Virus record (IMG/VR): IMGVR_UViG_3300005758_000578
Coordinates: 1 to 64,000 of that record
DNA length: 64,000 nt
Direction: 5' to 3' (one strand)
From: a virus
Part shown: positions 1 through 64,000 of the stretch, in pieces
Numbering within the stretch: the stretch's first letter is position 1
Layout: the number at the start of each line of letters is the position of its first letter
Notes under the pieces: model-generated
What the model was told of the DNA's origin: nothing
What the model saw: the letters and a program-made list of their open reading frames with translations, nothing else
Database searches by the model: none
Translations under genes and position numbers: made by a program

Positions 1-720
1 TGTTATATGTCCCGGTATAACGGGAATAGAGTTTATGTAAACACTAATGTAGATGATATCTTTAACTCTGTATTGGAGTGGGAAAAGAACTATGTTAAAC
101 AGCCGGATCAACAGGATCCTGTGTATACTATGGTGGACATAGCCTGTAATTCCGATCTAGTACTTATGCAGAAGCATATGCCTGAACCCTTGATTGATTA
201 TCTTAAGAGATATGATGACCATCCTAGACTTAACTCTACTATGGCCACTAAATATCCTTCATTACTAACGCTAGACGTTAGTAGTTTTAATAAGAAACCA
301 AGAGTGCGGGTTAGTGTTATGCCTCAAGTATTCTCTGATATACTAGAACCTAAGATGCAAAAGATATCTGATAGAATAAAAGATATTAATAGATTAAAGG
401 ATTTAGGATGGGAGGTGCACATAAACTACAGTCCAGTTATTTTCTACCCAGGTTGGGAAGAACTCTATGATGATTTATTTGCTAAGATAAAACATATTGC
501 CGGTGAGAATAAGTGTGAAGTTATTGCTCTTACTAATCATGCATTACAAATGCAGCGGGCAAATGTTCTAGCTCAAAATCTAATGAAATATAGCTCAGAA
601 ATAAAGAATAATGAAAAGATTATGCGTTATCCTTTGAGCTATAAAACTAAATGGTTGGATACATTTAAGTACTTGTATACACAATACTTTGATATAGACA
701 CTATTAGGTACATTTTCTAA
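1..720 (+). CDS. Spore photoproduct lyase-like radical SAM protein, 5'-truncated by the window edge
   Basis: Frame is open from base 1 (C-Y-M, likely the end of CxxxCxxC). DIACNSD, ATKY, RVRVSVMPQ..LEP, INYSPVI and KIMRY match SPL-family motifs. Confidence 0.8.
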   Translation, partial: CYMSRYNGNRVYVNTNVDDIFNSVLEWEKNYVKQPDQQDPVYTMVDIACNSDLVLMQKHMPEPLIDYLKRYDDHPRLNSTMATKYPSLLTLDVSSFNKKPRVRVSVMPQVFSDILEPKMQKISDRIKDINRLKDLGWEVHINYSPVIFYPGWEELYDDLFAKIKHIAGENKCEVIALTNHALQMQRANVLAQNLMKYSSEIKNNEKIMRYPLSYKTKWLDTFKYLYTQYFDIDTIRYIF

Positions 721-742
721 TCAACAAAACCAATTACCACAT

Positions 743-1207
743 ATGAAGAAAGAAAACCGGGTTATGTATAGCGGTAAGCTATCTACCTATCAAGCAAACA
801 CAAAGAACTTTAACGGTAAGTCTTATCAAGTTTATGATAAAGACCCCTTTAATCCTAATCAGAACTTCTTGTACAAGCGTGCCATGTTTGGTATCAGCAT
901 GTATACGGAAGAAGAAATCAGAGAAATGTCTGAAGCTAAAAAACTACGGGTTATTAAAGCCCATAGAAAGACCCAGTTTATTCTAAACTCATGGAAACAA
1001 GAGATGATGATTAAATTTAGTAATAGTTTATTGGGCCATTTCTTTAAGGATCATCCATTCTTAAGCCCATTTTGGGAAAATACAGAACCAGATCCTAAAT
1101 TTGTATGCACATTATCCTTTAAAGATCTAGGTATCAATAAAAAAGATATCATAGATAAGTTAATAGATAGTGGTATATTGCCAATTAATTTCTATCAAAT
1201 ATCATGA
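743..1207 (+). CDS. Hypothetical phage protein
   Basis: 154-aa ORF, ATGA-coupled to the next gene. Confidence 0.7.
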   Translation: MKKENRVMYSGKLSTYQANTKNFNGKSYQVYDKDPFNPNQNFLYKRAMFGISMYTEEEIREMSEAKKLRVIKAHRKTQFILNSWKQEMMIKFSNSLLGHFFKDHPFLSPFWENTEPDPKFVCTLSFKDLGINKKDIIDKLIDSGILPINFYQIS

Positions 1208-1524
1208 CTAAATTCCACGGCCTTGACAACAGACAAATTGTATTCTGTTATTTAAACAATCTAACACAGTTAGAACAAATAGAACAACTTATTGCAGATG
1301 CTGAAATCAGCTCTACTGTACCTTTTATGGGTACAGCTGTAACTTTATCTATGGTTCTTACTGAAGAGAATATTGAAAAGCTTAAACAACATGACATGTA
1401 CATTCTATTACATCAGATTAATGATATTCTATACCCAGTTGTAGAACTTATTAAAGATAGCGATCCGGATTTATATGATGATGTAGAAGCAGCCTTTGAT
1501 ATTGGATTAGATGACTTAATATGA
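1204..1524 (+). CDS. Hypothetical acidic protein
   Basis: 106-aa ORF, ATGA-coupled on both sides. Confidence 0.7.
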   Translation: MTKFHGLDNRQIVFCYLNNLTQLEQIEQLIADAEISSTVPFMGTAVTLSMVLTEENIEKLKQHDMYILLHQINDILYPVVELIKDSDPDLYDDVEAAFDIGLDDLI

Positions 1525-1895
1525 AGCAGTGTCAAGACTGTGGAATAACTGTACCAACATTCTGGAAGAGGATATTAGGTAAAGGCTATTGTAAGAACTG
1601 TGCTAATAAGCATAGTAAACCAAAGTCTTTACCTAAAGCCTCTAAAAAGAAAATTGTAGAGAATCAAGAGTATAGTATCCTACGTATAGAGTTTTTAACT
1701 AAACATCCTACATGTCAGGCTAAACTTCCTGGATGTACTATATCTAGTATAGATGTACATCACATGAAAGGACGGGGTAAGTATACTTTAGATATAACTA
1801 CTTGGTTATCAGTGTGTAGGACTTGCCATACCTACATTCATGATAAACTATCATCTGAAGATGCTATAGAGTTAGGGCTTAAACTTAAAAATTAA
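1521..1895 (+). CDS. HNH/NinG-like zinc-binding nuclease
   Basis: CxxC pairs, DVHHMKGR, and WLSVCRTCHTYIH. Confidence 0.7.
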   Translation: MKQCQDCGITVPTFWKRILGKGYCKNCANKHSKPKSLPKASKKKIVENQEYSILRIEFLTKHPTCQAKLPGCTISSIDVHHMKGRGKYTLDITTWLSVCRTCHTYIHDKLSSEDAIELGLKLKN

Positions 1896-1952
1896 GTTGT
1901 TAATTTGTAGTATTTGTCATATATTGTATTGTAAACTAAAGTATATGACATC

Positions 1953-2822
1953 ATGAACAAACAATTTTATCTTTATACACATACAAGACCCGACACTAAT
2001 GAAATATTTTATGTAGGTATTGGTTCAGACTTTCCTGGTAGATATTCTAGAGCTTACGAGTTTGGATATAATAAAAGAAATTCTATATGGAATAAAATAT
2101 GGCTTAAAAATAAAAAACAAATTATAGTAGATATTATAAAAATCTATGATAATCAAGATGAATGTATGCAAGCTGAAATAGATTTAATTAAAAAATATGG
2201 TAGAATATGTCATAATACAGGTCCATTAGCTAATATATCTATTGGTGGTGAATCCAAGAATAAAGATCCTAAAAAAGTAATTCAATATGACTTAGAAGGT
2301 AATTTTATTCGTATTTGGAATAGTGTATCAGAAATTACAAATACTTTAAAAATTAAAGATAGAAGTATATATCCTACTTTAAATGGAATGTCTGTTACTT
2401 CTAATAATTTTATTTGGAAATGGTATACAGAAGATTACTTACAAAAAATTATAGTAAATATTCCTAATAGAGGAAAACGTTTTGTATATCAGTATGATAA
2501 ACAATGTAATTGTATAAATACTTATAAATCTGTTTTTGAAGCTAGTAATATAACCAACATAGATACAGCCTCTATTTTTAAAGTAACAAATAATCAAAGA
2601 AAAACAGCTGGAGGTTATATATGGTCTTACGATAATACTTGTGATTCTTATTATAAAAATAAAATAGCTCAGTATTCTATAGATGGTGAATTAATAAAAA
2701 TTTATGATAATTTAGAAACAGTAGTAAAAGATTTAAAACTAACTAGTAGAACAGCCATTAAAAATTGTTTTATAGGTAAACAAAAAAAAGCGTATGGATA
2801 TATATGGAAAAAAATATCTTAG
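1953..2822 (+). CDS. Free-standing GIY-YIG-type homing endonuclease with NUMOD1 repeats
   Basis: FYLYTH..FYVGIG..R N-terminus; three VxQYD..G..I..Y.S..GYIW-type repeats; very AT-rich. Confidence 0.8.
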   Translation: MNKQFYLYTHTRPDTNEIFYVGIGSDFPGRYSRAYEFGYNKRNSIWNKIWLKNKKQIIVDIIKIYDNQDECMQAEIDLIKKYGRICHNTGPLANISIGGESKNKDPKKVIQYDLEGNFIRIWNSVSEITNTLKIKDRSIYPTLNGMSVTSNNFIWKWYTEDYLQKIIVNIPNRGKRFVYQYDKQCNCINTYKSVFEASNITNIDTASIFKVTNNQRKTAGGYIWSYDNTCDSYYKNKIAQYSIDGELIKIYDNLETVVKDLKLTSRTAIKNCFIGKQKKAYGYIWKKIS

Positions 2823-2859
2823 ATGTAGCAAAAGAATATGGCTTTAGTAAAACAAGATT

Positions 2860-3051
2860 ATGAAAAAAGAAGAACAACATTTAGAAGAAAAGCTAGAAAT
2901 GGCTAATATTATTGGCTATTGTATAGGTCAATTAAAAGCTCATCATGCATACTATGCAGGACCGGAAGCAATAGAAAAGAGCTATTTAGAAGCAGAGAAA
3001 CAGTTTAAAGAATTTTTAGATAACTTTAATAAAAAACAATATGACATTTGA
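2860..3051 (+). CDS. Hypothetical protein
   Basis: 63-aa ORF in an operon-like run. Confidence 0.55.
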   Translation: MKKEEQHLEEKLEMANIIGYCIGQLKAHHAYYAGPEAIEKSYLEAEKQFKEFLDNFNKKQYDI

Positions 3052-3295
3052 AGATTTAGAATTTAAACCTATGATTCACCAAGAAGGTATCCGTGCTGTT
3101 GCAAATTTTGATAACGGTTATGGTGCTAGTATTGTTAAATGTGAAACAAGTTATGGGAACAAAAGAGGTTTGTATGAATTAGCAGTATTGTATGATAATA
3201 TGATAACTTATGATACAGAAATTACAGATGATGTACTAGGTTATCTTACACCAGAAGATGTAACAAAACTGCTTGAAAGAATAGAAAAGTTATAA
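3041..3295 (+). CDS. Conserved phage hypothetical protein
   Basis: FDNGYGASIV..SYG..GLYELAVL..DVLGYLT pattern seen in many phages. Confidence 0.75.
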   Translation: MTFEDLEFKPMIHQEGIRAVANFDNGYGASIVKCETSYGNKRGLYELAVLYDNMITYDTEITDDVLGYLTPEDVTKLLERIEKL

Positions 3296-3297
3296 TT

Positions 3298-3555
3298 ATG
3301 AATGAAATAGAGGTGTTTATTAACCGGCTAAAGAAGATAGGTATTGAATTAGAGTTATCTGGTAATGTACCCTGGATTTATTTAGATAAAGTTAATGGTA
3401 ACAGAGTTAAGCGGGAAGATTACAATGCTAATCATGGTTATACTATTGCTTGGTATCCTGTAAGACTAGGAGATAAACCATACCTAGATTCAGACCTTAA
3501 ACGTACTTTTCAGGTAATTAGAAAATATAAAGACAATGAGCAACAATCAAATTGA
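3298..3555 (+). CDS. Hypothetical protein
   Basis: 85-aa ORF (GNVPWIYLDKVNG); ends within an MSNN junction repeat. Confidence 0.7.
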   Translation: MNEIEVFINRLKKIGIELELSGNVPWIYLDKVNGNRVKREDYNANHGYTIAWYPVRLGDKPYLDSDLKRTFQVIRKYKDNEQQSN

Positions 3556-3772
3556 AAAAATAAAACAATTCTTATATAGTGAAATATGTGAGCGTAGAGA
3601 GTATTCCGCATCTCGTATGTGTGAAGAAGTCCTTAAATTTATACAAAACAGTGAAAAACTAGATAAGTTTTTAGGAGGTGCATATGGAGAAATCTATCAG
3701 TCTGATGCACTTGCAAGACTTAAAGAAAGAGTTCAGCAACGTAAAGAATTTAAAAAAAGAAAAGATGGGTAA
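3536..3772 (+). CDS. Hypothetical protein (MSNN-start family)
   Basis: 78-aa ORF starting at the junction repeat. Confidence 0.6.
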   Translation: MSNNQIEKIKQFLYSEICERREYSASRMCEEVLKFIQNSEKLDKFLGGAYGEIYQSDALARLKERVQQRKEFKKRKDG

Positions 3773-4442
3773 AATAGACAAAAACAGCAGATTCTATAAG
3801 CCTCCTACCCTACAAGAGCGCTTAGAAGACATTAAGTATTTCTTTCTGTTTTGGAGAGGAAGAAAGAAGGGTATGATTTTTACCCGTAACATTACATTAG
3901 ATGATTTCCGCTATATCTTCTTTCCCAAAGGATTTGAGAAGTATGGTTACTTAGGAACACATCTATGGCATGAAGAAGGTGATTACTTTAATGCTCTTTA
4001 TCCCTTAGTACTTGCTATGGATCATGAAGCTAAGCCTAAATTCTGCCCTAGGTGGTTTTTACGCTTTCTACATGTATTTGGTTGTGATAGATCTATTGTA
4101 AGAGTACGTAGCTGGACCTTGCATAACTTACTTAGAAAACTAACTAAAGGTATTGCCTTTGTAGATTGGAAAACTAAGTGGCAAAGTTATGACCTACGTA
4201 TCTCTATAAATGCTCCTAAGCACTTACAAGACCTAGCAGAGGATATAGAACATGGATTTTACTCTAGAGGTAAACAGAAAGAACTTGCTTACTTTATTAA
4301 GCAAGCAGATCCAGAAGCCTTTATTATCTGGGGTAGTGTAGAAAGATTAGAGAAACAGTTAGAAGAAATAATGGCAAAAAAGAAACAAGAAGAAGCATTA
4401 GACTTTCTAACTAAACAAGCTCAAGAATTAAACTTATATTAA
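3765..4442 (+). CDS. Hypothetical protein
   Basis: Long ORF; ATG 3765 overlaps the end of the previous gene and is the likely start. Confidence 0.65.
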   Translation: MGKIDKNSRFYKPPTLQERLEDIKYFFLFWRGRKKGMIFTRNITLDDFRYIFFPKGFEKYGYLGTHLWHEEGDYFNALYPLVLAMDHEAKPKFCPRWFLRFLHVFGCDRSIVRVRSWTLHNLLRKLTKGIAFVDWKTKWQSYDLRISINAPKHLQDLAEDIEHGFYSRGKQKELAYFIKQADPEAFIIWGSVERLEKQLEEIMAKKKQEEALDFLTKQAQELNLY

Positions 4443-4447
4443 AAACT

Positions 4448-4576
4448 ATGAAAAGAAGAGTATTATTCTTAATTGTGCTTTGTGGATGTTCTCAAAATCA
4501 TAAGACCCACAATCTAAAAGTAACTGATACTACTATCTACTACGATAGTATGACATTAATTAATGAAAGTCCATAA
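4448..4576 (+). CDS. Small putative lipoprotein (not in the ORF track)
   Basis: MKRRVLFLIVLCGC: basic N-region, hydrophobic core and lipobox-like Cys; fills the intergenic gap. Confidence 0.5.
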   Translation: MKRRVLFLIVLCGCSQNHKTHNLKVTDTTIYYDSMTLINESP

Positions 4577-4579
4577 ATT

Positions 4580-4837
4580 ATGAGCAATAATAAACAGATT
4601 ATGAAAAAACTATTATTAGCAACATTACTTATCGGAATGGTAAGTAGTTGCCAAGAAGCAACAGTCACAAGAAAAACAACTACAATTGTAACTCAGGATG
4701 GTGGCAAACCCTTAAAACTAATTGTTATAGATGGTTGTGAGTACTTTGAATACAGTTCCGGTCATAGATACAGTTTGTGCCACAAAGGAAATTGTAAGAA
4801 TCCTATTCACCCTGAAAACAAAGGAGGTAACAAATGA
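4580..4837 (+). CDS. Putative lipoprotein
   Basis: MKKLLLATLLIGMVSSC signal (alternative start 4601); IDGCEY..HKGNCKNPIH motif. Confidence 0.7.
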   Translation: MSNNKQIMKKLLLATLLIGMVSSCQEATVTRKTTTIVTQDGGKPLKLIVIDGCEYFEYSSGHRYSLCHKGNCKNPIHPENKGGNK

Positions 4838-5097
4838 AACTATACACAGAATTTGAAGTAAAATTTGCTATGGATACGGCAAGGTGTCAACAAGATTTAA
4901 CTTTTGATGAAGTTTTACAACAATTAACCCCCATCGAACTACCAAGTGATGAGGAGATAGATGCTCATGTAGAGGGGGATTTTCTAAATTCTACTGGAGT
5001 ACATAAATACTCTGAAGAAGCACAATTACTGATGAAAGCAATGTGTAAAGCAGGTGCTTTGTGGATGCGTGATAAAATACAAGGAGGTAATAAATGA
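4834..5097 (+). CDS. Small phage protein (KLYTE..PIELPSDEEI..WMRDKIQGGNK family)
   Basis: ATGA-coupled ORF ending in the GGNK junction. Confidence 0.7.
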   Translation: MKLYTEFEVKFAMDTARCQQDLTFDEVLQQLTPIELPSDEEIDAHVEGDFLNSTGVHKYSEEAQLLMKAMCKAGALWMRDKIQGGNK

Positions 5098-5282
5098 AAG
5101 ATAATAAACCACTAGTAGTAGGACTTTTAACAATGGTAGCAATATATCTGCTTGTTTCATTTGCAGTATGGGATTTAAATGCTAAAAACTGGGAAATTGT
5201 AGTAAGAGTAATGTATGCATTTTGGAGTCCAATTTTTTCAGTATTAGTATATTCTGGATGTAAAATAGGAAGCAAACAATGA
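5094..5282 (+). CDS. Small two-TM membrane protein
   Basis: Two hydrophobic segments; coupled on both sides. Confidence 0.65.
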   Translation: MKDNKPLVVGLLTMVAIYLLVSFAVWDLNAKNWEIVVRVMYAFWSPIFSVLVYSGCKIGSKQ

Positions 5283-5563
5283 GCAACAATAAACAAAGTA
5301 GCGTGGAGTGGTTGATTGCAGAAATTCAAAGAAGAGTTTCAATAATTCAATCAGAACCACAAACAATGGCAAGGGAATTAATGATAGACAATTTATCTGT
5401 TGATTTAGAACAAGCCAAAGCAATGCACAAGGAGGAATGTATTAAATACTATGTAGATGCTGTTGATTATGGAGATATGGGTAAACATATTAGAGAATCA
5501 TTGATTCAAATCGCAGAAAAAATTTACAACAAAACATTTGGAGGTAACAATGAGCAAAAATAA
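5279..5563 (+). CDS. MSNNKQ-EQAKAMH family paralog 1
   Basis: SSVEWL / EQAKAMHKEE / YNKTFGG blocks. Confidence 0.75.
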   Translation: MSNNKQSSVEWLIAEIQRRVSIIQSEPQTMARELMIDNLSVDLEQAKAMHKEECIKYYVDAVDYGDMGKHIRESLIQIAEKIYNKTFGGNNEQK

Positions 5564-5768
5564 ACAAACAACACCGATTTTTACTACGTCAGAATTTACA
5601 ACAGCAACTATTCCTCAACCAAAAAAGATAGTAGGATGGTATTGCTTAGGCAGTAAAAGCAGAGTAAACTGTACCGCATTTGGAACGTACAGTAAGCCTA
5701 ACTTTATTAAGAGATTCTTTATGAGAACCTTATTAGATTTTTATTGGGTTAAAGAAACACAACAATGA
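5550..5768 (+). CDS. Hypothetical protein (MSKNKQ start)
   Basis: ATG lies within the junction repeat; KPNFIKRFFMRTLLDFYWV. Confidence 0.6.
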   Translation: MSKNKQTTPIFTTSEFTTATIPQPKKIVGWYCLGSKSRVNCTAFGTYSKPNFIKRFFMRTLLDFYWVKETQQ

Positions 5769-5974
5769 GCAACAATAAACAACAAACGGCAGTGGAATAT
5801 TTAGTTGAACAATTATTTCCAAAAGCATTAAGCGCAGAGCAATATTATCATATTGAACAAGCCAAAGCAATGCATAAGGTAGAAATAGTCAATGCAGTTG
5901 ATGGGTTTCCTATTCACACAAGACATATGAATGGGGAAGAGTACTACAACGAAACATTTGGAGGAAACAAATGA
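5765..5974 (+). CDS. MSNNKQ-EQAKAMH family paralog 2
   Basis: TAVEYL / EQAKAMHK / YYNETFGGNK blocks. Confidence 0.75.
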   Translation: MSNNKQQTAVEYLVEQLFPKALSAEQYYHIEQAKAMHKVEIVNAVDGFPIHTRHMNGEEYYNETFGGNK

Positions 5975-6174
5975 GCAACAATAAACCACGTAAAAATCAA
6001 GCCGTTACAGATTATTGGTTTGACAAAAGCAGAACAATTAGAAAGTCTATCATCCTGTACAAACAACAGGATGGTATGGCTACCCCAGTTATGTATTTGA
6101 CCAAGCCAAGATGGCTAAGTGATGAAGAATTTATGGAGTTCTTTAGTAAACTAGAAATAAGAGTAAAACCATAA
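5971..6174 (+). CDS. Hypothetical protein (MSNNK start)
   Basis: Junction-repeat start followed by an unrelated body. Confidence 0.6.
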   Translation: MSNNKPRKNQAVTDYWFDKSRTIRKSIILYKQQDGMATPVMYLTKPRWLSDEEFMEFFSKLEIRVKP

Positions 6175-6181
6175 GCAAACT

Positions 6182-6415
6182 ATGATTTATCAAGAAGCAA
6201 TAGAAAAAGCACTTACAGTAAAATGGAAAGTTGGTACCTGTCAAGAAGGTGAAAAATGTTGGTGCAGAACTATAGAACCAGCAGAACCAATCCTATTTGA
6301 AGATGGTAATATCTTATCAGAGTACTACATTATTAGAAGTGGTGAAGTAATTAAAGAAACAGTTGAGCATTTAGTTAAACTACATAACCAATACTTAGAC
6401 AATGAGCAACAATAA
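6182..6415 (+). CDS. Hypothetical protein
   Basis: CQEGEKCWC motif; ends DNEQQ* in the junction repeat. Confidence 0.65.
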   Translation: MIYQEAIEKALTVKWKVGTCQEGEKCWCRTIEPAEPILFEDGNILSEYYIIRSGEVIKETVEHLVKLHNQYLDNEQQ

Positions 6416-6608
6416 ACAAAGTAGCGTGGATGTTTTAATTAGTGGTTTATTAGAATACATACATGAAGGACATCATCCAGAAGTTTTAGAATTGTATGAA
6501 CAAGCCAAAGCAATGCACAAGGAGGAATGCAAAGAAAGTTATTACGAGAGTTTACTGAGTAACTTTCAAACATTTGAACATTACTACAACGAAACATTTG
6601 GAGAATAA
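6402..6608 (+). CDS. MSNNKQ-EQAKAMH family paralog 3
   Basis: SSVDVL / EQAKAMHKEEC / YYNETFGE blocks. Confidence 0.75.
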   Translation: MSNNKQSSVDVLISGLLEYIHEGHHPEVLELYEQAKAMHKEECKESYYESLLSNFQTFEHYYNETFGE

Positions 6609-6611
6609 TTT

Positions 6612-6827
6612 ATGGACAAATTTGAATATAAATACCTGTTTATAACTTTAAGTAGACCAGAATTAAGCAAAAAACTAAACGAATTAGGCTCTAAGAGTTG
6701 GGATATTATATCTGCACCTAGAATACTTTATGAAGTTAGTGAGTTTGATAGTCAGGCTAACATTCTATTTAGATGGGAAATCTTTATGAAGCGGAAAATA
6801 CAAGAAGATAACAATGAGCAACAATAG
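6612..6827 (+). CDS. DUF4177-like small protein
   Basis: KFEYK..LNELGSKSWDII..FMKR pattern. Confidence 0.55.
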   Translation: MDKFEYKYLFITLSRPELSKKLNELGSKSWDIISAPRILYEVSEFDSQANILFRWEIFMKRKIQEDNNEQQ

Positions 6828-7041
6828 TGTAGATTTACTAATTAAAGAAGTTAAATCTAAAGAATGGCCGGATTTATTTATTTGGCACAAAGAAGCTATT
6901 TTTAATAGAGCTAAAGCAATGCACAGAAATGAACAAGAACAACTATTGTTTAAGTACTTTGAGTGGCATAAGCGTAAAGGCTATGAAAAGCACGAGTTAG
7001 ATCACTTTACAGAGTTTTATAAAGAAACTTATGAAAGCTAG
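6814..7041 (+). CDS. MSNN-AKAMH family paralog 4 (diverged)
   Basis: SVDLL / RAKAMH / FYKETY blocks. Confidence 0.65.
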   Translation: MSNNSVDLLIKEVKSKEWPDLFIWHKEAIFNRAKAMHRNEQEQLLFKYFEWHKRKGYEKHELDHFTEFYKETYES

Positions 7042-7360
7042 AGAATACACATCTAAAACCTTACAAGAACTTATAGATGAGGTAACAGTTGGAGAGTTGG
7101 AGGCTACTAGTAAGAGTATGGACCCTATGACTCCTAAATCAGAAGCTTATGATTTAGTTTTAGGCTTTTATTACCGATTACCCAACAATGGCAGACTTAA
7201 AACCGGGATTAACAGTTGTGAGTCTCGGTTTAAGGAAGCTGTAATGTGTGCTATACTTACTGTAAATAAAATTATTAGTGCTTTACATGCTCATACCTGG
7301 CAAAATAGACATGAAATAGATCACTATACAGAAATGTTAAAAGAAATAGAAAAACTATGA
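7031..7360 (+). CDS. TPK..CA..EIEKL family protein
   Basis: C-terminal half is similar to the next ORF. Confidence 0.65.
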   Translation: MKAREYTSKTLQELIDEVTVGELEATSKSMDPMTPKSEAYDLVLGFYYRLPNNGRLKTGINSCESRFKEAVMCAILTVNKIISALHAHTWQNRHEIDHYTEMLKEIEKL

Positions 7361-7551
7361 GCACTCCTAAAGAAAAAGCAAAAGAACTAGTTGATAAATT
7401 CAGTGTAGTAGGTTTGCAACAAAGAAACGAAGGAATTGCGTGTGCATTGATTGCGGTTGATGAGATAATAGAATTATTACCAGAAATTGCTTTTGGTATG
7501 AGAGTAATTGATTATTACCAACAAGTAAAAGAAGAAATAGAAAAGCTATGA
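7357..7551 (+). CDS. TPKEKAKELVDKF..CALIAVDEII..EIEKL family protein
   Basis: Small protein pattern common in aquatic Bacteroidota phages. Confidence 0.7.
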   Translation: MSTPKEKAKELVDKFSVVGLQQRNEGIACALIAVDEIIELLPEIAFGMRVIDYYQQVKEEIEKL

Positions 7552-7940
7552 CACAAGAAGAACTTAAAAAAATAGCAGAAGAGTCTTGGGAAGGATGTGA
7601 TAGCTGTACAGAAACAGATAAACAAATGTACATCAACGGATTTGTTAAAGCAGCTTTCCGTTATGGTAATTTTGCCCGATTTAGTACTTCTGATGACTCT
7701 CCCTACTGTAAAGTATGCTCTGCATGTGGAGTAGAAGGATGTTGTTCTCCTATGGCCTGTAAGCAAAGCCCTGATGGAGACTACTGTCAATCTTATTTAA
7801 ACGACTTAAAGATGGGCTATATTATGAACCAATTCTTTGAGAACGAGATAATGGATCAAATGCCCCTTGACTTAAAAGAAAAGTATAATGCAGAGTGGGA
7901 CAAAGCCTACGATCAAATTTATAATAATAAAGAATCATGA
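7548..7940 (+). CDS. Cys-rich hypothetical protein
   Basis: YCKVCSACGVEGCCSPMAC. Confidence 0.65.
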   Translation: MTQEELKKIAEESWEGCDSCTETDKQMYINGFVKAAFRYGNFARFSTSDDSPYCKVCSACGVEGCCSPMACKQSPDGDYCQSYLNDLKMGYIMNQFFENEIMDQMPLDLKEKYNAEWDKAYDQIYNNKES

Positions 7941-8290
7941 GCAAGATTAAACAAGACAAAATACCTATGACATTAACGGAAGATAATGTTTTAGAAGTTC
8001 TTGGTTACAAGTATAAGTTGGTTAGAGAAAGAGATAATCTACTTAACTTTGGTGATAAAGTTGGATGGATTGAATGGAAACCAGATGGTACTTTTGGAAA
8101 ACTACATGATAAACCTGCTATTGGCCTATCTTGTATTCTAGACCCACATAGATTTAGTTTTACTTGGTTAACAACTTCTATCACAGAAATCATAAAAGAA
8201 GAAGACGATTACGTTAAGTTTAAAACTTCAAATAGTACATACGAACTATGGCACGCACAACAAGAGAACAAAAACAGCAAAAAGCAGTGA
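7937..8290 (+). CDS. Hypothetical protein
   Basis: FTWLTT..FKTSNSTYEL phage motif. Confidence 0.7.
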   Translation: MSKIKQDKIPMTLTEDNVLEVLGYKYKLVRERDNLLNFGDKVGWIEWKPDGTFGKLHDKPAIGLSCILDPHRFSFTWLTTSITEIIKEEDDYVKFKTSNSTYELWHAQQENKNSKKQ

Positions 8291-8532
8291 TAGATATCAT
8301 CAATCAGATGTTTATTATTGCAGGTCATGAAGTCACTTATGATGACATTAAAGACCGTAAAGATGATTGGTATGCTCAGTGGACTATGACAGTTGCTCAA
8401 TCAGAAGAATGGAGAGCATGGGGTGAAGCCTACTTGCGTAAGAACTTTAAGTTTAATAAATACTTGGCTGAGCGAGAAATGGCTATGATAAATTTGATGT
8501 GGGGACTTAAATACTCAGACTATAATATATGA
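8248..8532 (+). CDS. Hypothetical protein
   Basis: 94-aa ORF. Confidence 0.65.
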   Translation: MARTTREQKQQKAVIDIINQMFIIAGHEVTYDDIKDRKDDWYAQWTMTVAQSEEWRAWGEAYLRKNFKFNKYLAEREMAMINLMWGLKYSDYNI

Positions 8533-8768
8533 CAGAACAAGAAATAATTAATTTAGGATTTGAGAAAGAGCATGGTGAGAATGAAAAGTTTTATTATTAC
8601 ACATTAAACATAGGTGATGATCCTTCACCACTATGTTTAATATCTAATGCAAATGATGAAGTAGTTGATGAGAATTGGTGGTATGTTAGTATACTTAGTC
8701 ACAACTACATTAAGTTTAAAACACGTGACCAGTTAAGAGATTTTATATATCTCTTACAAAATCTTTAA
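8529..8768 (+). CDS. Hypothetical protein
   Basis: MTEQEIINLGFEK..FYYY. Confidence 0.65.
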   Translation: MTEQEIINLGFEKEHGENEKFYYYTLNIGDDPSPLCLISNANDEVVDENWWYVSILSHNYIKFKTRDQLRDFIYLLQNL

Positions 8769-8770
8769 TC

Positions 8771-8950
8771 ATGAATGAACTTAAATTAGATTTAAAGGGA
8801 TTTACTCCCCGGCAGTATGCTGCCCTTATTATTAAAGAAGAGTTAGGACTTACCCACGGACAAGGTGGTATAAAAATGGGTACTAACCGAGATGCTTTTT
8901 CAACATTATATAGAAGAGCTAAAGCAAAAAGAAATGGCAAATCAATGTAA
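8771..8950 (+). CDS. Small sigma70-region-4/LuxR-like HTH protein (not in the ORF track)
   Basis: 59 aa: FTPRQYAALIIKEELGLTHGQGGIKMGTNRDAFSTLYRRAKAK. Confidence 0.55.
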   Translation: MNELKLDLKGFTPRQYAALIIKEELGLTHGQGGIKMGTNRDAFSTLYRRAKAKRNGKSM

Positions 8951-9116
8951 TTTTTGTTCTGTAGAAATACCTGACAATGAAGTACTCTGTGATGACTGTT
9001 TTAACAGTAGATATATGATAGAAAAATATATCACCAGAGAAGAATTAGAGAAAGGTATTGATGAAACTAACCCTTTATTCTATGATATGGATGATAAGGG
9101 TGATGAAGAAACCTAA
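8933..9116 (+). CDS. Small zinc-finger protein
   Basis: MANQCNFC..LCDDC; ATG 8933 is the likely start. Confidence 0.5.
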
Positions 9117-9126
9117 TATTTAAATT

Positions 9127-9501
9127 ATGAAGACAAAACTAACTTTAATTATCCTAGCACCTTTAATGTTGTTGGGCTTTAATCATTTGTATTCTGTTGT
9201 ATATAAATTCAATAGAATGCGCAAACTGTATGTAGATAGATTTCAGTATTATAAGAGGAATAAACTTGTTAAAGACTCTTACTGTGAATACTATATCCAA
9301 GCTTTTGGTGAGTTCAGGTTCTGGATGTTTAAAGAGTTTGTCTTTAAAGGACATTATACAATTAAACATTTCTTTAATGATACCTATGTTTATAAGAATA
9401 TGAACGCTCATTACATTAAAGAATCCGGGGATATACCATTTATGCCAGAGTTTAATTCAATCATGGAGCACTGGAAATTACAAGGTGTTAAAAGGGGGTA
9501 G
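9127..9501 (+). CDS. Hypothetical protein with N-terminal hydrophobic segment
   Basis: 124-aa ORF. Confidence 0.55.
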   Translation: MKTKLTLIILAPLMLLGFNHLYSVVYKFNRMRKLYVDRFQYYKRNKLVKDSYCEYYIQAFGEFRFWMFKEFVFKGHYTIKHFFNDTYVYKNMNAHYIKESGDIPFMPEFNSIMEHWKLQGVKRG

Positions 9502-9520
9502 AAATATCCCCTTTATTTTT
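9491..9520 (+). terminator. Intrinsic terminator
   Basis: AAAGGGGGTA-GAAA-TATCCCCTTT followed by a T-run. Confidence 0.7.
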
Positions 9521-9528
9521 TATATTTG
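9521..9528 (+). promoter_or_regulatory. Bacteroidota -7 promoter box
   Basis: TATATTTG (TAnnTTTG) directly after the terminator and before ATG 9535. Confidence 0.5.
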
Positions 9529-9534
9529 AAGGTT

Positions 9535-9801
9535 ATGACCAACACCCAAAAACTAATAGCTGAAACATGTGATGAGATTAAAGAGTTACTTCTAGATAAG
9601 AATAGAAAGTATGGTGACTCTGCAGTAAATCCCATTAGAATACTCTCTAAGAGTAGTAATACTGAACAAATACTTGTCAGAATAGATGACAAATTAAATA
9701 GGATGAAAAACGCACAATCTGATGAAGATGAAGATGTTATTACAGATTTAATTGGTTACTTTATTTTATATAAAGTTGCTAAAAAGTTTAATAACACCTG
9801 A
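9535..9801 (+). CDS. DUF1599 / nucleotide-modification-associated domain protein
   Basis: KNRKYGDS..VRIDDKLNR..DLIGYFIL. Confidence 0.7.
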   Translation: MTNTQKLIAETCDEIKELLLDKNRKYGDSAVNPIRILSKSSNTEQILVRIDDKLNRMKNAQSDEDEDVITDLIGYFILYKVAKKFNNT

Positions 9802-9841
9802 AGATTTTAATCTTATTGTATATCAATAACTTACAGACATT

Positions 9842-9940
9842 ATGAAAAATATAAAAATTAAATTAATGTGGTTATTATTACTTATAGTAATTTCTGCAGG
9901 ATCAATTTTAACAGCGTTTCTAACATATTTATTTTTATGA
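9842..9940 (+). CDS. Small membrane peptide (not in the ORF track)
   Basis: MKNIKIKLMWLLLLIVISAGSILTAFLTYLFL*, ATGA-coupled to the next gene. Confidence 0.45.
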   Translation: MKNIKIKLMWLLLLIVISAGSILTAFLTYLFL

Positions 9941-10599
9941 GACTGATTTGCATATCTGATACACATACAATGCATGAGCAAGTAAATCTTCCTGATGGTG
10001 ATATACTAATACATGCTGGTGACTTTAGTAACCGTGGTAGTAGAAGTGATGTAGAGAATTTCTTTGCTTGGTTAATGAAAGTTAAGTCTAAGTATAGACA
10101 TATAGTTTTTATTGCAGGTAATCATGATAAATCATTTGATAATAAGTATGGTGAAATGCCAGACTGGTTAGCAGAAGGTATATTAGAGTTAGAACAGAAT
10201 AATATCTGGTATCTAAAAGATGCCTCAATAGAACTAGAGGGTATTAAATTTTATGGTATGCCTTGGACTCCTTGGTTTTATGGAGACATGTGGGCATTTA
10301 ATAAAAAGTTAGGCCCGGATATGCAAGAAGTTGTAGATATGATTGAACCCTGTGATGTATTAATTACACATGGTCCACCATTGTATACTGGAGACTTAGC
10401 ATCAAATAGTGGACAATTTGTTGGATGCCCTCATTTAAGAGAAAAGATAGAAGAGATACAGCCTAGATTACATGTTTGCGGACATATACATGAAGGTAGT
10501 GGTATCCAATTAGTAGATAGATGTATCCATGTAAATGCATCTCAACTTAATGAGCACTATGAATTAATTAATTTACCTTACTCAATTGAACTACCATGA
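9937..10599 (+). CDS. Calcineurin-like metallophosphoesterase
   Basis: SDTH, HAGD, GNHD, THGPP and GHIH motifs; start MRLICISD. Confidence 0.9.
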   Translation: MRLICISDTHTMHEQVNLPDGDILIHAGDFSNRGSRSDVENFFAWLMKVKSKYRHIVFIAGNHDKSFDNKYGEMPDWLAEGILELEQNNIWYLKDASIELEGIKFYGMPWTPWFYGDMWAFNKKLGPDMQEVVDMIEPCDVLITHGPPLYTGDLASNSGQFVGCPHLREKIEEIQPRLHVCGHIHEGSGIQLVDRCIHVNASQLNEHYELINLPYSIELP

Positions 10600-10775
10600 T
10601 AAAAGTAGAATGCACTTACTATAATTTCTTCAGAAAGAAGTTAGGCCAACGGGATTATCCCTATGTATTTTTTTATCCATTACCATTTATGGCAATATCT
10701 AAAACTGGAATTACCCATAAGTTTAGTATTACTTTAGGATGGTTGTTCTGGACAATTTATCTAAAATTTAAATGA
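10596..10775 (+). CDS. Small hydrophobic protein (not in the ORF track)
   Basis: 59-aa ORF, ATGA-coupled at both ends. Confidence 0.5.
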   Translation: MIKVECTYYNFFRKKLGQRDYPYVFFYPLPFMAISKTGITHKFSITLGWLFWTIYLKFK

Positions 10776-11875
10776 CAAAAAGAGATCAAGTACAACAGAA
10801 TGCATTAATAGAAGTAGTTAAATACAAAAGAAGTAGTGCTGTAATGAGTATGGGTTCCGGTAAAACAAAACTGGGCCTAATGCACATGCAGTATTATCTA
10901 CATGATCAAAGTAGATATCTAGTAGTAGCACCTAAAAGATCCATCTTTCAGTCTTGGATTGATGACTGTAAGAAGTTTGATTGTGAGGAACTACTAGAAC
11001 ATATCACTTTTACAACATATTTATCTTTAAGTAAAAATAAAACAGATTATGACTGTGTATATCTAGATGAGATGCATAGTCTATTAGATAGTCACTTAGA
11101 GTGGCTTGACAGTTACCGGGGAAGAATACTAGGTCTAACAGGCACACCGCCTAAACGTGGTGCCAAAGCTGAAATAGTATATAAGTATTGTCCAGTTAAG
11201 TTTACATATACTGTAGATACCGCAATTGATGATAAAATTCTTAATGACTATGAAATCCATGTGCACACTATGCCATTGGATACTAGAAATAATATTAAGA
11301 AGGAATCTAAGAAGAGTGGTGTTTGGTATACATCTGAACATAAACAATACAGTTTCTGGAATAATAAACTACAGAATGCCACTAGTGATAAAGAAGTAAG
11401 ATTTTTAAGAATCATGCGGATGAAAACACTAATGACATTACCAAGTAAAGAGAAGTATGCTATGCAACTTATGAATAGCAGCCCTAATAAATGTATAGTG
11501 TTTGCTAATACAAAAGAACAGGCAGATAAACTTTGTAGGTATAGTTATTATTCCGGGAATAAGAAATCTGAGGACAATCTTCAGAAGTTCAAAGATGGTA
11601 CTATTGATAGATTAAGCTGCGTACTACAACTTAATGAAGGTATTAATATCCCTAATCTTAAAGAGGGTATTATTCTTCATAGTTATAGTAATGAGCGTAA
11701 GTCTAATCAGCGTATTGGTAGATTATTAAGACTAAATCCAGATGATAAGTCTATAGTGCACATACTATGTTATAGTAATACTATAGATGAAACATGGGTA
11801 AAAGAAGCTTTATCAGATTTAGATCAGAGTAAGATTACCTGGAAGAACATCAATCAGTTAGAATTAGATTTATGA
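10772..11875 (+). CDS. Superfamily 2 DExH helicase
   Basis: GSGKT, DEMH, GLTGTP, EGINIP and QRIGRLLR motifs. Confidence 0.9.
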   Translation: MTKRDQVQQNALIEVVKYKRSSAVMSMGSGKTKLGLMHMQYYLHDQSRYLVVAPKRSIFQSWIDDCKKFDCEELLEHITFTTYLSLSKNKTDYDCVYLDEMHSLLDSHLEWLDSYRGRILGLTGTPPKRGAKAEIVYKYCPVKFTYTVDTAIDDKILNDYEIHVHTMPLDTRNNIKKESKKSGVWYTSEHKQYSFWNNKLQNATSDKEVRFLRIMRMKTLMTLPSKEKYAMQLMNSSPNKCIVFANTKEQADKLCRYSYYSGNKKSEDNLQKFKDGTIDRLSCVLQLNEGINIPNLKEGIILHSYSNERKSNQRIGRLLRLNPDDKSIVHILCYSNTIDETWVKEALSDLDQSKITWKNINQLELDL

Positions 11876-12261
11876 AAGTATTCACAACAACATTAGTTAA
11901 GAAAGATGGTAAGTTAGATTTTAATAATGAAGCCATTAAGAAAGTATATAACCAATTTGTTGGAGTAGTACCGGACGGTTTTACTGTTAATGTAATCTTT
12001 GAACTAAATGGTCCTAAAGCTACACTAGCTCAAATCTCTAAAGCACATGCTGCTTGTAGAGAAATTGCAGTGTTTACCGGCCATAACTTTGAAGATGTAA
12101 AGTTATTAGTAAAAGAGAAAGCAGGATTGATTATAAAAAATAATAGTGATGGGGAAACCACCACTATTATAAAATCTTTTGGAGACTGCTCTAAAGAAGA
12201 GATGAGTCAAGTAATACAAGTTACTGAAGAAATGTGTGCCAGTATGGGTATCGGCTGTTAA
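11872..12261 (+). CDS. NinB/Orf-like hypothetical protein
   Basis: AQ..H...REIA..TG..KSF.DCSKEEMS pattern. Confidence 0.45.
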   Translation: MKVFTTTLVKKDGKLDFNNEAIKKVYNQFVGVVPDGFTVNVIFELNGPKATLAQISKAHAACREIAVFTGHNFEDVKLLVKEKAGLIIKNNSDGETTTIIKSFGDCSKEEMSQVIQVTEEMCASMGIGC

Positions 12262-12593
12262 TCAGCTGATTCTTCTGGTGCACTCTCTTCAGAAGCTTTG
12301 ATCATATCAGCAGCTTCTTGTTCTAACTCTTCAGGAGTGCGCATTTCAGTAAGATTATTTTCTTTAGCAGACTTTTCAATATCATTGATAAGAATAGCTA
12401 AAGTCTCATAATGAAACTCTAATGCTTCTGTATGAGTTTGAGATTTAATCTTCTCATTCATAGCAACCACTTCTTCTTTGGAAACATCTTTTAAAAGATA
12501 CATTAATAATCCCTGTACACGGGTTAAAAATGCTCCATTAACCTTAATTTCTACAACTGTAGCTAAAGGTAATACTTCAATTTTTTCTGACAT
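12258..12593 (-). CDS. Hypothetical acidic protein
   Basis: Start MSEKIEV; TATATTTG box just upstream on the - strand. Confidence 0.65.
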   Translation of the reverse strand: MSEKIEVLPLATVVEIKVNGAFLTRVQGLLMYLLKDVSKEEVVAMNEKIKSQTHTEALEFHYETLAILINDIEKSAKENNLTEMRTPEELEQEAADMIKASEESAPEESAD

Positions 12594-12612
12594 AATACAA
12601 ATATATACAAGA

Positions 12613-13335
12613 ATGAGTAACAAACAGCAACTTAATATCTCTGATATACAAAAAAACTTAACTGATAAACTAATAGATACTCAATGGTATGGTGCACTTA
12701 ATCACTTTATTACTAAGAGTGAGTTTACTGAAATCATAGAGAAATTAGTATATGAAGTAGAGCAAGGAAAAAGATTTGTACCTAAAGTTAAAAATACTTT
12801 AAATGCATTTAAGGAATGTGATCTTAAAGATTTAAAAGTTGTAGTAATTGGTCAAGATCCTTATCCTTGGTTATACAAAAATCATCCGGACGGTACTGTA
12901 GCAGATGGATTAGCTTTTAGTTGTGGTAATAGTATGAAAATACAACCATCACTAGAATATATCTATAATGCTATGGGTAAAGATGTAGATGATAGAGATC
13001 CTGATTTAAAATATCTAGCAAACCAGGGTGTATTACTATTAAATAGTGCACTCACTGTAGAGGTAAATAAACCGGGAACTCACTATACTATCTGGAAGCC
13101 ATTTATAAACATAGTAATTGATACAATTAATTACCATAAATCAAATATTGTTTATATATTGCTTGGTAAAGTAGCACAGCAGTTTGAAGATATGATATCT
13201 GATGAAAACCTTATCCTAAAAGCATCACATCCAGCAAGTGCTGGATATAATGGTGGGGTTTGGAATTGTGATGATGTCTTCAATAAAGCTAATCAGTATC
13301 TACAAGAAAAAGATAAAACTATAATACAATGGTAA
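12613..13335 (+). CDS. ung: Uracil-DNA glycosylase, family 1
   Basis: GQDPY, GLAFS, GVLLLNSALTV and HPAS motifs. Confidence 0.92.
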   Translation: MSNKQQLNISDIQKNLTDKLIDTQWYGALNHFITKSEFTEIIEKLVYEVEQGKRFVPKVKNTLNAFKECDLKDLKVVVIGQDPYPWLYKNHPDGTVADGLAFSCGNSMKIQPSLEYIYNAMGKDVDDRDPDLKYLANQGVLLLNSALTVEVNKPGTHYTIWKPFINIVIDTINYHKSNIVYILLGKVAQQFEDMISDENLILKASHPASAGYNGGVWNCDDVFNKANQYLQEKDKTIIQW

Positions 13336-13523
13336 GAGACTTTATTGACCTAGTAATTTGTACTTACATTAATAAGAGGTACAAAGAAAAAAACCCAGCT
13401 GTTGTAGCTAGGTTTCTTAAATTAAAACATGGTATAACTTGTTCTACTGATGTGATCAGTAACAGGTATAACTTAGAAAAATGCTCTCTTGAGTCTAAAG
13501 CCAACGTAAATAGCAATAGCTAA
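13329..13523 (+). CDS. Hypothetical protein
   Basis: 64-aa ORF; 3' end overlaps a convergent gene. Confidence 0.4.
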   Translation: MVRDFIDLVICTYINKRYKEKNPAVVARFLKLKHGITCSTDVISNRYNLEKCSLESKANVNSNS

Positions 13524-14000
13524 TAGAAGACCATAGAGCTCTGCTTTTAACTTTTTAATATCAGAGCTCTTATCTTTTATAATAAATTGTTGCTCTTTAA
13601 TGATACTGTCTTTAACCCTTACATCTTTTTCAATAACAGATTCATATGATCTATCACGGAGTTTCTGTACAATAGTGTTATTCTTTACAATAGTCCTGGT
13701 TTTTTCAGGACAAAAAGCACTAACAGCTCCGTTTTTGATTATAATTTTTACATCACCAACAGTAGTATCAAGACTAACTCCCTTAAGACCATCATGAATA
13801 ACCTTAGTCTCAATTAAGGTATCAACATCTGTAAGAGTATCAATATCAATAATGGTATCAATAACGGTATCAACAACGCAAAGCTTTCTCCTGAAGAACT
13901 CCTCCTTTGTTTGTTCAATATGTTTTTCTTTAAAGGCAAGCTTAACAGGGTTACATGCTAATAAGGTAACTAGTAATAAAATGGATAATCGGTATTTCAT
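13473..14000 (-). CDS. Lipoprotein with C-terminal TM helix (unimolecular-spanin-like)
   Basis: MKYRLSILLLVTLLAC lipobox, beta-rich VDT repeats and a C-terminal TM. Confidence 0.55.
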   Translation of the reverse strand: MKYRLSILLLVTLLACNPVKLAFKEKHIEQTKEEFFRRKLCVVDTVIDTIIDIDTLTDVDTLIETKVIHDGLKGVSLDTTVGDVKIIIKNGAVSAFCPEKTRTIVKNNTIVQKLRDRSYESVIEKDVRVKDSIIKEQQFIIKDKSSDIKKLKAELYGLLLAIAIYVGFRLKRAFF

Positions 14001-14006
14001 ATTGGT

Positions 14007-14318
14007 TTAAATTTTTACTGGAACCATTTGCTTGTTGACATCATAAGTTTCCTCATGTTTAGCAAATGGAATAAAAAAAGGCAACTTACTTTTCTTTTCT
14101 GCAGGTATAGCACTAGCAGATTTAAAGTAGTTACCTTTAATTAGAGAGAGATCTTTCTCTAATGATTCAATTCTTGCTTGTTGAGCACTTGATACTTCCA
14201 ACAGACGTTTGATGTCTTTTTTCATTTCTGTTACATCTGCCCATATCATCATCCCTAATATTGAGACAATTATAGGACTAGCCCAGATTTTAATTTTGTC
14301 AATAGTTGTGTTTGGCAT
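14007..14318 (-). CDS. Single-TM coiled-coil protein (holin/lysis-associated?)
   Basis: N-terminal TM followed by a coiled coil; lies upstream of the spanin-like gene. Confidence 0.5.
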   Translation of the reverse strand: MPNTTIDKIKIWASPIIVSILGMMIWADVTEMKKDIKRLLEVSSAQQARIESLEKDLSLIKGNYFKSASAIPAEKKSKLPFFIPFAKHEETYDVNKQMVPVKI

Positions 14319-14475
14319 GGTTAAAATAGGTTAGCCTTCTCCTTAGAAACCAGTCTACATTGATCTGCAGTCAGGAGAAGGCGTAACCCCCTTAAATTAA
14401 AACTATGAATGATAGAAGTTTTCAAGATATATGCAGATTTGTAGATAGGTTCTTGTGGATACGGTGTTAGTGAGT

Positions 14476-14483
14476 TATATTTG
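14476..14483 (+). promoter_or_regulatory. Bacteroidota -7 promoter box for the replication operon
   Basis: TATATTTG about 30 nt upstream of ATG 14513. Confidence 0.5.
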
Positions 14484-14512
14484 TACTCCTACTATTAATA
14501 TACAAACCAACT

Positions 14513-14968
14513 ATGAAAGAAACAATAAAAAGTAAAGAAGTAGAAGAAGAAATTGCTAAAGTAAAAGAGCAATTCAAAAGTAAGTATGGGATTAATTTAG
14601 TAATACTGACTCCATCAGATAGTATTAATAGGTTAACTATCCCAGAAACCGGTGAAATTATCAATAGACATTTAGCAAAATATAGTGTAGACCACTATAA
14701 AAAAGTTGCTAAAAAGAAATCAAGAAGAGAGGACGCTGTTATTCACAGTCAGGTATTCTGTAAGATCTGTAAAGACCTAAACTATGGTCCTAGTGAGATT
14801 GCTAGATATCTAGAAAAGGATCACAGCACTGTTATCTACTCTATTAGAAAAGCTAATGATTTATTATCTATCAATGACAATAGATTTTTAACTGTGTACA
14901 ATACCGTCAAGAGAGAGATTTTAGATAAAATGTATGGAAGAGATATTCAACATTCTAATCCAGAATAA
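14513..14968 (+). CDS. DnaA C-terminal (domain IV) HTH protein
   Basis: SRR..EIARYLEKDHSTVIYSIRK. Confidence 0.7.
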   Translation: MKETIKSKEVEEEIAKVKEQFKSKYGINLVILTPSDSINRLTIPETGEIINRHLAKYSVDHYKKVAKKKSRREDAVIHSQVFCKICKDLNYGPSEIARYLEKDHSTVIYSIRKANDLLSINDNRFLTVYNTVKREILDKMYGRDIQHSNPE

Positions 14969-15521
14969 AATCACTCCTAACCAGCATTACATGTTATACT
15001 GTCTTAGAAATAAGATACAGCCTACTGCTATTAATCCTTATGCAGAAGGAAGAGAACTTAAATTCAAAGGTCTGGTAAATGATAAATGGGAGTTACTTCC
15101 TAAAGCTATTGAACTACTAGATAAGATTGATGAGTTCTTTACTATAAAGAAAGAAGAGACAAGTAAAGTAATTGCTGGTGATGACTTTAAAGAAAACATA
15201 GTTAAGTATCTTAATTTATTTCCTAAACGCAAACTACCCAGCGGTAAGTTAGCAAGGTCTGACAAAAAGAATATAGAGAGCAACTTTAGATGGTTCTTTA
15301 AAACCTTTGAGTATTCCTGGGAAACTATTTTTAAAGCTACAGCTCACTATGTAGATGAGTATGAGAAGAAAAATTATCTATACATGCAGACCTCTCAATA
15401 TTTTATCAGTAAGACACAGCCAGACAAATCTAAAATGTCAGAACTAGCTAATTACTGTGCAATGATTGAAGATGGTGTAGATATGGATGATGATAATCAT
15501 TTTAAAGAAAGAGTAGTATGA
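14934..15521 (+). CDS. Replication-associated protein (putative initiator or helicase loader)
   Basis: Directly upstream of DnaB; wHTH-like N-terminus; FP.RKLPSGKLAR. Confidence 0.5.
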   Translation: MEEIFNILIQNKITPNQHYMLYCLRNKIQPTAINPYAEGRELKFKGLVNDKWELLPKAIELLDKIDEFFTIKKEETSKVIAGDDFKENIVKYLNLFPKRKLPSGKLARSDKKNIESNFRWFFKTFEYSWETIFKATAHYVDEYEKKNYLYMQTSQYFISKTQPDKSKMSELANYCAMIEDGVDMDDDNHFKERVV

Positions 15522-16480
15522 CAAAAGAGTTATGGATTCCTAGAAAAGATGGCTTTAAGAAAGCTTTAGAGTACATGAAAGGTAGATCTGATGGAGTAAT
15601 TAAATCTATACAGACACCTTGGCCTAAATTTAATGATGCAACCACTAACGGTATTGAGTGGAACACACTTAATGTAATTGGTGGTAGACCAGGTGCTGGT
15701 AAAACTTTGATTAAAGACCAGATTATCCGGGAAGCATTTGCTCTTAACCCAGACACACAGTTTAGAGTATTAGAGTTCAGCTTTGAGATGATTATGCAGA
15801 CATCATGTTTGCGTGATTTTAGTGCAAGTTTAGGTAAAACTTATAAGTATCTGTGTAGTGCAGAGAACAATAAACTTACTAATGAAGAGTTAGCTCAGTG
15901 TTATGAGTTAGCAAAACAGAAAGTGCACTATCCTATTGATACAGTTGAACAACCTTGTACTGTAAATGAGATGCGTGATATAGTAGATAAATACATCAAT
16001 GAATATCAGACAAAGACTATCATTACATTGGACCACAGTATCCTATTAAAGAAAGCCCCATACCATAGAGACAAATATGAGATGTTATATGAGTTTGGTG
16101 AGATGCTTACTGAAATAAAGAGGGTGTATCCTATTACAATGATTGTTCTTAGTCAGTTAAACAGAAGTGTAGAATCACCGGAAAGAAATGAGGATGGTAA
16201 GTATGGTAATTACATACTTGACTCTGATATCTTTGGTGGTGATGCTCTATTACAACATGCTGATTTAGTAGTAGGTCTTAACAGACCCGCAAAACAAAAA
16301 ATTAAATATTATGGACCTGATAGATATATCATTGAAGATGATAAGACATTGGTTATGCACTTTCTTAAAGCAAGAAATGGTGATAACCGGATGTCATTCT
16401 TTAAGGCCCAGTTTGAAAAGATGAGTGTCACAGAAATGGAGACACCACCAACACAAGAAAGAAGAATAAAAACCGTATGA
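15518..16480 (+). CDS. dnaB: DnaB-like replicative helicase
   Basis: GGRPGAGKT, SFEM, LDH, LSQLNR and KARNG motifs. Confidence 0.9.
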   Translation: MTKELWIPRKDGFKKALEYMKGRSDGVIKSIQTPWPKFNDATTNGIEWNTLNVIGGRPGAGKTLIKDQIIREAFALNPDTQFRVLEFSFEMIMQTSCLRDFSASLGKTYKYLCSAENNKLTNEELAQCYELAKQKVHYPIDTVEQPCTVNEMRDIVDKYINEYQTKTIITLDHSILLKKAPYHRDKYEMLYEFGEMLTEIKRVYPITMIVLSQLNRSVESPERNEDGKYGNYILDSDIFGGDALLQHADLVVGLNRPAKQKIKYYGPDRYIIEDDKTLVMHFLKARNGDNRMSFFKAQFEKMSVTEMETPPTQERRIKTV

Positions 16481-17031
16481 TAAGCACAAAATCAAAACAA
16501 AAACTTACAGCGGAAGAAAGAAAGAAGAGGATTCAGGACTTGTATGAATACCAGATGGAGAAATTCATGCATGAGTCTGTATCTGATCCTTTGTTTATTC
16601 CAAAAATGGCCTATAAACCGGTCATGAAAGATGAGAAGCACATAACATTCTTTGCTAGTGAAATTGAAAGAGCAGAATATTATGATGTACCAAAGAATAT
16701 CTACACTGAATTTGTTAGCAGTGAGTATATTCCTGAAGACCCAAAACGCACATTGTATAAATGGGTATTTAATCCACACTGGAGAACAGAGTATGATATC
16801 ATTGAAGCTACAGAAAGCATTCAAGAGAGATACATGATTCCTGTTGCAGAATTAAGAGTGGTGCAATTACCTGTTACACAACCACAGAAAGAAGTTAAAT
16901 TGCCATCACTGGATTTAGGTCCTACAGATGAGCCTTTTAACATGCTTACAATTAGAGATCTTGCTGCTATCATGCTGAAGAAGCCGGTTAGTAACAAGCA
17001 ATGGTTAAATGAAATTATAAAATCAAAATAA
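16477..17031 (+). CDS. Hypothetical replication-module protein
   Basis: 184-aa ORF coupled to DnaB. Confidence 0.7.
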   Translation: MISTKSKQKLTAEERKKRIQDLYEYQMEKFMHESVSDPLFIPKMAYKPVMKDEKHITFFASEIERAEYYDVPKNIYTEFVSSEYIPEDPKRTLYKWVFNPHWRTEYDIIEATESIQERYMIPVAELRVVQLPVTQPQKEVKLPSLDLGPTDEPFNMLTIRDLAAIMLKKPVSNKQWLNEIIKSK

Positions 17032-17034
17032 AAT

Positions 17035-17718
17035 ATGGCATCAAGTGTATTAGTAATCGCAGAGAGTGGTGCAGGTAAAAGCACAAGTATTGCAAACCTG
17101 GACCCAAAAGAAACATTTATTATTAATGTAGCAAACAAACCCCTTCCCTTTAAAGGATGGAAGTCTAAGTACAAAGTATGGAGTAAAGAAGATCCTACAG
17201 GTAACATGTACACAAGGCCCATTGCTAAAGAAATTGAAGCATGTCTTAAGTATGTTAGTGAGAAGAGACCAGAAATCAAAAACATTGTAGTAGATGATTT
17301 CCAGTACATCTTTGCATTTGAATACTTTGAGCGTGCTGAAGAGAAAGGCTTTGATAAGTTTACTAGCATTGCCAAAAACATGGCAGCTATTGCTAAACTT
17401 CCCATTGTGTTACGTGATGACTTACATGTATTTTTCTTGACTCACGCTGAAGAATCTCAAGATTTAGAAGGCAGAAGAAAATTTAAAGCAAAAACAATTG
17501 GTAAGTTAGTAGATAACAGTTTAACTTTGGAGGGACTATTCTCTATAGTTTTATTTGGTAAAGTAAAGAAAGATAAGGATGGTAACATCAAGTATGTATT
17601 TGAGACCCAAAACAATGGTGAGAACACATGTAAGTCACCAGCAGGTATGTTTGATTCCTTTGAGATTTCCAATGATTTAGAATTTGTAAAACAAGCAATA
17701 ATTAACTACGAAAATTAA
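17035..17718 (+). CDS. AAA_24 / Sak4-like ATPase
   Basis: AESGAGKSTS, VVDDFQY and CKSPAGMF motifs. Confidence 0.85.
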   Translation: MASSVLVIAESGAGKSTSIANLDPKETFIINVANKPLPFKGWKSKYKVWSKEDPTGNMYTRPIAKEIEACLKYVSEKRPEIKNIVVDDFQYIFAFEYFERAEEKGFDKFTSIAKNMAAIAKLPIVLRDDLHVFFLTHAEESQDLEGRRKFKAKTIGKLVDNSLTLEGLFSIVLFGKVKKDKDGNIKYVFETQNNGENTCKSPAGMFDSFEISNDLEFVKQAIINYEN

Positions 17719-17723
17719 TAACC

Positions 17724-18404
17724 ATGATTAGTACTAAAGACGTGCAAGCTACAAGTAGCTCGCCAAAGAAAACCCTGAGCCCCGGTGAACACACCGTGAA
17801 AATTAACTCTATTGGATTAGAGAGTGTAAGTTACAAAGCAGGTGCATATCACCTGATTTTGAATGTAGAAGGACCTAATATGGGCCCTGAATTTGAAGGA
17901 TTCTTGATTAACAAAGACAATCCAAATGGTCCACGTTATAAAGGTCAAATTGGTAAGATTAAGTTTGGTTATTATCCTTTCTCTGATGGTGAAACCAAAA
18001 CTGGTATTAAGATCAGCAGAGACTTGAGCATCTTACGTGCAATTCAGCAGTTGTGTATTGCTGGAAATAAACTTGAGTGGTTTGAAGAAGCAGATGGTAA
18101 ATTTGCAACCATTGAAGAGTTTGTTAAAGCAGCAGGTGTAGTTATCTGTGATGATACTACATTCCGTATGTGTGTTAATGGTAAAGAATATGAAAAGAAT
18201 GGTTATATCAACTATGATTTGTTCTTGCCTAAGTCTAGCAAAGACGCATATGCATTGGAATCTGCAACTGCAAGTCCAAGTAAATTAATTGCTTACAATC
18301 CTGAATTACATATCAAGAAAGCAAAGGTAGAAACAGTAACATCTTTTGGTGATACTAATCCTTTTACCACAGGTTCTGATACATCTACAGGATTTGAGTT
18401 TTAA
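17724..18404 (+). CDS. Putative single-stranded DNA-binding protein
   Basis: LSPGEHTVKI N-terminus, acidic/aromatic tail (TGFEF), position after a Sak4-like gene. Confidence 0.6.
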   Translation: MISTKDVQATSSSPKKTLSPGEHTVKINSIGLESVSYKAGAYHLILNVEGPNMGPEFEGFLINKDNPNGPRYKGQIGKIKFGYYPFSDGETKTGIKISRDLSILRAIQQLCIAGNKLEWFEEADGKFATIEEFVKAAGVVICDDTTFRMCVNGKEYEKNGYINYDLFLPKSSKDAYALESATASPSKLIAYNPELHIKKAKVETVTSFGDTNPFTTGSDTSTGFEF

Positions 18405-18423
18405 GTTTTAAAGTTTATTATAG

Positions 18424-18453
18424 AAAAGGGGGATTATATGGTCCCCCTTTTTT
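18424..18453 (+). terminator. Intrinsic terminator
   Basis: AAAAGGGGGA..TCCCCCTTTTTT. Confidence 0.75.
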
Positions 18454-18465
18454 ATTATTGCAGTT

Positions 18466-19434
18466 ATGATTAGTACCAAGATCCTAATTCCGGATATAAA
18501 GTCAGTACCTATAGCATGGGTATTTGAACATTATTGTAGATTAGATCAGAAGTTAACTGGTCAAGACATTAAGATTAAATCTGTCTTTAATCCTAGTGAG
18601 AGAACTCCTAGTATGTGTATTTACTTTAAGAAAGATAAAGATAAATACTATTACAAAGATTTCTCTACGGATAAAGGTGGTGATTGTATTGATTTAGTAC
18701 AGCAGATGCTTGGTATAGATACCCGCTTAAATACAATGCATAAGATTGTAAGAGATTACAATGAATTTGTATTGCATAATAATGGCGGATATGACTTACA
18801 AGTATTTAAGCAGTACAATAAATACAAAGTAGATAGATATGAAATACGGCAGTGGAATACATTAGATAAAAGTTACTGGAGTAAATACGGAATAGGTTCT
18901 AAAATGCTAGAGTACTATAATGTAAAACCTCTAAGTACTTATACCATGTTTAAAGAAGAGGACGGTATATATAAAGTCTTAAATATTGAGGGCTCTAATA
19001 TATATGGTTACTTCAGGAAAGATGGTACTCTAATTAAAATCTATCAGCCTAAAGTACAAAAGAAGAAATTCTTAAAAGTAAAAGATTACGTACAGGGTAG
19101 TGAGCAGCTTAGTGGAAATACTACATTGTTTGTTGTCTCCTCTCTTAAAGATGGTATGTGTTTGAAGAAAATATATCCAGCTGCAGATTTTGTAGCACCG
19201 GATTCTGAAAACAGTATGATTAAGAAGGAGTATTTAGATAGTATTCAAAGCAACTATAAGACATGCTATATACTATTTGACAATGATGAAGCCGGTAATA
19301 GATCTACTGCAAAGTATTGTAATCAATTTAATTATCTGAAACCTTTATATTTGCACTTATCAAAAGACATCTCTGATTCTGTAAAAGATCACGGATATCT
19401 TAAGGTAAAAGAATATTTAGATAATAGTTTATGA
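18466..19434 (+). CDS. DNA primase (crAss-like, TOPRIM)
   Basis: ERTPSM..YKDFS N-terminal domain; SSLKDGM, APDSEN, LFDNDEAG and KDISD motifs. Confidence 0.85.
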   Translation: MISTKILIPDIKSVPIAWVFEHYCRLDQKLTGQDIKIKSVFNPSERTPSMCIYFKKDKDKYYYKDFSTDKGGDCIDLVQQMLGIDTRLNTMHKIVRDYNEFVLHNNGGYDLQVFKQYNKYKVDRYEIRQWNTLDKSYWSKYGIGSKMLEYYNVKPLSTYTMFKEEDGIYKVLNIEGSNIYGYFRKDGTLIKIYQPKVQKKKFLKVKDYVQGSEQLSGNTTLFVVSSLKDGMCLKKIYPAADFVAPDSENSMIKKEYLDSIQSNYKTCYILFDNDEAGNRSTAKYCNQFNYLKPLYLHLSKDISDSVKDHGYLKVKEYLDNSL

Positions 19435-19799
19435 CAACATTTATCATACCAGGTAATACACCCTCTAGTAAAAATGGTAGAGTGTGGACAGGCAGATACA
19501 GTATAGCAAGCGCAGCCACAAGAAAGTGGAAACTTGCAACTGATGAACACTGGAAAGCACAAGCAAAACAGTTTAGAAAAGAATCTAAAGGTCTTAGTAA
19601 ACCATTGTATGTAGAGTTTAAGTTCTATAGAAAAAGCAGACATAAGTTTGACTTGATTAATATAGCACAAGCTGTACAAGATGCAATGGTAAACTATGAT
19701 TGGATAGATGATGATAATGCTGATGAACTTGTTCCAGTATTTGCCACTTACGTGTATGATAATAAAAACCCAAGAGTAGAAATTAAAATTCTAAAGTAA
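19431..19799 (+). CDS. rusA: RusA-like Holliday junction resolvase
   Basis: PSSKN, FDLIN...VQD, IDDDN and PRVEI motifs. Confidence 0.8.
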   Translation: MTTFIIPGNTPSSKNGRVWTGRYSIASAATRKWKLATDEHWKAQAKQFRKESKGLSKPLYVEFKFYRKSRHKFDLINIAQAVQDAMVNYDWIDDDNADELVPVFATYVYDNKNPRVEIKILK

Positions 19800-20026
19800 T
19801 GGAAGTAAAAAAGAAGATTAAAGTAAGGTATGCTTTTAGCCAAGCCGCAGCGCTTTATGTAGATGTTTATGGTTGGGATGCATTATTCAGTGAAAAACAT
19901 GAGATAATGAAAGAAAATCATGATTATGGTATTAAAGAATTTGATACTAAGAAAGAAGCTGAAGCTTATGTACAGGGTGTGAATGATGCTAATGGTTGGA
20001 TGGACCCTATTGCTGAGATAGTGTGA
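19799..20026 (+). CDS. Hypothetical protein
   Basis: FDTKKEAEAYVQGVNDANGW. Confidence 0.65.
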   Translation: MEVKKKIKVRYAFSQAAALYVDVYGWDALFSEKHEIMKENHDYGIKEFDTKKEAEAYVQGVNDANGWMDPIAEIV

Positions 20027-20283
20027 AAGAGTCAGATTTAAAAGAAATTAGAAAGGCTTATATATTAGCCAAAGCACTTAATGTGCAGTATCAGTTTATT
20101 AGAGAACTTGTAAATCCAGAGCTTAAAAAAGCTGTAAACGAGGCAAAAGCTAAGAACTCTCATGTTGTATCTATAGTTAATAGATATTTCTCCAAAAGAA
20201 ATGTAGATGGATCATTTGTAGATCAAGAAGAAGAATTAGCATTTCAGTTTTTAGAGGAACTGGAAAAAATTACAAAACTTTAA
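20023..20283 (+). CDS. Hypothetical protein
   Basis: 86-aa ORF with GTG start. Confidence 0.6.
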   Translation: MKESDLKEIRKAYILAKALNVQYQFIRELVNPELKKAVNEAKAKNSHVVSIVNRYFSKRNVDGSFVDQEEELAFQFLEELEKITKL

Positions 20284-20295
20284 AACCAACTTACT

Positions 20296-22547
20296 ATGAG
20301 AAAAGACGAAGAACTGGCATTAGCCGGGAAAGAACTTATGCTTGAACAACCCTTCTATGGTATGTTCTTGATAGGTCTTAACAAAGAATGGAATGACAGA
20401 GTTCCTACTGCTGGTGTAAGCAAACACAACATTAACTATAAGCTTGTAATTAACTCAGAATTCTGGGCAAACTTACCACATGATCACAAGAAAGGCTTAT
20501 TGTGGCATGAGCTTAATTGGGCTCCTTGTACAGTAATGTACATGTAAAATACCTTAAATTGACGGGGACCTCCTTAGAGCTTTATATACTAAACATAGAT
20601 AGTGATATACTATGTGGCTGAATTAATTATTCAGGTATAGTAAAAAATATAAAGATTGGACAATCCGCAGCCAAATTTCTTGTTTTATAATTAAAAAATA
20701 GGTATATTGTAGTGTAAATACTTACACATTATGACTACTAGTAAAATAAAACTCCTAGAAAAAGATATTATTAAACATTATGAAGAAAAACTATCAGCTG
20801 CTAAAATATCAGAAAAATTAAAAATTGATAAAAAAACAGTATATAGAGTTTTAAATAATAATAATATAAAAACTAGGACATTATCTGAAGCAGCATATAA
20901 ATATACATGTGACGATAACTTTTTTGATGTAATTAATACTGAAGAAAAAGCTTATTGGTTAGGTGTGTTATATGCAGATGGTAATATTACTAATCATACA
21001 GTATCCTGTAAAAGAATATTTTTAACTAGCACTGATAAAGAGTGGGTAGAAGATTTTTTAAAAGCAATAAAATCTACTAATACTCCTAAATTAGAAAAAC
21101 ATAATAAATTTAAAGACGCTAACATTTGGAAGGCTGCAATTACTAGTTCAAAAATGCATAGTAATCTTAATAATTTAGGTTGTACTCCTGTAAAATCTAT
21201 GACTATTAGAATGCCTAATATAAAAGATGAATTAGTTCATCATTTTATAAGAGGTTATTTTGATGGTGATGGTACAGTAGGTGTCTATAAGAATAATAAA
21301 AAATTAGATTGGATGGTTTTAAAATCTGGATTTTGTTCAGGTTCTATGACTTTTATAGAAGATCTTTTAAATATTATTCCTGTTAAAAATAAAAAAATAT
21401 ATCATAAAGGTGTTTATCTAACACAATTTTCTTTAACTGATAGTATTAATTTTTATAATTATATGTATAAAAATGCTACTATATATCTTAAAAGAAAACA
21501 TAAAATCTTTAATGATTATATTTTAAATTATAAACCAAGAAAGAGGTTCAACGACTATAATAGGTTGCCCTAATAGGGTAAAGGGATAGTCTGATCTCAT
21601 GCGAAAGTATGAGTTAACATAAATGTTTACATATTGTGTTTGATCACCTTAACCTAAGAGATGAGTTTGCAGATAAGCGGTTATTTAATATAGCTGCAGA
21701 CTGTGAACTTAATCAATACATTACCCCAAGCTGTCTTCCAGAAGGTGCAATCTTACCAAGCTCATTTCCTGACTTAAGACTTGATCTTAAAGCTGGTACC
21801 AGATACTATTATGAAATGCTACAACAGAATCAAGATGATGAAGATGTACAAAAGATGATGGGTGATGGTGATGATATGCATTCTACATGGGAAGAGTTTG
21901 ATGACTTAAGTGAATCTGAAAAGAAACTACTTAAGTCTCAAGCTGAGTATCAACTTAGAGAGGCAGCAGAGGAATGTCTTAAATCTAGAGGTTGTTTACC
22001 TGGAGAGATTTCTGAGATTTATAAAAGAATTACTGAGATTACTCCAAGTAAGTTTAACTGGAAAGCTTATCTAAGAAGATTTGCAGGTAACTCTTATATA
22101 GTTGAGACTAAACTTTCTAGAAAAAAGATTAATAAAAGATACCCGGATGCACCGGGAATGAAATTTAAACCCAAGAAACACATCTTGGTTGCAATAGATA
22201 CATCTGGTAGCGTGAGCAATGATGAGCTTGTAGAGTTCTTCAATGAAATTAAACACATGCATAAAACCGGAACAGAGATTACAGTATTACAGTGTGATAC
22301 ACAAATTACTAGTATTGAAAGTTATAATCCTAAAAAGGATGTACAAGTTAAAGGCCGTGGAGGTACTGAATTTGATCCTGTATTAGAATATTATAACAAG
22401 AATGCTAAGAAGTACACATGTCTTATTTATTTAACAGATGGTGAATGTTATACAACAGTTACACCAAGAGGCAGAATGCTTTGGGTTATCTCTTCTAGAG
22501 CCCGTATTAATGAGCAACTGCCCGGTCCACAAATCCAATTAAACTAA
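20296..22547 (+). CDS. DUF2201 metallopeptidase-vWA protein, spliced (exons 20296-20513 and 21626-22547)
   Basis: Joining the exons restores W-HELLH-IVFDH (HExxH); vWA DTSGS, GRGGT and LTDG motifs. Confidence 0.88.
20514..21625 (+). mobile_element. Group I intron with an ORF in the P6 loop
   Basis: P1 GAGCU/GGCUC with U.G; P AAATTGACGGGG; Q AATCCGCAGCC; R GTTCAACGACTA; S AAGGGATAGTCT; terminal G 21625. Confidence 0.9.
20731..21573 (+). CDS. Intron-encoded LAGLIDADG homing endonuclease
   Basis: AYWLGVLYADG and FIRGYFDGDG motifs; N-terminal HTH. Confidence 0.9.
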   Translation: MTTSKIKLLEKDIIKHYEEKLSAAKISEKLKIDKKTVYRVLNNNNIKTRTLSEAAYKYTCDDNFFDVINTEEKAYWLGVLYADGNITNHTVSCKRIFLTSTDKEWVEDFLKAIKSTNTPKLEKHNKFKDANIWKAAITSSKMHSNLNNLGCTPVKSMTIRMPNIKDELVHHFIRGYFDGDGTVGVYKNNKKLDWMVLKSGFCSGSMTFIEDLLNIIPVKNKKIYHKGVYLTQFSLTDSINFYNYMYKNATIYLKRKHKIFNDYILNYKPRKRFNDYNRLP

Positions 22548-22561
22548 AAAACCCTAAAAAC

Positions 22562-24794
22562 ATGGCACAAGTAAAATTAAACAGCACTGAATTAAAAGAT
22601 TTCATTAAGCACGTAATTAACAACAACAGATTCATTCAGAGTCAAGGTAAAGTACCAACAGCTTTGAATGTAGTAGGTAATGCAGGTCTTGGTAAAACTA
22701 CCGTAGTCTCTAATCTTGCAAAAGAAGAGGGAATGCAGTTTGTAAAGATTAACCTTGCAATGATAGAAGAGTTATCAGATCTAGTAGGTTTTCCAGTTAA
22801 AGAATTCCAGATTGGTAAAGATACCCCTGATGGTCTTAAGACTAAATGGGTAACTGAGATGGAAGCTGAGTTGGCAGTTAAAGCCGGCTTTAAATTGACT
22901 GGTGCAAGACGTACTGCATATTGTGCACCTGAATGGATTTCTGGTAAAGGTGAGTCTGGTATCTTATTGTTAGATGACTATACTAGGGCGGATAAATAAT
23001 TAATCCAAAGTAGCTTTTATTTCTTGAAGCATTTGCGTATCTTTATAATATGATACTCTTAAGCAAAGAAACAATAAAAGAATACTATGGAATATCTGGT
23101 ATATATCATCTTAAAATTAAAAACAGAACTTATATTGGTAGCTCTACTAGTATAGGTCATAGATTAAAACATCATCAGTGGTCATTACAAGAAAATAAAC
23201 ATCATAATAGAACAATGCAAAATCTTTTTAATAAGTATCAAAATATTTACTTCAATGTTTTAGAACAGTGTGAAGCAGATATACTTATAGAAAGAGAGAA
23301 GTTTTATATAGATGATCTTAGACCTTGTATAAACCATATATTAGATCCGGTTTCATTAAAAAGAGATGTAGTCTTTAAAGAAAGATTATCTCAAGCAATG
23401 AAAAAAAGAATAGAAAATGGATGGAGTCCTGTTAATAAAAGAGCTGTACATATGTATAATATGGAAGGCGTCTTTATTAAATCTTTTAATAGCATAACAG
23501 ATGCTGGAAAATATCTAAACATAAAAGATATATCTGGTATTGCTGTAGCATGTAAGGGAAAAAGACTTCATACTTATTATAATTATAGATGGTCATTTGA
23601 TAAAGTAGAACAATTAGGTCCTATACCTAATAACTGGGAAAGCACTGCTGTAGATCAATATGACTTAAATGATAATTATATTAAGACTTTTAATTCTATT
23701 AAAGAAATTGGAATACCTAATATATCCAGGGCTATTAAATATAATAGAACTGCTGGTGGTTATAAATGGAAACATTCTCGTGTCCGCCTTAAATCCTGTG
23801 AATTGCTGGAAACTCCTGAAGAGGACAATCAGCAGCCAAGCTAATTAGAAATAATTAGAAGGTTCAACGACTAGTATATGGAGTCTTACCAAGTGATGTT
23901 GGAGACAGTAAAATACCAAGAGCGCAGGACAGTAACTTATGTATATCAATACTTAAAGGTTACTGATGATATAGTCTGAACTGTATATATAACAAAATAA
24001 AATGCAGAACTATAGGATAAAGAACCTATAGGATAACACTATTGCCGAGAATGATTCAAGCATGTATGGATTTGATTAACACTCAAGAATATATTTCTTG
24101 GAAGTTACCTAAAGACTGGACTATTATTCTAACTACTAATCCAGATGGTGGTGACTATCATGTAAATAGTATGGACGTAGCACAAACTACTCGTTTCATC
24201 TCTTGTGAGTTGAAGTTTGATGTAGATTGTTGGGCACAATGGGCAGAAGAAACAGCTATGGATGGCAGATGTATTAACTTCATCTTGAAGCACCCAGAAG
24301 TTGTTACTGAGTCTACTAACCCACGTGCAATTACTACATTCTTTAATGCTATCTCTAGCTTTGAGAAGTTTGAAGATAACCTACCTATGATCCAAATGAT
24401 TGGTGAAGGTTCTGTTGGTGCAGATATGACTAGCTTGTTTACTTTGTTTATTAATAACAAACTGGACCAGTTGATCTCTCCAAAAGATATCATCTTACAT
24501 GACAATGAGGATTATATTATAGGTGCTTTGAAATCTACAATTGGTAGAGGTGATGATTACCGGGCAGATATTGCTAGTATTATGAGTACTAGGATTATAA
24601 ACTTTGCTCTTAGTCACTTCAAAACAAACCCAATGAAGAATGAAGTAATCAAACGTTTTGAGAAATTAGTAGTGGATGAAATATTTGCTATTGACCTGAA
24701 ATATATGATTGTAAGAAATCTTATCAATGGTAATAAGCAAAAGTTTCAGAAACTTATGTTGAACGATAAAGTTATGGAGTACACAATCCGATGA
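22562..24794 (+). CDS. MoxR-like AAA+ ATPase, spliced (exons 22562-22993 and 24045-24794)
   Basis: GNAGLGKT Walker A; the joined sequence reads LLLDDYTRAD-PRMIQACMDL; sensor TTNP. Confidence 0.88.
22994..24044 (+). mobile_element. Group I intron with an ORF in the P1 loop
   Basis: P AATTGCTGGAAA; Q AATCAGCAGCC; R GTTCAACGACTA; S GATATAGTCT; P3 TCCTGTG/CGCAGGA; IGS GTCCGCCTT at 23782. Confidence 0.9.
23050..23844 (+). CDS. Intron-encoded GIY-YIG homing endonuclease with NUMOD1 repeats
   Basis: SGIY..YIGSS..R..H and EREKFYI motifs. Confidence 0.9.
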   Translation: MILLSKETIKEYYGISGIYHLKIKNRTYIGSSTSIGHRLKHHQWSLQENKHHNRTMQNLFNKYQNIYFNVLEQCEADILIEREKFYIDDLRPCINHILDPVSLKRDVVFKERLSQAMKKRIENGWSPVNKRAVHMYNMEGVFIKSFNSITDAGKYLNIKDISGIAVACKGKRLHTYYNYRWSFDKVEQLGPIPNNWESTAVDQYDLNDNYIKTFNSIKEIGIPNISRAIKYNRTAGGYKWKHSRVRLKSCELLETPEEDNQQPS

Positions 24795-25843
24795 AATATT
24801 TATATTTAGATTTTAATAGACACAATTTTCATGTAAAAACAGATACACCTTTTACACCTTATGGTTTTGATCTTAAGGATTCTAAAATTTTTCTAGAATC
24901 ATTAGTTATAACTACTCATAATGCTGTAGATATGGATGTATTTGACCAACTTACTACTACAACTCAAAGTCTTATAGCTGGTGATAAAGTATATATAATG
25001 CCGGGGGTAACCATCCCCCGGTATAAAATACGGGAAACTGGTAAAGATATTGGTTTTGATATAGTAAGAAGTAGAACTAAAGCTACCAAAGTAGTCTATA
25101 ACAAAAAACAAGTTATAGATGAAATGATAGATAAAAGAAGTGAGATGGGTACTAAAGTATCAGATTTTAAAAAGGTGCTTGATTTTTATAATATGCAGAT
25201 GCCAGAGTTAGATGATCCCGATATTGGTATTCATATCACACTTGACTGGTCAATATTTAGAGTTCTTACAACTATTCATAGTCATAATGCTGGTTATAGT
25301 TTAGATAACACTCACTATTACACGTATAGATTTAAAGAAGACACGTATGAAGAACTCATAAATGATCTCATAGCTAATCCTAAAACGTTGATCTCAGATA
25401 AAGATGTAATGAAACAGTGCAATGGTTCTCAACCTCTTAATGCTGAATCTTATAATAGATTGGTTAGTATGTTTAGTTCACATCAGAATCAAGAGATTGC
25501 TTTAGAATTACTATGTAACTGTGATTATGATCAGTCTATGGTTTATATTCTTAAGTTACTTTCTAAGTTTAATTTCCGGGGTATGCCTGGTACAAATCAT
25601 GTAAACTATAAAGCATTTAGAAATTACATGAGTACACACTGGCAAATTGATCCTAACTACTATAATGGTGATATCATAGATATTATCCGTAAATTAGCAG
25701 AGAAAGATAAACTTAAAAGAGAGTACTTGAATGAGTTTAAAGATGAGATCTTAAAACATGTGAAAACATATGGTGAGAATAGTATCTTTACTATCAGTGC
25801 AATTCAAATGAAAGAAGAGTATAAACAAAAAATAGTAGAATGA
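24791..25843 (+). CDS. Hypothetical protein
   Basis: 350-aa ORF coupled to the AAA gene. Confidence 0.75.
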   Translation: MKYLYLDFNRHNFHVKTDTPFTPYGFDLKDSKIFLESLVITTHNAVDMDVFDQLTTTTQSLIAGDKVYIMPGVTIPRYKIRETGKDIGFDIVRSRTKATKVVYNKKQVIDEMIDKRSEMGTKVSDFKKVLDFYNMQMPELDDPDIGIHITLDWSIFRVLTTIHSHNAGYSLDNTHYYTYRFKEDTYEELINDLIANPKTLISDKDVMKQCNGSQPLNAESYNRLVSMFSSHQNQEIALELLCNCDYDQSMVYILKLLSKFNFRGMPGTNHVNYKAFRNYMSTHWQIDPNYYNGDIIDIIRKLAEKDKLKREYLNEFKDEILKHVKTYGENSIFTISAIQMKEEYKQKIVE

Positions 25844-26814
25844 CAGATCAAGAGTTAATAGAACAGTTTTATAAAACTAAGTATTACATTAGTTACTCAG
25901 GATTAAGCAAACTAAAGTTTAGTCCTAGGTTGTTCTATACTCATTACATCCTCCAACAAAAAGAGGAATCGGTTGGTGCACATTTAGTAGAGGGCAGGTT
26001 AATTCACTGCCTTCTACTACAACCGGATGAGTATGACAATCAATTTTATGTAGCTAAGAGTAAACTTCCTTCAGAAAATCTTAAGGATATTGTAGATAAA
26101 ATATTTAAAGAGCATCCAGAATGTAGTGATTTGTCTAACTTTCAGAGTGAAATCTTAAACATTTTAGTAGAAAAGAACCTTTATCAAACACTAAAAACAG
26201 ATGAGCAAAGATTAGCTAAAGTAATTACATCAGTTACTACAGATTATCTTACTGATCTTACAAACAGTATTGGTAAATCTGTAATAGATCAAAGCACATA
26301 TGATAAATGCTTACGGATAGTAACTAAATTCAAAGCTAATCCTGAAGTAAGATATCATCTTGGTCTAGATGTTACAGAATTTGATGACGTTCAGTGTCAT
26401 AGAGAATTACCAGCATCATGTGATTTAGTAGATTATAAGTTTGGTATCAAAGGTATCCTTGACAGTGTCATTGTAGATGATGTAAACAAAGTAATTAAGA
26501 TAGCTGACGTTAAGACTACCAGTAAAACAATCCCTGAATTCAAAGAGAGTGTAGAGTATTACAACTATTGGATGCAGGCTGCAATGTACATACTACTAGC
26601 TAAATGCCACTTCTTAAAACTAGATTACACTTATCAGTATTCTTTTGTTGTAGTTGATAAATATGAGCAGATTTATTGCTTTCCTGTGTCTCAGTTAACC
26701 CTAGATAACTGGAATGAAAGATTTAGAAAAGCACTTGATGAAGCACATTATCACTATGAGAATAGGGATTATTCACTTCCTTATGATTATATTGTAAACA
26801 AAATAATACTATGA
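25840..26814 (+). CDS. PD-(D/E)XK exonuclease (DUF3799/Cas4-like)
   Basis: ISYSGL, G.LIHCLLL, KGILD..IADVKTT and Y..QAAMY motifs. Confidence 0.85.
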   Translation: MTDQELIEQFYKTKYYISYSGLSKLKFSPRLFYTHYILQQKEESVGAHLVEGRLIHCLLLQPDEYDNQFYVAKSKLPSENLKDIVDKIFKEHPECSDLSNFQSEILNILVEKNLYQTLKTDEQRLAKVITSVTTDYLTDLTNSIGKSVIDQSTYDKCLRIVTKFKANPEVRYHLGLDVTEFDDVQCHRELPASCDLVDYKFGIKGILDSVIVDDVNKVIKIADVKTTSKTIPEFKESVEYYNYWMQAAMYILLAKCHFLKLDYTYQYSFVVVDKYEQIYCFPVSQLTLDNWNERFRKALDEAHYHYENRDYSLPYDYIVNKIIL

Positions 26815-27371
26815 AGAAACTACATGACAAGTACACCCAGAAATCCCGGATATTTTTATACCCGGCACTAAATATTAGAAGAGGTAGTCACATCAAACCC
26901 GTGCAAACTTATATAGCATGGGAAGAGATTATATCTCCAACAGATAGAAAACTTATTTGCGTTTATGATATCCAAGATAATGAAGACTATCAAATCTTTG
27001 AGAGAGTTAAGTTATTTGGTAATGATAAATTCTGTGAGTTTAGACAAACTACAGATAACAAAGGTATTTATATCTTTACATTTGATGATCAATCAAAAGA
27101 CTGGGATAACTTTATAAAAGGTAAGTACTCCCAGTTATCTGATAAAGCTAAACAAGAGATAGAAAAGTTCTATGGTAAAGACTCTAGTACTTATGAGTAT
27201 GTAATGAGTTATCTATACCCTGAAGACTATTTTGATGTCTATGCTGACTTATTAGGTGTGAATGTAAATATCTTAAAAGGCGTGGGAGAATTGTGTGCTC
27301 CCTATAATATTGATAAAGAAACACTTAAAATACCCGTGGAGAATTTGGAAATGAAAGATTTAATTATTTGA
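26811..27371 (+). CDS. Conserved crAss-like hypothetical protein
   Basis: KSRIFLYPAL..FIKGKYSQLS. Confidence 0.7.
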   Translation: MKKLHDKYTQKSRIFLYPALNIRRGSHIKPVQTYIAWEEIISPTDRKLICVYDIQDNEDYQIFERVKLFGNDKFCEFRQTTDNKGIYIFTFDDQSKDWDNFIKGKYSQLSDKAKQEIEKFYGKDSSTYEYVMSYLYPEDYFDVYADLLGVNVNILKGVGELCAPYNIDKETLKIPVENLEMKDLII

Positions 27372-27380
27372 TTTGTGTTT

Positions 27381-27773
27381 ATGAAAGATAGTATGTTATG
27401 TATTAGTTCCGTGTGGAACGGCCAGGAGAGTTTTAAGGTTATTCCTTTAGTAGAAACTTGTCCTTATGTAGAAATGATTTATGATCCTGAAGCAAGCATG
27501 TTGGTTATCATCTCTAAGATTATTAAAGATGCTTACCACATGATTCCTAGAATGGATGATAAAGGTGATGTAGTGTTTGTAAAGAACAGAAAAAATCCTG
27601 AAAAAAGTTATGCGGAAGAGAGAAGACTGGTTGAATCATTCCAAGAATATTATGTGCACAAAAAAGAAGAGATCAAAGATATTATTGCTAAATTTGCAAT
27701 GAACTATGATTCTTTTGATTTTAGTGTTTTGGAAAAAGAATCAGTAGGAATAGTGGGTCCTACTCAAGTTTAG
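27381..27773 (+). CDS. Hypothetical protein
   Basis: CPYVEMIYDP..PRMDDKGD. Confidence 0.7.
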   Translation: MKDSMLCISSVWNGQESFKVIPLVETCPYVEMIYDPEASMLVIISKIIKDAYHMIPRMDDKGDVVFVKNRKNPEKSYAEERRLVESFQEYYVHKKEEIKDIIAKFAMNYDSFDFSVLEKESVGIVGPTQV

Positions 27774-27804
27774 GGATCTTGAGAAGTACTATAAACCAAC
27801 AATC

Positions 27805-27832
27805 AAGGGGGATGTAAAAGTCCCCCTTTTTT
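27805..27832 (+). terminator. Intrinsic terminator
   Basis: AAGGGGGA..TCCCCCTTTTTT. Confidence 0.75.
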
Positions 27833-27843
27833 ATCTAAAAATT

Positions 27844-29826
27844 ATGAAGAGACACTGGGTAATGGATATAGAAACTATGTCAGACTTCTTCTGTGCTGTA
27901 TTTGAGCACTATAAAGAAGAGTCTGTAATAGAGTTTGTAATATCCTTTAATCAAAATCAAATTAAAGACTTAATAGATTTTATCAATGAGAACATTAAAG
28001 GTGATGAATGGCATATCAGTTTTAATGGCCTTGACTTTGATGCACAAGTAATACAGTATATCATTGATCATACTCAGGAACTTACTAAATTAGAGTCAAC
28101 AGCAATTACAGACAAACTATATAAAGTAGCACAAGACATTATTCATAGAAAGAATAATGGCGAGTTTGCATTATATAGTCACAAGCAATTGAAAATCAAT
28201 CAGATAGATTTATTTAAACTTAATCACTGGGATAATCCGGCCAAAAGTTCTAGCCTTAAATGGTTAGAATATACCCTAGATTGGCACAATGTAGAAGAGA
28301 TGCCTATTCATCATAGTGATAGTATAGATACTATTGAGAAACAAAAGATGGTACTAAGCTATTGTAGAAATGATGTAAAGTTCACCAAGAAGATAATGGA
28401 GTTTAGTAAATCCCAAATTGCTTTACGTGGTGCACTTACAAAAGAATATGGTATTAATCTATACAGTGCTAGTGAGCCAAGAATATCTAAAGAGTTATTT
28501 AAGTATTTCTTATCTAAAGCTACCGGGATTAGTAGTTATGAGCTCAACGGTCTTAGGACTAATAGAACTCTCATCAAAGTAAATGATATCATACTAGACT
28601 ATGTAAACTTTAAAACACCAGAGTTGCAGGCGCTGCTAGCAAAGTTTAGAACTATTGAACTAGATCCTAAAGAAACTAAAGGTGGATTTTCTCATAGTAT
28701 AAACTACAAAGGCATGCAAACAGACTTTGGTCTTGGTGGTTTACATGGTGCACGTTCAGGAATCTTTGAAGCAAAGAATGGAATGATAATTATGACATCA
28801 GATGTTGTAAGTTATTATCCTAACCTAGCTATTAAGAATAAATGGGCACCGGCACATCTTCCTAAAGAAGAGTTCTGTGAGCAGTATGAGTGGTTCTTTA
28901 CAGAGCGTAAGAAGATTCCTAAGAAAGATCCAAAGAACTATGTATACAAGATTATCTTGAACAGTACTTATGGTCTTAGCAATGATAAGAATAGCTTTCT
29001 GTATGATCCAGAGTTTACTATGCGTATTACTATTAATGGTCAGCTTAGTCTATGTATGTTGTATGAGATGATTGCAGAAGGTATTCCTGGTTCTATTCCT
29101 ATTATGCAGAATACAGATGGTCTAGAAATGATGATACCTGAAGAATACAAAGCTAAATATCTTGAGATATGTGCTGAATGGGAAAGGATAACTCAGTTAT
29201 CACTTGAACATGATCAGTATCATAAGATGATTATTGGTGATGTAAACAACTACATTGGTATAAACACTCACAGGGAAGTAGATCAAGAGACTCTAAATTA
29301 TCTTAAGAAAGATGAGCCCTATTATGTTTATACTGACACTGGATATTCCCCGGTAAAATGTAAAGGTAGATTTGAGTTTCACAACTTAGCATTACATAAG
29401 AATAAATCTTTCTTAATCATAAGAAAAGCGCTCTATAATTACTTTGTATTTAATACTCCTGTAGATAAGACTGTTCTAGAATCTAGAAACATTGTTGACT
29501 TCTGTGGTGGTATAAAAGCAAAAGGTGATTGGAGATTTACAAGCAATTGTATGATTAAAGGTGTTCTCATGACAGAACCACTACAGAAAATTGTAAGATA
29601 TTATATCTCTAATAAAGGTTGTAAAATACTAAAACAACATAGAGATGGTAGAATCATACAAGTAGAATCCGGTAGATGGTTACAGACTACTCTAAATAAA
29701 TTAGATAAAAAAGAATGGTCTGGTTATGATATCAACTATGATTATTATATTAATAATGCAATTCGTGAAATCATGAATGTGTGTCCAGAAAGAATATCCT
29801 ATCAACAATTAGAACTAAGCTTATGA
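27844..29826 (+). CDS. polB: Family B DNA polymerase
   Basis: Exonuclease DIET, FNG..FD and YC.NDV; polymerase DVVSYYP, KIILNSTYG and NTDG. Confidence 0.92.
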   Translation: MKRHWVMDIETMSDFFCAVFEHYKEESVIEFVISFNQNQIKDLIDFINENIKGDEWHISFNGLDFDAQVIQYIIDHTQELTKLESTAITDKLYKVAQDIIHRKNNGEFALYSHKQLKINQIDLFKLNHWDNPAKSSSLKWLEYTLDWHNVEEMPIHHSDSIDTIEKQKMVLSYCRNDVKFTKKIMEFSKSQIALRGALTKEYGINLYSASEPRISKELFKYFLSKATGISSYELNGLRTNRTLIKVNDIILDYVNFKTPELQALLAKFRTIELDPKETKGGFSHSINYKGMQTDFGLGGLHGARSGIFEAKNGMIIMTSDVVSYYPNLAIKNKWAPAHLPKEEFCEQYEWFFTERKKIPKKDPKNYVYKIILNSTYGLSNDKNSFLYDPEFTMRITINGQLSLCMLYEMIAEGIPGSIPIMQNTDGLEMMIPEEYKAKYLEICAEWERITQLSLEHDQYHKMIIGDVNNYIGINTHREVDQETLNYLKKDEPYYVYTDTGYSPVKCKGRFEFHNLALHKNKSFLIIRKALYNYFVFNTPVDKTVLESRNIVDFCGGIKAKGDWRFTSNCMIKGVLMTEPLQKIVRYYISNKGCKILKQHRDGRIIQVESGRWLQTTLNKLDKKEWSGYDINYDYYINNAIREIMNVCPERISYQQLELSL

Positions 29827-30077
29827 TAACTATAGAGAAACAACCGATTCACAAGACAGAAATCTTTATTCACAATGGTACTTACACAACCAAGGATGTA
29901 TGGGAAGATGAGATTGAGCTAACTGCTTATCCCTTCTCATGCACCTTAAGAATAGATCATTTACAACAATCTTTAAGTTCTACAGTAGTTTGGCCACAGT
30001 TAAAACCTGCAGGGGCTGCTGCTTTAGAATTAGAGATTGAGACTAAATTAAAACAGATGTATGTCAACTCTAAATGA
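29823..30077 (+). CDS. Hypothetical protein
   Basis: ATGA-coupled to PolB (MITIEK). Confidence 0.55.
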   Translation: MITIEKQPIHKTEIFIHNGTYTTKDVWEDEIELTAYPFSCTLRIDHLQQSLSSTVVWPQLKPAGAAALELEIETKLKQMYVNSK

Positions 30078-30555
30078 TAAAGAATTATTACAGATACAAG
30101 TGCACAACTTAAAGTTAGCGCTTAAAAGAAAACAAGAACAAATTGATAAATTAAAACACGCACATAGTGCTGAAGTACTAAAGATAAAAAAGGAGTATGG
30201 TATGAAGTTATTAAACTTACGTATCACTATGTCCACTAAAAAAGTACCAGGTGATAACTATGTTCCCATTCTTTGCAGTATTCTACATACTATTACAGGA
30301 GTATCTTCAAAAGATATTTTAAGTAATTCCCGGAAAAGAGAGTTTATAATACCTAGATATGTTATTATTCATATTCTTAGAATGGAGGGTAAGACATTAC
30401 AGTATATTGGAAAACTAATAAATAACCAGCATCATGCTACAATATTACATGCTGTTAGATGTGTAGAAGACTGGATAAACTACCCGGATTATTACAAACC
30501 TGAACTGAATGTTTATAATAAAGCAAAGAAAATGTTTGAAGAATTAAAAAAGTGA
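30061..30555 (+). CDS. Coiled-coil plus DnaA C-terminal (domain IV) HTH protein
   Basis: SRKREFIIPR..TLQYIGK..HHATILHAVRCVE. Confidence 0.75.
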   Translation: MSTLNDKELLQIQVHNLKLALKRKQEQIDKLKHAHSAEVLKIKKEYGMKLLNLRITMSTKKVPGDNYVPILCSILHTITGVSSKDILSNSRKREFIIPRYVIIHILRMEGKTLQYIGKLINNQHHATILHAVRCVEDWINYPDYYKPELNVYNKAKKMFEELKK

Positions 30556-30564
30556 TTATATTTG
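30535..30564 (+). promoter_or_regulatory. Bacteroidota sigma-A promoter (-33 TTTG, -7 TATATTTG)
   Basis: TTTG 30535-38, an 18-nt spacer, then TAnnTTTG 30557-64. Confidence 0.6.
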
Positions 30565-30568
30565 TATG

Positions 30569-30645
30569 GTCTTCTAATTTTTCATAGTAAGCTGCTCACA
30601 AAGTGTATCAGGTTATGCCTGTTTCCTGATACACTAGAGTGGCTT
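30569..30645 (+). ncRNA. Putative antisense small RNA
   Basis: Follows the promoter; its 5' part matches 38068-38091; long hairpin 30589-30645 with G.U pairs that work only on the + strand. Confidence 0.5.
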
Positions 30646-30654
30646 TAATTACAC

Positions 30655-30674
30655 TCCTTGGTAGCTCAGTTGGT
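30655..30674 (+). pseudogene. tRNA 5' fragment
   Basis: TCCTTGG-TA-GCTC-AGTTGGT (acceptor strand plus D-arm start); no anticodon or T arm follows. Confidence 0.5.
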
Positions 30675-30733
30675 CTATCATTAAATGATTAATTTTATTT
30701 GTTAATCATTTTTATTTTTTCTATATTATATAT

Positions 30734-31072
30734 ATGGAAGAAATAAAAAATTGTAAACGTCACGGTCTTACATCTTATGTAAAAAGAAAAGATGGAAGAT
30801 TTAGATGTAAAAAATGTACTGTTGATGCAGTACAAAAAAGAAGAAAGAAATTAAAAGCATTAGCTGTAGAATACAAAAATAATAAGTGTGAAAAATGTGG
30901 TTATGATAAATGTTTTTCTGCCTTACAATTTCACCATATTGACCCAGAAAAAAAAGAATTTGCCATAGGTTATAAAGGTTATACTAAATCTTGGGAAAAT
31001 GTAAAAAAAGAATTAGATAAATGTATACTTTTGTGTGCAAATTGTCATGCAGAATTACATAATTGTAATTAA
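30734..31072 (+). CDS. HNH endonuclease
   Basis: CEKCGY..LQFHH.DP..CILLCANCHAELH. Confidence 0.85.
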   Translation: MEEIKNCKRHGLTSYVKRKDGRFRCKKCTVDAVQKRRKKLKALAVEYKNNKCEKCGYDKCFSALQFHHIDPEKKEFAIGYKGYTKSWENVKKELDKCILLCANCHAELHNCN

Positions 31073-31074
31073 CT

Positions 31075-31266
31075 TTGAAAAAGTTTATTATATATCTTAT
31101 AACTTGGATATCTAGTAATTTGTCCATACCTTTCTGGATGATTGGACATGTACATCTTACTATGAATATCTATGAAGATATATATGAGATTATTGCATCA
31201 ATGGGTATGAATATATTAGTAGCCATTGGATTTTATTTAGATTGGAAAAAACAACAAAACACATGA
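31075..31266 (+). CDS. Small membrane protein
   Basis: Two hydrophobic segments; TTG start. Confidence 0.5.
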   Translation: MKKFIIYLITWISSNLSIPFWMIGHVHLTMNIYEDIYEIIASMGMNILVAIGFYLDWKKQQNT

Positions 31267-31550
31267 ATACATTTACACTTAGAGGAAGAAGAATTCTTCT
31301 TAACAAACCACACAAAGAAACCTTTGGTATTGAATTAACAGAAGCTGCTAAAGCTGAAGTTGATGCAGAAATGATGAAGAAATGGACAGCATTAGAAGTA
31401 TATGCTGTTGGTGCCGAAGTAACTGAAGTAAAAGTAGCGGATAAAGTATATATCCCTAGCTACGTTCTACAAAGCGCTGAGATAGTTGATATGCAAGAAG
31501 AAGGCATTAAGATTATGGTAGGTGAGCAAGACATTGCCATTATTTGGTAA
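31263..31550 (+). CDS. groES: GroES-like co-chaperonin
   Basis: LRGRRILL..GIEL..VYAVG..VKVADKVY..EQDIAIIW. Confidence 0.7.
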   Translation: MNTFTLRGRRILLNKPHKETFGIELTEAAKAEVDAEMMKKWTALEVYAVGAEVTEVKVADKVYIPSYVLQSAEIVDMQEEGIKIMVGEQDIAIIW

Positions 31551-31630
31551 TACTAGGTAACCACTAACCCACTGGTAATAGGCTTTGATGGATGATGGAA
31601 AAGCTAAATCATGTAAGTCCTGCCTAGTTT

Positions 31631-32317
31631 TTAATCACTAAAGGTTTTATATACCTCAAGTATAGGAGCTACTATACTGTGTCTATGGTTCTGCATTAGA
31701 GCAAAGACTTTAAATCCTTCTACATGTTCTTCTATACGTGCTAGAAAACTAAAGCCGGATGTCTTTTTATCTTTAAGATCTATCTGAGCAATATCCCCAC
31801 AAATTACCATCTTACTATCTTTACCCAATCTACCCAGAATTGCCTCCATTTGAGAGTGTGTAACGTTCTGGGCCTCATCTACAATGATGAAACTATTTAC
31901 AAACGTCCTGCCACGTACAAATGCAAAAGGTACAATCTCAATATTCCCAAACTCTATTTCTTTATCTATCTTCTCTTTATTATAGAGCCCGTATAAATTG
32001 TGATAGATAGGTGCTAACCAGGGATCCATTTTTTCTTTAATGTCTCCGGGTAAGAATCCTATATCTTCTTTAGATACTGTAGGTCTTGTGATAACTATCT
32101 TATCAACCTCTTTATTAAATAACATATCTAAGGCAACCTGGCAGGCTACAAGTGTCTTACCTGAGCCCGCCATACCTTTTAATACAGTTATAGGATTATC
32201 TAGAATTAGAGACTTAGCTCTTTTCTGTTCCTCATTTAAGCTTATCTGAAACTTAATGGGATTCTTAGGCCTTCTTTTTGCTTTGAAGACCTCATCTTCA
32301 TGTGAGTTTGATGTCAT
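31631..32317 (-). CDS. phoH: PhoH-family ATPase
   Basis: GMAGSGKT, ITRP, GFLPG, RGRTF, DEAQN and GD.AQ.D motifs. Confidence 0.93.
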   Translation of the reverse strand: MTSNSHEDEVFKAKRRPKNPIKFQISLNEEQKRAKSLILDNPITVLKGMAGSGKTLVACQVALDMLFNKEVDKIVITRPTVSKEDIGFLPGDIKEKMDPWLAPIYHNLYGLYNKEKIDKEIEFGNIEIVPFAFVRGRTFVNSFIIVDEAQNVTHSQMEAILGRLGKDSKMVICGDIAQIDLKDKKTSGFSFLARIEEHVEGFKVFALMQNHRHSIVAPILEVYKTFSD

Positions 32318-32499
32318 GCTTGTTCTCCGTTGCAGCAAGGTACAGCATTTTGTTTACATACAGGACACTGATAGTGACCATGTACAAAAATATATTCTAC
32401 CTTGCTATTACAAAATACGCAATAATCAGAAGTTTTTATGCATGAGAGATTCTTGCACTCCTGATTGTCCGTGGTATTTGCTTCCTGGTTTTTTATCAT
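32314..32499 (-). CDS. Small zinc-ribbon protein
   Basis: CVFC..VHGHYQCPVC..PCC; stop is coupled to the PhoH start; start uncertain. Confidence 0.45.
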   Translation of the reverse strand: MIKNQEANTTDNQECKNLSCIKTSDYCVFCNSKVEYIFVHGHYQCPVCKQNAVPCCNGEQA

Positions 32500-32959
32500 A
32501 TGTTTGAAGAATTTTACCAGCAACCCGCTCAAATTTAATTTGGCAGATTTTCATGTTGGGATAAATACGTAGTGGTTTAATCACACGCATTTCTAATACA
32601 AGAGATCCTACAAATCCGGAATCAATAAATCCTGCACATACATGGATATCTAAACCTAATCTACCAAGACTAGACTTACCCATAACTGTAGCACAGATAT
32701 CTTCTTTTACTCCAATTGTTTCATTACAAGAGTAAAGATATAACTCACCTGGTTGCAGTACATAACCTTCTTCAGGAATATCAAACTCTTCTACAGGGTT
32801 TGGTTTCCTACAATCCAATGTTTCAGCTATATAAACTTTACATTTAGGATTTAAAGTTAAATCTACAGAGTTTGGATTTAAATGTTCTTGTTTAAAAGGA
32901 GAGATAATAATCATACCTCTCTCGTGTTCTAATAAGATTTCAGAGTCAGCTAATACCAT
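32426..32959 (-). CDS. dcd: dCTP deaminase
   Basis: NPNSVDLTL, GKSSLGRLG, AGFIDSGF.G.LVLE and KYHGQ motifs. Confidence 0.92.
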   Translation of the reverse strand: MVLADSEILLEHERGMIIISPFKQEHLNPNSVDLTLNPKCKVYIAETLDCRKPNPVEEFDIPEEGYVLQPGELYLYSCNETIGVKEDICATVMGKSSLGRLGLDIHVCAGFIDSGFVGSLVLEMRVIKPLRIYPNMKICQIKFERVAGKILQTYDKKPGSKYHGQSGVQESLMHKNF

Positions 32960-32964
32960 AATGA

Positions 32965-32972
32965 CAAAGATA
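32965..32972 (-). promoter_or_regulatory. Bacteroidota -7 promoter box
   Basis: TATCTTTG on the - strand just upstream of dcd. Confidence 0.5.
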
Positions 32973-32979
32973 GGGATTA

Positions 32980-33126
32980 TTATCTACCCTGACCACGATA
33001 TTTTGATTGAGGTGTGGCTTTTGGTCCAACAGACTTATGAGCTTTACCCTTCTTCTTATTTACTTGTTTAGGAGCTAAAGTCTTAGCTAAACCGCCACTA
33101 CTTTTCTTTGCTTTTGGAGCTGCCAT
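32980..33126 (-). CDS. Small basic protein ending YRGQGR
   Basis: Lys-rich, 48 aa; the YRGQG C-terminus is common in small phage proteins. Confidence 0.65.
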   Translation of the reverse strand: MAAPKAKKSSGGLAKTLAPKQVNKKKGKAHKSVGPKATPQSKYRGQGR

Positions 33127-33392
33127 TATTCTGCTTTTGATAAACCTAATTTCTCTAATGCCCAATCAACCATCCAGTCAATTGATTGATCATTGTTGTT
33201 TTTCCAGTCATGAAACTCATACTGATCCATCTCAATATAATTAGCAGTTACACTGTTGTTATCTTCAAGATTATCAACGAGTTCATAGTAAAACTTAGCA
33301 GTAACATCTTCAGGAAGAATATTCATTGCACCAATGTTAAAATATTCTACTAGTACACCTTCTTCTGTAACGTATGGTTTAATATGTATCAT
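33126..33392 (-). CDS. Hypothetical protein (tail-associated?)
   Basis: 88-aa ORF downstream of the tail gene. Confidence 0.6.
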   Translation of the reverse strand: MIHIKPYVTEEGVLVEYFNIGAMNILPEDVTAKFYYELVDNLEDNNSVTANYIEMDQYEFHDWKNNNDQSIDWMVDWALEKLGLSKAE

Positions 33393-33420
33393 ATATATAA
33401 TATAGTCAAAAAATTAAAAT

Positions 33421-33451
33421 AAAAAAAGGCAACCGGTTAAGATTGCCTTTT
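33421..33451 (-). terminator. Intrinsic terminator
   Basis: AAAAGGCAA..TTGCCTTTTTTT on the - strand. Confidence 0.7.
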
Positions 33452-33470
33452 CTATAGAGTTAATTATATC

Positions 33471-36293
33471 TTACCAGAATATAAGAGCCCGGAATAATTC
33501 CTGACCATTATGTCTCATAATATACAAGAACTTCAAACCTTCAGGTGTACTAATAATTTCCATACGGTTTCCAACTAAAGCAGTTGAGTGACCATAAGGA
33601 ATAGTACCCGCATTTTCCATAGTTCTAGTTGTAATATCTAATCTATAAATACGGTTAGTAGATTCTTTGTTTATGTATACATATTTACCACCGTCATAAG
33701 CATACATGGTACCGGTGGTAAATGTTTCAAACTGAGGACTAATGAATGGAGTATAGTCATACTTTTCAGTAGTGATATCATATATATCAAATGCGTTCCA
33801 TCCACTACCTCTAGGTGCTAAAAAGTATTTATCCATACCTGCTCCAAATAACCAGTTAAATTCAATACCTACACCTCTTACAGGAATAGAATAAATTACG
33901 TAGTTAGTAGTTGTAGCCGGAGCAACGTTAGCACTAAATGTAAGTGTGTTACTAGTATTTGATGTAACAGTTTGCTCAATCATAGTACCGGTGGAACTTA
34001 GATACCTAAAACGTTTACCTGACCACTGGTTAGTAATCCAGTTTTTAGTAGTATCTACAAGAGTACTTGTAGAACCACCTGTAGCAAGACCAAATGTATC
34101 CATGATCTCATATCTGGTTGTTGCATCTGGAGTAAATGTTTGAGTGGGATAAGTAATTGTGGTCTCAGTGTTTGAAGTAATTGTAATCTCATTACCCAAA
34201 CCAGTACCCGCAACAATTCTTATTCTGTAACTATTCCATGCTCCTGGAATCCATGCTTTGCTTGTATCAACTAAAGTAGTTGTACTACCAGAAGTAGCAT
34301 AACCGTAAGGTTGCATGTTACTCTGTCTAAATTGTGAATCTCTACCAAGAGCAGCACAATCTTGAATAATATATCTGTTACCTGCAGCAACGTTACCTGT
34401 AGCAGCAATAAGGGTAAGTGTAGTTGCAGTATTAGAGGCAATACGCATCCAAGAAATAGCTCCAGCTGGACCTGCAGATACAGTACCAACTAATTTACCA
34501 GTATGTTCATTTACATCCCAGTTAGCAGTAGGATCAACAATCAAAGAAGTACTTAATGTATTTGCGTTTGCCATGTTAGCTGTAGCTGTAATCGCAATAT
34601 CAAATGTATTTGTAGTTGTTTGATCATTTCCAATAATAGTGTAAACAGTATTCCAAGCTGCTTCAGAACATCCGGTAATTGTTACACTATCTCCAATCTT
34701 AAAGAAATGTGCTGTGTTGGTAGTAATTAATCCAACTGTACCAATTGTAGTAATATTAATAGTACAACCAGTACCAGTACCTCCAGTAGTTGCAGAAGTA
34801 CCAGTAGCATATCCAGATCCTGCACGTCTTAATGATACAGTCAATACAGCACCCGCAGCATTAATAGTTTCTACAGTAACTTTTCCATTAGAACCAGTAG
34901 TACTTAAAGTAAGTACATCACCAATTTTATAACCAGAACCTCCAGCTACAGGAACAGAGTTTACAGCTCTTACACCGTTAGTATTTCTAACACCACTACC
35001 TACAGAAATTGGTAATGATCCATCAATAGTTGCGGAAATACCTGACATAATACCATAATCAAAGATTTCTCCAGTTGCCCATAAATCAGCTTCAATACTA
35101 TACTTTAATGTTGCAGATAAACCTGCACCACTAAACCAAATAGAATCAGTGTTACCATAAACTTCATACTGTGAAGTTGAATCGGGGTTAGTAGTCCATT
35201 TCTTTTCTACCTCAAAGTAATTTGATTTGTTAGCTACAATCCTTCTTCTTTGTCCTATACCTGTACCAGCAGTAATACGAATTTGATAGTTTCTATATCT
35301 ATCAACTTCCATTGAAGCTCCCGTATTTACTAATGTTCTTGATGTACCAGATGTAGCAGTTCCGGATGTAAACATTCCACCCACTTCACCAGTTCTTTCA
35401 ATACTTAAATCAGAACCAGCAGCTGCAGTAAATAAACCGTTAGGAATAGTTTTTACATACCAAACATCAGTTAATACATCATAAAAACTTAAAGCTGCAT
35501 AAGGAGTACCAGATTGTGCAGTAAATGCCCATAATCCACCGGTTAAAATTAAGAATCTTGATTTATCTGTAAAAGGAGCTGGAGGTAATGAACTTAAAGT
35601 TATGTACTGAGAAGAGATAACATAATCTGTTGCAGAAGTAGAACCACCTGCAGTTGGACCACTAATAAATCCCCAGTTATCCCAAGACTCATGCATTTGC
35701 AAGTTGTTATCTTGGAAATACAAAGTAGTATCAGTGTTATATAATACAGTACGTTGTTGTGTAGCATTTGTACCAAATACTACACGTACAGAATAACCAG
35801 CCCACTGATTGGTTTTCCACTTCTTTGTACTATCAGTTATAGTAGTGGTACCACCACCAGTTACGGTACCAAAATCTTCTATAATTTCATCACCTACCGC
35901 AACAATAGTTCCTTTGTAACCGGCATTAGGACCGTATAGAATTCTAAACTCTTTATTTAAAAGAGCAGTACCACCTTTAAGAAAAGGAATTTTTTTCTGT
36001 GCAGGATTTAAAGGATTCTCACCAAGAGTTCTACCACGGTTACCACTATACTTAGAATATCTTAATCCATACGTAGTTACTGGAGTATACAAGTTAGTAG
36101 CTAACTGCATCCAGGTATCAGCTTTTACAGAGTATCTAAATAAAGTAGTGTTAGGTAAATAGTAAATATACTCATCTAATCCATCTTCTGCAGTAGCCCA
36201 GGCACTTAATGCAACACTAGTTACTGGAGCAAACCTACCCCATTCCCAAACCGGTTGATCAACTACTGTTTTTAAATTATTAGTAAATGCCAT
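33471..36293 (-). CDS. Tail/receptor-binding protein with beta-propeller-like blades and ~5 internal repeats
   Basis: T/G/S-rich; repeats of the form G.ATxG.xTLVD...W..N.W....R...GTG; Kelch-like Y..D.W segments. Confidence 0.7.
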   Translation of the reverse strand: MAFTNNLKTVVDQPVWEWGRFAPVTSVALSAWATAEDGLDEYIYYLPNTTLFRYSVKADTWMQLATNLYTPVTTYGLRYSKYSGNRGRTLGENPLNPAQKKIPFLKGGTALLNKEFRILYGPNAGYKGTIVAVGDEIIEDFGTVTGGGTTTITDSTKKWKTNQWAGYSVRVVFGTNATQQRTVLYNTDTTLYFQDNNLQMHESWDNWGFISGPTAGGSTSATDYVISSQYITLSSLPPAPFTDKSRFLILTGGLWAFTAQSGTPYAALSFYDVLTDVWYVKTIPNGLFTAAAGSDLSIERTGEVGGMFTSGTATSGTSRTLVNTGASMEVDRYRNYQIRITAGTGIGQRRRIVANKSNYFEVEKKWTTNPDSTSQYEVYGNTDSIWFSGAGLSATLKYSIEADLWATGEIFDYGIMSGISATIDGSLPISVGSGVRNTNGVRAVNSVPVAGGSGYKIGDVLTLSTTGSNGKVTVETINAAGAVLTVSLRRAGSGYATGTSATTGGTGTGCTINITTIGTVGLITTNTAHFFKIGDSVTITGCSEAAWNTVYTIIGNDQTTTNTFDIAITATANMANANTLSTSLIVDPTANWDVNEHTGKLVGTVSAGPAGAISWMRIASNTATTLTLIAATGNVAAGNRYIIQDCAALGRDSQFRQSNMQPYGYATSGSTTTLVDTSKAWIPGAWNSYRIRIVAGTGLGNEITITSNTETTITYPTQTFTPDATTRYEIMDTFGLATGGSTSTLVDTTKNWITNQWSGKRFRYLSSTGTMIEQTVTSNTSNTLTFSANVAPATTTNYVIYSIPVRGVGIEFNWLFGAGMDKYFLAPRGSGWNAFDIYDITTEKYDYTPFISPQFETFTTGTMYAYDGGKYVYINKESTNRIYRLDITTRTMENAGTIPYGHSTALVGNRMEIISTPEGLKFLYIMRHNGQELFRALIFW

Positions 36294-36295
36294 AA

Positions 36296-36574
36296 TTAGA
36301 ATGTTAAGTTTTGTCTAATACCGTTAGCAAACATATTACGTGCAATATCCATAGCTTGATATCTATAATCAATACCTCCAAAAGTTTGAACGTTTTGAAT
36401 ATAAGTAGTACCTTCTATTACAATACGTTGTCTTTGGGCAATATCTTGTGTAGCAATTGGTGCAAGCATCTGCACTAGTCTTCTTAGTAAGATTATACCT
36501 TCTTCAGTAGCAGGATCAATTACAGCGCCAGTACTATCTTCTAATTGAAGTTGTTTTTCATCTATGTAACTCAT
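36296..36574 (-). CDS. Virion-associated hypothetical protein
   Basis: 92-aa ORF directly upstream of the tail gene. Confidence 0.65.
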   Translation of the reverse strand: MSYIDEKQLQLEDSTGAVIDPATEEGIILLRRLVQMLAPIATQDIAQRQRIVIEGTTYIQNVQTFGGIDYRYQAMDIARNMFANGIRQNLTF

Positions 36575-36576
36575 GA

Positions 36577-36987
36577 TTATATTATATTCCAGTTTGTTAA
36601 GTGTGGGTACAAATTTAAAGAAGTCTTATTCTTCATCTGTACATTAGGATTAAATTCTATTGTTTGTCCGGAGTGTGGATTTATAATAACCGGATTAGGA
36701 CCTATATTCTTAATGGTATATCCTTGAGGATTAGCAATACTAATAATTGGTAACGTAATTGTAACTGGTCCAGATGTAGAATCCACTAAAATAATACTGT
36801 CAGTGGATGTTACTATATAGTCTCCACTGACAGTTGATTCGGTTGGTCCTTGTAATAAACTTGCAGCAATGTAGCGCAAGTGTACAGCAGCTCTCCTGTA
36901 TTGAATATCTTTAGAGCTAACGTATAACTTTTCAGTCTCGTTAGCCCACATATTTAATTCAGCGGCTATGTTCTGTATTTTTGACAT
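36577..36987 (-). CDS. Tail-fibre-like small protein
   Basis: DYIVTSTDSIILVDSTSGPVTITLP..IKN motif typical of tail proteins. Confidence 0.65.
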   Translation of the reverse strand: MSKIQNIAAELNMWANETEKLYVSSKDIQYRRAAVHLRYIAASLLQGPTESTVSGDYIVTSTDSIILVDSTSGPVTITLPIISIANPQGYTIKNIGPNPVIINPHSGQTIEFNPNVQMKNKTSLNLYPHLTNWNII

Positions 36988-37036
36988 CTCTATCCCTCAT
37001 ATATAAAATACAGCATTTCAGGGATATATGGATGCT

Positions 37037-37345
37037 TTAATCTTTTTTATTAGTGTTGCGGGGTTTGTATTTCCGCTTTTTCTTTGGTTTTGCAACAGGT
37101 TTTTCTTCTTCTGCAGTCTCTTCAGAATTAGAGATTGCTTCTTTCATAACCTTTTCTGCAGCTTCTACTGTAGAATTTACAGCAGATTTAACAGCAGATT
37201 GAATAGAAGATTGAAGACCAGCTTTGATCTTCTGCTGCATTTCTTCAACTGCAGCATTTTCTTTCTTTTCAAGACGTGCTGCAAGGATAATGAGGATGAT
37301 TAAGATAAGACCTAATCCAATTCCAAACATAATTTGTAGAGTCAT
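37037..37345 (-). CDS. Single-TM protein with basic tail
   Basis: N-terminal TM; KPKKKRKYKPR. Confidence 0.65.
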   Translation of the reverse strand: MTLQIMFGIGLGLILIILIILAARLEKKENAAVEEMQQKIKAGLQSSIQSAVKSAVNSTVEAAEKVMKEAISNSEETAEEEKPVAKPKKKRKYKPRNTNKKD

Positions 37346-37354
37346 AATTGTATA

Positions 37355-37789
37355 TTATTTATACAAATATAATCTAAAATACTCAAAATCAAGATCTCCG
37401 CCTTCTTTCTGATATTTTAAGAATGCCTCATATACAGGACCCATAAACTTTGCTTCTGGTTCTTCTGTAACTACAGTAGTTGTATCTAAACCAGCACTAA
37501 TCATTTTAATAGCATACATCTCATTAACCTGAGCCATCACTTCTACTTTCTTTTCTGCTACTACAACTGCTTCTTTTAACTCTGCTTTTTCCTCTACTTT
37601 AGTCTCTACAAGTTTTTCACTAGTCTTCTGAGCAACCTGGGTTACTTGTGAAGCTACTTGTAAATTCTTTTCAATCTTCTTAAGCATCATATCAATATCA
37701 TCTACAGGAGGTGTTGGAACAGCGCTAACTGGAAATGATATTTTAACAGCAATAACAAATACAATACAAAAGGTAATTAAAATTCTCAT
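37355..37789 (-). CDS. Signal-peptide coiled-coil protein (lysis-cassette accessory?)
   Basis: Hydrophobic N-terminus and coiled coil; ATGA-coupled to the upstream gene. Confidence 0.6.
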   Translation of the reverse strand: MRILITFCIVFVIAVKISFPVSAVPTPPVDDIDMMLKKIEKNLQVASQVTQVAQKTSEKLVETKVEEKAELKEAVVVAEKKVEVMAQVNEMYAIKMISAGLDTTTVVTEEPEAKFMGPVYEAFLKYQKEGGDLDFEYFRLYLYK

Positions 37790-38064
37790 AGCTTTTTAAC
37801 AGTGTTAATGATACGTAATTCTGTAATAGCAGCAGCAAGTGCACTATCAGATTTTTTAAGAGCTGAATTCATTCTGTCAATCTTTAACTCAAGATTATTC
37901 ATCTTTTCATTAGAGATTTTAATCTGGTCCGCATAGCCTGTCTTAACGTCATAATACAGATAGCTAACAGCCACCAGCATACAAAAAGCAACGGCAGCAA
38001 CTGGGTTCTTTTTAAATTGTTCAAACGTGACAGGAAACGCATTAGGTGTTTTTTTAGTACTCAT
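37786..38064 (-). CDS. Single-TM coiled-coil protein (holin- or i-spanin-like)
   Basis: TM PVAAVAFCMLVAVSYLYY plus coiled coil; downstream of the endolysin. Confidence 0.6.
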   Translation of the reverse strand: MSTKKTPNAFPVTFEQFKKNPVAAVAFCMLVAVSYLYYDVKTGYADQIKISNEKMNNLELKIDRMNSALKKSDSALAAAITELRIINTVKKL

Positions 38065-38110
38065 AGTGTCTTCTAATTTTTATAGTAAGCTTATTTAATA
38101 TGTATTTAAT

Positions 38111-38788
38111 TTAAATGCAATAGTCTTCAACTAAGTATATTCTTTTTGCTTTATGTTTTAGTTTTTTACATTCTCTTATTGTAGATGATCCTACTCCTAC
38201 AAATTTTGCAGCATCTTTAGAGTTTAAAAATAAATGAGTCTCTCCAGTAATAGTGTTTGTTAACTTGAGATGTTTTTTACTGTTTGAGACTTTTTGTTTT
38301 AATAGATACTCTGCTGTATGAAGTTTGCCTTGATAATTAGGATTACTAGACCCAGAAGATGCCTTAGATATTTTGCTTAAAGATTCTTGAGAATGTGTTT
38401 TCCCATAAAAAGAATTATTAGATCCGGTAGCTTTTTTGGACATTAGCTCTTTAGTTTCTAAAGAAAATACTTTCTTTTTATACTCTGTAGGTGTTAAGTA
38501 GCAATTTAATCCACTATTTACACTACAAAATAACTCCTGGTAGTATCTTTCTCTTTCTAATAACTTTTCAATACTACAAAGTTCTAGTATTTCTATTTTA
38601 TGAGACTCTGTACCGTATTTAACTAAAGAATTATAAATAGCTCTTTGTTTTTTGACTCTATTTGGAGTTAAGTAGTAACTACAACGTATACGTAAATTGC
38701 TAGCTTCTCCTACATAAATTTTACCTGTAGGAGAAGTTATTTTGTATATACCTGAAGTACTAGGGAATTCCAAAATAGAATTTTGCAT
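38111..38788 (-). CDS. Free-standing GIY-YIG homing endonuclease with NUMOD3 motifs
   Basis: SGIYKITSPTGKIYVGE, ERERYYQ and FYGKTHSQES. Confidence 0.88.
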   Translation of the reverse strand: MQNSILEFPSTSGIYKITSPTGKIYVGEASNLRIRCSYYLTPNRVKKQRAIYNSLVKYGTESHKIEILELCSIEKLLERERYYQELFCSVNSGLNCYLTPTEYKKKVFSLETKELMSKKATGSNNSFYGKTHSQESLSKISKASSGSSNPNYQGKLHTAEYLLKQKVSNSKKHLKLTNTITGETHLFLNSKDAAKFVGVGSSTIRECKKLKHKAKRIYLVEDYCI

Positions 38789-38789
38789 A

Positions 38790-39347
38790 TTATTTTATAT
38801 CTTCTGATTTAATTAAAGTGTAGGTAAAAGAATCTCCTTGTAATTTAGCACCTTTTTCACAGATAGCAAGGAACTTGTCAAAATCCGCAGATTTTTTAAA
38901 TACTTGACAACCATGACTCCAATCGTTTACTTGAGAAGAGTCTAAACCAGCTTTGTGGATATTAATACCAAATACACCGGTTTCGGTCTTATCTTCTTGG
39001 TAGACTCCGTCTTTAGTGTAGTCACGGAATACAGTCAGAGGTGCTTTTTGTTTTAAACACTTATACTTTCCCTGGTGAAGTCCAATTCCGTGAGACCCTG
39101 GATATTGTCCTGGTTTAACACGAGCAGTTCCTCCACCATTATCGGTAGTACAAGGCCAGATATGAAACTTCCACTCTCCTCCTTCTTTGTAACTTAAAGT
39201 CATCCAATCATCAAATGCATTGGTAACTTTTTGTCCTGTAGCACTGTTACGAATACCAATCACATTGATATTAAAGTCTCCATTCTCAAAGTACTTATAA
39301 CCTTTTGCTTTTACAGCAGCTTCAATTTGTTCTCTAGTATAGCTCAT
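38790..39347 (-). CDS. Endolysin (L,D-transpeptidase/YkuD-like catalytic motif)
   Basis: NVIGIRN..FDD and GINIHKAG..WSHGCQV; adjacent to the holin. Confidence 0.75.
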   Translation of the reverse strand: MSYTREQIEAAVKAKGYKYFENGDFNINVIGIRNSATGQKVTNAFDDWMTLSYKEGGEWKFHIWPCTTDNGGGTARVKPGQYPGSHGIGLHQGKYKCLKQKAPLTVFRDYTKDGVYQEDKTETGVFGINIHKAGLDSSQVNDWSHGCQVFKKSADFDKFLAICEKGAKLQGDSFTYTLIKSEDIK

Positions 39348-39349
39348 AA

Positions 39350-39601
39350 TTATGCCTCAGCAGAGTCTCCTTCTTTTTTCTTCATGATCTTCTCTACAGA
39401 AGTCAAACCTAAACAACCAAAAGCAAGTAATGCAACAGCATCTACCAAAGGAGTAGAGGGAGCATAATGTGCTTCAGTAAAAGAGTTAGCGTACAGTGTA
39501 GCGCACAAAGTAATAGTGCAGAGTAATCCACACAAACGTTTCATAGAAACGGAGCCTTTTTCATCTTTAAAAAGACCTCCAATAAAGTTTAAAAATTTCA
39601 T
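39350..39601 (-). CDS. Holin (two TM)
   Basis: G.VSMKR, two TM helices and a charged C-terminus; upstream of the endolysin. Confidence 0.7.
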   Translation of the reverse strand: MKFLNFIGGLFKDEKGSVSMKRLCGLLCTITLCATLYANSFTEAHYAPSTPLVDAVALLAFGCLGLTSVEKIMKKKEGDSAEA

Positions 39602-39677
39602 ACGGTATAATTTTTACCGCAGTTGATTCGGGATGCAGCCCTAGAAGGTTTTTAGGGTACATATATAATATACGAAA

Positions 39678-42600
39678 TTATCTTCTAATTTGGTATTCTA
39701 CTCCTTTCAAAGCTTTAACTGGATCAATCTGACTACCAGTAAATCCAAATAAATATCCAAAGTCATTAAACACTTTAGGAGCACCTTCTTTTTGCCATGA
39801 GTAAGGTCCTACATCTCGTGTATAATAAGCACGGTTATCATTAGATAAAAGGTGAACTAAGTTTGTACCAAAGTCTTTGTACTTATCTACAACAGGTCCT
39901 AACGTTGGAGCACCACCATTATATACTAATCCTACATATTCTTTAGGATTCAAGAATGTAATAGTTTCTTGTCTTGTACCTAATGCTACAACAAGACCAT
40001 GATTAACTAACCAACCTCCAGCATTAAAATCATCAGATAATAAATCACCACTTCTTTGGCGCATTTTTTCAAATCTATCTTCATCATCTGGATCATACCC
40101 AAACAAGTAACCAATGATTAATGCAAGCATTGTAAGACTAATACCCTCTGTTAAAACTTTTTTAGCAGCATATGCCTCGTCATCAGTTAAATACATATTA
40201 CCGGATGAAGCTCTAGATACAAAAGACTTTAACAATTTTGCAAATGCTCTGTAATATCCTTCAGACATATCACCAGTTCTCATATTATATCTTAAAGGAC
40301 TAAATCTATTTACAAACATTCTTGTAAAGAACCTTCTTAATCCTGAGAACATTCTCCATACAGCATACTTATCAAGCATTACCTTATCCATCATTGAATA
40401 AGCACCTTGTAAGTCATTACTTTTTTCCTGTATAGTATTACGCATTGCTTTAAACTCAGCACCACCCGGAGCATAAGTTTCATCAATACCTGGTTTTAAT
40501 TTAATTACTCCAGTACCATCTTTCTCCCACGCATCTAAATAAGATATCATGTTTGTCTTACCATTAATAGTCTGCGGTACTTTTTTATATATCATTATAC
40601 CGGCAAACAAAGAAAGTGTACCTTCATTTTCTAACCACTTTCTTGGAGAAGTATAGATACCATGAGATATACCTTTACCCGCACCAAACATTAAACTATC
40701 TGCTAAGTCTGTACCAAAAGATCTTCCAAACTCAGAACCAAAACGTTCTTGGAATCTTCCTTTAATAGGATCAAAAATCTCAACTAATTGATAATCAATG
40801 CTTTTCTCACCTGGGTTATAGATATTAGCAGAGATATCTGTCATTATCTTTAAAGCTCTTGATTGTCCTTGTATGTAAGAACGTTTATTAAGATACTTAC
40901 CACCACCTGATTCAATAATCATTTGTGTAACAGCACCACCAAAGTTTTTAACTGCAGATGGTAAAACGTTAAATGCAAACATTCCAAATGAAGATTGTGA
41001 TTGTAAAATATCTACGGCTTTACTTAATGAAGTGGGTTCAGATAACCAACCTGCTTTAGTTTGTCCCTTAAACTCTCTTTCAATAAGAGTGTTGATTGCT
41101 TCAGCTCTTACATTCTTACCTTTCTTTGCAATAAAAGATTTAACATTATTAGTAACCCAGTTATAACCGTTTACTTTAGAGGTATCTTTAATAGCATTTT
41201 CAGAGTTATTTACAACTTTCTGTAACGCTTGAGCAATAGGATTTAATTCAATAAGTTTTTTCTGGTGCTCTAGTGAGAACATGTATTGCATTAAAGAGTA
41301 TGGTACATTTAATGATACCTGATCTACATCTAGTTTATATAATCCTTTTACAGGAATAGATGAGATCTCTTCATCAAACATGTCAGCTCTAACTAAGTTA
41401 AATGCATCATCATAGTTAAATCCTTGATCAAAATCATCTTGAGATTTACTTACAGCATCTTTAACTTGTTTAACAAAAGTCTTTACTTTCTCAGCACCTC
41501 TGTTTAAACTACCACCTACTAATTCACTTTTAAGCTTTCTAAATCTTGGTACATCTAGATACAATCTACTGTACTTAGTTTTATCTTCCTGGAAAAGAAG
41601 AGTGTACTTAGTAATAACATCAAGAACTTTTGCTTTATCAGGAGAATTCTTTTGTAGATCGTAATAAGCTTTGTTGATATAAGAATCATCCTTTGCTCCT
41701 TCAGCTACTGTTCTTGGTAACCAGTTACCGCGGTTATCAATGTGCACTCCTACTTTACGTTCTACTTTACCGGTAGTTTTATTATATCCAGTTCTGTATT
41801 CTTTCTTAACTACTCTTCTATAGAAATCCATAGTAGGTACTCTATTTACAGTGACCTCAGTAGTCTCACCTGTAGATGGATTTACATCATTATACGTATA
41901 AGTATTATAGTATTCTTCATCTGAAGGAATTGTTACATTCCAAACATACAATCTTTCATATACCCGCTCATCTTTTTTAGTCTTGCTGTTATACTTTTCT
42001 GTTTCAATGTGATTAGCAAGAAACCATTCTTTAAATTCAGGACTTGCTTTAAAGTATTTAGATAAGAATGCAGGTCTTAAGAAATTATCAGCATTGTCAA
42101 CATTAATCTCACTAACAGAGAAGTTAGCAAGTTTTGCTGGATCAATTGCTTCTAATACACTATTAAATGCAGATAAGTAATCATCAGTTGGTTCTTTAGA
42201 TTGCATATCAGCTAACTGACTGTATAGATTTAACAATGTCTTTTTAGTTAATCTATCTACAGCGCTTTCTCCTTTTAACTTATCTAATTCTTTAAACTCT
42301 TCTTTATCATTAATGGATGCTCTTCTGCTTTTAATTAACTTAGCTAACTCTATATATCTTTCAAATTGTAGTTTGCTTAAACCACTAAAGCCGGCCATGT
42401 TATCTTTAATCTGAAGAAGTTCTTTTTGTATTTCTTTTACTCTCTTAACTCTTTCTTCAGACATCTCTGATGCTACAATCTGACCATCAGCATTTCTAAA
42501 TCCAACTGAGATATCTATAAGTTCTTCCCAAAGTTTATCCTGTTGTAATTTTTTACTTACATCTTTTGGTAGTTTATCTACCAGAGCTTTGATCTTATCA

Positions 42601-45236
42601 AGAATTTGCATCTTGTCTTCATAGAACTTTTCATTAATAGAAGTTCTAGTATTAGACTTAACCCAGTCATCAACGTTATCTTTAAACTCTTGAGAATCAG
42701 ATAGCAATCCCTGGTCTAAAAGATCTTGCTTAAATTGATTTAATTTAAACTCAAATAATCCAGTGATCTCTTTACTTTCATAGAACTTACGGGACTCTTC
42801 TCTGTACTGTTTTTCTATCTTAGCCATCTCTAACTCATCACCTGTTTTAAGTTTACCACTCTCATCACGCAATGATGCTAATTGACTATACTTCTTCCAT
42901 AAGATTTTCTTTTCTTCAAAAGCCTCATCTTCTGTAAGATCCTCAAATACCCTTTGATCTATATCAGCAATATCAGCTAAGATATCTTGCTTTCTTTGAT
43001 ATATAATAGAACCTAAATCAGAGTCATAAATTTTCTCCTTAGCATAAAACTCTGGTATAAACTCATCATGCATATAATCACGAGAGAACTGTCTGTACTG
43101 TTTATTAAGAAGTCTTGCTTTCTCTAAGTCTCCAACTCTTTTAGCATCTTCTATATCAAACTGAAACTGACTTGTTACCTTTTCAAATGCTTTAAAAGGA
43201 TTAAGTAATACTAGCTTAGTAATAGTACTAGCATTACCATTCTCATCACGTACAATTACTTCCTGCTCAGTAACTAATTCTTTCATTAGTTCTGTGATAT
43301 TTTTATCAGAGTAACCGGCTTGTTTTAATGCTGGTAATAACTCCTGCAAGAAATCATCTTTATTCTTTTTAGCTTTTAATTCTACATCAGTGTAGGCATT
43401 ATCTAAGAATACTGAGAAACTAGCAATAATAGGATCTGGTGAACTTGCAAATGCTTCTACATAAGCAGATAATGCATTAACATCACCACGCATACCTGAC
43501 AAGTAATCATCAACTGTAGCACGGTTTAGTTTTAATCTCTCCCATTCTTGCTCTATCTCTTTTATTTGTTTTGCAGAAGCATTTTTAGATTTTAACGTAT
43601 TAAGTTTATTGGTAAAGTATGTATCTACATTTTTAGCCAAAGGCTCTATTTGTTCTGTTAATACACCACCAACACCTTTTTTATAAATCTCATTAATAAG
43701 TCTATCAGCTTGCTCTGCTTTCTTAGCCATCTTAGCAAATAAAGCAAACAAAGAACTATCTGTACGTAATCCAGAATCTGTTAAACCATTAATAGTTTCT
43801 TGAATAAATTTATTCCAGTTACGTAATAAAATATCATAATAGAATGTTTGATTAATAACCTCTTTAGTATCACCAAGAGATTTCATCTCAGCTAATTTAT
43901 CTACTATTCTATCTAGTAATACATCTGTTTGTAAAGAACTTCTTACAATTGCTTTAACCTGTTTCTCTCTTTTATCAACCTCATCCCTAAACTTCTTAAC
44001 TTTATCATCTACTGTAGTTGTTTCAGCAACACGTAAATTGTCTACAATATCTTTAAGAATAGATCTACCAGATTCTGTAGTAATAGTATTTACAAAATCA
44101 GAGTAGTTTTGGTTTGTTCTAATTCTATTTAACTGTGATCTAGAGTTAGAGAAAAATCTATTAACAACTTGGATAAGCGCATCTGTATTTACTTTATTCA
44201 GATCATTATATAAAGTCTCATTACTTCTAGCATATGATACTAAATCATCAGGTGTTATGATCTCAGTTGTAAGAATAAAGTTCTCACCCACTAACATATC
44301 AGCTAACTGATTAAGTGTGGTATCTACAGATAACTTCTCAATCTTTACTCCTTTACCAAATACTTTTCTGATTAATTGTTTTATAGCAAATAATAGATTA
44401 GAGATAAAAGAATTAAATCCAGGAGTAGAAGATATTTTATTAGCTTTTTGTACAGCTGCTTGTTCTAAGGCTCTTACAAATACTTCTTGAGCAAAGTTAG
44501 GATTAGTAATATCGTACTCAGGATACAGTTCTGTTACAGTATTTACAATTGCAGCACCCTCTGGTGTACTAATAATCTGATTGTATAGATTATTAAACAA
44601 ATCATAGTTACTTAAATATAAACTTCTAACTATAGGATGTGCATATTCATGCAATACATGATTTAGTTTAAAACCATTTTCAATAAAGTATACAGTGTCT
44701 TGATGATAGAACGCAGGTTCACCATTCCAGGGAGCAGTTGTATCTTTTGTAATCTCTGCAGCTTGCTCAGCAGAAATCATTTTATAATTAATACCTGTCT
44801 GAGATGCTAAGTTATTAGCAAACTTAGTTGCTATCTCTTGAGCTTTTACATTCTCTTGTAACTGTACAGATGGAAACAGACTATTTAAAAAGTCTTCATC
44901 AGCAACTCTATAGTAGTCAGGTGTTTCTTCAGTAATGTTATTTTTTCTTTTATACTCTTCCCAATAGTGATCAACAACATAACTAGGTGGATTAACAAAT
45001 ACTCTAGCTGTACCATCCCAGGTAATAAAATCAGCCATATTAGTTCTCCAATACTCATTTAATCCTAATACGGCTTTTGCAATAGATGCTGCGCCAGCTT
45101 TTGTGTTACCAGCTGCATTTACATAAAATGTAGTTAAACTATCTGTTGGAGATAAGAACTGTCCAACCTCTTTAGCTAAAGCTTTTTTGTACGTCTTTAG
45201 TACATCATTTTGTATATCTAATCTACACTTACTCAT
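39678..45236 (-). CDS. Giant virion cargo/ejection protein with a zincin-like HExxH
   Basis: ~1852 aa; VLHEYAHP..E; hydrophobic C-terminal segment; ATGA-coupled start MSKCR. Confidence 0.8.
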   Translation of the reverse strand: MSKCRLDIQNDVLKTYKKALAKEVGQFLSPTDSLTTFYVNAAGNTKAGAASIAKAVLGLNEYWRTNMADFITWDGTARVFVNPPSYVVDHYWEEYKRKNNITEETPDYYRVADEDFLNSLFPSVQLQENVKAQEIATKFANNLASQTGINYKMISAEQAAEITKDTTAPWNGEPAFYHQDTVYFIENGFKLNHVLHEYAHPIVRSLYLSNYDLFNNLYNQIISTPEGAAIVNTVTELYPEYDITNPNFAQEVFVRALEQAAVQKANKISSTPGFNSFISNLLFAIKQLIRKVFGKGVKIEKLSVDTTLNQLADMLVGENFILTTEIITPDDLVSYARSNETLYNDLNKVNTDALIQVVNRFFSNSRSQLNRIRTNQNYSDFVNTITTESGRSILKDIVDNLRVAETTTVDDKVKKFRDEVDKREKQVKAIVRSSLQTDVLLDRIVDKLAEMKSLGDTKEVINQTFYYDILLRNWNKFIQETINGLTDSGLRTDSSLFALFAKMAKKAEQADRLINEIYKKGVGGVLTEQIEPLAKNVDTYFTNKLNTLKSKNASAKQIKEIEQEWERLKLNRATVDDYLSGMRGDVNALSAYVEAFASSPDPIIASFSVFLDNAYTDVELKAKKNKDDFLQELLPALKQAGYSDKNITELMKELVTEQEVIVRDENGNASTITKLVLLNPFKAFEKVTSQFQFDIEDAKRVGDLEKARLLNKQYRQFSRDYMHDEFIPEFYAKEKIYDSDLGSIIYQRKQDILADIADIDQRVFEDLTEDEAFEEKKILWKKYSQLASLRDESGKLKTGDELEMAKIEKQYREESRKFYESKEITGLFEFKLNQFKQDLLDQGLLSDSQEFKDNVDDWVKSNTRTSINEKFYEDKMQILDKIKALVDKLPKDVSKKLQQDKLWEELIDISVGFRNADGQIVASEMSEERVKRVKEIQKELLQIKDNMAGFSGLSKLQFERYIELAKLIKSRRASINDKEEFKELDKLKGESAVDRLTKKTLLNLYSQLADMQSKEPTDDYLSAFNSVLEAIDPAKLANFSVSEINVDNADNFLRPAFLSKYFKASPEFKEWFLANHIETEKYNSKTKKDERVYERLYVWNVTIPSDEEYYNTYTYNDVNPSTGETTEVTVNRVPTMDFYRRVVKKEYRTGYNKTTGKVERKVGVHIDNRGNWLPRTVAEGAKDDSYINKAYYDLQKNSPDKAKVLDVITKYTLLFQEDKTKYSRLYLDVPRFRKLKSELVGGSLNRGAEKVKTFVKQVKDAVSKSQDDFDQGFNYDDAFNLVRADMFDEEISSIPVKGLYKLDVDQVSLNVPYSLMQYMFSLEHQKKLIELNPIAQALQKVVNNSENAIKDTSKVNGYNWVTNNVKSFIAKKGKNVRAEAINTLIEREFKGQTKAGWLSEPTSLSKAVDILQSQSSFGMFAFNVLPSAVKNFGGAVTQMIIESGGGKYLNKRSYIQGQSRALKIMTDISANIYNPGEKSIDYQLVEIFDPIKGRFQERFGSEFGRSFGTDLADSLMFGAGKGISHGIYTSPRKWLENEGTLSLFAGIMIYKKVPQTINGKTNMISYLDAWEKDGTGVIKLKPGIDETYAPGGAEFKAMRNTIQEKSNDLQGAYSMMDKVMLDKYAVWRMFSGLRRFFTRMFVNRFSPLRYNMRTGDMSEGYYRAFAKLLKSFVSRASSGNMYLTDDEAYAAKKVLTEGISLTMLALIIGYLFGYDPDDEDRFEKMRQRSGDLLSDDFNAGGWLVNHGLVVALGTRQETITFLNPKEYVGLVYNGGAPTLGPVVDKYKDFGTNLVHLLSNDNRAYYTRDVGPYSWQKEGAPKVFNDFGYLFGFTGSQIDPVKALKGVEYQIRR

Positions 45237-46984
45237 AATTTGCAACTGTTGTATGTTTCATCTTGAACTTCAGGATATCCTATTGGGGCATATGTATTAA
45301 CGGGCTCTGCATTAGCATCTATATTAAAACTAGTATTACCATCTGCAAAAGAAAAATATCTATATCCTGCATTTGTAAATTTAAATGCATTATTAATAAA
45401 AGGATCATAGTAAATTAAATCTACTATATCTTTTGATCTACCCATTTTAATTTTAGCTTCAAAGATTTGTTTCCAGTCTTTAAAGTAGTTATCAAATATT
45501 TCAGGATAGTTACCTTCTGCAGTACGCACAAAGAAATCAAAAGTATAAGCTACTATATTACCTTTATCATCATACTGTTTATTACCAGCATCATCTAATA
45601 TCGGTATAATTCCTTGCACTGTTACTGTCTCCTGATTAGCTTTATGATCTTTACCAATAAATGCATTAGTCATTTCAAAGGTCGGATATTTTTCAGTAAA
45701 TGCTTTATACCAATTTTGTTGCTCAATAAACTCTTTTACCTTACTGGTAAACTCATTCTGATCTTTAATATAAATACCTTTATGATGTAGCCAACCATAA
45801 AACTCATCATAGTTCTCTTCTTTCTGAACAGTACCTAATTCTATAACGCCATCAATATCATGGATATCTTCATCTATAACTCTATAGACAGTACCATAAT
45901 ATCTTAATACCATAGAACCACTTAATTTATAACCCATGTTTGGATTATTAAGCATAAAATCTATAATTGATTTAGCTACAGGATCTTTAGATAAAGTCTG
46001 ATTATACTTTTTTAACTCTAATTGTTTAAATCCTAATTGACTATTTTTATCAGGAACTAATAAAGAATCACCAACTCTTTCTACACCACGGGTAAAAATA
46101 TTATAATTACCCTTATAAATATCATCTACTAAATCTAGTAATCTATCCTCTAAATCTTGCTGATTAAGTTTATCAAACTTATTTCTAAATAAAGACAAAA
46201 AGAAATCATGGATTTTATACCATAACTTTTTTAGAGCACTAGATTGTTTATCATATGGATTATACTTAAAACCTCGTTTTTCAAAGTATGCTTTATCTAC
46301 ATCACCATTACCTCTTTCACTTCTAACAAATGTAGTTAAATCTCTTCCATAAAAATCTGTAAGACCTTCAGCAATAAAATCTATAATTACTTGTTTATGT
46401 GCAGTAAAATTAAAATTGCTATCTGCATACATATCAACAAGATACGGGGGTAGATCACTATCTTTATCTAAATTATCTTTAGTAAAGATATCTTCTATCT
46501 CAGTAGTATCTTCTAGTTTTAATCTATATGATCTATATAGATCTTTATACTTAGACCAGCTTTTAATATTAAACCAAAGATTATTATAGAGCTCGCTTTT
46601 TTTACCTAAGAAACTAAGCATAATATTAGCTACTTGTTTAGGTACAATTTCTTCAGCACCATCTCTAATAGCTAGATACTTTTGTAATAAATCAAAACCC
46701 GCTAAAGGATTACCTGGAACATTATTTAATAATGCTTCTGCAACATTACCACCTTCAACTTTAATATTTAGTGCTCTTACAAAATCTAATAATATTTTAT
46801 TAGTTCCTGCAGATAACTTAGGATTAAGAGGAATAGAGTTATTTTTTCTATTTACAATATTCTTATATACAGTAGCTGGAGGATTACCCTCAAACTTATC
46901 CCAAAGATAAGTAGCCATCTTTGTACCTTGGAATGCTTCTAACCTTTGAAAGTCAGGATCTGATTTTATAGGACAGGTTGCCAT
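45233..46984 (-). CDS. Virion cargo protein with a Pol-beta-superfamily nucleotidyltransferase domain
   Basis: LSGSMVL..HDIDG, a third Asp in FDFF, and K..GRSKD..D; start MATCP overlaps the upstream stop. Confidence 0.7.
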   Translation of the reverse strand: MATCPIKSDPDFQRLEAFQGTKMATYLWDKFEGNPPATVYKNIVNRKNNSIPLNPKLSAGTNKILLDFVRALNIKVEGGNVAEALLNNVPGNPLAGFDLLQKYLAIRDGAEEIVPKQVANIMLSFLGKKSELYNNLWFNIKSWSKYKDLYRSYRLKLEDTTEIEDIFTKDNLDKDSDLPPYLVDMYADSNFNFTAHKQVIIDFIAEGLTDFYGRDLTTFVRSERGNGDVDKAYFEKRGFKYNPYDKQSSALKKLWYKIHDFFLSLFRNKFDKLNQQDLEDRLLDLVDDIYKGNYNIFTRGVERVGDSLLVPDKNSQLGFKQLELKKYNQTLSKDPVAKSIIDFMLNNPNMGYKLSGSMVLRYYGTVYRVIDEDIHDIDGVIELGTVQKEENYDEFYGWLHHKGIYIKDQNEFTSKVKEFIEQQNWYKAFTEKYPTFEMTNAFIGKDHKANQETVTVQGIIPILDDAGNKQYDDKGNIVAYTFDFFVRTAEGNYPEIFDNYFKDWKQIFEAKIKMGRSKDIVDLIYYDPFINNAFKFTNAGYRYFSFADGNTSFNIDANAEPVNTYAPIGYPEVQDETYNSCKL

Positions 46985-49900
46985 TAGCCACAAATTTCTT
47001 TTAATATTTCACCAATTGTATCTTCATCATATCCCATCTCTTCTAACATTTTAGAATTAATTGCAGATGCTGGATAAATATTACCATCAATCAAAGTTAC
47101 CTCTTTTTCTTTTACAACTTGATCCTCAGTATCAGGAGCACTATCTGGATCTTCTTCAAAGACTTGATTGATAGGTTGTACAGAATAAATATACTCTTTA
47201 AATTCCGGATCTTCTGCAAACACAGGATTTTTATATCCAAAGTTATAGTATAACTCTTTAAATAATTCCATGTAAGCTGCCTTATCAATATTAGGATCAT
47301 CATTTAAAATACCATAACCTTCAGTATTAAAGAGTAACGTTTTACCAGCCTCATATAATTCTATAAGAGAGGTAACCGTTTCCTCTACTAACTTCATGTT
47401 GTCAGCATTATTTGCAGCATTTAAATACTTAGGTTTACCAACAAATGATTCAAAAATAGGTAAGCCAATTGTAGTACCAGTTACTTTACTAGTATTACCT
47501 AAGTATGTATCTGAAGCAATAACATTAGTTCCGGTATTATCTTTAGCTTTACTATATACACCCACTAAGCCGGAATATCTATTTATTAACCCTACAGTGC
47601 GCATCTTACCATAAGAATAAGTATATACTCTAGGAGTTAAAGTTGAAGATGTTCCTTCAGGTAATTTAGGAATTTCATCGCCCATCTTTTCAATAGTATT
47701 ATCTACCACATAGTTTTTAAATCTATACTTAGTAATATTATTTCTAGAGTTCTGCTCATTAAACTTCTTATAGTATCTGTATAAAGCAGTATTACCTTTG
47801 TCACTCTCCAATACTTTAGTAAACTTATCAATGTTTTCTTTAATGATTTCTTTAAAGTTATTGCTAGATAAGATAGGAACAAAAGACAAGTATGATTTAT
47901 TCATACCGGACTGCATAAATCCAAAAATAGATAGCTTATTAAAGAACTCAGAAATCTCTCTATTAATAATAGGATCAGGATGCTTTTCTACATTTATATC
48001 TGATAATTCTTCAAACTGAGTATTCATATCCTCTAAGAAGTCAGTATCTTTTGTATCACCAGTTAAACGTAAATTTTTAATTGTTGCATTCTTAGTACCT
48101 GTCTTTATTTGTTGAGAATCATAAACAAGATAATCAAACAAGCTATAATCTCTATTTTCTATAAAGTTCTTTATATCTTCAAACTTATCTGGAAAACTAG
48201 TAGGACCAAAGAACATTGACTTAAGATTATATACATTATGTAATGCATCTTCAACAAGTCCTTTTTCATAGATATCCTCTGAAAAATCACCTCTATCTCT
48301 GGTAGCACGTAAGTACTCTCTCTCTAAAACAAAAGCAGTGTATTGTTTTTCAGAACTGAATAAAGGTATAACATCTGTACGTTTATCAAATGGTAACTTT
48401 GCTAAACCGGTTTCTTCATACTCAGCCTTAGAATAAGTCTTATTATTATATTCTTCACGTAGTTTAGCTCTATCTAAATAGATTTTACCTTCATAGTATA
48501 CAGCACTTCTTTTAAGACCCCTTACTTTTTCTACATCAATAGTATCACTTACAGCATATCCTTTATAATCTTTTACTGTGTTAATATCTACAGACCCAAT
48601 ACTATTTTGGATAATAAACTGCAGAAGATCATTTCTAAATAAATCCACAAATGAGTCTACATCTCCATACTCCTCACGAATAATATTGTAATTATTATTA
48701 ACTATATCAGTTAAATAAGTATTTATAGCATTACTTGCTCTTAATGGGAAGTAATCTTTAAATACATTTAAGATATAATCTTGTATAAAGAATGGAGCAA
48801 TAGAAGATTCATTCTCTAACTTAACTGTAATTTCATTAGGTAATCTACTACCTTCTTCTAACTGTTCTAACTTACTTAAACGACTCTTTGCTTGATATAA
48901 GTTACCAGACTTTTTAGTATCAACGTTAGTAGAAGAAGATATTTCCCGCATTACTTGCGCCTGATCTTCTATTTCTAAGAAATGTATAAATGCTAATTTA
49001 GCTAATGGACTTCTCTTGTATTGTTTTTGTACAATCTCTTTTATATTATCATCAGAGATAGCATAAACATTATAAGCTTTGGTCATAATGTCTACGGCTG
49101 CAGTTAAAGATTTTTTAGAACCTAATGGATTCTTTCTAGTATTTGCATTATATAGTTGCTTTAGTAAGAAAGGATCTTTTAATCTCTTCTTTAACTCACG
49201 TTTATCATCTTCATCAAATATACCATACTTGTCAATTACATACTGTTTGGCTTTAAACTTTAAGAAACCAGGACCTTTAGCACTATCTCCAGATGTATCT
49301 AGTGATTTAGTATACATACCATTTAATACTCGGTATGTAGATATATATTCTTTAATTAAAGGTTGTGATAAGAAATATGCAGCTGTTTTAACATCAACAC
49401 CAGCTTGTAACATGTATAACAAAGTAGGTATTAACTCATAAATAGCATTCATATCAAATACCCATGAATCTTTTTCAATATCCACCCAACCGTTCATAAG
49501 CTGAGAGATTACATCAGAGATATAAACAGCTGAATCTTTAGAGTTAAGATCTGATAAAGATATCTTACCGTCCTCTGTTTTATTATGTTTAAACAAAATA
49601 CGATTCTTAGCAGTTCTTTGTTTTCCTTTATTATCTAAGAAATTGTATGTCTTATCTAAATATGCACCAACACGGTTAAGAAGTACTGAGTATTTGTTTG
49701 ATACAGCACCAATACCCAATGTTAATTTACCAATGTTATTAGATTCATGCTTATACAAGTTATTTTCTGTCTCAAACATTCTTGTTGGAGAAACAGTAAA
49801 GGCAGAGTCTTGGAACTCAGCTTTAGCTCTTGGGTTATAGTCTCTATTAAACTGTGCTAATTCATCTGCAATTGGTTTAACAATATCTGTTTCGTTAGGA

Positions 49901-52900
49901 GTAATAAGCTGAACAAAGTTTTCCTTAATCTCCATTATACCAATCATAGACTTGATGATCTCATTCTCAATACCTCTTATCGTACTATCATCTGCAGTCA
50001 TACTAGCTTCTTTGTTAAATACCTCATCTAATAACTGCTTATAAGTACTTTCTTGTATTGTATCAGTAGTTTGACTAATGCTTATATTAGGCATTAGAAT
50101 ACTTAACTTATCAATATCAAAGTCACCACCAGATTTAGCAACTAGTTCAGTTGGAACAATTACAATAGATCCGGCTTCTGCAGGTAAGAATTCACCAACC
50201 TCCATGTATTCAATAGAGTTAAGACCTTGTACAGGAATACGTACACCCACCATTCTGATAGTTTCTACATTAAGATCTCGCCATTGCTTGTCTTTCAACA
50301 TCTCATTGAGTCTCTCTAATGTACCTACCTTTTTACCATCAACATGGGTTGTTAATAAAAGCTTTAAGAAATCACCTTGTAATGCAACTTTTACTTGCAT
50401 TGGTGTAATCTTACCATTTACTACATCATAAAAAGCAAGACCATTAGTACCATACTTTAATAGATCTTCTTTAGATGGATTAGTAAATTTAGGATTCTCA
50501 AATCCAGAACTAGATACTTGCACTAGCTGCTCACCTTTTACAGTAGGTCTTACAATTTTTCTTTCAATAATTGAAACCAACTGCTTCTCAATAGTATTAG
50601 AGTTAATAATACTATCAAAATCATACTTTAAACTACCATCTTCATTTACGTCTAAAATATCCATTTGATGTTCTGGAACTTCTAAACGCACTAATTCTTT
50701 CTGAATAGCTTTAATTAAATCTTTTGGATCTCCTTTAATTAACTTACCATCAGCACTAAATTCTAAACCTACCTCTTTAAATAACTTCTGCTTATAGAAC
50801 TTTACATAATTATCAATAGCTTTCTCATATCGTTCTACAATTGATTTATATTCTTTCTTAAGAGGTTTACCATTAGCATAAAGGTTTGTCTCAATGATAG
50901 TACGTAACTGAGAAGATAATGTAACCTTGCCTTTAAAGTATGGAGCAATGTCTAACTGATTCTTAAAGAAGTTTAAGTTAATACCATTTATAGCATACTC
51001 ACCTGTATACAAAGTACGCTTTGTAGCATCAGTATACATGTTAGGAATAGTACCATCTTCTAATGTAATATTAGAGATCTTACTGCCTGACTTAAATAAA
51101 GCATATGATATACCTTGCTCAAGCAATTGTTTATGGAACTGTTCTAAGTTTGTACCTTTAATAACTGTAGGAATTAAAGGCATTAATGAAAACTTATGTA
51201 ATCCAGAAGCATTTAATTTTTCTGTCTTTAAAGGACCATAGTAACTAGCTTTAAGTACCGGAAAGAATTCAGCTACTTTTTTAGGATCTACGGAATCAGG
51301 ATTATTAATAACATCATTGTATAAATCTTCCTGTATATCAGACCATTTATTTAAAGATCTTAAATAGTTCCGGTAGAAATCAAATGTAATCCAACCTTGA
51401 CCGTCACCTTCTGTAATCTTCTTATAAGGTTTTAAAATCTTCTCTGCTCTTTCTTCAGATACACCAAGACTAACTAATAACTGTTTGTAATGTGAATAGT
51501 ATACTGACTCTGGTTCTATATCATTAAGAACTGTAGTTTTAATAGCACTATCAAATCTTAACTTAGGTAAACCTTCTTTCTCAGCATATGTATTATTACT
51601 TGTATTATTTAAGTAATCAATTGTATAGTTATCTAGAATAGCAAAGTCTCCGGTAGATGCAATAGATGCATTACGTTTAGGGAATTCTTCTTTTTCATGA
51701 TTAAACTGAGAAGCATCTCCATAAAATAACTGTGTTTCAAAATTATTAAACCATGAGTTATAGGTGTATACTTCATTTATTAACTCTAATTGAGCTTGAG
51801 GATCATTAGCATATTTATTAGTTTTATCTAATCCTTTACCAATTCTAGTTTCTTCAGCAATTTTAGTTCTAATCTCAGGACTTAATAATACACTTCCAGT
51901 AACAGCACTAATTTGAGTCCAGATCTTATAATTAGTTCTAATCTGATTATTAAAATACTTACCTGAATCTTTTTTAATATCCTTCTCTAATTCTTCAGAG
52001 TAAACTATATCATCTATAGATTCTGCATTATCTACTAATTCATACAGTTTAGCTTTAGTAGCAGCAGATAGTACTGAATCAAAAGCCATGATTTTAGTAC
52101 CATTCTTTTTAAAGCTATCTACATTCTGTAAAGAAGGAATGTTTTTGATATACCAAATTCTTTCTAATTCAGCAGATAAATAATTTAAAATAATAGGCAT
52201 TGCAGAATCATGTCCATATCTAGCTACATCTTTAATAGGTACTATTAAATTATCTACTCCGGCTTCACCATAGTACTTATTCATACCAACACCATAAGAA
52301 GAACTCTTACTAGCATGTCTGGGAAGTTCTGGTGTCTTACCTAAGATGATAGCATGTACATCAAACATAAACTTATCATACTTATTAAGCTTGTTAGTCT
52401 TAATACCTTCAACAGTAATACCATTAAAGTCTCTACGAACACCACTTAAGTTCTCTAAACTAAGAATAACATCCTTTCTTCTATTACCATTAGAATCAAA
52501 AAGAGATTTCATAATATAAGAATGTTTAGAATAAGGATTAATATCCGGATGATATGCTCGTAAATAATTAAACTGAGGATCTTCTAACATATCACTTAGT
52601 TTAGTGACCTTATTAAGACCATCAATAATCTGACTTAAAGAGTTTCTTAAAGATGTTTCATACTCCATATTACCTTCAGGATTCATAATACCAGTGCTAA
52701 AATCACTAGAACTATATTTTGCTTGAAGGGTTAAAATTTTATTTACATATCCTGATTGATTACCTTGCTTAGGATCTCTAAAGAACTTAATAGGATTAGT
52801 AATTATAGTTTTATTTTCTTTAGCTTTTTTTAATGCTTCTATTAAATAATCAAAAGCAATATAAGTTTCCTTACTCTTTCTATCTAATAAAGCATTCTCT

Positions 52901-55900
52901 AATGCTTCTCTTAAAGTTGGGTTATCATCTAAATAAAAACCTACAGCTTTTAAAAAGTCAAATACATTAAGTTTATTAATTGATGAAAAGTCTTCAAATA
53001 CCTTATCTATATTCAAGATAGGTGTTGATCCCTTCTTTCTAATTACATACTTAGATCGGTTAGTTAAAAATTTAGAATTAAAACTATTAACAATTTTTGT
53101 TGTATCACTAGTAGCTCTTTGAATATATGTAGAAACCTTAGTTGATGCAGATTTATCTTCCTCTTCTTCAATAGATGTAGAAAGTCTGTGTTCTATAATA
53201 GGTGTTACAGTTTTATTAAATGTTTGAGCAAATCCTAACCAACGTTTAAAATTAGCGTTATTAGTTTGAGATTGTTCAGGATCTCCTAATTTAGCAATTA
53301 ACTGAGCTGCTTCTGGAAAACTTTCTTGCAATCCAACTAACTTAGTATAGATCTCATCAAATGTATTTGAGTTAATTAAAGTTTTAGATATTGTACTCCA
53401 AGCTTTACCAAATTCAACAAGTTTATTAAAACCTAATCTATTCTTAATAGGTTCCCCATTTGCTTTTACTTGATATAAACTCTTAACCATATAAAGAGCT
53501 TGTTTAGAAGCTAACTCTTTTAATGATTTATCATTACCTGAACGGTCAAAACTATCTACTCCTGGATCTGATTTGTCTTCTTCTGCTTCAAGAACTTTTG
53601 CTTCAAAAGCTAAGTATTTAGATTTTTGTCTATGATAAGCAATAACACCTGACTTTTCTTTACCGGAAATAACATTATCTAAATCACCAAAGTTATTAAT
53701 AGCATACTCTAGTATCCGGATATTGTTTCTATCTATAGTATTTACACCATCAGGATCATTCTCAACCCTAGCAATTGTATCATTTAAAACATCTTGAAAA
53801 TACTGCTTAGTATTTTTATATAAGAAGTCTAATGCTCTTTTATCACTATAGATTGCTGAAATATTTAATCCAGTAGCATTAATAATTTCTGAGAAAGCAC
53901 CATCAACTGATTCATTAATTAATCTGCTATCAGATAAACTGATACTGGGTTCTTCTTCATTTAATGGATCTATACCTCTGTATAAGTTACCAAACTGCAT
54001 GTTCTCTACAGAGTAAGCATACTCAAATAGATTACCCAATCTTAAGTTATCATATAACTCTTTTACTAATGGTACAACAGTAGGATCTACAATATCAGTT
54101 TGACCGGTGAAGAAAGCTTTTACAATACGCCATAATTTCTGGAAGATACTTTCATTAGGCTTAACAAGAATTTTCTTACCATCAGATAATACATAACCTC
54201 TGAAGTCCTCAGCCAAGTATTCTTCTACTTGCTTATCAGTTGCATTAGCTAAATACTTAACCCCTTTTCTTACTGAATCATATAAACTTTGCTTTTGATC
54301 CTTTGTTAATAGTAACTGTGAGAATGCATGCCATGCTTCATGATATAAAGTAGTGTAATCTTTATTACCAGCTTTTGTAAATAATGTAATACCGCTAGAA
54401 CTAAATAGTCCTAATGCATCTGAGTTAGTTAAAGCAATTGCTTCATTAACCGGGATCATTGTAGAAAGCTTTACTTTCTCACCATCTACCATAACCTCTA
54501 AAGATCCATACCAGTCTTTAATCTTTTTAATCTCTTCAGGTGTAGTATTTACAGGTTTAAATCCGGCTCTCTTCAAACTATTGTTAATCTCATTAACAAG
54601 GTCCATATCAAATGTACCTTTAAAACCAGAAGGTGTAGTATTTACATTCTGATTCTTAATAATAGTTTTAGGTTTGGCTTTTACTTTAGTTTTAGTTTTT
54701 TTACCCTCTTCTTCAACTGGTACCTCTTCTTCCTTTTTCTCAGTTGGATACATTTCTTCTAATGCATCAATAGTAAATTCATACTGCAAACTGGGGTTAA
54801 AGGTTTTAATGGTACCATCATTACGCAACACGGTAAACACTACAGTATTCTGTCTTACAAAATCATTATAATCAATCTTAGTCTTTGTAAATTTGCCTGA
54901 CTTATAATTAGGTAAATCTATCTTACCATCAATATTATCTTTTGATATATTTATATAAGCGGTAGCTAACTGTTCTGCTATAAAATCTTCATCTGCTAAA
55001 TCCGGATTTTCAGAATCATATATTACATCCTTATCTGAATAGATACTTAAAATTGGTTTCTTATTAGTGTCATCGTAACTAATATTAAAAGTACCGTCAT
55101 TAACGTTATAGATATTCTCCAGTATACCAAATTTTACAGCATTTGATACTTTAGGATCCGCAATAAGTTTTGCAAGATTCTTAGCTAATTCATTAGATGT
55201 CTTAGTAGGAAATACTTGTACAAGATCTCCAAACTTATCTAATTTTAAAAATGTTTTACCAGAGTTGTCAAACTCTATATTACTAATAGTATCTGAAGTA
55301 ATGTTACTTACCTCAGTTAATTTAACCGGTGTATCAGATAATAAGTTAAAGCCAGATCTACCACCAACTATCTTTAATGGTAAAGCTAAACTCTTATTAC
55401 CTATAAAGGTTTTAATAAATTTATCTACTAACTCTACTTCTTTAGCTCTTTGATCCTCTAATTGTTTTCTTAAAACTTCTACATCTGGAATTTCCACTCC
55501 GGCTCTAGCAGCTTTAGCAATAGTTCTTTCTACTAGTTCATCTATAGGTGCAAGACTAGTCTCACCATTCTCTACAAATATGAACTCTCTTTTACCCTTA
55601 TTAGTATTAGGAGTGATGAAATCAGTTACGGGAATAATAGCACCTTCTGCTTCATCTTGACCTTCAATATTTGTAATATAACCTCTACTATTTACAAAGA
55701 TTTTCTTGTATCCATCTTTAGTAAAAGTAGCAAAAGATAACTGCGTAATTCTACTACCTCTAGATGTAATTGTATCAGTAGGAATCATATAGATACCTTT
55801 GATTTTAGTACCATTAGATGCAGTTATCTCTATTTGTTCAGCACTATCAAGATTTAGTTTACTTAGTCTATCTAGAATAGAGCGCATAAATGCATAGGTA

Positions 55901-56430
55901 GCAATCTTTTCAGGATCTGGATCTGCCTCACCTGTTAACTCACCTTCTTCATTTACCTCTTCTTCTTGACCAGTAGTAACTAAACCAGTAGTATGTTTTG
56001 CCTGGAATTCTATATCACTACTTAATTGTGTAGCTCTCTCTAATTGAGAACTAATAATCCCGGCTTTCTTTCTTACTTGCTCTAGTCTTTCTGGACTTAA
56101 TTCTTTTACTGCAAGATATTTTTCTACAACTGTAATATCTTCAAAGCTATCTCTAAGATCTAAAATATCATCAGTACTAATTTGATTATCTCTAAAATGC
56201 TTACGAATATTAGGATTCTTATTAACTATAGTGGCAATAATTCTTGGAACCAATTGTATGTAAGTTAATCCTAAACTAGTATCATTACTAGCAGCAACTA
56301 CTTGCTCATAAAATTGATTAATATAATCTTTTAAATTATAGGGTGTTTTGTTATCTGTAATAACAGATAAGTCTTTAAAAACTTTAGCGTAAAACTGCTG
56401 CTGTTGTAATGCGGATAGTGAACAATTCAT
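46984..56430 (-). CDS. Virion-packaged RNA polymerase (crAss-like, double-psi beta-barrel)
   Basis: 3148 aa; catalytic GGDFDIDK, upstream RIPVQG and EGDGQGW; zincin-like LYHEAWH. Confidence 0.88.
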   Translation of the reverse strand: MNCSLSALQQQQFYAKVFKDLSVITDNKTPYNLKDYINQFYEQVVAASNDTSLGLTYIQLVPRIIATIVNKNPNIRKHFRDNQISTDDILDLRDSFEDITVVEKYLAVKELSPERLEQVRKKAGIISSQLERATQLSSDIEFQAKHTTGLVTTGQEEEVNEEGELTGEADPDPEKIATYAFMRSILDRLSKLNLDSAEQIEITASNGTKIKGIYMIPTDTITSRGSRITQLSFATFTKDGYKKIFVNSRGYITNIEGQDEAEGAIIPVTDFITPNTNKGKREFIFVENGETSLAPIDELVERTIAKAARAGVEIPDVEVLRKQLEDQRAKEVELVDKFIKTFIGNKSLALPLKIVGGRSGFNLLSDTPVKLTEVSNITSDTISNIEFDNSGKTFLKLDKFGDLVQVFPTKTSNELAKNLAKLIADPKVSNAVKFGILENIYNVNDGTFNISYDDTNKKPILSIYSDKDVIYDSENPDLADEDFIAEQLATAYINISKDNIDGKIDLPNYKSGKFTKTKIDYNDFVRQNTVVFTVLRNDGTIKTFNPSLQYEFTIDALEEMYPTEKKEEEVPVEEEGKKTKTKVKAKPKTIIKNQNVNTTPSGFKGTFDMDLVNEINNSLKRAGFKPVNTTPEEIKKIKDWYGSLEVMVDGEKVKLSTMIPVNEAIALTNSDALGLFSSSGITLFTKAGNKDYTTLYHEAWHAFSQLLLTKDQKQSLYDSVRKGVKYLANATDKQVEEYLAEDFRGYVLSDGKKILVKPNESIFQKLWRIVKAFFTGQTDIVDPTVVPLVKELYDNLRLGNLFEYAYSVENMQFGNLYRGIDPLNEEEPSISLSDSRLINESVDGAFSEIINATGLNISAIYSDKRALDFLYKNTKQYFQDVLNDTIARVENDPDGVNTIDRNNIRILEYAINNFGDLDNVISGKEKSGVIAYHRQKSKYLAFEAKVLEAEEDKSDPGVDSFDRSGNDKSLKELASKQALYMVKSLYQVKANGEPIKNRLGFNKLVEFGKAWSTISKTLINSNTFDEIYTKLVGLQESFPEAAQLIAKLGDPEQSQTNNANFKRWLGFAQTFNKTVTPIIEHRLSTSIEEEEDKSASTKVSTYIQRATSDTTKIVNSFNSKFLTNRSKYVIRKKGSTPILNIDKVFEDFSSINKLNVFDFLKAVGFYLDDNPTLREALENALLDRKSKETYIAFDYLIEALKKAKENKTIITNPIKFFRDPKQGNQSGYVNKILTLQAKYSSSDFSTGIMNPEGNMEYETSLRNSLSQIIDGLNKVTKLSDMLEDPQFNYLRAYHPDINPYSKHSYIMKSLFDSNGNRRKDVILSLENLSGVRRDFNGITVEGIKTNKLNKYDKFMFDVHAIILGKTPELPRHASKSSSYGVGMNKYYGEAGVDNLIVPIKDVARYGHDSAMPIILNYLSAELERIWYIKNIPSLQNVDSFKKNGTKIMAFDSVLSAATKAKLYELVDNAESIDDIVYSEELEKDIKKDSGKYFNNQIRTNYKIWTQISAVTGSVLLSPEIRTKIAEETRIGKGLDKTNKYANDPQAQLELINEVYTYNSWFNNFETQLFYGDASQFNHEKEEFPKRNASIASTGDFAILDNYTIDYLNNTSNNTYAEKEGLPKLRFDSAIKTTVLNDIEPESVYYSHYKQLLVSLGVSEERAEKILKPYKKITEGDGQGWITFDFYRNYLRSLNKWSDIQEDLYNDVINNPDSVDPKKVAEFFPVLKASYYGPLKTEKLNASGLHKFSLMPLIPTVIKGTNLEQFHKQLLEQGISYALFKSGSKISNITLEDGTIPNMYTDATKRTLYTGEYAINGINLNFFKNQLDIAPYFKGKVTLSSQLRTIIETNLYANGKPLKKEYKSIVERYEKAIDNYVKFYKQKLFKEVGLEFSADGKLIKGDPKDLIKAIQKELVRLEVPEHQMDILDVNEDGSLKYDFDSIINSNTIEKQLVSIIERKIVRPTVKGEQLVQVSSSGFENPKFTNPSKEDLLKYGTNGLAFYDVVNGKITPMQVKVALQGDFLKLLLTTHVDGKKVGTLERLNEMLKDKQWRDLNVETIRMVGVRIPVQGLNSIEYMEVGEFLPAEAGSIVIVPTELVAKSGGDFDIDKLSILMPNISISQTTDTIQESTYKQLLDEVFNKEASMTADDSTIRGIENEIIKSMIGIMEIKENFVQLITPNETDIVKPIADELAQFNRDYNPRAKAEFQDSAFTVSPTRMFETENNLYKHESNNIGKLTLGIGAVSNKYSVLLNRVGAYLDKTYNFLDNKGKQRTAKNRILFKHNKTEDGKISLSDLNSKDSAVYISDVISQLMNGWVDIEKDSWVFDMNAIYELIPTLLYMLQAGVDVKTAAYFLSQPLIKEYISTYRVLNGMYTKSLDTSGDSAKGPGFLKFKAKQYVIDKYGIFDEDDKRELKKRLKDPFLLKQLYNANTRKNPLGSKKSLTAAVDIMTKAYNVYAISDDNIKEIVQKQYKRSPLAKLAFIHFLEIEDQAQVMREISSSTNVDTKKSGNLYQAKSRLSKLEQLEEGSRLPNEITVKLENESSIAPFFIQDYILNVFKDYFPLRASNAINTYLTDIVNNNYNIIREEYGDVDSFVDLFRNDLLQFIIQNSIGSVDINTVKDYKGYAVSDTIDVEKVRGLKRSAVYYEGKIYLDRAKLREEYNNKTYSKAEYEETGLAKLPFDKRTDVIPLFSSEKQYTAFVLEREYLRATRDRGDFSEDIYEKGLVEDALHNVYNLKSMFFGPTSFPDKFEDIKNFIENRDYSLFDYLVYDSQQIKTGTKNATIKNLRLTGDTKDTDFLEDMNTQFEELSDINVEKHPDPIINREISEFFNKLSIFGFMQSGMNKSYLSFVPILSSNNFKEIIKENIDKFTKVLESDKGNTALYRYYKKFNEQNSRNNITKYRFKNYVVDNTIEKMGDEIPKLPEGTSSTLTPRVYTYSYGKMRTVGLINRYSGLVGVYSKAKDNTGTNVIASDTYLGNTSKVTGTTIGLPIFESFVGKPKYLNAANNADNMKLVEETVTSLIELYEAGKTLLFNTEGYGILNDDPNIDKAAYMELFKELYYNFGYKNPVFAEDPEFKEYIYSVQPINQVFEEDPDSAPDTEDQVVKEKEVTLIDGNIYPASAINSKMLEEMGYDEDTIGEILKEICG

Positions 56431-56434
56431 ATTA

Positions 56435-59400
56435 TTAACAACCTATATTATTAAAGAAATCATTATTTACATCTTTCTCAGACTTATTATTAGTCTGATC
56501 TTCAAGCTTTTTAGTAGCTTCTTCGTTATCTAAGAAGTCATCTATATTTTGTGAGTTGGTCTCAATAATCTTCTTCTCTTCTGCTGAAGGAGAAGGAACA
56601 TCTTTAGTACCAACTACTACATTGGCTTCTGTATCGTATAATGATTTTACCATTTTTGAGAAATCTTTCTTTAAAACTGTAATGCGTTTATTAGCATCTT
56701 TTGCCGGAGTCATACGCTCACCATACAAAGGTACTACAACTAATTTAGTACTTGTAACTTTCTCAACCAAACCAAACTTATTATCTCCAAATACTAATAC
56801 ATCTCCCTTTTTAACATTCTCATATTTTACAGACTTACTTAACTCTTGTTTACGAGACTCAATTGCTTGATTAATAGTATCAATATTAGTTGGATCTTCA
56901 GCTAGTAAATCTAAATCTAATTCTTCTAACATAGTATCTAATTCACTAAGTGACTTAGCTTTACTAATTGTATCTAGGATTGGTTGTAATGGATCAGTAA
57001 CTACTTCAGTTTCTGTAACTGGCTGTTCTAAAGCAACTAGTTCTGCGTTATATTTTACATCATCACTTTTAATGCCTACATCCATTTTACCAAACTGGGT
57101 AGTATAAACACTTACTACACTACTAAATCTTGAACTGGTAGGTGCTCTTTTTACTTTTATTACTGTAATCCTTGAGTCATCATCTAATCCTTCAAATATT
57201 TCTGCATAATCCTCGTCTAATGGAAACTCTTCTTTAAATTCTTTAAGAGTCATTGATTTACCTCCCAGTGTCTCAGTAGTATCTCCAACATTTGCTTCAT
57301 ACTCTGTGACACTTACTAATGTACCATCTAAATCTGTAATAGAATTAGTCTGACTTACGGTTCTTGTTTGACCTTTTCTATTTCCTTTTTCTACAATTTC
57401 AGAAGATATTATTTTTGTAGTTCTTTTTTCTATATTAGCTCTAGCATCTGTAGGTTGAGTAGAAGTAGGTTTAGCAGGTTCAGCTTTAGGTGCTTCTGCT
57501 GGTTTTGCTGGAGCTTTCTTTTCATTAAATGCTTTAACGTCTGCAGCATTCTCAGGATCTTTAAAGAACTTACTAATAATTCTTCTAACAGATGCTGTAC
57601 GTAAAAATCTATCTAATGGTAATTCATCTTCTCCATCAGCTTCTCTAGCAGAATTTTGTTGAGCTAATGCGGATCTGATTAAACCTTGTAGCTTAAGTGG
57701 TAATCCATTAAACTGTTTAACTGATTGAATTAAAGGTACACCCTCTTCTTGTTGAATCTCATCGGATACTGCAGGTTGCTCTTCTACTACCTCTTCTTCT
57801 GTAACGACTTCTTCAACTGGAGCTTCCTCTGTTTTTTCTTCAGTTACAATACCATCAAACTCGTTAATGATATTAAAGATGAGTAAAGACCTTGGATCAG
57901 TTTTATCAAACTCTCTATCTGAATTAAAATCTATAAATACTACATCTAGATCATTAATTACAGTCTTTACAAATTCGTCATAGTCTTTACTTACATCTTT
58001 AGGTAAAGAAGATAATTTTATACCAAAACCTCTATCAGCTAAAAACTGAATAAAGTCTCTAAGTTTTACAGAGTTAATGAAAGCCTTTCTAGCTTTTTGC
58101 ATATAGGCTACTTGTTTTTCTTGCCTATACTTTTGCTGTTCTATAAGTCTATTTACATAATTATAGAAAGTTTGAGGATCATATAATGAGTTTAGATTTT
58201 CTGTAAATATATTTACATCATCTGCTAACGAATAGTAATCCGTTACAATATTATAAGCTTCTTCAGATTGACCTTTAGAGATAGTTGTTCCGGCTTCCTG
58301 AGCTAGAGTATTGAAGTACTTAACAAAAGCATCTTTTAAAAATCTTTTATTCTTTAACTCTTGAGGATCAGATACATCTCCAACTTTTTCAAGATTTGTT
58401 TTATATAATTCTAAAGCTTTCTTCTTAGCTTTTTTATAGTTAAGAATCTTTAAAGTTTCTTTGTCTGTTGAACCAGTTAATGATTTGATTTCACTATCTA
58501 ATAAGTCTAACTCTTGTTCAAGATTATTAGAGTTTAATAAAGGTGTGATATCTGAATATGTTAACTTACCAATTGTACCAATAGCAGTAAGTCTATCGGT
58601 AAGATCACCCATTCTTTTTTGGGCCTGTTCTCTACCATGTAAACTAAATACAGCAACTTTTCTTGCCTCTTCAAATGCTTTATAGTTTATTACTTCTTTA
58701 ACATATGCATCTTTAGTTTCAGGATCTGATAGATTAGTTCTTCTAAATTTATTAGGATTAAAAGGATTTTTATAATCTGAAAATTCTTTATACTGTTCTT
58801 TAATTTGCTTAGCTCTTTCAATACTAACATCTAATATTTTTAAAGCTTGTTCATCAGTTACATCTTCAGTTAAATCAAAGGCTTGCTTTAATTCATCACC
58901 CTTCATATCCTTTAAATTCTGTAACTTTTCTATTAATAGATCAAACTTACCAGATTCTAATGCTGTATAGATACTGTTAAATCGGGCCATATCTTTTAGA
59001 TCATGGAAGGCTTTTTCATCAAAGTTCTTCCGGGCTTCTACCATATCTGTACCTAATCTAACTTGTGTTAGTAGATCTTCAATATCTAAGGTTAAAACCT
59101 TCTGACCATTCTTAATAGCATCATCTAATTCGCTAACTATATTTTTAAATCTTTCTTGTTCTGCTTTATATAACTGATTGTACTTTTCAGGATCATTCTT
59201 TATATAGTTATAATAGATATTAGAACCTGCTCTTCTTGATACGTTAGCTAAATTACCAGCAATACCAGTAAGACCACCCATTAAGAATCCTGATGCAAAC
59301 ACTTCAAGACCTTGCATAGATGCTTGTTTCTTAGTATTCTCATAAGCATCAGCTAAGTAGATCATAATACCTCCAGCTTCTGGAGTATCATATAATCTAT

Positions 59401-60847
59401 CATAATAATTTTTAGAGGCACCTGCTACAACTTCTTGAGAAATTTCTTGAAGACCTTCAGATAGATTTCTCTTAAAGTATTGAGCTCCAAAACTTAAATA
59501 CTCTTTTGGTTTTAATATTTTCTTAGCTGCTTCTTTTGCAGTTAATACTGTAGCACCTTCTGTACTTGCAATGATTTGTTCTCCAGTTAGTGCTGATCTT
59601 GCAATAACATCATTTGTTGGAGCATTTAACATTGCTGATTTGCCTTTAAATAAGTTATTAAAAGTAATAGCATTAGTTAAATATATAAGAGGAGTATTAA
59701 TAGCACTTGTAGTAAAACCAGCATCACTAGCTAAACTATAAATTCTATTCATCTCTTCTTGCTCTGGATAATATCCATTCTCTGCAACAAATTGATTTAT
59801 CTTATCATCAATAAACTCATTCTTAACAGCACCACCTTCCATAGAAGCTTCAGCAACTGTATATCCAACTTGCTTAAGATCTAATATAAAATCACCAACA
59901 CCTCTTACAGCATTAGCATAACCAATCACATTGTCTCCAGCATTTATTGTATTTCTAACATTTGATAATGTTCTTGGTACAAGCGCTTCTGCAACACTCT
60001 TAACACCTTGACCAAGACGTGTAGCATCTAAACCTTTAATAGCACTGTATGCTTCTCTTGCACCATTAGCAGTAAATAACTTACGCATATTAGCTAAGTC
60101 TTTAGCTGCTTTAACTGTTTTAGCAGAACTAGCTCCCAAAGCTGCTGGTAAAGTAGCACCTTCTGTTAGGGCAACACTACCCGCAATTACAGCTTCAGTT
60201 AATAAATAGTCACCAACAATACCTGCTACAAATCCAGATTGTAATAATAAGTTAGAGGCAAACTGTGTAGCACCACCTTTAGTACTACCATACTCTGCCA
60301 TAATCTGAGCAAACTCATCAGCTGCTTTTTCATCAGTCATTGAGAAATCACCGGTAAGCATCTCACCCATTCCTCTATAACTAGACTTTACTACAGATAA
60401 TCCTAAAGCTGGAACACCTAGTAATCCTCTGCCAAGATCTTCATACCAAGATCTATTTTGATTATAGATCTCATCATTATTAGATAAAGGATCAAAACCT
60501 AACTTATAGAAGTTATCATTGTCATTGTAATATCTATTAAAGTTAGTTTTCTGATATCCGGATTGAAAAGTTTTAATCTTAGACTTTTCAAAAACAAGAT
60601 CAGATTCAGTAATAGGAGATGATAAAACATCCTTAGTAATATCAAAAGGATTATTTTTACTATAATTTACTTCAAATCCTCCGGTAGGAACTGCTGGTAT
60701 ACTAACATCTTCATTGTAAGGAACCAACTGTGCACCAGACGGTAAAGAATTCATACCATCTACAAATACCATATCTGGTCCTTGTAATGAATTAGGTATA
60801 CCGGGCTCTATACCTGGAGGTGGTAAAATGTTTTCAAAATCCGCCAT
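56435..60847 (-). CDS. Large virion cargo/ejection protein
   Basis: 1470 aa; Gly/Ala-rich hydrophobic segments, EGLQE..QE motif and acidic linkers. Confidence 0.8.
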   Translation of the reverse strand: MADFENILPPPGIEPGIPNSLQGPDMVFVDGMNSLPSGAQLVPYNEDVSIPAVPTGGFEVNYSKNNPFDITKDVLSSPITESDLVFEKSKIKTFQSGYQKTNFNRYYNDNDNFYKLGFDPLSNNDEIYNQNRSWYEDLGRGLLGVPALGLSVVKSSYRGMGEMLTGDFSMTDEKAADEFAQIMAEYGSTKGGATQFASNLLLQSGFVAGIVGDYLLTEAVIAGSVALTEGATLPAALGASSAKTVKAAKDLANMRKLFTANGAREAYSAIKGLDATRLGQGVKSVAEALVPRTLSNVRNTINAGDNVIGYANAVRGVGDFILDLKQVGYTVAEASMEGGAVKNEFIDDKINQFVAENGYYPEQEEMNRIYSLASDAGFTTSAINTPLIYLTNAITFNNLFKGKSAMLNAPTNDVIARSALTGEQIIASTEGATVLTAKEAAKKILKPKEYLSFGAQYFKRNLSEGLQEISQEVVAGASKNYYDRLYDTPEAGGIMIYLADAYENTKKQASMQGLEVFASGFLMGGLTGIAGNLANVSRRAGSNIYYNYIKNDPEKYNQLYKAEQERFKNIVSELDDAIKNGQKVLTLDIEDLLTQVRLGTDMVEARKNFDEKAFHDLKDMARFNSIYTALESGKFDLLIEKLQNLKDMKGDELKQAFDLTEDVTDEQALKILDVSIERAKQIKEQYKEFSDYKNPFNPNKFRRTNLSDPETKDAYVKEVINYKAFEEARKVAVFSLHGREQAQKRMGDLTDRLTAIGTIGKLTYSDITPLLNSNNLEQELDLLDSEIKSLTGSTDKETLKILNYKKAKKKALELYKTNLEKVGDVSDPQELKNKRFLKDAFVKYFNTLAQEAGTTISKGQSEEAYNIVTDYYSLADDVNIFTENLNSLYDPQTFYNYVNRLIEQQKYRQEKQVAYMQKARKAFINSVKLRDFIQFLADRGFGIKLSSLPKDVSKDYDEFVKTVINDLDVVFIDFNSDREFDKTDPRSLLIFNIINEFDGIVTEEKTEEAPVEEVVTEEEVVEEQPAVSDEIQQEEGVPLIQSVKQFNGLPLKLQGLIRSALAQQNSAREADGEDELPLDRFLRTASVRRIISKFFKDPENAADVKAFNEKKAPAKPAEAPKAEPAKPTSTQPTDARANIEKRTTKIISSEIVEKGNRKGQTRTVSQTNSITDLDGTLVSVTEYEANVGDTTETLGGKSMTLKEFKEEFPLDEDYAEIFEGLDDDSRITVIKVKRAPTSSRFSSVVSVYTTQFGKMDVGIKSDDVKYNAELVALEQPVTETEVVTDPLQPILDTISKAKSLSELDTMLEELDLDLLAEDPTNIDTINQAIESRKQELSKSVKYENVKKGDVLVFGDNKFGLVEKVTSTKLVVVPLYGERMTPAKDANKRITVLKKDFSKMVKSLYDTEANVVVGTKDVPSPSAEEKKIIETNSQNIDDFLDNEEATKKLEDQTNNKSEKDVNNDFFNNIGC

Positions 60848-60855
60848 TATAATTT

Positions 60856-63423
60856 TTATTCAGTAATCTGATCAAACCTGCTAAGGAGATTGTTAAAGTA
60901 TATAGAATTCATGTTATCCTGAATAAATGGATCAATTCTTCCAGTAGATGAATTATATGCTGTTCCTGATGCAGAAATGCTACCATCATTATTCTGAGTA
61001 AATGTAATATCAATATTACTATTAGGATTTTTATATCTATAAGAACCAGTATTATTTAAAATCAATTGTCTATCAGATGTCTCTAATCTAGTAGCAATAG
61101 GATTTGTAACAATCTCTCTTGGAATAACTGCTGTAATACCTCTAGCAATAATATTATTATATTGAGCTTCACTAATAAGACCGGATTCTTTTAAAGCTTT
61201 TAACTCTTTGTCATTAGAAGAAGGTCTTACAGTTAATGAATGATAATTATTATTACCTAAAGCTCTTCCAGCATAATCATATGCAATAGCTGTTTTATCA
61301 ACAGCCATCTTAGAACGTAAATTATTAAAGTAAGCTTTTAATTCAGGTATTGATTCCATATCTGCAAATACACCTTGGCTTTGCGCTGTAACATCAGCAG
61401 CATTACCAACACCTACTTTAACTACTGGATTATTTACATCATTCATTACACCAATAAATCCAATTGTAGTTGGTGACATAAACTTCTTAGGATCAGCAAC
61501 ACCAGTTACATAGTTAGAGATATACTGACCATCTCCTCCTGCACCTACAGGTTTATACCCAGCTTTATTTTGAGCTAGATTTACATAATTAGCTTTATAC
61601 TCTTCAGAAACATCTGCATAGTTTTCAGCAAAAGTTTCAAATGACATAGAATAACCAGAATTAGCTAATGCTTTATATGCAGAATTAACATCTCTTAATG
61701 ATCCATCTTTAGTAAACATAGCTCCTAAAATATTTGGATTATATTCATTGCTAGCAATCATATTACTAACTACTACTTTATTATTACTTGCTACTACTGC
61801 AGAATTAGAATAAGCTAATTGTTTCCTATCATTTGCAGCAATTAATAAAGGCGCCATCTTTTTACTTAAATTAGGATCAGCAGATAGCATATTCTCTATT
61901 CTTTCCTGAATTTTATTAAGTCCAGTTAAACCAATCTTACCTTGTTTAAGAGCAGTCATGGTAAATCCAGCACCTGATACAGCAGATTCAATTGCACTTT
62001 GTAATTCAGGATCATTAGTATTATAGATACTTTGAGCTAATGCAGAAACACTTCCAGCATATTGCTTCCAACTAGTATTAAATTCTTGTCTATCTGCAGC
62101 AAGAGGATCACCAGAAACACCAGCTTGATAACTTGTAGAACCTGCCATAAACTGATCTTGTCCACCAGCTTGAAAAAGCATTTTCTCTCTTTCAAAATCT
62201 TGTCTGATTTTTTCTTTTTTTGTCCAAGTAGAAAATTCTAAACTATTTTTGAATGCCTCAAGTCTATAAGGATCAGCCTCTCTTTTAACAGAGTAATTTT
62301 TATATGCTTCTGTTTCAGAAGCTCTAGCTAATTCATCAGAAATAAAACTTGTAGCTTTAGAAGCCTGAAAAGCTCTGCCTAATAAATCTATATCTTGTGT
62401 TTCAATGGCACTATTAATCTGTTTAATTCTATCTTCTAAATTAGTAAGTATTTGATCACCAGTAGCTTTTTCTTTTGCTAATGTTTGATATTGTGCTTGT
62501 TCTTTTGGTGAAAGTTTATCTCCCCTGTTTATTCTAGACTCATATACACTTAGTTTACTAGAGGTTGTAGATACACTTTCTCTAATATCCTCTAATCTAG
62601 ACATATCATTTTCTAAAGCTACATCAGCATTATTAATATAATATTCTTGTTTAGCAGCATTGATATCACCATTATACTTTTGATTTGCTAAAGTGGTAAT
62701 ATCATTCATAGATCTAACATAAGCATCTTCTTGAGCATAAGCTCTAACATTAGGATCATTTCCTAATGCCATACTTAAATATTGTCTAATTACATTTATA
62801 GATTTTGGACCACCGGTAGTAGTAATATTATAACCACCTTTTAACTCTTCAACTGATATGTTTTTAAAATCATCACCGATTAACTCATGAGCCATCTTTG
62901 CAATGTTCACAGCTGGCACATATTTAGGTAAAGGCATTTTGTATGCCTTATCTGCAGATGACATTTTAAATTCCATCTGTCTATACTGTAGACCTTGTAC
63001 TCCTACTGGAGACCATTTAGCTTGTGTTTCAGGATCATTAGCAGTTCTATAAGCTTCTGCTTCACGTTGACCTTGCCTAACACCTTTAGTAAACATGATG
63101 TCATACTGCATCTTTTTATCATCTACAAAAGGTTGAAATACTTGCTGAGCTAATTGTACATTAGCGGGATCAGAGAGATCTAAAGATGTAATTTGCTGAA
63201 TAGCTTTTTCAGAGTTCTTCAGAAAGTTATCTCTAGCAATTCTATTATCATCTCTTGTAAGATCAGCATATACAATACTACCGTATGCGCCACTTAATTG
63301 ATTAAGTGCGCTATCATACCTAGCCTGTCTTGTTGCTAAAACCGTATTAAGAAAATCAAAATTGGGTTTGTAAGGTTCAGCCTTTGGTATATAATCGGTA
63401 AGACCTTGAATGTAACTAGCCAT
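60856..63423 (-). CDS. Virion cargo/structural protein
   Basis: 855 aa; MASYIQGLTDYIP..PYKPNFDF N-terminus of crAss-like type. Confidence 0.75.
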   Translation of the reverse strand: MASYIQGLTDYIPKAEPYKPNFDFLNTVLATRQARYDSALNQLSGAYGSIVYADLTRDDNRIARDNFLKNSEKAIQQITSLDLSDPANVQLAQQVFQPFVDDKKMQYDIMFTKGVRQGQREAEAYRTANDPETQAKWSPVGVQGLQYRQMEFKMSSADKAYKMPLPKYVPAVNIAKMAHELIGDDFKNISVEELKGGYNITTTGGPKSINVIRQYLSMALGNDPNVRAYAQEDAYVRSMNDITTLANQKYNGDINAAKQEYYINNADVALENDMSRLEDIRESVSTTSSKLSVYESRINRGDKLSPKEQAQYQTLAKEKATGDQILTNLEDRIKQINSAIETQDIDLLGRAFQASKATSFISDELARASETEAYKNYSVKREADPYRLEAFKNSLEFSTWTKKEKIRQDFEREKMLFQAGGQDQFMAGSTSYQAGVSGDPLAADRQEFNTSWKQYAGSVSALAQSIYNTNDPELQSAIESAVSGAGFTMTALKQGKIGLTGLNKIQERIENMLSADPNLSKKMAPLLIAANDRKQLAYSNSAVVASNNKVVVSNMIASNEYNPNILGAMFTKDGSLRDVNSAYKALANSGYSMSFETFAENYADVSEEYKANYVNLAQNKAGYKPVGAGGDGQYISNYVTGVADPKKFMSPTTIGFIGVMNDVNNPVVKVGVGNAADVTAQSQGVFADMESIPELKAYFNNLRSKMAVDKTAIAYDYAGRALGNNNYHSLTVRPSSNDKELKALKESGLISEAQYNNIIARGITAVIPREIVTNPIATRLETSDRQLILNNTGSYRYKNPNSNIDITFTQNNDGSISASGTAYNSSTGRIDPFIQDNMNSIYFNNLLSRFDQITE

Positions 63424-63477
63424 TATCTATATTATAAATATAACAAATATAAAGTTAAACTATTAAACCTTTAAGAT

Positions 63478-64000
63478 TTAAGCAGTCTTATTCCTTCTTT
63501 TAGACATACCAGCTTGAGCAGCTGCAATATTACCACGCTCATCTACATTTACATCACCCATAATACCTTTAAGCAAAGCAGCTTGTACTGAAGGATCTGT
63601 AAAATCAAATGGTATACCAGTTGATTCTAAATAAGCCATCATATCATTACCTCTTTGTGCTGGGGTAATCTGTCTACCAGGTGTATAATAAGTTTTAAGA
63701 TAAGCAGGATCAACAAAGAAATTAGGATATAGACTATTCATTTGATCAGTCATAAATCTATTATCTAATGCAGCATTTGCATAATCTACAACTTGTCTTC
63801 TACCAGCTCTTCTAGCATTATCATATTGCTGATTAGTAGTAACTGTCTTATCATAGAAGTCATTAGCGGCTAATTGATTTCTAAAGTTAGCTTCATTAAT
63901 CAATTGCTTATTGGCTTGTTCAAACTGATTAGCTACACCAACGTTTAAGTTATTATATCTACCCAAGATATTAGCTGCATTAGCTAAACCTTTACCTTGT
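63478..64000 (-). CDS. Virion protein, 5'-truncated by the window edge
   Basis: N/Q/A-rich frame open to the end of the window. Confidence 0.65.
   Translation of the reverse strand, partial: QGKGLANAANILGRYNNLNVGVANQFEQANKQLINEANFRNQLAANDFYDKTVTTNQQYDNARRAGRRQVVDYANAALDNRFMTDQMNSLYPNFFVDPAYLKTYYTPGRQITPAQRGNDMMAYLESTGIPFDFTDPSVQAALLKGIMGDVNVDERGNIAAAQAGMSKRRNKTA

Follow-up and report, generated by a model that had tools for sequence, protein, structure and literature searches.

A repeated start/stop joint in a viral small-gene array looks like a recombination site for accessory genes without an integrase

The variable small-gene array of an uncultured phage, IMG/VR virus record IMGVR_UViG_3300005758_000578, is punctuated by a short repeat. 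Judged by comparison with other viral sequences, this repeat appears to be a recombination joint at which small accessory genes are shuffled with no need of an integrase. The window analysed was the first 64,000 nt of this 112,048-bp record. We consider it probable that the repeat is a portable start/stop joint, which provides a translation start free of structure in a genome poor in SD sequences, probably that of a phage with a Bacteroidota host, and acts as a preferred site of short-homology crossover.

Anatomy of the joint and its array

The preliminary description had placed eight ORF starts on the motif, and this count held. Allowing up to three mismatches, pattern matching found ATGAGCAACAATAAACA eight times, always on the + strand and each time at an ORF ATG, between 3536 and 7937; dinucleotide shuffles gave a mean of 0.65 matches and reached eight in 0/100. 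The copies (mismatches in brackets) are 3536 (3), 4580 (1), 5279 (0), 5550 (1), 5765 (0), 5971 (1), 6402 (0) and 7937 (2). No copy with two mismatches or fewer was found outside 4580-7953 in the entire record. A ninth start, 6814, has its first 13 nt in common with the motif. The core of the joint is ~22 nt long, AACA-ATGA[GC][CA]AACAATAAACAA, with frequent extensions, the left one ending in TTTGGAGGTAACA and the right one being CAAACGGCAGTGGA. The array cassettes all run in one direction, as follows.

3298..3555, + strand: singleton ORF, 85 aa; last codons (NEQQSN*) supplied by the second frame of the following gene's leader
3536..3772, + strand: anchor gene, N-terminal module; start MSNNQ resembles the leader, with 3 mismatches; homology to relatives from 3560, 24 nt past the ATG
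3765..4442, + strand: anchor gene core, 225 aa; separated from 3536-3772 by a 5-nt deletion versus relatives
4580..4837, + strand: lipoprotein gene, leader MSNNKQI before its own ATG (4601); ends GGNK* on the GGAGGTAACAAATGA joint
4834..5097, + strand: MKLYTE-family cassette, without leader here; ends GGNK* on GGAGGTAATAAATGA
5094..5282, + strand: membrane-protein cassette, degenerate leader MKDNKP; its stop is the TGA within the next leader's ATGA
5279..5563, + strand: family A paralog 1, exact leader; ends FGGNNEQK*, read through the next leader
5550..5768, + strand: cluster-14 gene, first ~20 codons replaced by leader MSKNKQTT; homology to relatives from 5611
5765..5974, + strand: family A paralog 2, exact leader; 5761-5884 98% identical to locus L008
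5971..6174, + strand: singleton body after leader MSNNKPRK; preceded by the 3' constant block TACTACAACGAAACATTTGGAGGAAACAA
6182..6415, + strand: singleton ORF; ends NEQQ* within the next leader
6402..6608, + strand: family A paralog 3, exact leader match
6612..6827, + strand: cluster-83 gene, without leader here; ends NEQQ* within the next leader
6814..7041, + strand: weak member of family A (MSNNSVDLL); its leader breaks off after 13 nt
7031..7551, + strand: pair of paralogs of cluster 4, each ending EIEKL* at another junction repeat, GAAATAGAAAA(A/G)CTATGA
7937..8290, + strand: conserved gene, leader-like start ATGAGCAAGATTAAACA (MSKIKQ); present in 39 loci

The start at 7937 was considered as a recent leader copy and rejected, being the conserved start of its gene in those loci; it is also the right boundary of a 573-bp indel relative to L025 (overlap ATGAGCA, 7 nt).

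The joint sets an ATG, with A at -3, in an A-rich, unstructured context and carries TGA at +1 and TAA at +11 in the other two frames, so that the upstream ORF would be terminated and the downstream ORF initiated whatever either is. The stop supplied to the upstream ORF is ATGA or the TAA at +11. The dual-frame reading claimed earlier was borne out: upstream ORFs end in the second frame of the leader at 3555 (NEQQSN*), 5563 (NEQK*), 6415 and 6827 (both NEQQ*), and ATGA-type start/stop overlaps occur at 5279, 5765, 5971 and 7937. Likewise, MSNNKQI at 4580 does precede a complete lipoprotein signal; the orthologs in L009 and L013 begin at the internal ATG (MKKLLL...), and the leader ends in AATAAACAGATT, which corresponds to the native upstream AATAAAACAGATT of L009.

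Conservation and spread of the leader

With the anchor gene core (3765..4442) as query, 60 related loci were retrieved. The leader was found among these and in at least 118 further IMG/VR stretches, from lake phages both related and unrelated, in up to 8-11 copies per contig. Its 238 distinct proteins fell into 42 body families (10 residues trimmed before clustering): family A, with 154 of the 238, and 41 others. One complete phage of 62 kb has only 6, and another of 180 kb only 12, of 117 ORFs in common with the present phage, yet both carry the leader and the cassette families. The leader occurs in two variants, MSNNKQS and MTNNKQQTAVE, both with fixed rare codons, and the conserved unit spans -4..+20, or to +32 in family A. 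Among 56 starts picked by peptide alone (M[ST]NNK), Ser was encoded by AGC 25 times, AGT twice and TCN never; Thr by ACA 27 times, ACC twice and ACT never; the first Asn by AAC in 55 and AAT in one; and the second by AAT in 56/56. Genome-wide, AGC accounts for 7% of Ser, ACT for 51% of Thr and AAC for 28% of Asn codons. That the leader codons are fixed despite this usage indicates conservation at the nucleotide level.

Orthologous bodies were seen both with and without the leader. The lipoprotein appears in five N-terminal states, and clusters 83, 4, 154 and 14 and the MKLYTE family vary too. Elsewhere, MKLYTE-family homologs have MSNNKQ(S/I) fused before the same ATG and cluster-4 homologs have MTNNK leaders; the L022 homolog of the membrane-protein cassette has MTNNKQQT, and the cluster-83 ortholog in L013 has MSNNKQQ fused at codon 2. 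At 228 distinct junctions the upstream ORF ended in ATGA (96), in the in-leader TAA (~84) or before the ATG (31), or read through in frame (~17). The same cluster-14 end leads through the leader into six different bodies, and the anchor gene end into five.

Part of the repeat in the window is plain paralogy, which narrows two earlier claims, that of a cassette joint and that of unrelated bodies. ORFs 5279, 5765 and 6402 are mutually paralogous (blastp E 1e-9 to 1e-11), 6814 is a weak paralog of these (E 0.004-0.05), and the motif is their shared N-terminus (weakly so in 6814); the unrelated bodies in the window are therefore limited to 3536, 4580, 5550 and 5971. It is very unlikely, though, that the whole repeat is just a conserved N-terminus kept within one family of tandem duplicates that diverge fast, with the 'unrelated' bodies as unrecognised members. 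Such an origin would account for 3-4 of the window copies, for the share of family A among the leader proteins and for the leader running on into helix 1 of that family. However, lipoproteins, membrane proteins and mostly leader-less families carry the leader in some genomes only, fused at different codons, and family A bodies are 24-46% identical among paralogs while their leader is identical at synonymous sites. On the sequences compared, the orthologs with and without leader already contradict this account.

Nor does a peptide tag seem at all probable, that is, MSNNKQ/MTNNKQQ as an N-terminal targeting or processing signal of cassette proteins. Such a tag would fit the finding that many small, unrelated proteins begin with a short peptide that is conserved and disordered, and it would resemble the capsid-targeting sequence of T4 internal proteins reportedly described by Mullaney and Black in 1996. 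That sequence too is a short conserved leader at the N-terminus of small proteins from a polymorphic locus, proteins that otherwise have nothing in common, and it serves as a peptide signal that is removed by cleavage in the prohead. The joint, in contrast, is conserved at the codon level and not only as a peptide, it precedes Sec/lipoprotein signals, transmembrane helices and soluble proteins alike, and orthologs apparently function without it.

Breakpoints and indels among relatives

Gene content and order around the array are not fixed, in line with the shuffling first proposed, and differ in nearly all 60 related loci. The comparison of breakpoints with the repeat, set beforehand, used loci picked via the neighbouring gene rather than the motif, blocks of ≥90% identity and ends within -15..+40 of a start. 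Homology blocks ended at 38/60 leader starts (63%) versus 187/686 other small-gene starts (27%; OR 4.6, Fisher 3e-8, a p-value that overstates independence because the loci are phylogenetically related), and they also clustered at ordinary gene starts. Blocks shared by the 6612..6827 region with L038, L013 and L019 stop at 6826, and the 98% identity of 5761-5884 to L008 covers only the leader to the central constant block. Between ≥90%-identical relatives, the leader lay at a boundary of 18/60 indels, against 5.3 expected under random placement and 9.9 at random ORF starts, an enrichment of only ~2-fold over the latter. In clean cassette indels the leader flanks the cassette as a 16-30-nt direct repeat:

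L079:441-889 versus L172/L128: 23-nt overlap
L044 versus L026: 28-nt overlap
L013 versus L127: 30-nt overlap
L139 versus L183: 16-nt overlap

The claim of a recombination joint is thus supported in part, by the breakpoint excess and these leader-flanked indels, whereas in ~2/3 of the indels separating close relatives neither boundary carries a leader; these show other junction repeats or none and in many cases 0-5 nt of overlap. The anchor gene is followed by ~30 different neighbours, many of them lacking a leader, and this junction varies also in leader-less relatives. A reciprocal quartet (A-B, C-D, A-D, C-B) was found neither at the leader nor at the central block of family A. Leader-to-body joints sit at variable positions, which indicates that many events were illegitimate, or driven by microhomology, on one side or both.

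These comparative data cannot separate crossover caused by homology from illegitimate events followed by survival of working joints. In the second case the joint would be a translation module only, a site well suited to starting or re-initiating translation of overlapping ORFs that lack promoters, in a host blind to SD, with illegitimate recombination striking anywhere, selection keeping the joints that work and homology not directing the crossover. The unstructured A-rich start region with A at -3 (PMC6847099) and the roughly equal use of stops in both other frames agree with this, as do the variable leader-to-body joints, in which the body's own ATG is often kept, the block ends gathered at ordinary gene starts and the leader-less majority of indels. 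We regard it as possible but unlikely as the full account, since elsewhere in the 112-kb genome the module is used by no gene, structural ones included, the clean indels bear the overlap signature of direct-repeat recombination, and rare codons fixed over ~20 nt in 42 families need copying, not convergence. It is compatible with the portable crossover joint that we favour, not exclusive of it. All sequences are short-read metagenome assemblies, able to form chimeras at repeats, and joint plus flanking constant blocks reach ~50 nt. That the mosaic joints are assembler chimeras at a 20-50-nt repeat in co-occurring phages is nonetheless hardly credible, as the same joints occur in independent samples (L020-L024, L031-L033, L047/48/50, L172 with L128), and graph mis-joins cannot produce leaders fused to bodies at unique sequences, or internal leaders that are in frame.

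Candidate mechanism, host and related systems

Leader start regions are the least structured (-1.29 versus -2.53 kcal/mol, p 1e-5). An SD-like 4-mer precedes only 14/120 genes, which points to an SD-blind host and, together with three Bacteroidota MAG bins, suggests that the host is probably a member of the Bacteroidota; the translational argument for the joint depends on this inferred host. In Flavobacterium johnsoniae, A at -3 is a positive determinant (PMC6847099). The Bacteroidota-type -7 motif TAnnTTTG, which may not be the promoter type that this phage uses early, was absent from the + strand between 1097 and 7408. In a genome with so few SD-like starts, the joint would suit a tightly packed array that is probably promoterless and polycistronic.

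Recombination genes of the phage include:

17035..17718, + strand: Sak4-like single-strand annealing protein, candidate driver (PHROG 2872, E 1.5e-65; PF13479)
19431..19799, + strand: RusA-type Holliday junction resolvase (PF05866, E 1.3e-8)

A weak NinB/Orf-like match is also present. The array had been called integrase-free, and tyrosine and serine recombinase profiles (integrase, resolvase; PF00589, PF00239) indeed had no match in the 112-kb record; of the Sak4-like ATPase and SSB named as possible drivers, the former is encoded and the latter was not confirmed. SSAPs recombine short, diverged sequences (PMC5499656). The joint probably derives from the N-terminal tail of the abundant small three-helix proteins of family A, and its left extension from their C-terminal tail; in the structure model of the family, leader residues 1-7 and the C-terminal tail are disordered. 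Since the same 20-30 nt recur many times in one orientation, and in co-infecting phages, short-homology recombination would cross over preferentially at the joint, through strand annealing or a switch of template and plausibly with help from the Sak4-like protein. In the direction in which we infer events to have run, leader-to-leader exchange would delete, duplicate or swap whole cassettes, and new bodies would be captured behind the leader where its A-rich sequence shares microhomology with the starts of other genes.

The closest known system is shuffling at the PeSL (promoter-early stem-loop) cassettes of T4-type phages (Arbiol et al. 2010, PMC2839356; Comeau et al. 2014, PMC4122927). Both are short conserved motifs that recur, always pointing the same way, among the small non-essential ORFs of hypervariable regions, indels and replacements between close relatives end in both (here not as the sole breakpoint type), and the mechanism proposed for both is integrase-free homologous recombination between motif copies. 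However, PeSLs are intergenic and comprise a sigma70-like promoter and a terminator stem-loop, whereas the joint lies inside coding sequence, spans stop and start and encodes protein tails. A PeSL-type promoter and stem-loop are absent from it: genes overlap (ATGA or 14 nt), there is no TAnnTTTG and the fold is that of the leader starts given above. Moreover, mini-circles have been demonstrated for PeSLs, while the joint is known from assembled sequences alone, its hosts are probably Bacteroidota, and it crosses unrelated phage lineages. T4 accessory genes are amplified and deleted by recombination between short repeats (Srikant et al. 2022, PMC9391042), there through fortuitous 2-10 bp minihomologies and here at a dedicated conserved module of 20-30 nt.

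The joint is set apart from lambdoid linker or boundary sequences by its copy number per contig, its breakpoint excess and its leader-flanked indels. In the modular theory of phage evolution (Susskind and Botstein), short conserved gene-boundary sequences were the proposed exchange sites between unrelated modules; those of lambdoid phages are few and their role is disputed. Integrons share with this array the one-orientation run of small ORFs of unrelated functions (promoterless in integrons, and probably so here), a repeated site bounding each, and presence or absence of whole cassettes. They differ in their integrase, matched by neither profile here, and in that the joint, a direct repeat rich in A, has hardly any predicted structure and no attC-like inverted repeat, lies inside ORFs and supplies start and stop. 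A bolder reading, which we put forward as doubtful, is that the joint is a dedicated exchange element, by which leader-tagged promoterless ORFan cassettes circulate as a common gene pool among unrelated freshwater Bacteroidota phages, perhaps as leader-to-leader circles; it would then do the work of an integron, with phage annealing proteins in place of the integrase.

The GGAGG said to precede the starts often was found, as GGAGG(T/A)AA(C/T)A(A), upstream of 4834, 5094, 5550 and 5971, of which only the last two are leader starts. Genome-wide, the only other start bearing it is 3684, called inside the anchor gene's reading frame. A perfect GGAGG lies 5-6 nt ahead of one third of leaders, in a genome otherwise avoiding SD. 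Linked to the bolder reading is the equally doubtful possibility that this GGAGG routes the early cassettes to a special ribosome population, for example of bS21-free ribosomes, which in Flavobacterium reportedly do read SD (PMC9976891, PMC13000453).

A start/stop joint in the small-gene array

The array lies in a 112,048-bp IMG/VR virus record (33% G+C, estimated to be 94% complete), of which the window makes up the first 64 kb and which encodes PolB, a DnaB-like helicase, a primase and an SF2 helicase. No close cultured phage was identified (best PolB identity ≤36%), the array DNA gave nothing useful against 50,697 cultured phage records (one 79-nt match), and no tRNAs were found in the genome. 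Around 20 tightly packed small ORFs occupy 3.3–8.3 kb on the + strand, and neither Pfam nor PHROGs assigned a function to these cassettes. The motif ATGAGCAACAATAAACA matched eight times at ≤3 mismatches, against 0.65 expected, a count reached in 0 of 100 shuffles. Each copy is an ORF start. The motif was absent from the rest of the genome, which spoke against this leader being a generally optimal start, and that reading was dropped.

Motif-bearing ORF starts (+ strand) and the stop of the upstream gene
3536, motif copy; N-E-Q-Q/K-stop in the second frame, two codons later (3555)
4580, motif copy; lipoprotein gene
5279, motif copy; TGA of ATGA
5550, motif copy; N-E-Q-Q/K-stop in the second frame (5563)
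5765, motif copy; TGA of ATGA
5971, motif copy; TGA of ATGA
6402, motif copy; N-E-Q-Q/K-stop in the second frame (6415)
6814, ninth start, first 13 nt in common with the motif; N-E-Q-Q/K-stop in the second frame (6827)
7937, motif copy; TGA of ATGA

The block GGAGG(T/A)AA(C/T)A(A), which encodes G-G-N-(K), stood before 4834, 5094, 5550 and 5971. The preliminary description of the repeat, with its ORF starts, dual-frame stops and GGAGG block, was therefore accurate. Among the matches listed, 228 distinct leader junctions were classified by upstream stop position: the stop lay in ATGA at 96/228, at the in-leader TAA or close to it (+5 to +23) at ~84/228 and ahead of the ATG at 31/228, whilst in-frame run-through at ~17/228 produced fused proteins with internal leaders (e.g. 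in the related loci L016 and L022). The joint is frame-independent.

Conservation covered −4 to +20, extending to ~+32 in family A, a group of small three-helix proteins. Codon use was scored at starts picked by the peptide M[ST]NNK alone, in loci not chosen by the DNA motif. Ser was AGC in 25 cases, AGT in 2 and TCN in 0; Thr was ACA in 27, ACC in 2 and ACT in 0; Asn-Asn was AAC-AAT in 55/56 starts and Lys was AAA in 56/56. Genome-wide, AGC makes up 7% of Ser, ACT 51% of Thr and AAC 28% of Asn codons. Given that family A bodies share only 24–46% identity, these fixed codons indicate that the leader is either selected as DNA/RNA or continually copied. A reading of the leader as a peptide signal was ranked low, and a literature search on MSNNKQ, MTNNKQ and MSNNK found no relevant paper. 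Despite its 7% share, AGC was also the commonest second codon genome-wide (14/120 genes), and ATGAGC may also be preferred at starts outside the array, e.g. at 12613 (MSNKQQ).

SD-like 4-mers were found at 14/120 genes, compared with 6% of random 15-mers. Bacteroidota ribosomes disregard the SD and prefer starts that are unstructured and carry A at −3 (PMC6847099), and the scarcity of SD-like starts fits a Bacteroidota host. Leader starts have A at −3 and showed less structure than all other starts (−1.29 vs −2.53 kcal/mol, p 1e-5; random 50-mers, −5.23). The cassettes look promoterless and coupling-dependent, because no Bacteroidota-type −7 motif was found on the + strand between 1097 and 7408. 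Upstream of the array, this strand has a single full TTTG-N17-21-TAnnTTTG, at 1071–1103, which is a candidate for the promoter of the entire block.

Starts with GGAGG number five in the genome, and every one of them is inside the array (3684–5971). GGAGG occurred within 20 nt ahead of the ATG at 33% of leader starts vs 3% of other ORF starts (junctions in loci L008–L189 included), with a spacing at leader starts of mostly 5–6 nt and sometimes 9 nt. With an SD-blind host ribosome, this would not be expected; the array GGAGG might represent Gly-Gly tail codons only, or be a signal for a special ribosome state. A second junction repeat, GAAATAGAAAA(A/G)CTATGA, encoding EIEKL* plus the next ATG, ends three genes (7340–7360, 7531–7551 and 3275–3295).

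Spread of the leader and the bodies behind it

Sixty related loci were retrieved from IMG/VR with a 225-aa neighbour gene (3765–4442, hereafter the anchor; 51–98% identity). In relatives the anchor is a single ORF of 203–317 aa. In the window (3536–4442), an A run lacks 5 nt (AGAAAAG-----ATGGG; KKRKENMGKIDKN in relatives), which splits the gene into 78 aa and 225 aa; a true frameshift, slippage or an error in sequencing may lie behind this. Many of the 60 loci carried the leader (0–8 copies), on the coding strand every time and in two variants, ATGAGCAACAATAAACAAAGT... (MSNNKQS) and ATGACAAACAATAAACAACAAACGGCAGTGGA (MTNNKQQTAVE). An exact 18-mer search of IMG/VR added at least 118 further stretches, one record holding 11 distinct copies, and typical leader arrays were also present on three contigs binned in lake Bacteroidota MAGs.

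Of five leader-bearing virus records (62–233 kb), only one encoded a homolog of the window PolB (34% identity). A complete 62-kb phage with direct terminal repeats had 6/117 ORFs in common with this genome, three of the six being array cassettes, and a complete 180-kb phage had 12/117. With so few shared ORFs, the leader and cassettes are common to otherwise unrelated phages.

Among the matches listed, 238 distinct leader proteins were found, and their bodies (first 10 residues trimmed) formed at least 42 families. The earlier claim that unrelated bodies follow the repeat thus stood for at least 41 families other than family A; it failed for 5279, 5765 and 6402, which are paralogous to one another (blastp E 1e-9 to 1e-11), and for the weakly related 6814. 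A second paralog pair comprised 7031 and 7357 (E 8e-6).

Family A proteins consist of three constant blocks (the leader MSNNKQSSVEWL, EQAKAMHKEE and YYNETFGG) separated by two variable segments, V1 and V2. An AlphaFold model predicted a three-helix bundle (pLDDT 82) with residues 1–7 and the C-terminal GGN... tail disordered; the joint is thus built from the family's two floppy tails. Fold matches in the PDB were not significant, and Pfam and PHROGs gave no known family. Family A genes (5279–7041) are mosaic: a given V1 segment was combined with as many as three V2 segments, a given V2 likewise with different V1 segments, and the EQAKAMHKEE block contains 28–40-nt islands at 92–100% identity (e.g. 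window 5409–5436 = L009 5688–5715). On the basis of these mosaics and islands, the central block looks like a further crossover point.

Breakpoints at the leader

Gene maps differed on both sides of the anchor in nearly every one of the 60 loci, so gene content and order, which the preliminary description had expected to vary, are not fixed. It had also predicted that breakpoints would fall on the repeat, and four tests (flank partners, block ends, indels and direct-repeat overlaps) agreed. Behind the end of the cassette family cluster 14 (...FYWVKDT), the leader introduced any of six different bodies, among them a membrane protein (L022) and a fusion protein of 170 aa (L016); behind the anchor's end it introduced any of five. 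Left-flank classes with more than one right partner numbered 8/36 at leader junctions vs 25/321 at other small-gene junctions. In the anchor-selected loci, blocks of ≥90% identity ended within −15 to +40 of the ATG at 38/60 leader starts, compared with 187/686 other small-gene and 42/284 large-gene starts (odds ratio 4.6, Fisher 3e-8; the loci are related and the tests not fully independent). These class-based and block-end tests were used in place of pairwise flank counts (break fraction 0.93 for leader pairs vs 0.61–0.67 for others), which were dropped as inflated by paralogy and non-independence. Uniformity of the leader variant within genomes (all AGC in the window; permutation p 0.0002) was likewise dropped as evidence, half of the loci having been fetched with the AGC variant and lineage effects remaining.

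Between flanks of ≥90% identity, the leader lay at the boundary of 18/60 indels (~12/~50 after merging repeats of one event), with 5.3 expected from random placement (maximum 11 in 1000 trials) and 9.9 from random ORF starts. A two-cassette block at L079:441–889 was missing in L172 and L128; the leader overlap measured 23 nt, and the flanks were 94–100% identical. Overlaps also occurred at the indels between L044 and L026 (28 nt), L013 and L127 (30 nt), and L139 and L183 (16 nt, AGGAGGTGAACAATGA). These clean cases carry the overlap signature of direct-repeat recombination. In the window, block boundaries relative to relatives fell at 3560, 4592, 5761 and 6826, all within the leader or ≤24 nt from its ATG, and the 98% match to L008 at 5761–5884 reached from the leader no further than the central constant block.

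The lipoprotein gene (window 4580) had five N-terminal states among the loci.

N-terminal states of the lipoprotein gene
L009, L013: no leader
Window: MSNNKQI + MKKLLL
L038: MSNNKQS + MKKLIL
L019: MTNNKQQTAV + KKLLL
L020: MNNKQQTAVE + KLLL

The 3' part of the window leader, AATAAACAGATT, equals the native upstream sequence AATAAAACAGATT of L009, therefore pointing to a crossover inside shared A-rich words. Leader presence/absence was also polymorphic in clusters 83 (window 6612), 4 (7031, 7357), 154 (5094) and 14 (5550) and in the MKLYTE family (4834). Orthologous genes with and without the leader ruled out the reading of all leader genes as one divergent family.

An orphan leader (ATGACAAACAATAAACAACTAAAAGAAAATGAAACAAAC... 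at L037:10681; also in L034, just upstream of 10337) opens a 13-codon ORF only, out of frame with the cluster 14 gene behind it, and looks like the scar of a past joint. In L126 (232,874 bp), a leader-containing block at 267–1623 is tandemly duplicated with a period of ~950 bp and has 120–186-nt overlaps with five other contigs; the duplication stems from true amplification or else from assembly.

Proposed recombination route and rival explanations

The array had been proposed to work without an integrase, and the genome indeed encodes no tyrosine or serine recombinase. No SSB was identified in the genome. Candidate recombination genes are:

17035–17718, Sak4-like annealing protein (PHROG E 1.5e-65; PF13479)
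19431–19799, RusA
11872–12261, NinB/Orf-like protein (weak match)

SSAPs, Sak4 included, anneal DNA that is short and diverged (PMC5928155, PMC5499656), and in T4 accessory genes are amplified and deleted through short homologies (PMC9391042). In the reading that we consider the most likely, and reasonably probable, a portable start/stop joint doubles as the preferred site of short-homology crossover in a cassette array that works without an integrase. The ~22-nt module unites an initiation codon, stop codons in the two remaining frames and homology for recombination.

Turnover of small accessory genes in phages, which are often anti-defence or host-takeover genes, is usually ascribed to rare illegitimate recombination followed by selection. 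The main rival explanation keeps the translational role of the joint and attributes the pattern to these two processes; we regard it as rather unlikely. Against the preferred reading, ~2/3 of indels had the leader at neither end, the site after the anchor was variable in leader-free relatives too, and no reciprocal recombinant quartets were found at the leader or the family A central block. Other indel junctions comprised the 20-nt EIEKL*-ATGA repeat, a 7-nt ATGAGCA (window 7363/7937 vs L025) and many with 0–5 nt of overlap. The EIEKL*-ATGA repeat forms a 20-nt direct repeat at a 171–174-bp indel (L010 and L184 vs L025). All sequences are metagenome assemblies; an assembly-artefact reading was ranked low because identical joints were found again in independent samples and leader fusions of unique sequence exist, which cannot be graph chimeras.

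The closest known system to the preferred reading, a joint that doubles as a crossover site, is PeSL-mediated modular shuffling in T4-type phages (PMC2839356, PMC4122927). Unlike PeSLs, the joint is coding, apparently promoterless, works with any upstream frame and is common to several lineages, where it occurs on at least 42 unrelated bodies in phages with almost no other genes in common. This would offer a concrete, testable route by which phages of an abundant, poorly studied host group could exchange cassettes quickly and irrespective of frame. The leader also provides a sequence tag for mining their accessory-gene pool in metagenomes, and the joint a model from nature for placing promoterless ORFs one behind another where ribosomes are SD-independent. 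Finally, a free-standing endonuclease-like gene (1953–2822, 289 aa; weak PHROG matches, one annotated as HNH endonuclease) lies 0.7 kb upstream of the array, and breaks made by its product nearby could stimulate recombination.

Follow-up and report, generated by a model that had tools for sequence, protein, structure and literature searches.

A probable new phage RNA with a conserved 5' seed and its possible antisense pairing with a gene of a putative lysis cassette

The phage genome studied here very probably encodes a real, new and conserved RNA, termed R1, as judged by comparison of related sequences. The best single reading of the complementarity found for its 5' end, which we put forward tentatively and as having a little less than an even chance of being correct, is that R1 would exert antisense control over a gene for a 92-aa protein. 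Transcription of R1, the position of the RNA 3' end, repression of the gene and a role in the timing of lysis are all features that we infer. The window, i.e., the whole stretch of DNA that was analysed, comprises positions 1 to 64,000 of IMG/VR record IMGVR_UViG_3300005758_000578; the whole virus record has a length of 112,048 bp (genome G000).

On its + strand, the window contains a 24-mer at 30569-30593 (site 1) and again at 38068-38091 (site 2), the two copies being identical save for an extra C at 30583 in site 1. This repeat had been the starting point of the initial annotation of the region, and it withstood closer inspection: exactly two copies are present in the entire 112,048-bp record, and none of 100 dinucleotide shuffles of the window yielded a match with three or fewer mismatches. 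The placement of the second copy relative to the 92-aa gene was likewise correct, as the strand of the gene (37786-38064, - strand) makes any + strand RNA starting at 30569 complementary to its leader. The two features concerned are:

38068-38091, - strand: target site (site 2), complement of R1 30569-30593, covering leader positions -4 to -27 of the 92-aa gene
37786-38064, - strand: gene for the 92-aa protein, which has a single N-terminal membrane helix and a coiled coil; the stop of the gene and the start of the one that follows overlap

Within G000, sites 1 and 2 resemble each other more than either resembles its counterpart in the closest genome used for comparison, IMG/VR contig 3300032296_001209 (G001), which is collinear with the window and lacks both of its endonuclease genes. 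A 9-mer shared by the sites, CTTACTATG, was considered as a general start or promoter motif and rejected, as most of its other copies lie inside genes.

The region around site 1 is composed of the following elements:

30061-30555, + strand: 164-aa gene with a DnaA C-terminal helix-turn-helix (Pfam Bac_DnaA_C, 46.6 bits vs. a cut-off of 31.5)
30535-30564, + strand: promoter of the Bacteroidota sigma-A type (TTTG at 30535-30538, 18-nt spacer, TAtaTTTG at 30557-30564)
30569-30588, + strand: single-stranded 5' segment of R1 ('seed'), unpaired in the MFE fold; complementarity to the target extends to 30593
30589-30645, + strand: two-part hairpin of R1 (outer stem of 9 bp, internal loop, inner stem of 11 bp, 12-nt loop)

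The full Bacteroidota promoter that had been claimed for this place is indeed present, its -33 TTTG being contained in the 3' end of the DnaA-like gene, but the pattern alone is no commoner in the window than expected by chance (four occurrences of TTTG-N17-20-TAnnTTTG in 64 kb vs. 2.2 expected). Because the pattern is not enriched, its evidential weight stems from conservation in relatives and not from the match itself: both boxes and their spacing are invariant in all relatives, though the overlapping codons vary, and three or four bases separate TAtaTTTG from the seed across all carriers of R1. In Flavobacterium, the -7 box of sigma-A promoters spans positions -12 to -5 (PMC9723704), and on this basis the +1 of R1 is predicted at 30569, which is the first base of the 24-nt match. 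In silico, R1 is equipped with a promoter of its own and a defined 5' end, as would be expected for a trans-acting sRNA. One of the other matches to the promoter pattern is located upstream of a PhoH-like gene (32385-32414, - strand). As the four full matches in 64 kb are at chance level, most genes of the phage appear to lack a canonical host sigma-A promoter.

With regard to structure, the outer stem of R1 is formed by 30589-30597 with 30637-30645 and the inner stem by 30602-30612 with 30625-30635, amounting to 20 bp in total, and folding of 30566-30725 gave -40.2 kcal/mol (z = -4.3). R1 was found in 12 contigs, namely that of the window, ten others from IMG/VR and one from the bin of a bacterial MAG. 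It is conserved across a family of freshwater phages that have not been cultured. In these carriers the unit consists of promoter, seed and two-part hairpin behind a DnaA-like gene; the latter precedes R1 in every relative and in the window is itself located behind a DNA polymerase gene. Among eight distinct sequences, stemming from lineages with differing hairpin arms, the 20-nt seed, which begins with GTCTTCT, hardly varies, whereas divergence is seen in the hairpin arms and in the adjacent DnaA-like gene (third-codon identity 0.56); the 12-nt hairpin loop holds an invariant CCTGTTT. Folds and alignment thus agree in presenting the conserved, unpaired seed that is expected of a trans-acting sRNA. 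In the same eight sequences 92% of the R1 pair cells are paired as compared to 32-46% in slid-partner controls, and five pairs of the hairpin are altered on both sides, a number reached by one in 500 shuffles; the underlying alignment was model-fitted and leans towards structure, which renders these pair counts somewhat generous. Every wobble pair is G.U in the + sense and, therefore, the structure belongs to a + strand RNA. A long hairpin with G.U pairs fitting the + strand only, as described at the outset, is in this way corroborated by fold, covariation and wobble asymmetry.

No match to the Rfam 15 covariance models, including those for C4 antisense RNA, introns and riboswitches, was obtained for 30535-30660 at gathering score or E <=10, and GenBank phages contained no cultured relative with R1, the HNH gene described below being the only part with DNA relatives there. 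The extra copy in the bacterial bin resides together with flanking phage genes on a 12.6-kb contig (L261, RFPL01000031.1) assigned to a Sphingomonadaceae MAG, a placement that probably results from misbinning and does not point to the host.

Downstream of the hairpin, the window differs from its relatives in several respects. The relevant features are:

30655-30674, + strand: remnant of a tRNA-Asn(GTT), first 20 nt, cut off in the D-loop; intact in G001 at the same place
30675-31074, + strand: HNH homing-endonuclease cassette of 400 bp (ORF 30734-31072; PHROG HNH, E = 6e-28)
31156-31266, + strand: lineage-specific spacer with a 34-codon ORF (31162-31266), whose start falls within a partial third copy of the seed complement
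31263-31550, + strand: conserved 96-aa gene, located after R1 in all relatives; no Pfam or PHROG family

G001 carries the same promoter, seed and hairpin, followed after about a dozen bases by the intact tRNA-Asn(GTT). In the window, the HNH cassette has replaced the 3' 55 nt of this tRNA, leaving the genome without an intact copy, and ARAGORN accordingly detected no tRNA, whether in the window or genome-wide. An intact tRNA directly 3' of R1 is a feature of G001, reduced to 20 nt in the window and absent from the other lineages, and because most relatives carry R1 without any tRNA, it must be regarded as an add-on. The bounds of the HNH cassette, which includes an A/T hairpin with a T-run (30683-30725), are deduced from one metagenome contig that joins 30674 directly to 31075; about 58 letters of this contig are unplaced and could correspond to an intact tRNA if it stems from a variant without the cassette. 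The HNH gene is absent from G001 and has DNA relatives in Lak, DAC15 and other phages. Judged by these sequence comparisons, the tRNA of G001 and the HNH cassette of the window are later insertions behind R1. The spacer 31075-31262 is absent from G001 as well. The third, partial seed-complement copy at the start of the 34-codon ORF forms a duplex of -19.3 kcal/mol; the candidate ORF has a hydrophobic core and overlaps, by its stop, with the start of the 96-aa gene.

In most relatives the 96-aa gene starts 16-40 nt after the R1 hairpin, and since no promoter intervenes, R1 constitutes the head of the transcript of this gene. As a U-tract follows the hairpin in only two lineages (L087, L092), the existence of a discrete sRNA cannot be taken for granted; just three T come after the hairpin in the window, where it does not qualify as an intrinsic terminator, and a consensus terminator scan of the window found no terminator on the + strand. 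A free-standing sRNA could possibly be derived from R1 via termination or via cutting by RNase P or RNase III. Of the sRNA driven by host RNA polymerase that was originally envisaged, the start near 30569 is thus backed in silico, whereas in relatives the RNA appears as the leader of the tRNA-Asn and/or 96-aa gene and not as a clearly free-standing molecule. A search of sequencing runs listed no RNA run that contains the locus; three aquatic runs labelled RNA-Seq, represented by contigs only, are probably of DNA.

These observations lead to the question whether R1 acts in cis only, that is, as a 5' UTR of the tRNA-Asn/96-aa transcript which serves as stabilising 5' hairpin, as RNase III/RNase P processing signal or as attenuator, with the match to the 92-aa gene being inconsequential and the seed conserved for another partner, be it a protein or the start of a DUF2201/vWA gene. 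Such a role would agree with the short distance between hairpin and 96-aa gene in most relatives, where no other promoter is present, with the tRNA within about a dozen bases of the hairpin in G001 and with the occurrence of R1 where the 92-aa gene is absent, but it leaves a 24-nt match that is found nowhere else in the genome unexplained. We regard a purely cis-acting leader as distinctly improbable; it also overlaps with the favoured explanation, because a leader RNA can still act in trans.

Further evidence was obtained from a target scan, in which the 5' segment of each of five whole genomes was compared with every gene start of the same genome. Such a comparison with all phage 5' regions had been named as a check in the initial annotation, and it returned the 92-aa leader as the top predicted target of the seed in both genomes that have this gene, with -28.7 kcal/mol in G000 (best of 158 gene starts) and -28.3 kcal/mol in G001; the runner-up reached -20.9 kcal/mol. 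Not one of 150 shuffled seeds attained the observed duplex energy on any gene start. After unfolding, the net cofold gain amounts to about -21 kcal/mol, the target leader being A-rich and almost unstructured, and one C.A mismatch or bulge is retained in the duplexes of both genomes. A second candidate emerged from the same scan:

20281-20316, + strand: start of the DUF2201/vWA gene, weak second candidate target; counterpart in G001 at 17047-17090

Here, the seed could form 14 pairs across the AUG and five more downstream. This gene start ranks first to third among the gene starts in all five genomes, which is in line with a leader whose seed is conserved for this partner, but the pairing energy stands out in G000 and G001 alone (p about 0.01-0.06), with no significance in G008, and the covariation is mixed, changes being compensatory in one lineage and not in another. 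The DUF2201/vWA gene encodes 379 aa in G001, G008, G009 and G010. In the window (20296-22544) it is split between 20514 and 21618, inside its HExxH motif, by an insertion of about 1.1 kb; a separate Rfam group I intron is located at 23742-23995.

The 92-aa gene heads a run of small membrane proteins, four such proteins being present in the putative cassette, and is accompanied by the following genes:

38111-38788, - strand: GIY-YIG/NUMOD homing endonuclease (Pfam GIY-YIG, NUMOD3 and NUMOD1; PHROG homing endonuclease)
38790-39347, - strand: putative endolysin of 185 aa (phrog_3000, E = 8e-28; tentative)
39350-39601, - strand: two-helix holin-like gene of 83 aa, judged by its translation, upstream of the 92-aa gene

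By its shape the 92-aa protein resembles a spanin, and its identity as a holin or spanin is presumed from its predicted features; searches of Pfam, PHROG and Atlas did not assign it to a named family. More than 300 homologues are encoded on other aquatic, mostly freshwater phage contigs, close ones (P0004, P0006) on contigs of 21-32 kb; homologues P0002-P0011 are 92-99% identical to the 92-aa protein. Members of the family usually follow, with an ATGA overlap, a small membrane protein ending in ...YYYKKIKE (loci L005-L082 and L126-L205). In about 60 loci of other phages with the 92-aa gene, neither R1 nor the leader discussed here is present. For the 185-aa putative endolysin only weak leads pointing to endolysins, YkuD and Tlde1 were found, no solved relative was detected, Atlas provided unnamed viral clusters only, and the structure model was unusable with a mean pLDDT of 39. 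"Lysis cassette" therefore is a reasonable label for this set of predicted genes, not a proven one. The GIY-YIG gene is inserted between the putative endolysin and the 92-aa gene and is absent in G001, in which site 2 nearly fills the 26-nt gap between endolysin stop and 92-aa start.

In the window, both sites lie close to endonuclease genes, the HNH gene 81 bp downstream of site 1 and the end of the GIY-YIG gene 19 bp from site 2, and the first description of the repeat had itself named a duplication left by endonuclease insertion as the finding that would overturn it. Copies generated in this way should depend on the presence of the endonucleases. This is contradicted by G001, which is free of both endonucleases and has both sites in the same places, and in the metagenome contig that lacks the HNH cassette the connection to the R1 region persists. 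Since an endonuclease-free genome keeps both copies, we consider this origin of the repeat extremely improbable. Only slightly more credit can be given to the idea that the two 24-mers are binding sites for one protein, e.g., the DnaA-like protein or a homing endonuclease. It would fit the fact that there are just two copies, each intergenic and, in the window, each near an endonuclease gene, and the location of a gene with a DnaA-type helix-turn-helix directly upstream of R1. Against it stand, as read by eye, weak dyad symmetry and the lack of a sequence resembling a DnaA box; moreover, the endonucleases belong to different families and are both absent from G001, which keeps both sites, and relatives conserve site 1 without a second copy. 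A shared protein-binding site is therefore deemed very unlikely.

Comparison of the window with G001 showed that every difference at the two sites preserves the pairing between R1 and leader. One double change, A-U to G-C, affects the same position in both sites, one change from G-C to G.U keeps the pair, and insertion of a T turns the C.A mismatch into a bulged C. The two genomes are well diverged: the 92-aa gene shows a third-codon identity of 0.76, the endolysin and DnaA-like genes one of 0.54-0.56. Co-conservation of both sites, another point on which the initial proposal had been made to depend, was in this way observed, including one compensatory double change, albeit for n=2 genomes. 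Because the target site occurs in two genomes and has one origin, the covariation represents a single event, for which we estimate a chance probability of roughly 0.05-0.1. Additional genomes with both sites were sought among viral contigs (by pattern and with three proteins), metagenome contigs and genome contigs, and no further member of the clade was retrieved.

The most serious competitor of antisense control is a recombination or templated-repair patch. In this case R1 would be real, and site 2 would be a functionless by-product of the joining of lysis modules, break repair, initiated at a microhomology, having copied a short stretch of the R1 region. Site 2 begins right after the endolysin stop, exactly at the junction where G008, G009 and G010 continue with a different gene, and it is known from one lineage only. 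In donor-type phages the 12 bases TTACTATAAAAA, i.e., the first 12 of the site, form the coding end of the upstream gene; because this stretch offers microhomology with the R1 complement, a copied patch has to be taken seriously. Homing endonucleases, which produce double-strand breaks, are furthermore active in this genome family. On the other hand, no additional R1 flank is found on either side of site 2, and one of its ends coincides with the predicted 5' end of the RNA, for which a copy of DNA offers no explanation. The site also survived a split that left 24% silent-site divergence in the adjacent gene, with pairing-neutral changes and one matched double change, and in its orientation and position it covers the initiation region. 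Taken together, we judge a patch without function to be unlikely, though a good deal less so than the alternatives considered above.

On the reading that we favour, that of antisense control, R1 (30569 to about 30648) would be transcribed by the sigma-A RNA polymerase of the host. In relatives it would form the head of a transcript bearing tRNA-Asn and/or the 96-aa gene. Release of R1 from this transcript might occur through termination at the hairpin or through RNase P cleavage at the tRNA. Its 5' end would then, in G000 and G001, form a 24-nt duplex with the 92-aa leader. Initiation in Bacteroidota depends on mRNA structure and upstream bases (PMC6847099), and pairing would be expected to block initiation because ribosomes that do not use a Shine-Dalgarno sequence need an open, A-rich leader. 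Cleavage may perhaps be triggered as well, and the membrane protein would be held back as long as R1 is in excess. In contrast, the assumption that R1 is a dedicated regulator of the 92-aa gene was not borne out. Five other R1-bearing genomes, among them G008, G009 and G010 and with two of the five judged complete, were searched as a whole and contain neither a second copy of the 24-mer nor the 92-aa gene; R1 is older than this association, and because it occurs in genomes without the gene, its conserved role must be something else or older.

A broader reading, which we regard as rather speculative and more probably wrong than right, sees in R1 a new class of riboregulator in hosts without Shine-Dalgarno sites and Hfq. 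The leader RNA of replication-module genes would double as a trans-acting antisense RNA and set a threshold for translation of a late lysis protein; one or more older targets, possibly the DUF2201/vWA gene start, would exist in the wider family; and the phage would couple its middle and late programmes by RNA pairing alone.

To our knowledge, no regulatory small RNA has been characterised in a phage of Bacteroidota. Non-coding RNAs have been seen in the crAss-like phage phi14:2, where their function is still not known (10.1101/2020.03.07.982082). The sRNA GibS of Bacteroides thetaiotaomicron has a long conserved single-stranded 5' seed that acts on translation initiation regions without Hfq (PMC7366714). 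With GibS and other trans-encoded sRNAs of Bacteroidota, R1 has in common a TAnnTTTG sigma-A promoter, an AT-rich RNA, a seed at the 5' end and extended pairing, in the case of R1 a predicted one, with an initiation region (PMC7366714), as well as the setting of a host phylum without Hfq or ProQ. It differs from sRNAs of the GibS type in being encoded by a phage, in having no relation to them by sequence or Rfam, in being much shorter, in heading a tRNA/mRNA transcript and in its predicted target, which is a phage gene.

Among phage systems, the C4 antisense RNA of phages P1 and P7, which constitutes an Rfam family, and the CI RNA of P4 are small RNAs that pair with a ribosome-loading region. 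The C4 precursor is cut by RNase P, and both RNAs regulate immunity genes of temperate phages, in each case on the transcript to which they belong. R1 would likewise be a phage RNA acting at a distance, and in G001 it is located directly upstream of a tRNA, i.e., an RNase P substrate; however, it has no Rfam match, and its putative target mRNA is derived from the opposite strand 7.5 kb away and belongs to the lysis cassette. RNAs derived from tRNA transcripts include 3'ETS-leuZ of E. coli and the stable RNAs C and D in the tRNA cluster of phage T4. In these cases, too, a non-tRNA piece of a tRNA precursor persists and may have a function of its own. R1 is a 5' leader and not a 3' spacer, and most relatives have it without a tRNA. 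Finally, type I toxin-antitoxin pairs such as TisB/IstR-1 (PMC2887945) resemble the proposed pair in that an RNA pairing with the leader would block translation of a small membrane protein, whereas the 92-aa protein is a common member of lysis cassettes with a coiled coil, and the RNA is encoded 7.5 kb off and predates its target. Trans-acting antisense RNA as such is a known mechanism; what is new about R1 is the family, its occurrence in phages of this host phylum and the predicted target.

R1 thus provides a compact candidate with covariation support, a precisely predicted 5' end and a single outstanding predicted target. Should antisense control prove true, it would represent control of a lysis gene where initiation needs an open, A-rich leader, and would offer a natural, portable repressor-target pair for Bacteroidota. 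Should it fail, the locus would still offer a clear case of a conserved phage RNA that is new, and of a tRNA gene that a homing endonuclease has destroyed.

Some further aspects of the region deserve mention. A replication origin was considered as well, but the peak of the cumulative GC skew at about 31-32 kb gives no support to this idea because it coincides with a switch of the coding strand where genes converge. In the lysis region, the GIY-YIG gene starts 1 nt after the endolysin stop (region 38092-38792), and behind its own stop the final ~15 bases of the endolysin gene recur in decayed form. This arrangement suggests that the insertion brought along a new 3' end of the endolysin gene and that the old end survives, as a relic, immediately upstream of site 2. 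A leader with three to four tandem ACTATAA heptads after TTTACTG precedes the endolysin gene in relatives (G001 33430-33470, locus L208; G008 36595-36640; G010 34010-34050), where the gap in the window measures only 2 nt; this heptad leader has TTTACTATAAA in common with site 2.

Follow-up and report, generated by a model that had tools for sequence, protein, structure and literature searches.

Cysteines at the facing termini of crassvirus cargo proteins suggest an end-to-end chain

The cargo block of an uncultured crassvirus raises the question of why a set of consecutive, mostly giant proteins should retain Cys only where one protein faces the next. In the stretch of DNA analysed here (the window, 64,000 nt, positions 1 to 64,000 of IMG/VR record IMGVR_UViG_3300005758_000578), four minus-strand proteins of 1470, 3148, 583 and 1852 aa (A, B, the 583-aa link and C, respectively) total 7053 aa and contain only six Cys residues by count on the translations, all of them at most four residues from the terminus facing the neighbour (Table 1). 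The pattern in the sequences suggests that the four proteins are probably joined end to end as a single thread.

Cys is far scarcer in the cargo than elsewhere. Six residues in 7053 aa, or in 7908 aa when the upstream 855-aa protein is included, compare with an average share of about 1.2-1.5% in the other ORFs of the window. At 1.2% Cys, the calculated chance of finding six or fewer in 7053 aa is ~1e-28, and for all six to lie no more than 4 residues from the six facing termini it is ~1.6e-15. Among ordinary ORFs from the window and four reference crassviruses (n=112), Cys is present at residues 2-6 in 4.5% and in the last 10 residues in 6.3%. An earlier note on this DNA, which had proposed the chain from the letters alone, had given the same Cys counts and terminal positions, the same lack of Cys in the 855-aa protein and the same junction layout (4 nt apart, then TAATG and ATGA overlaps); our recount of the translations and the junction DNA agrees with it on every point.

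Table 1. Members, connector and junctions of the cargo block, with positions in the window.
Feature	Position	Strand	Details
855-aa protein	60856..63423	-	0 Cys; context of cargo block, outside the chain
Protein A, 1470 aa, first chain member	56435..60847	-	Sole Cys is the last residue (..NNIGC*), codon 56438-56440; no N-terminal Cys
Protein B, 3148 aa, virion RNA polymerase	46984..56430	-	MNC.. / ..EICG*; Cys 3 codon 56422-56424, Cys 3147 codon 46990-46992; catalytic DFDID motif 50110-50124, residue 2103
Inserted link, 583 aa from ATG	45233..46984	-	Cys 4 codon 46973-46975 (MATC..), Cys 581 codon 45242-45244 (..SCKL*)
C-terminal connector tail of the link, about the last 27 residues	45233..45322	-	Includes Cys 581; its cognate head is that of protein C
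Protein C, 1852 aa from ATG, last chain member	39678..45236	-	Only Cys is Cys 4 (MSKC..), codon 45225-45227; no C-terminal Cys
A/B junction	56422..56440	-	..IGC, stop, 4-nt spacer, MNC..
B/link junction	46973..46992	-	..EICG, stop overlapping start (TAATG), MATC..
Link/C junction	45225..45244	-	..SCKL, stop overlapping start (ATGA), MSKC..

Scans against PHROGs and Pfam returned no match for the five giant proteins, nor any family for the 855-aa protein. Protein B is the Crassvirales virion RNA polymerase of the two-barrel phi14:2 gp66 type, as indicated by core homology and the DFDxD motif: its tblastn matches cover 86 crassvirus records, among them phi14:2 g066 (E 8e-19), and a profile of the catalytic alignment A1, which itself includes phi14:2, matched PDB 6VR4. 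This polymerase is known by mass spectrometry from virions of phi14:2 and crAss001 and, by analogy, protein B would also be carried in the virion of this uncultured phage and ejected into its host. A profile built from relatives of protein A matched crAss001 gp47, and one built from the C proteins of relatives matched phi14:2 gp65 and crAss001 gp49. Protein C has an HEYAH motif at residue 196.

The blocks of phi14:2 (gp67-gp66-gp65, gp66 being PDB 6VR4) and crAss001 (gp47-gp50-gp49) share with the window a homologous DFDxD polymerase, the same flanking giants and the same terminal Cys, but they consist of three members, and the inserted link makes a fourth in the window. In phi14:2, Cys occupies only the last residue of gp67, residues 3 and 2179 of gp66 and residue 3 of gp65; in crAss001, the residues are Cys 2339 of gp47, Cys 5 and Cys 2404 of gp50, and Cys 5 of gp49. 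The phi14:2 preprint never mentions Cys.

We surveyed 155 IMG/VR loci together with phi14:2, crAss001, crAss002 and cr50_1. Over all distinct junctions, Cys is found on both sides in 192, on neither side in 19 and on one side in 2, which bears out the expectation that terminal Cys co-occur at neighbouring junctions across Crassvirales; the sequences share kinship, so that these counts exceed the number of independent events, and separate fissions, fusions or insertions number roughly ten or more by our count. The first set comprises 75 distinct loci, with RNAP cores sharing 33-90% identity with that of the window, and 265 of the 292 Cys in their 474,610 aa are no more than 10 residues from a terminus (junctions: 130 with both Cys, 9 with neither, none with one). 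The second set covers gut and other lineages and, with starts corrected, all of them reading M-[SD]-C, gives 62 junctions with both Cys, 10 with neither and 2 with one; the script tallied 61 with both and one with the C-terminal Cys only, and L091 was reassigned to both because its MSC comes after its extra Cys 32.

The 19 junctions devoid of Cys involve Cys-free upstream proteins, fusions or frameshifts. The junction between the 855-aa-type protein and the next protein likewise has no Cys on either side in L010, L011 and L037. Cys-free polymerase splits in L047 and L089 were rejected as real junctions, since both are frameshifts, in one case at an A-run. Two loci are exceptions: the N-terminal Cys of L150 is unpartnered, with no partner found in the whole 96%-complete genome, and in L144 the 583-aa link lacks a Cys at its C-terminus.

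Comparison of split and fused genes indicates which termini belong together. As far as the predicted proteins tell, the Cys pair arises with gene fission and disappears with fusion. In L022, L039 and L044, the counterpart of the window's link (39-42% identity over ~500 aa) is the N-terminal module of a fused C protein of 2435-2583 aa with no Cys at the corresponding point, and the C-terminal 1700-1900 aa of these fused proteins align collinearly with protein C. Another case of fission is the 396-aa link of L082. Apparent B+C fusions lack the C-terminal Cys of B and the N-terminal Cys of C, apparent A+B fusions lack the C-terminal Cys of A and the N-terminal Cys of B, and only the outer Cys are kept; the fused protein of L128 (5642 aa) has no Cys at all and that of L078 (5002 aa) has no terminal Cys. 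Terminal Cys thus vanish where modules are fused and are present at new breaks, as the earlier note had predicted. These fusions were judged by length and the position of the catalytic motif: the A and C profiles miss the gut-type proteins of 2000 aa and 4000-4800 aa as well as phi14:2 gp67, so that the fusion status of the gut-type proteins comes from length and DFDxD position, and blastp found no hits of A-tail or B-head connectors inside the putative fused proteins. L024 and L074 were dropped as fusion candidates, their ORFs being cut by contig ends.

The lost Cys of the fusion variants follow gene-order pairing, which fits the chain better than cyclisation of the polymerase or homodimers. 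More generally, the terminal Cys might act alone or be paired otherwise, in a homodimer, in a cyclised polymerase combined with an A-C link, with another part of the virion, in lipidation or as an N-terminal nucleophile. The equal numbers of N- and C-terminal Cys in the three-protein set would also suit polymerase cyclisation plus an A-C bond, but apparent fusions lose exactly the gene-order partner, neither homodimers nor solo roles demand 192 paired against 2 unpaired junctions, and the heads sit on non-homologous proteins. We consider such roles very improbable.

Tight coupling of the genes, with spacers of -11 to +21 nt at most junctions, would also be expected if the Cys codons were a by-product of a nucleotide signal for translational coupling or RNA structure. 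This explanation is refuted by the A genes of crAss001 and 15 relatives, which lie on the other strand, far from the start of B, and keep their single C-terminal Cys; in crAss001 itself, gp47 is on the strand opposite to gp50 and gp49 and the Cys are still paired. As the pair survives the move of a gene to the other strand, neither junction DNA nor translational coupling can explain the pattern. Junctions of the crAss002 type moreover have gaps of 170-270 nt, TGT and TGC are both in use at the junctions of the first set, and no common flanking motif is visible, leaving almost no probability to a nucleotide signal.

The terminal regions of A and B were each aligned over 53 homologues: A5 covers the C-terminal 250 aa of A at a mean identity of 18%, and A6 the N-terminal 350 aa of B at 23% identity. 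In both, the only invariant column is the Cys, Cys 3 in the case of B. C-terminal tails go with the downstream N-terminal head whatever the carrier protein, as read from the sequences of related loci. A tail of the form [EK]ILKxIC followed by the head MxxCPIK is found in the window, L032 and L030, in the last of these on a different carrier protein. The C-terminal tail of the link recurs (74% identity) in L037, a locus lacking the link gene, where it closes the RNA polymerase and is again followed by the head MSKCRLD.

A complex model that paired the C-terminal 250 aa of A and the N-terminal 350 aa of B scored 0.67, against 0.17 for the best of three controls, the score being the model's own confidence rather than a measurement. 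Of 80 solved complexes, 58 attained the 0.67 mark, as did 2 of 110 mismatched pairs; these counts are only approximate because the analysis's own alignments were used. The model runs share at least 48% of contacts, with a pLDDT of at least 61 for the partner, and the predicted interface joins residues 199-250 of the A fragment (1419-1470 of the protein) to residues 2-23 and 43-72 of B, both Cys lying inside. A predicted extended helical interface of ~50 and 70 residues could hold unbonded, and conservation of the cognate tails and heads extends past the Cys; the proteins might therefore dock non-covalently, with the Cys as conserved interface residues or redox-sensing free thiols and no covalent chain. 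Nevertheless, a sole invariant residue in regions of 18-23% identity would be unusual for mere packing, every other Cys has been strictly removed, and the precedent described below is covalent. We therefore regard purely non-covalent docking as improbable.

This precedent is the pre-ejectosome of the unrelated cyanopodophage A4 (Anabaena phage A-4L, Saffermanviridae), whose cryo-EM structure shows the C-terminal helix of gp27 inserted in gp26 and held by a Cys1715-Cys5 disulfide (PMC12002296). As in the window, the two ejection proteins are encoded by adjacent genes. In A4 the single Cys of the upstream protein lies two residues before its end and that of the downstream protein is at residue 5; the A-4L genome encodes no further Cys in gp27 (1717 aa) or gp26 (1114 aa). 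The window proteins carry the same signature in their sequences, with single terminal Cys on successive and otherwise Cys-free ejection proteins. A4 differs in having one link rather than a chain of three and in not involving RNA polymerase, and blastp and profile searches found no similarity between the two sets of proteins. The A4 paper treats the bond as a local stabiliser and describes no conserved rule, fusion surrogate or portable connectors (PMC12002296). In view of the gp27-gp26 bond, the earlier note's statement that it knew of no description holds only in part; our literature searches found no description of the terminal-Cys pattern in crassviruses.

The same tail-head junctions might instead use their paired Cys to hold a metal ion (Zn, Fe or Cu), two junctions perhaps forming a four-Cys site, as already allowed in the earlier note. 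Covariation of the Cys suits any Cys-Cys link, and a metal clasp would outlast a disulfide where there is no oxygen, as in the habitat of gut phages. However, each terminus offers one conserved Cys with no invariant His, Asp or second Cys nearby, the sole solved case of the signature, A4, is a disulfide, and disulfides are present in crAss001 virions, many of them between subunits. We find a metal clasp as improbable as docking with free thiols. The disulfides listed in the crAss001 atlas are confined to tail and portal-vertex proteins.

Assembly in a reducing cytoplasm and the anoxic habitat of gut crassviruses were counted against a disulfide clasp. No thioredoxin or glutaredoxin gene was found in the 112-kb genome of this phage. 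A search of the same genome for an Erv1/ALR thiol oxidase found none and was uninformative, as control genomes were equally silent.

We consider it rather probable that A, B, the 583-aa link and C are virion cargo whose termini are clasped by Cys into one end-to-end chain, most likely through disulfides. The C-terminal tail of each protein would dock on the N-terminal head of the next, and one Cys per terminus would clasp the docked pair, most likely by a disulfide that would arise once the particle is assembled or released. The product would be a pseudo-polyprotein of ~7,050 residues, topologically like the single fused polyproteins of other crassviruses. With each Cys 0-9 residues from its terminus, the unfolded chain could pass the portal and tail as a near-linear thread, A first, and the purge of Cys elsewhere would avoid mispairing. 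The reducing conditions of the cytoplasm would then undo the clasps, setting the polymerase and its partners free. Disulfide-linked two-chain bacterial toxins provide a working analogy, in that a bond holds the cargo across a membrane and cytosolic reduction frees the translocated chain; they differ in being unrelated, non-phage proteins with a single bond of intramolecular origin, made after nicking, and not an end-to-end chain. For crassviruses, we infer the bond chemistry by analogy to A4, together with the time of bond formation, a fixed stoichiometry, the order of threading and ejection, and release by reduction.

The earlier note's proposal that a Cys at either end would let any protein join the chain is too simple, as links also carry cognate tail and head peptides of ~25-100 residues. 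A tentative extension, which we rate as possible but doubtful, is that tail and head peptides with their Cys are portable cognate connectors, such that a gene with matching ends would be stitched in at a fixed stoichiometry and a set place in the injection order. The inserted protein had been labelled an NTase, which was assessed here as a nucleotidyltransferase of the Pol-beta superfamily. A G[GS]...DxD motif, GS..DID in the window, supports this label (all 9 homologues keep G356, S357, D376 and D378), such a short motif being weak evidence, but no NTase family matched in Pfam at E up to 1 (9 homologues), PDB sequences or the Atlas. The AF2 model of the link (pLDDT 47.7) was too poor for a fold search.

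Some crass-like phages encode fused RNAP polyproteins (10.1101/2020.03.07.982082), which have the module order of the window and are covalently continuous, through a peptide bond instead of a Cys pair; the surveyed fusions have no Cys at module boundaries. The ejection operon of Schitoviridae (N4, DEV) also encodes giant ejected proteins with strong Cys suppression, according to the literature on that family, but lacks terminal Cys and any proposed link, and its polymerase belongs to an unrelated T7-like family.

These cargo proteins could not be resolved in the crAss001 atlas, and the pattern bears on how crassviruses pack several megadaltons of cargo, order it through a narrow tail and reassemble it into an active polymerase. 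The end-to-end clasp is a concrete and testable model, which would fix stoichiometry and ejection order, would account for the free interchange of fused and split genes and for the purge of Cys, and would tie the single A4 bond to an order-wide rule. Portable connectors, if they exist, would make the crassvirus cargo one redox-cleavable polyprotein, render fusion and fission cost-free and form a natural plug-in system for extra injected effectors, and the clasp suggests a route for loading foreign proteins in phage particles.

Five large proteins are encoded back to back on the minus strand of the window, and the four that we call A, B (the virion RNA polymerase), link and C have their Cys at the ends that face one another (see table). 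The Cys counts, Cys positions and gene overlaps reported in the earlier note are exact: A and B are separated by 4 nt, B and link overlap at TAATG, and link and C at ATGA. The remaining ORFs of the window contain about 1.2-1.5% Cys; at 1.2%, the computed probability of six or fewer Cys in 7053 aa is about 1e-28, and the six would all land no more than 4 residues from the six facing termini with a probability of about 1.6e-15. Residues 2-6 include a Cys in 4.5% of ordinary ORFs, and the final ten residues do so in 6.3%. The terminal-Cys arrangement is genuine, not a chance outcome, and strongly conserved.

Features of the window and of the compared loci (L handles are surveyed IMG/VR polymerase loci, except where a phage is named)
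Feature	Position	Strand	Remark
855-aa protein	window 60856-63423	minus	0 Cys
Protein A, 1470 aa	window 56435-60847	minus	sole Cys is the last residue
Protein B, 3148 aa	window 46984-56430	minus	Cys 3 and Cys 3147
Link, 583 aa from ATG	window 45233-46984	minus	Cys 4 and Cys 581
Protein C, 1852 aa from ATG	window 39678-45236	minus	Cys 4 only
HEAWH (HExxH), B residue 697	window 54328-54342	minus	motif level only
HEYAH (HExxH), C residue 196	window 44637-44651	minus	motif level only
GIY-YIG/NUMOD homing endonuclease gene, 225 aa	window 38111-38788	minus	cargo block ends about 0.9 kb upstream
crAss002 gp33, internal MSC	L006:17193-17290		first ATG in several relatives
Polymerase-gene frameshift	L047:15030-15230		at an A-run; no flanking Cys
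Polymerase-gene frameshift	L089:10760-10920		no flanking Cys
5780-aa polymerase protein	L150:2936-20278		starts MAC
Region with 583-aa relative of link	L144:14976-22142		link relative has N-terminal Cys and Cys 521
1167-aa link	L155:14293-17796		two tandem copies of the module in the window's link

PHROGs and Pfam scans of all five large proteins gave no match. Judged by its sequence, B is the virion RNA polymerase of a crassvirus: its tblastn hits, at about 20-26% identity, fall in 86 crassvirus records, one of them phi14:2 g066, the DFDID site lies at residue 2103, and the core alignment matches PDB 6VR4, although phi14:2 itself is in that alignment. A profile built from relatives' A proteins matches crAss001 gp47, and one from C proteins matches phi14:2 gp65 and crAss001 gp49. 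Orthologues of phi14:2 gp65 have been reported to contain a zincin-like domain, which the HEYAH motif of C fits, at motif level only. The label of nucleotidyltransferase (NTase) given earlier to the link is putative: nine homologues share invariant GS and DID residues, but Pfam, PDB and Atlas searches with the link and its homologues were all blank, and its fold model is poor. A 185-aa protein adjoining the homing endonuclease gene matches phrog_3000 and, weakly, an endolysin family.

The pattern is preserved in close relatives (87-94% identity), which are of little value as evidence; distant relatives are informative. In phi14:2, gp67 (1797 aa) has no Cys but its final residue, and gp66 and gp65 both have Cys 3, gp66 with a further one at 2179. 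In crAss001, gp47 has a single Cys (residue 2339 of 2341), gp49 a single Cys at 5, and gp50 (2412 aa) Cys 5, 1334 and 2404. A 4774-aa protein of cr50_1 terminates in ..KECE and the following protein starts MQC; likewise, crAss002 gp32 terminates in ..FVCS, and the conserved start of gp33 is an MSC lying 32 codons inside the annotated start, which is probably too early.

Two IMG/VR scans with polymerase-core alignments gave 160 loci. Set 1 comprises 75 distinct loci with cores 33-90% identical, in which ORFs of at least 300 aa were counted; 265 of its 292 Cys (in 474,610 residues) are no more than 10 residues away from a terminus. N-terminal Cys are at positions 3, 4, 5 and 6 in 85, 39, 10 and 1 cases, C-terminal Cys are followed by 0-9 residues (0-3 in 119 of 130), and the junction codons are TGT (229) or TGC (36). 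The earlier note had proposed that the C-terminal Cys of each protein bonds the N-terminal Cys of the next, and the comparative tests of this pairing were passed: both Cys are present at 130 junctions, neither at 9, and only one at none. The nine without Cys involve upstream Cys-free proteins, the fused L078 protein, and two frameshifted polymerase genes (L047, L089), whose splits reflect either sequencing error or programmed slippage. Set 2, from gut and other lineages, gave 62 junctions with both Cys (L091 included, whose MSC comes after an additional Cys), 10 with neither and 2 with the N-terminal Cys only. Its starts were corrected where the first Cys fell at residues 17-35; M-[SD] directly precedes each such Cys, and relatives have this M-[SD]-C as their first ATG. 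A solo role for each terminal Cys is a rival reading, an unlikely one given these counts, with only two unpaired N-terminal Cys. Internal Cys are nearly absent in environmental lineages (L010-L089; 27 in 474,610 aa) and tolerated in gut-type giant proteins (L090-L136; 430 in 305,974 aa, 0.14%), a contrast that may reflect oxic versus anoxic habitats; junction Cys are retained in both groups.

crAss001 and 15 related loci have their A gene on the opposite strand, where it still keeps its lone C-terminal Cys; this excludes junction DNA or translational coupling as the source of the Cys. Gene fission and fusion are also informative. The link is 39-42% identical over about 500 aa to residues ~93-673 of the 2435-2583-aa C proteins of L022, L039 and L044, with the window's C collinear with the remainder. 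These fused proteins have an N-terminal Cys only, so in the window's lineage a new Cys pair has arisen around the break. L082 offers a parallel: its 396-aa link is found in other C proteins as their N-terminal module. Where genes are fused, the pair is lost: the L128 protein (5642 aa) has no Cys, that of L078 (5002 aa) no terminal Cys, and L137, with the C module fused behind the polymerase, no Cys. Proteins with DFDxD, the polymerase catalytic motif, at about residue 2700-3700 (cr50_1, L140, L143-L145, L147, L148, L155) keep the C-terminal and lack the N-terminal Cys, and the N-terminal Cys alone remains in gut-type proteins of 4000-4800 aa, the fusion status of both groups being deduced from length and motif position. 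The fusion variants agree with pairing in gene order and disagree with homodimers or a cyclised polymerase.

The terminal peptides also behave as cassettes. In L037 (79% core identity, no link gene), the polymerase ends in the same tail as the window's link (..PVNTYAPLGYPEVEDKTNDSC, compared with ..PVNTYAPIGYPEVQDETYNSCKL) and is followed by the same head, MSKCRLD. The tail [EK]ILKxIC precedes the head MxxCPIK in the window, L032 and L030, and is carried by the polymerase in the first two and by a 655-aa link in L030. Tails track the downstream head, not the carrier protein. The head and tail of the tandem L155 link resemble those of its neighbours, which suggests that a connector was duplicated.

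Two terminal alignments, of A (last 250 aa, 53 sequences, 18% mean identity) and of B (first 350 aa, 23% identity), have a single invariant column each, the Cys. Co-folding of these two terminal fragments, with a 53-row alignment each, gave a complex score of 0.67, compared with 0.17 for the best of three controls; 58 of 80 solved complexes reached this mark, as did 2 of 110 mismatched pairs, a calibration that is rough here because the alignments were our own. Contact agreement between runs was at least 48% and partner pLDDT at least 61. The confident interface comprises fragment residues 199-250 of A (protein residues 1419-1470) and residues 2-23, 43-72 and 97-100 of B, so that both Cys-bearing ends lie inside it, with antiparallel contacts heading towards the two Cys. 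The model supports a putative docking of the A tail onto the B head; non-covalent docking of the termini with free thiols is a rival reading, against which the invariance of both Cys speaks.

Two loci depart from the pattern. The L150 polymerase has an orphan N-terminal Cys, and no protein ending in Cys was found in its 96%-complete genome (G001); a 1115-aa Cys-poor protein upstream has a single Cys 80 residues before its end. In L144, the link relative lacks a C-terminal Cys; downstream are a 628-aa protein with two CxxC pairs and then a protein starting MSC. Searches of the window's 112-kb genome for Erv1/ALR, thioredoxin and glutaredoxin found none, the Erv1 search being silent in control genomes too.

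N4-like phages are known to suppress Cys in the proteins that they eject. The crAss001 atlas, which describes numerous disulfides in proteins of the tail and portal vertex and proposes that the cargo (gp45, gp46, gp47, gp49 and gp50) partly unfolds and is extruded N-to-C, is silent on cargo Cys, and the phi14:2 preprint (10.1101/2020.03.07.982082), which reports that the three proteins are fused in some phages, never mentions cysteine. The view that the pattern was undescribed stands for crassviruses, for which full-text literature searches found no description, but not in general: the signature has one solved precedent, cyanophage A4, and there it is a disulfide. The C-terminal helix of A4 gp27 inserts into gp26, fixed by Cys1715-Cys5 (PMC12002296); in the A-4L genome, these are the sole Cys of gp27 (1717 aa) and gp26 (1114 aa), and neither protein has detectable similarity to the window's proteins. 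Unlike this pair, the proposed crassvirus chain would have three or four members around the virion RNA polymerase, and the pattern is order-wide, with connectors that may be portable.

The cargo is best read as a putative end-to-end, Cys-clasped pseudo-polyprotein. The Cys pairs very probably mark specific physical junctions. By analogy with A4, the bond is rather likely to be a disulfide, with a metal bridge between the paired Cys as the rival. More tentatively, the bond may serve ordered threading of the chain and be opened by reduction.
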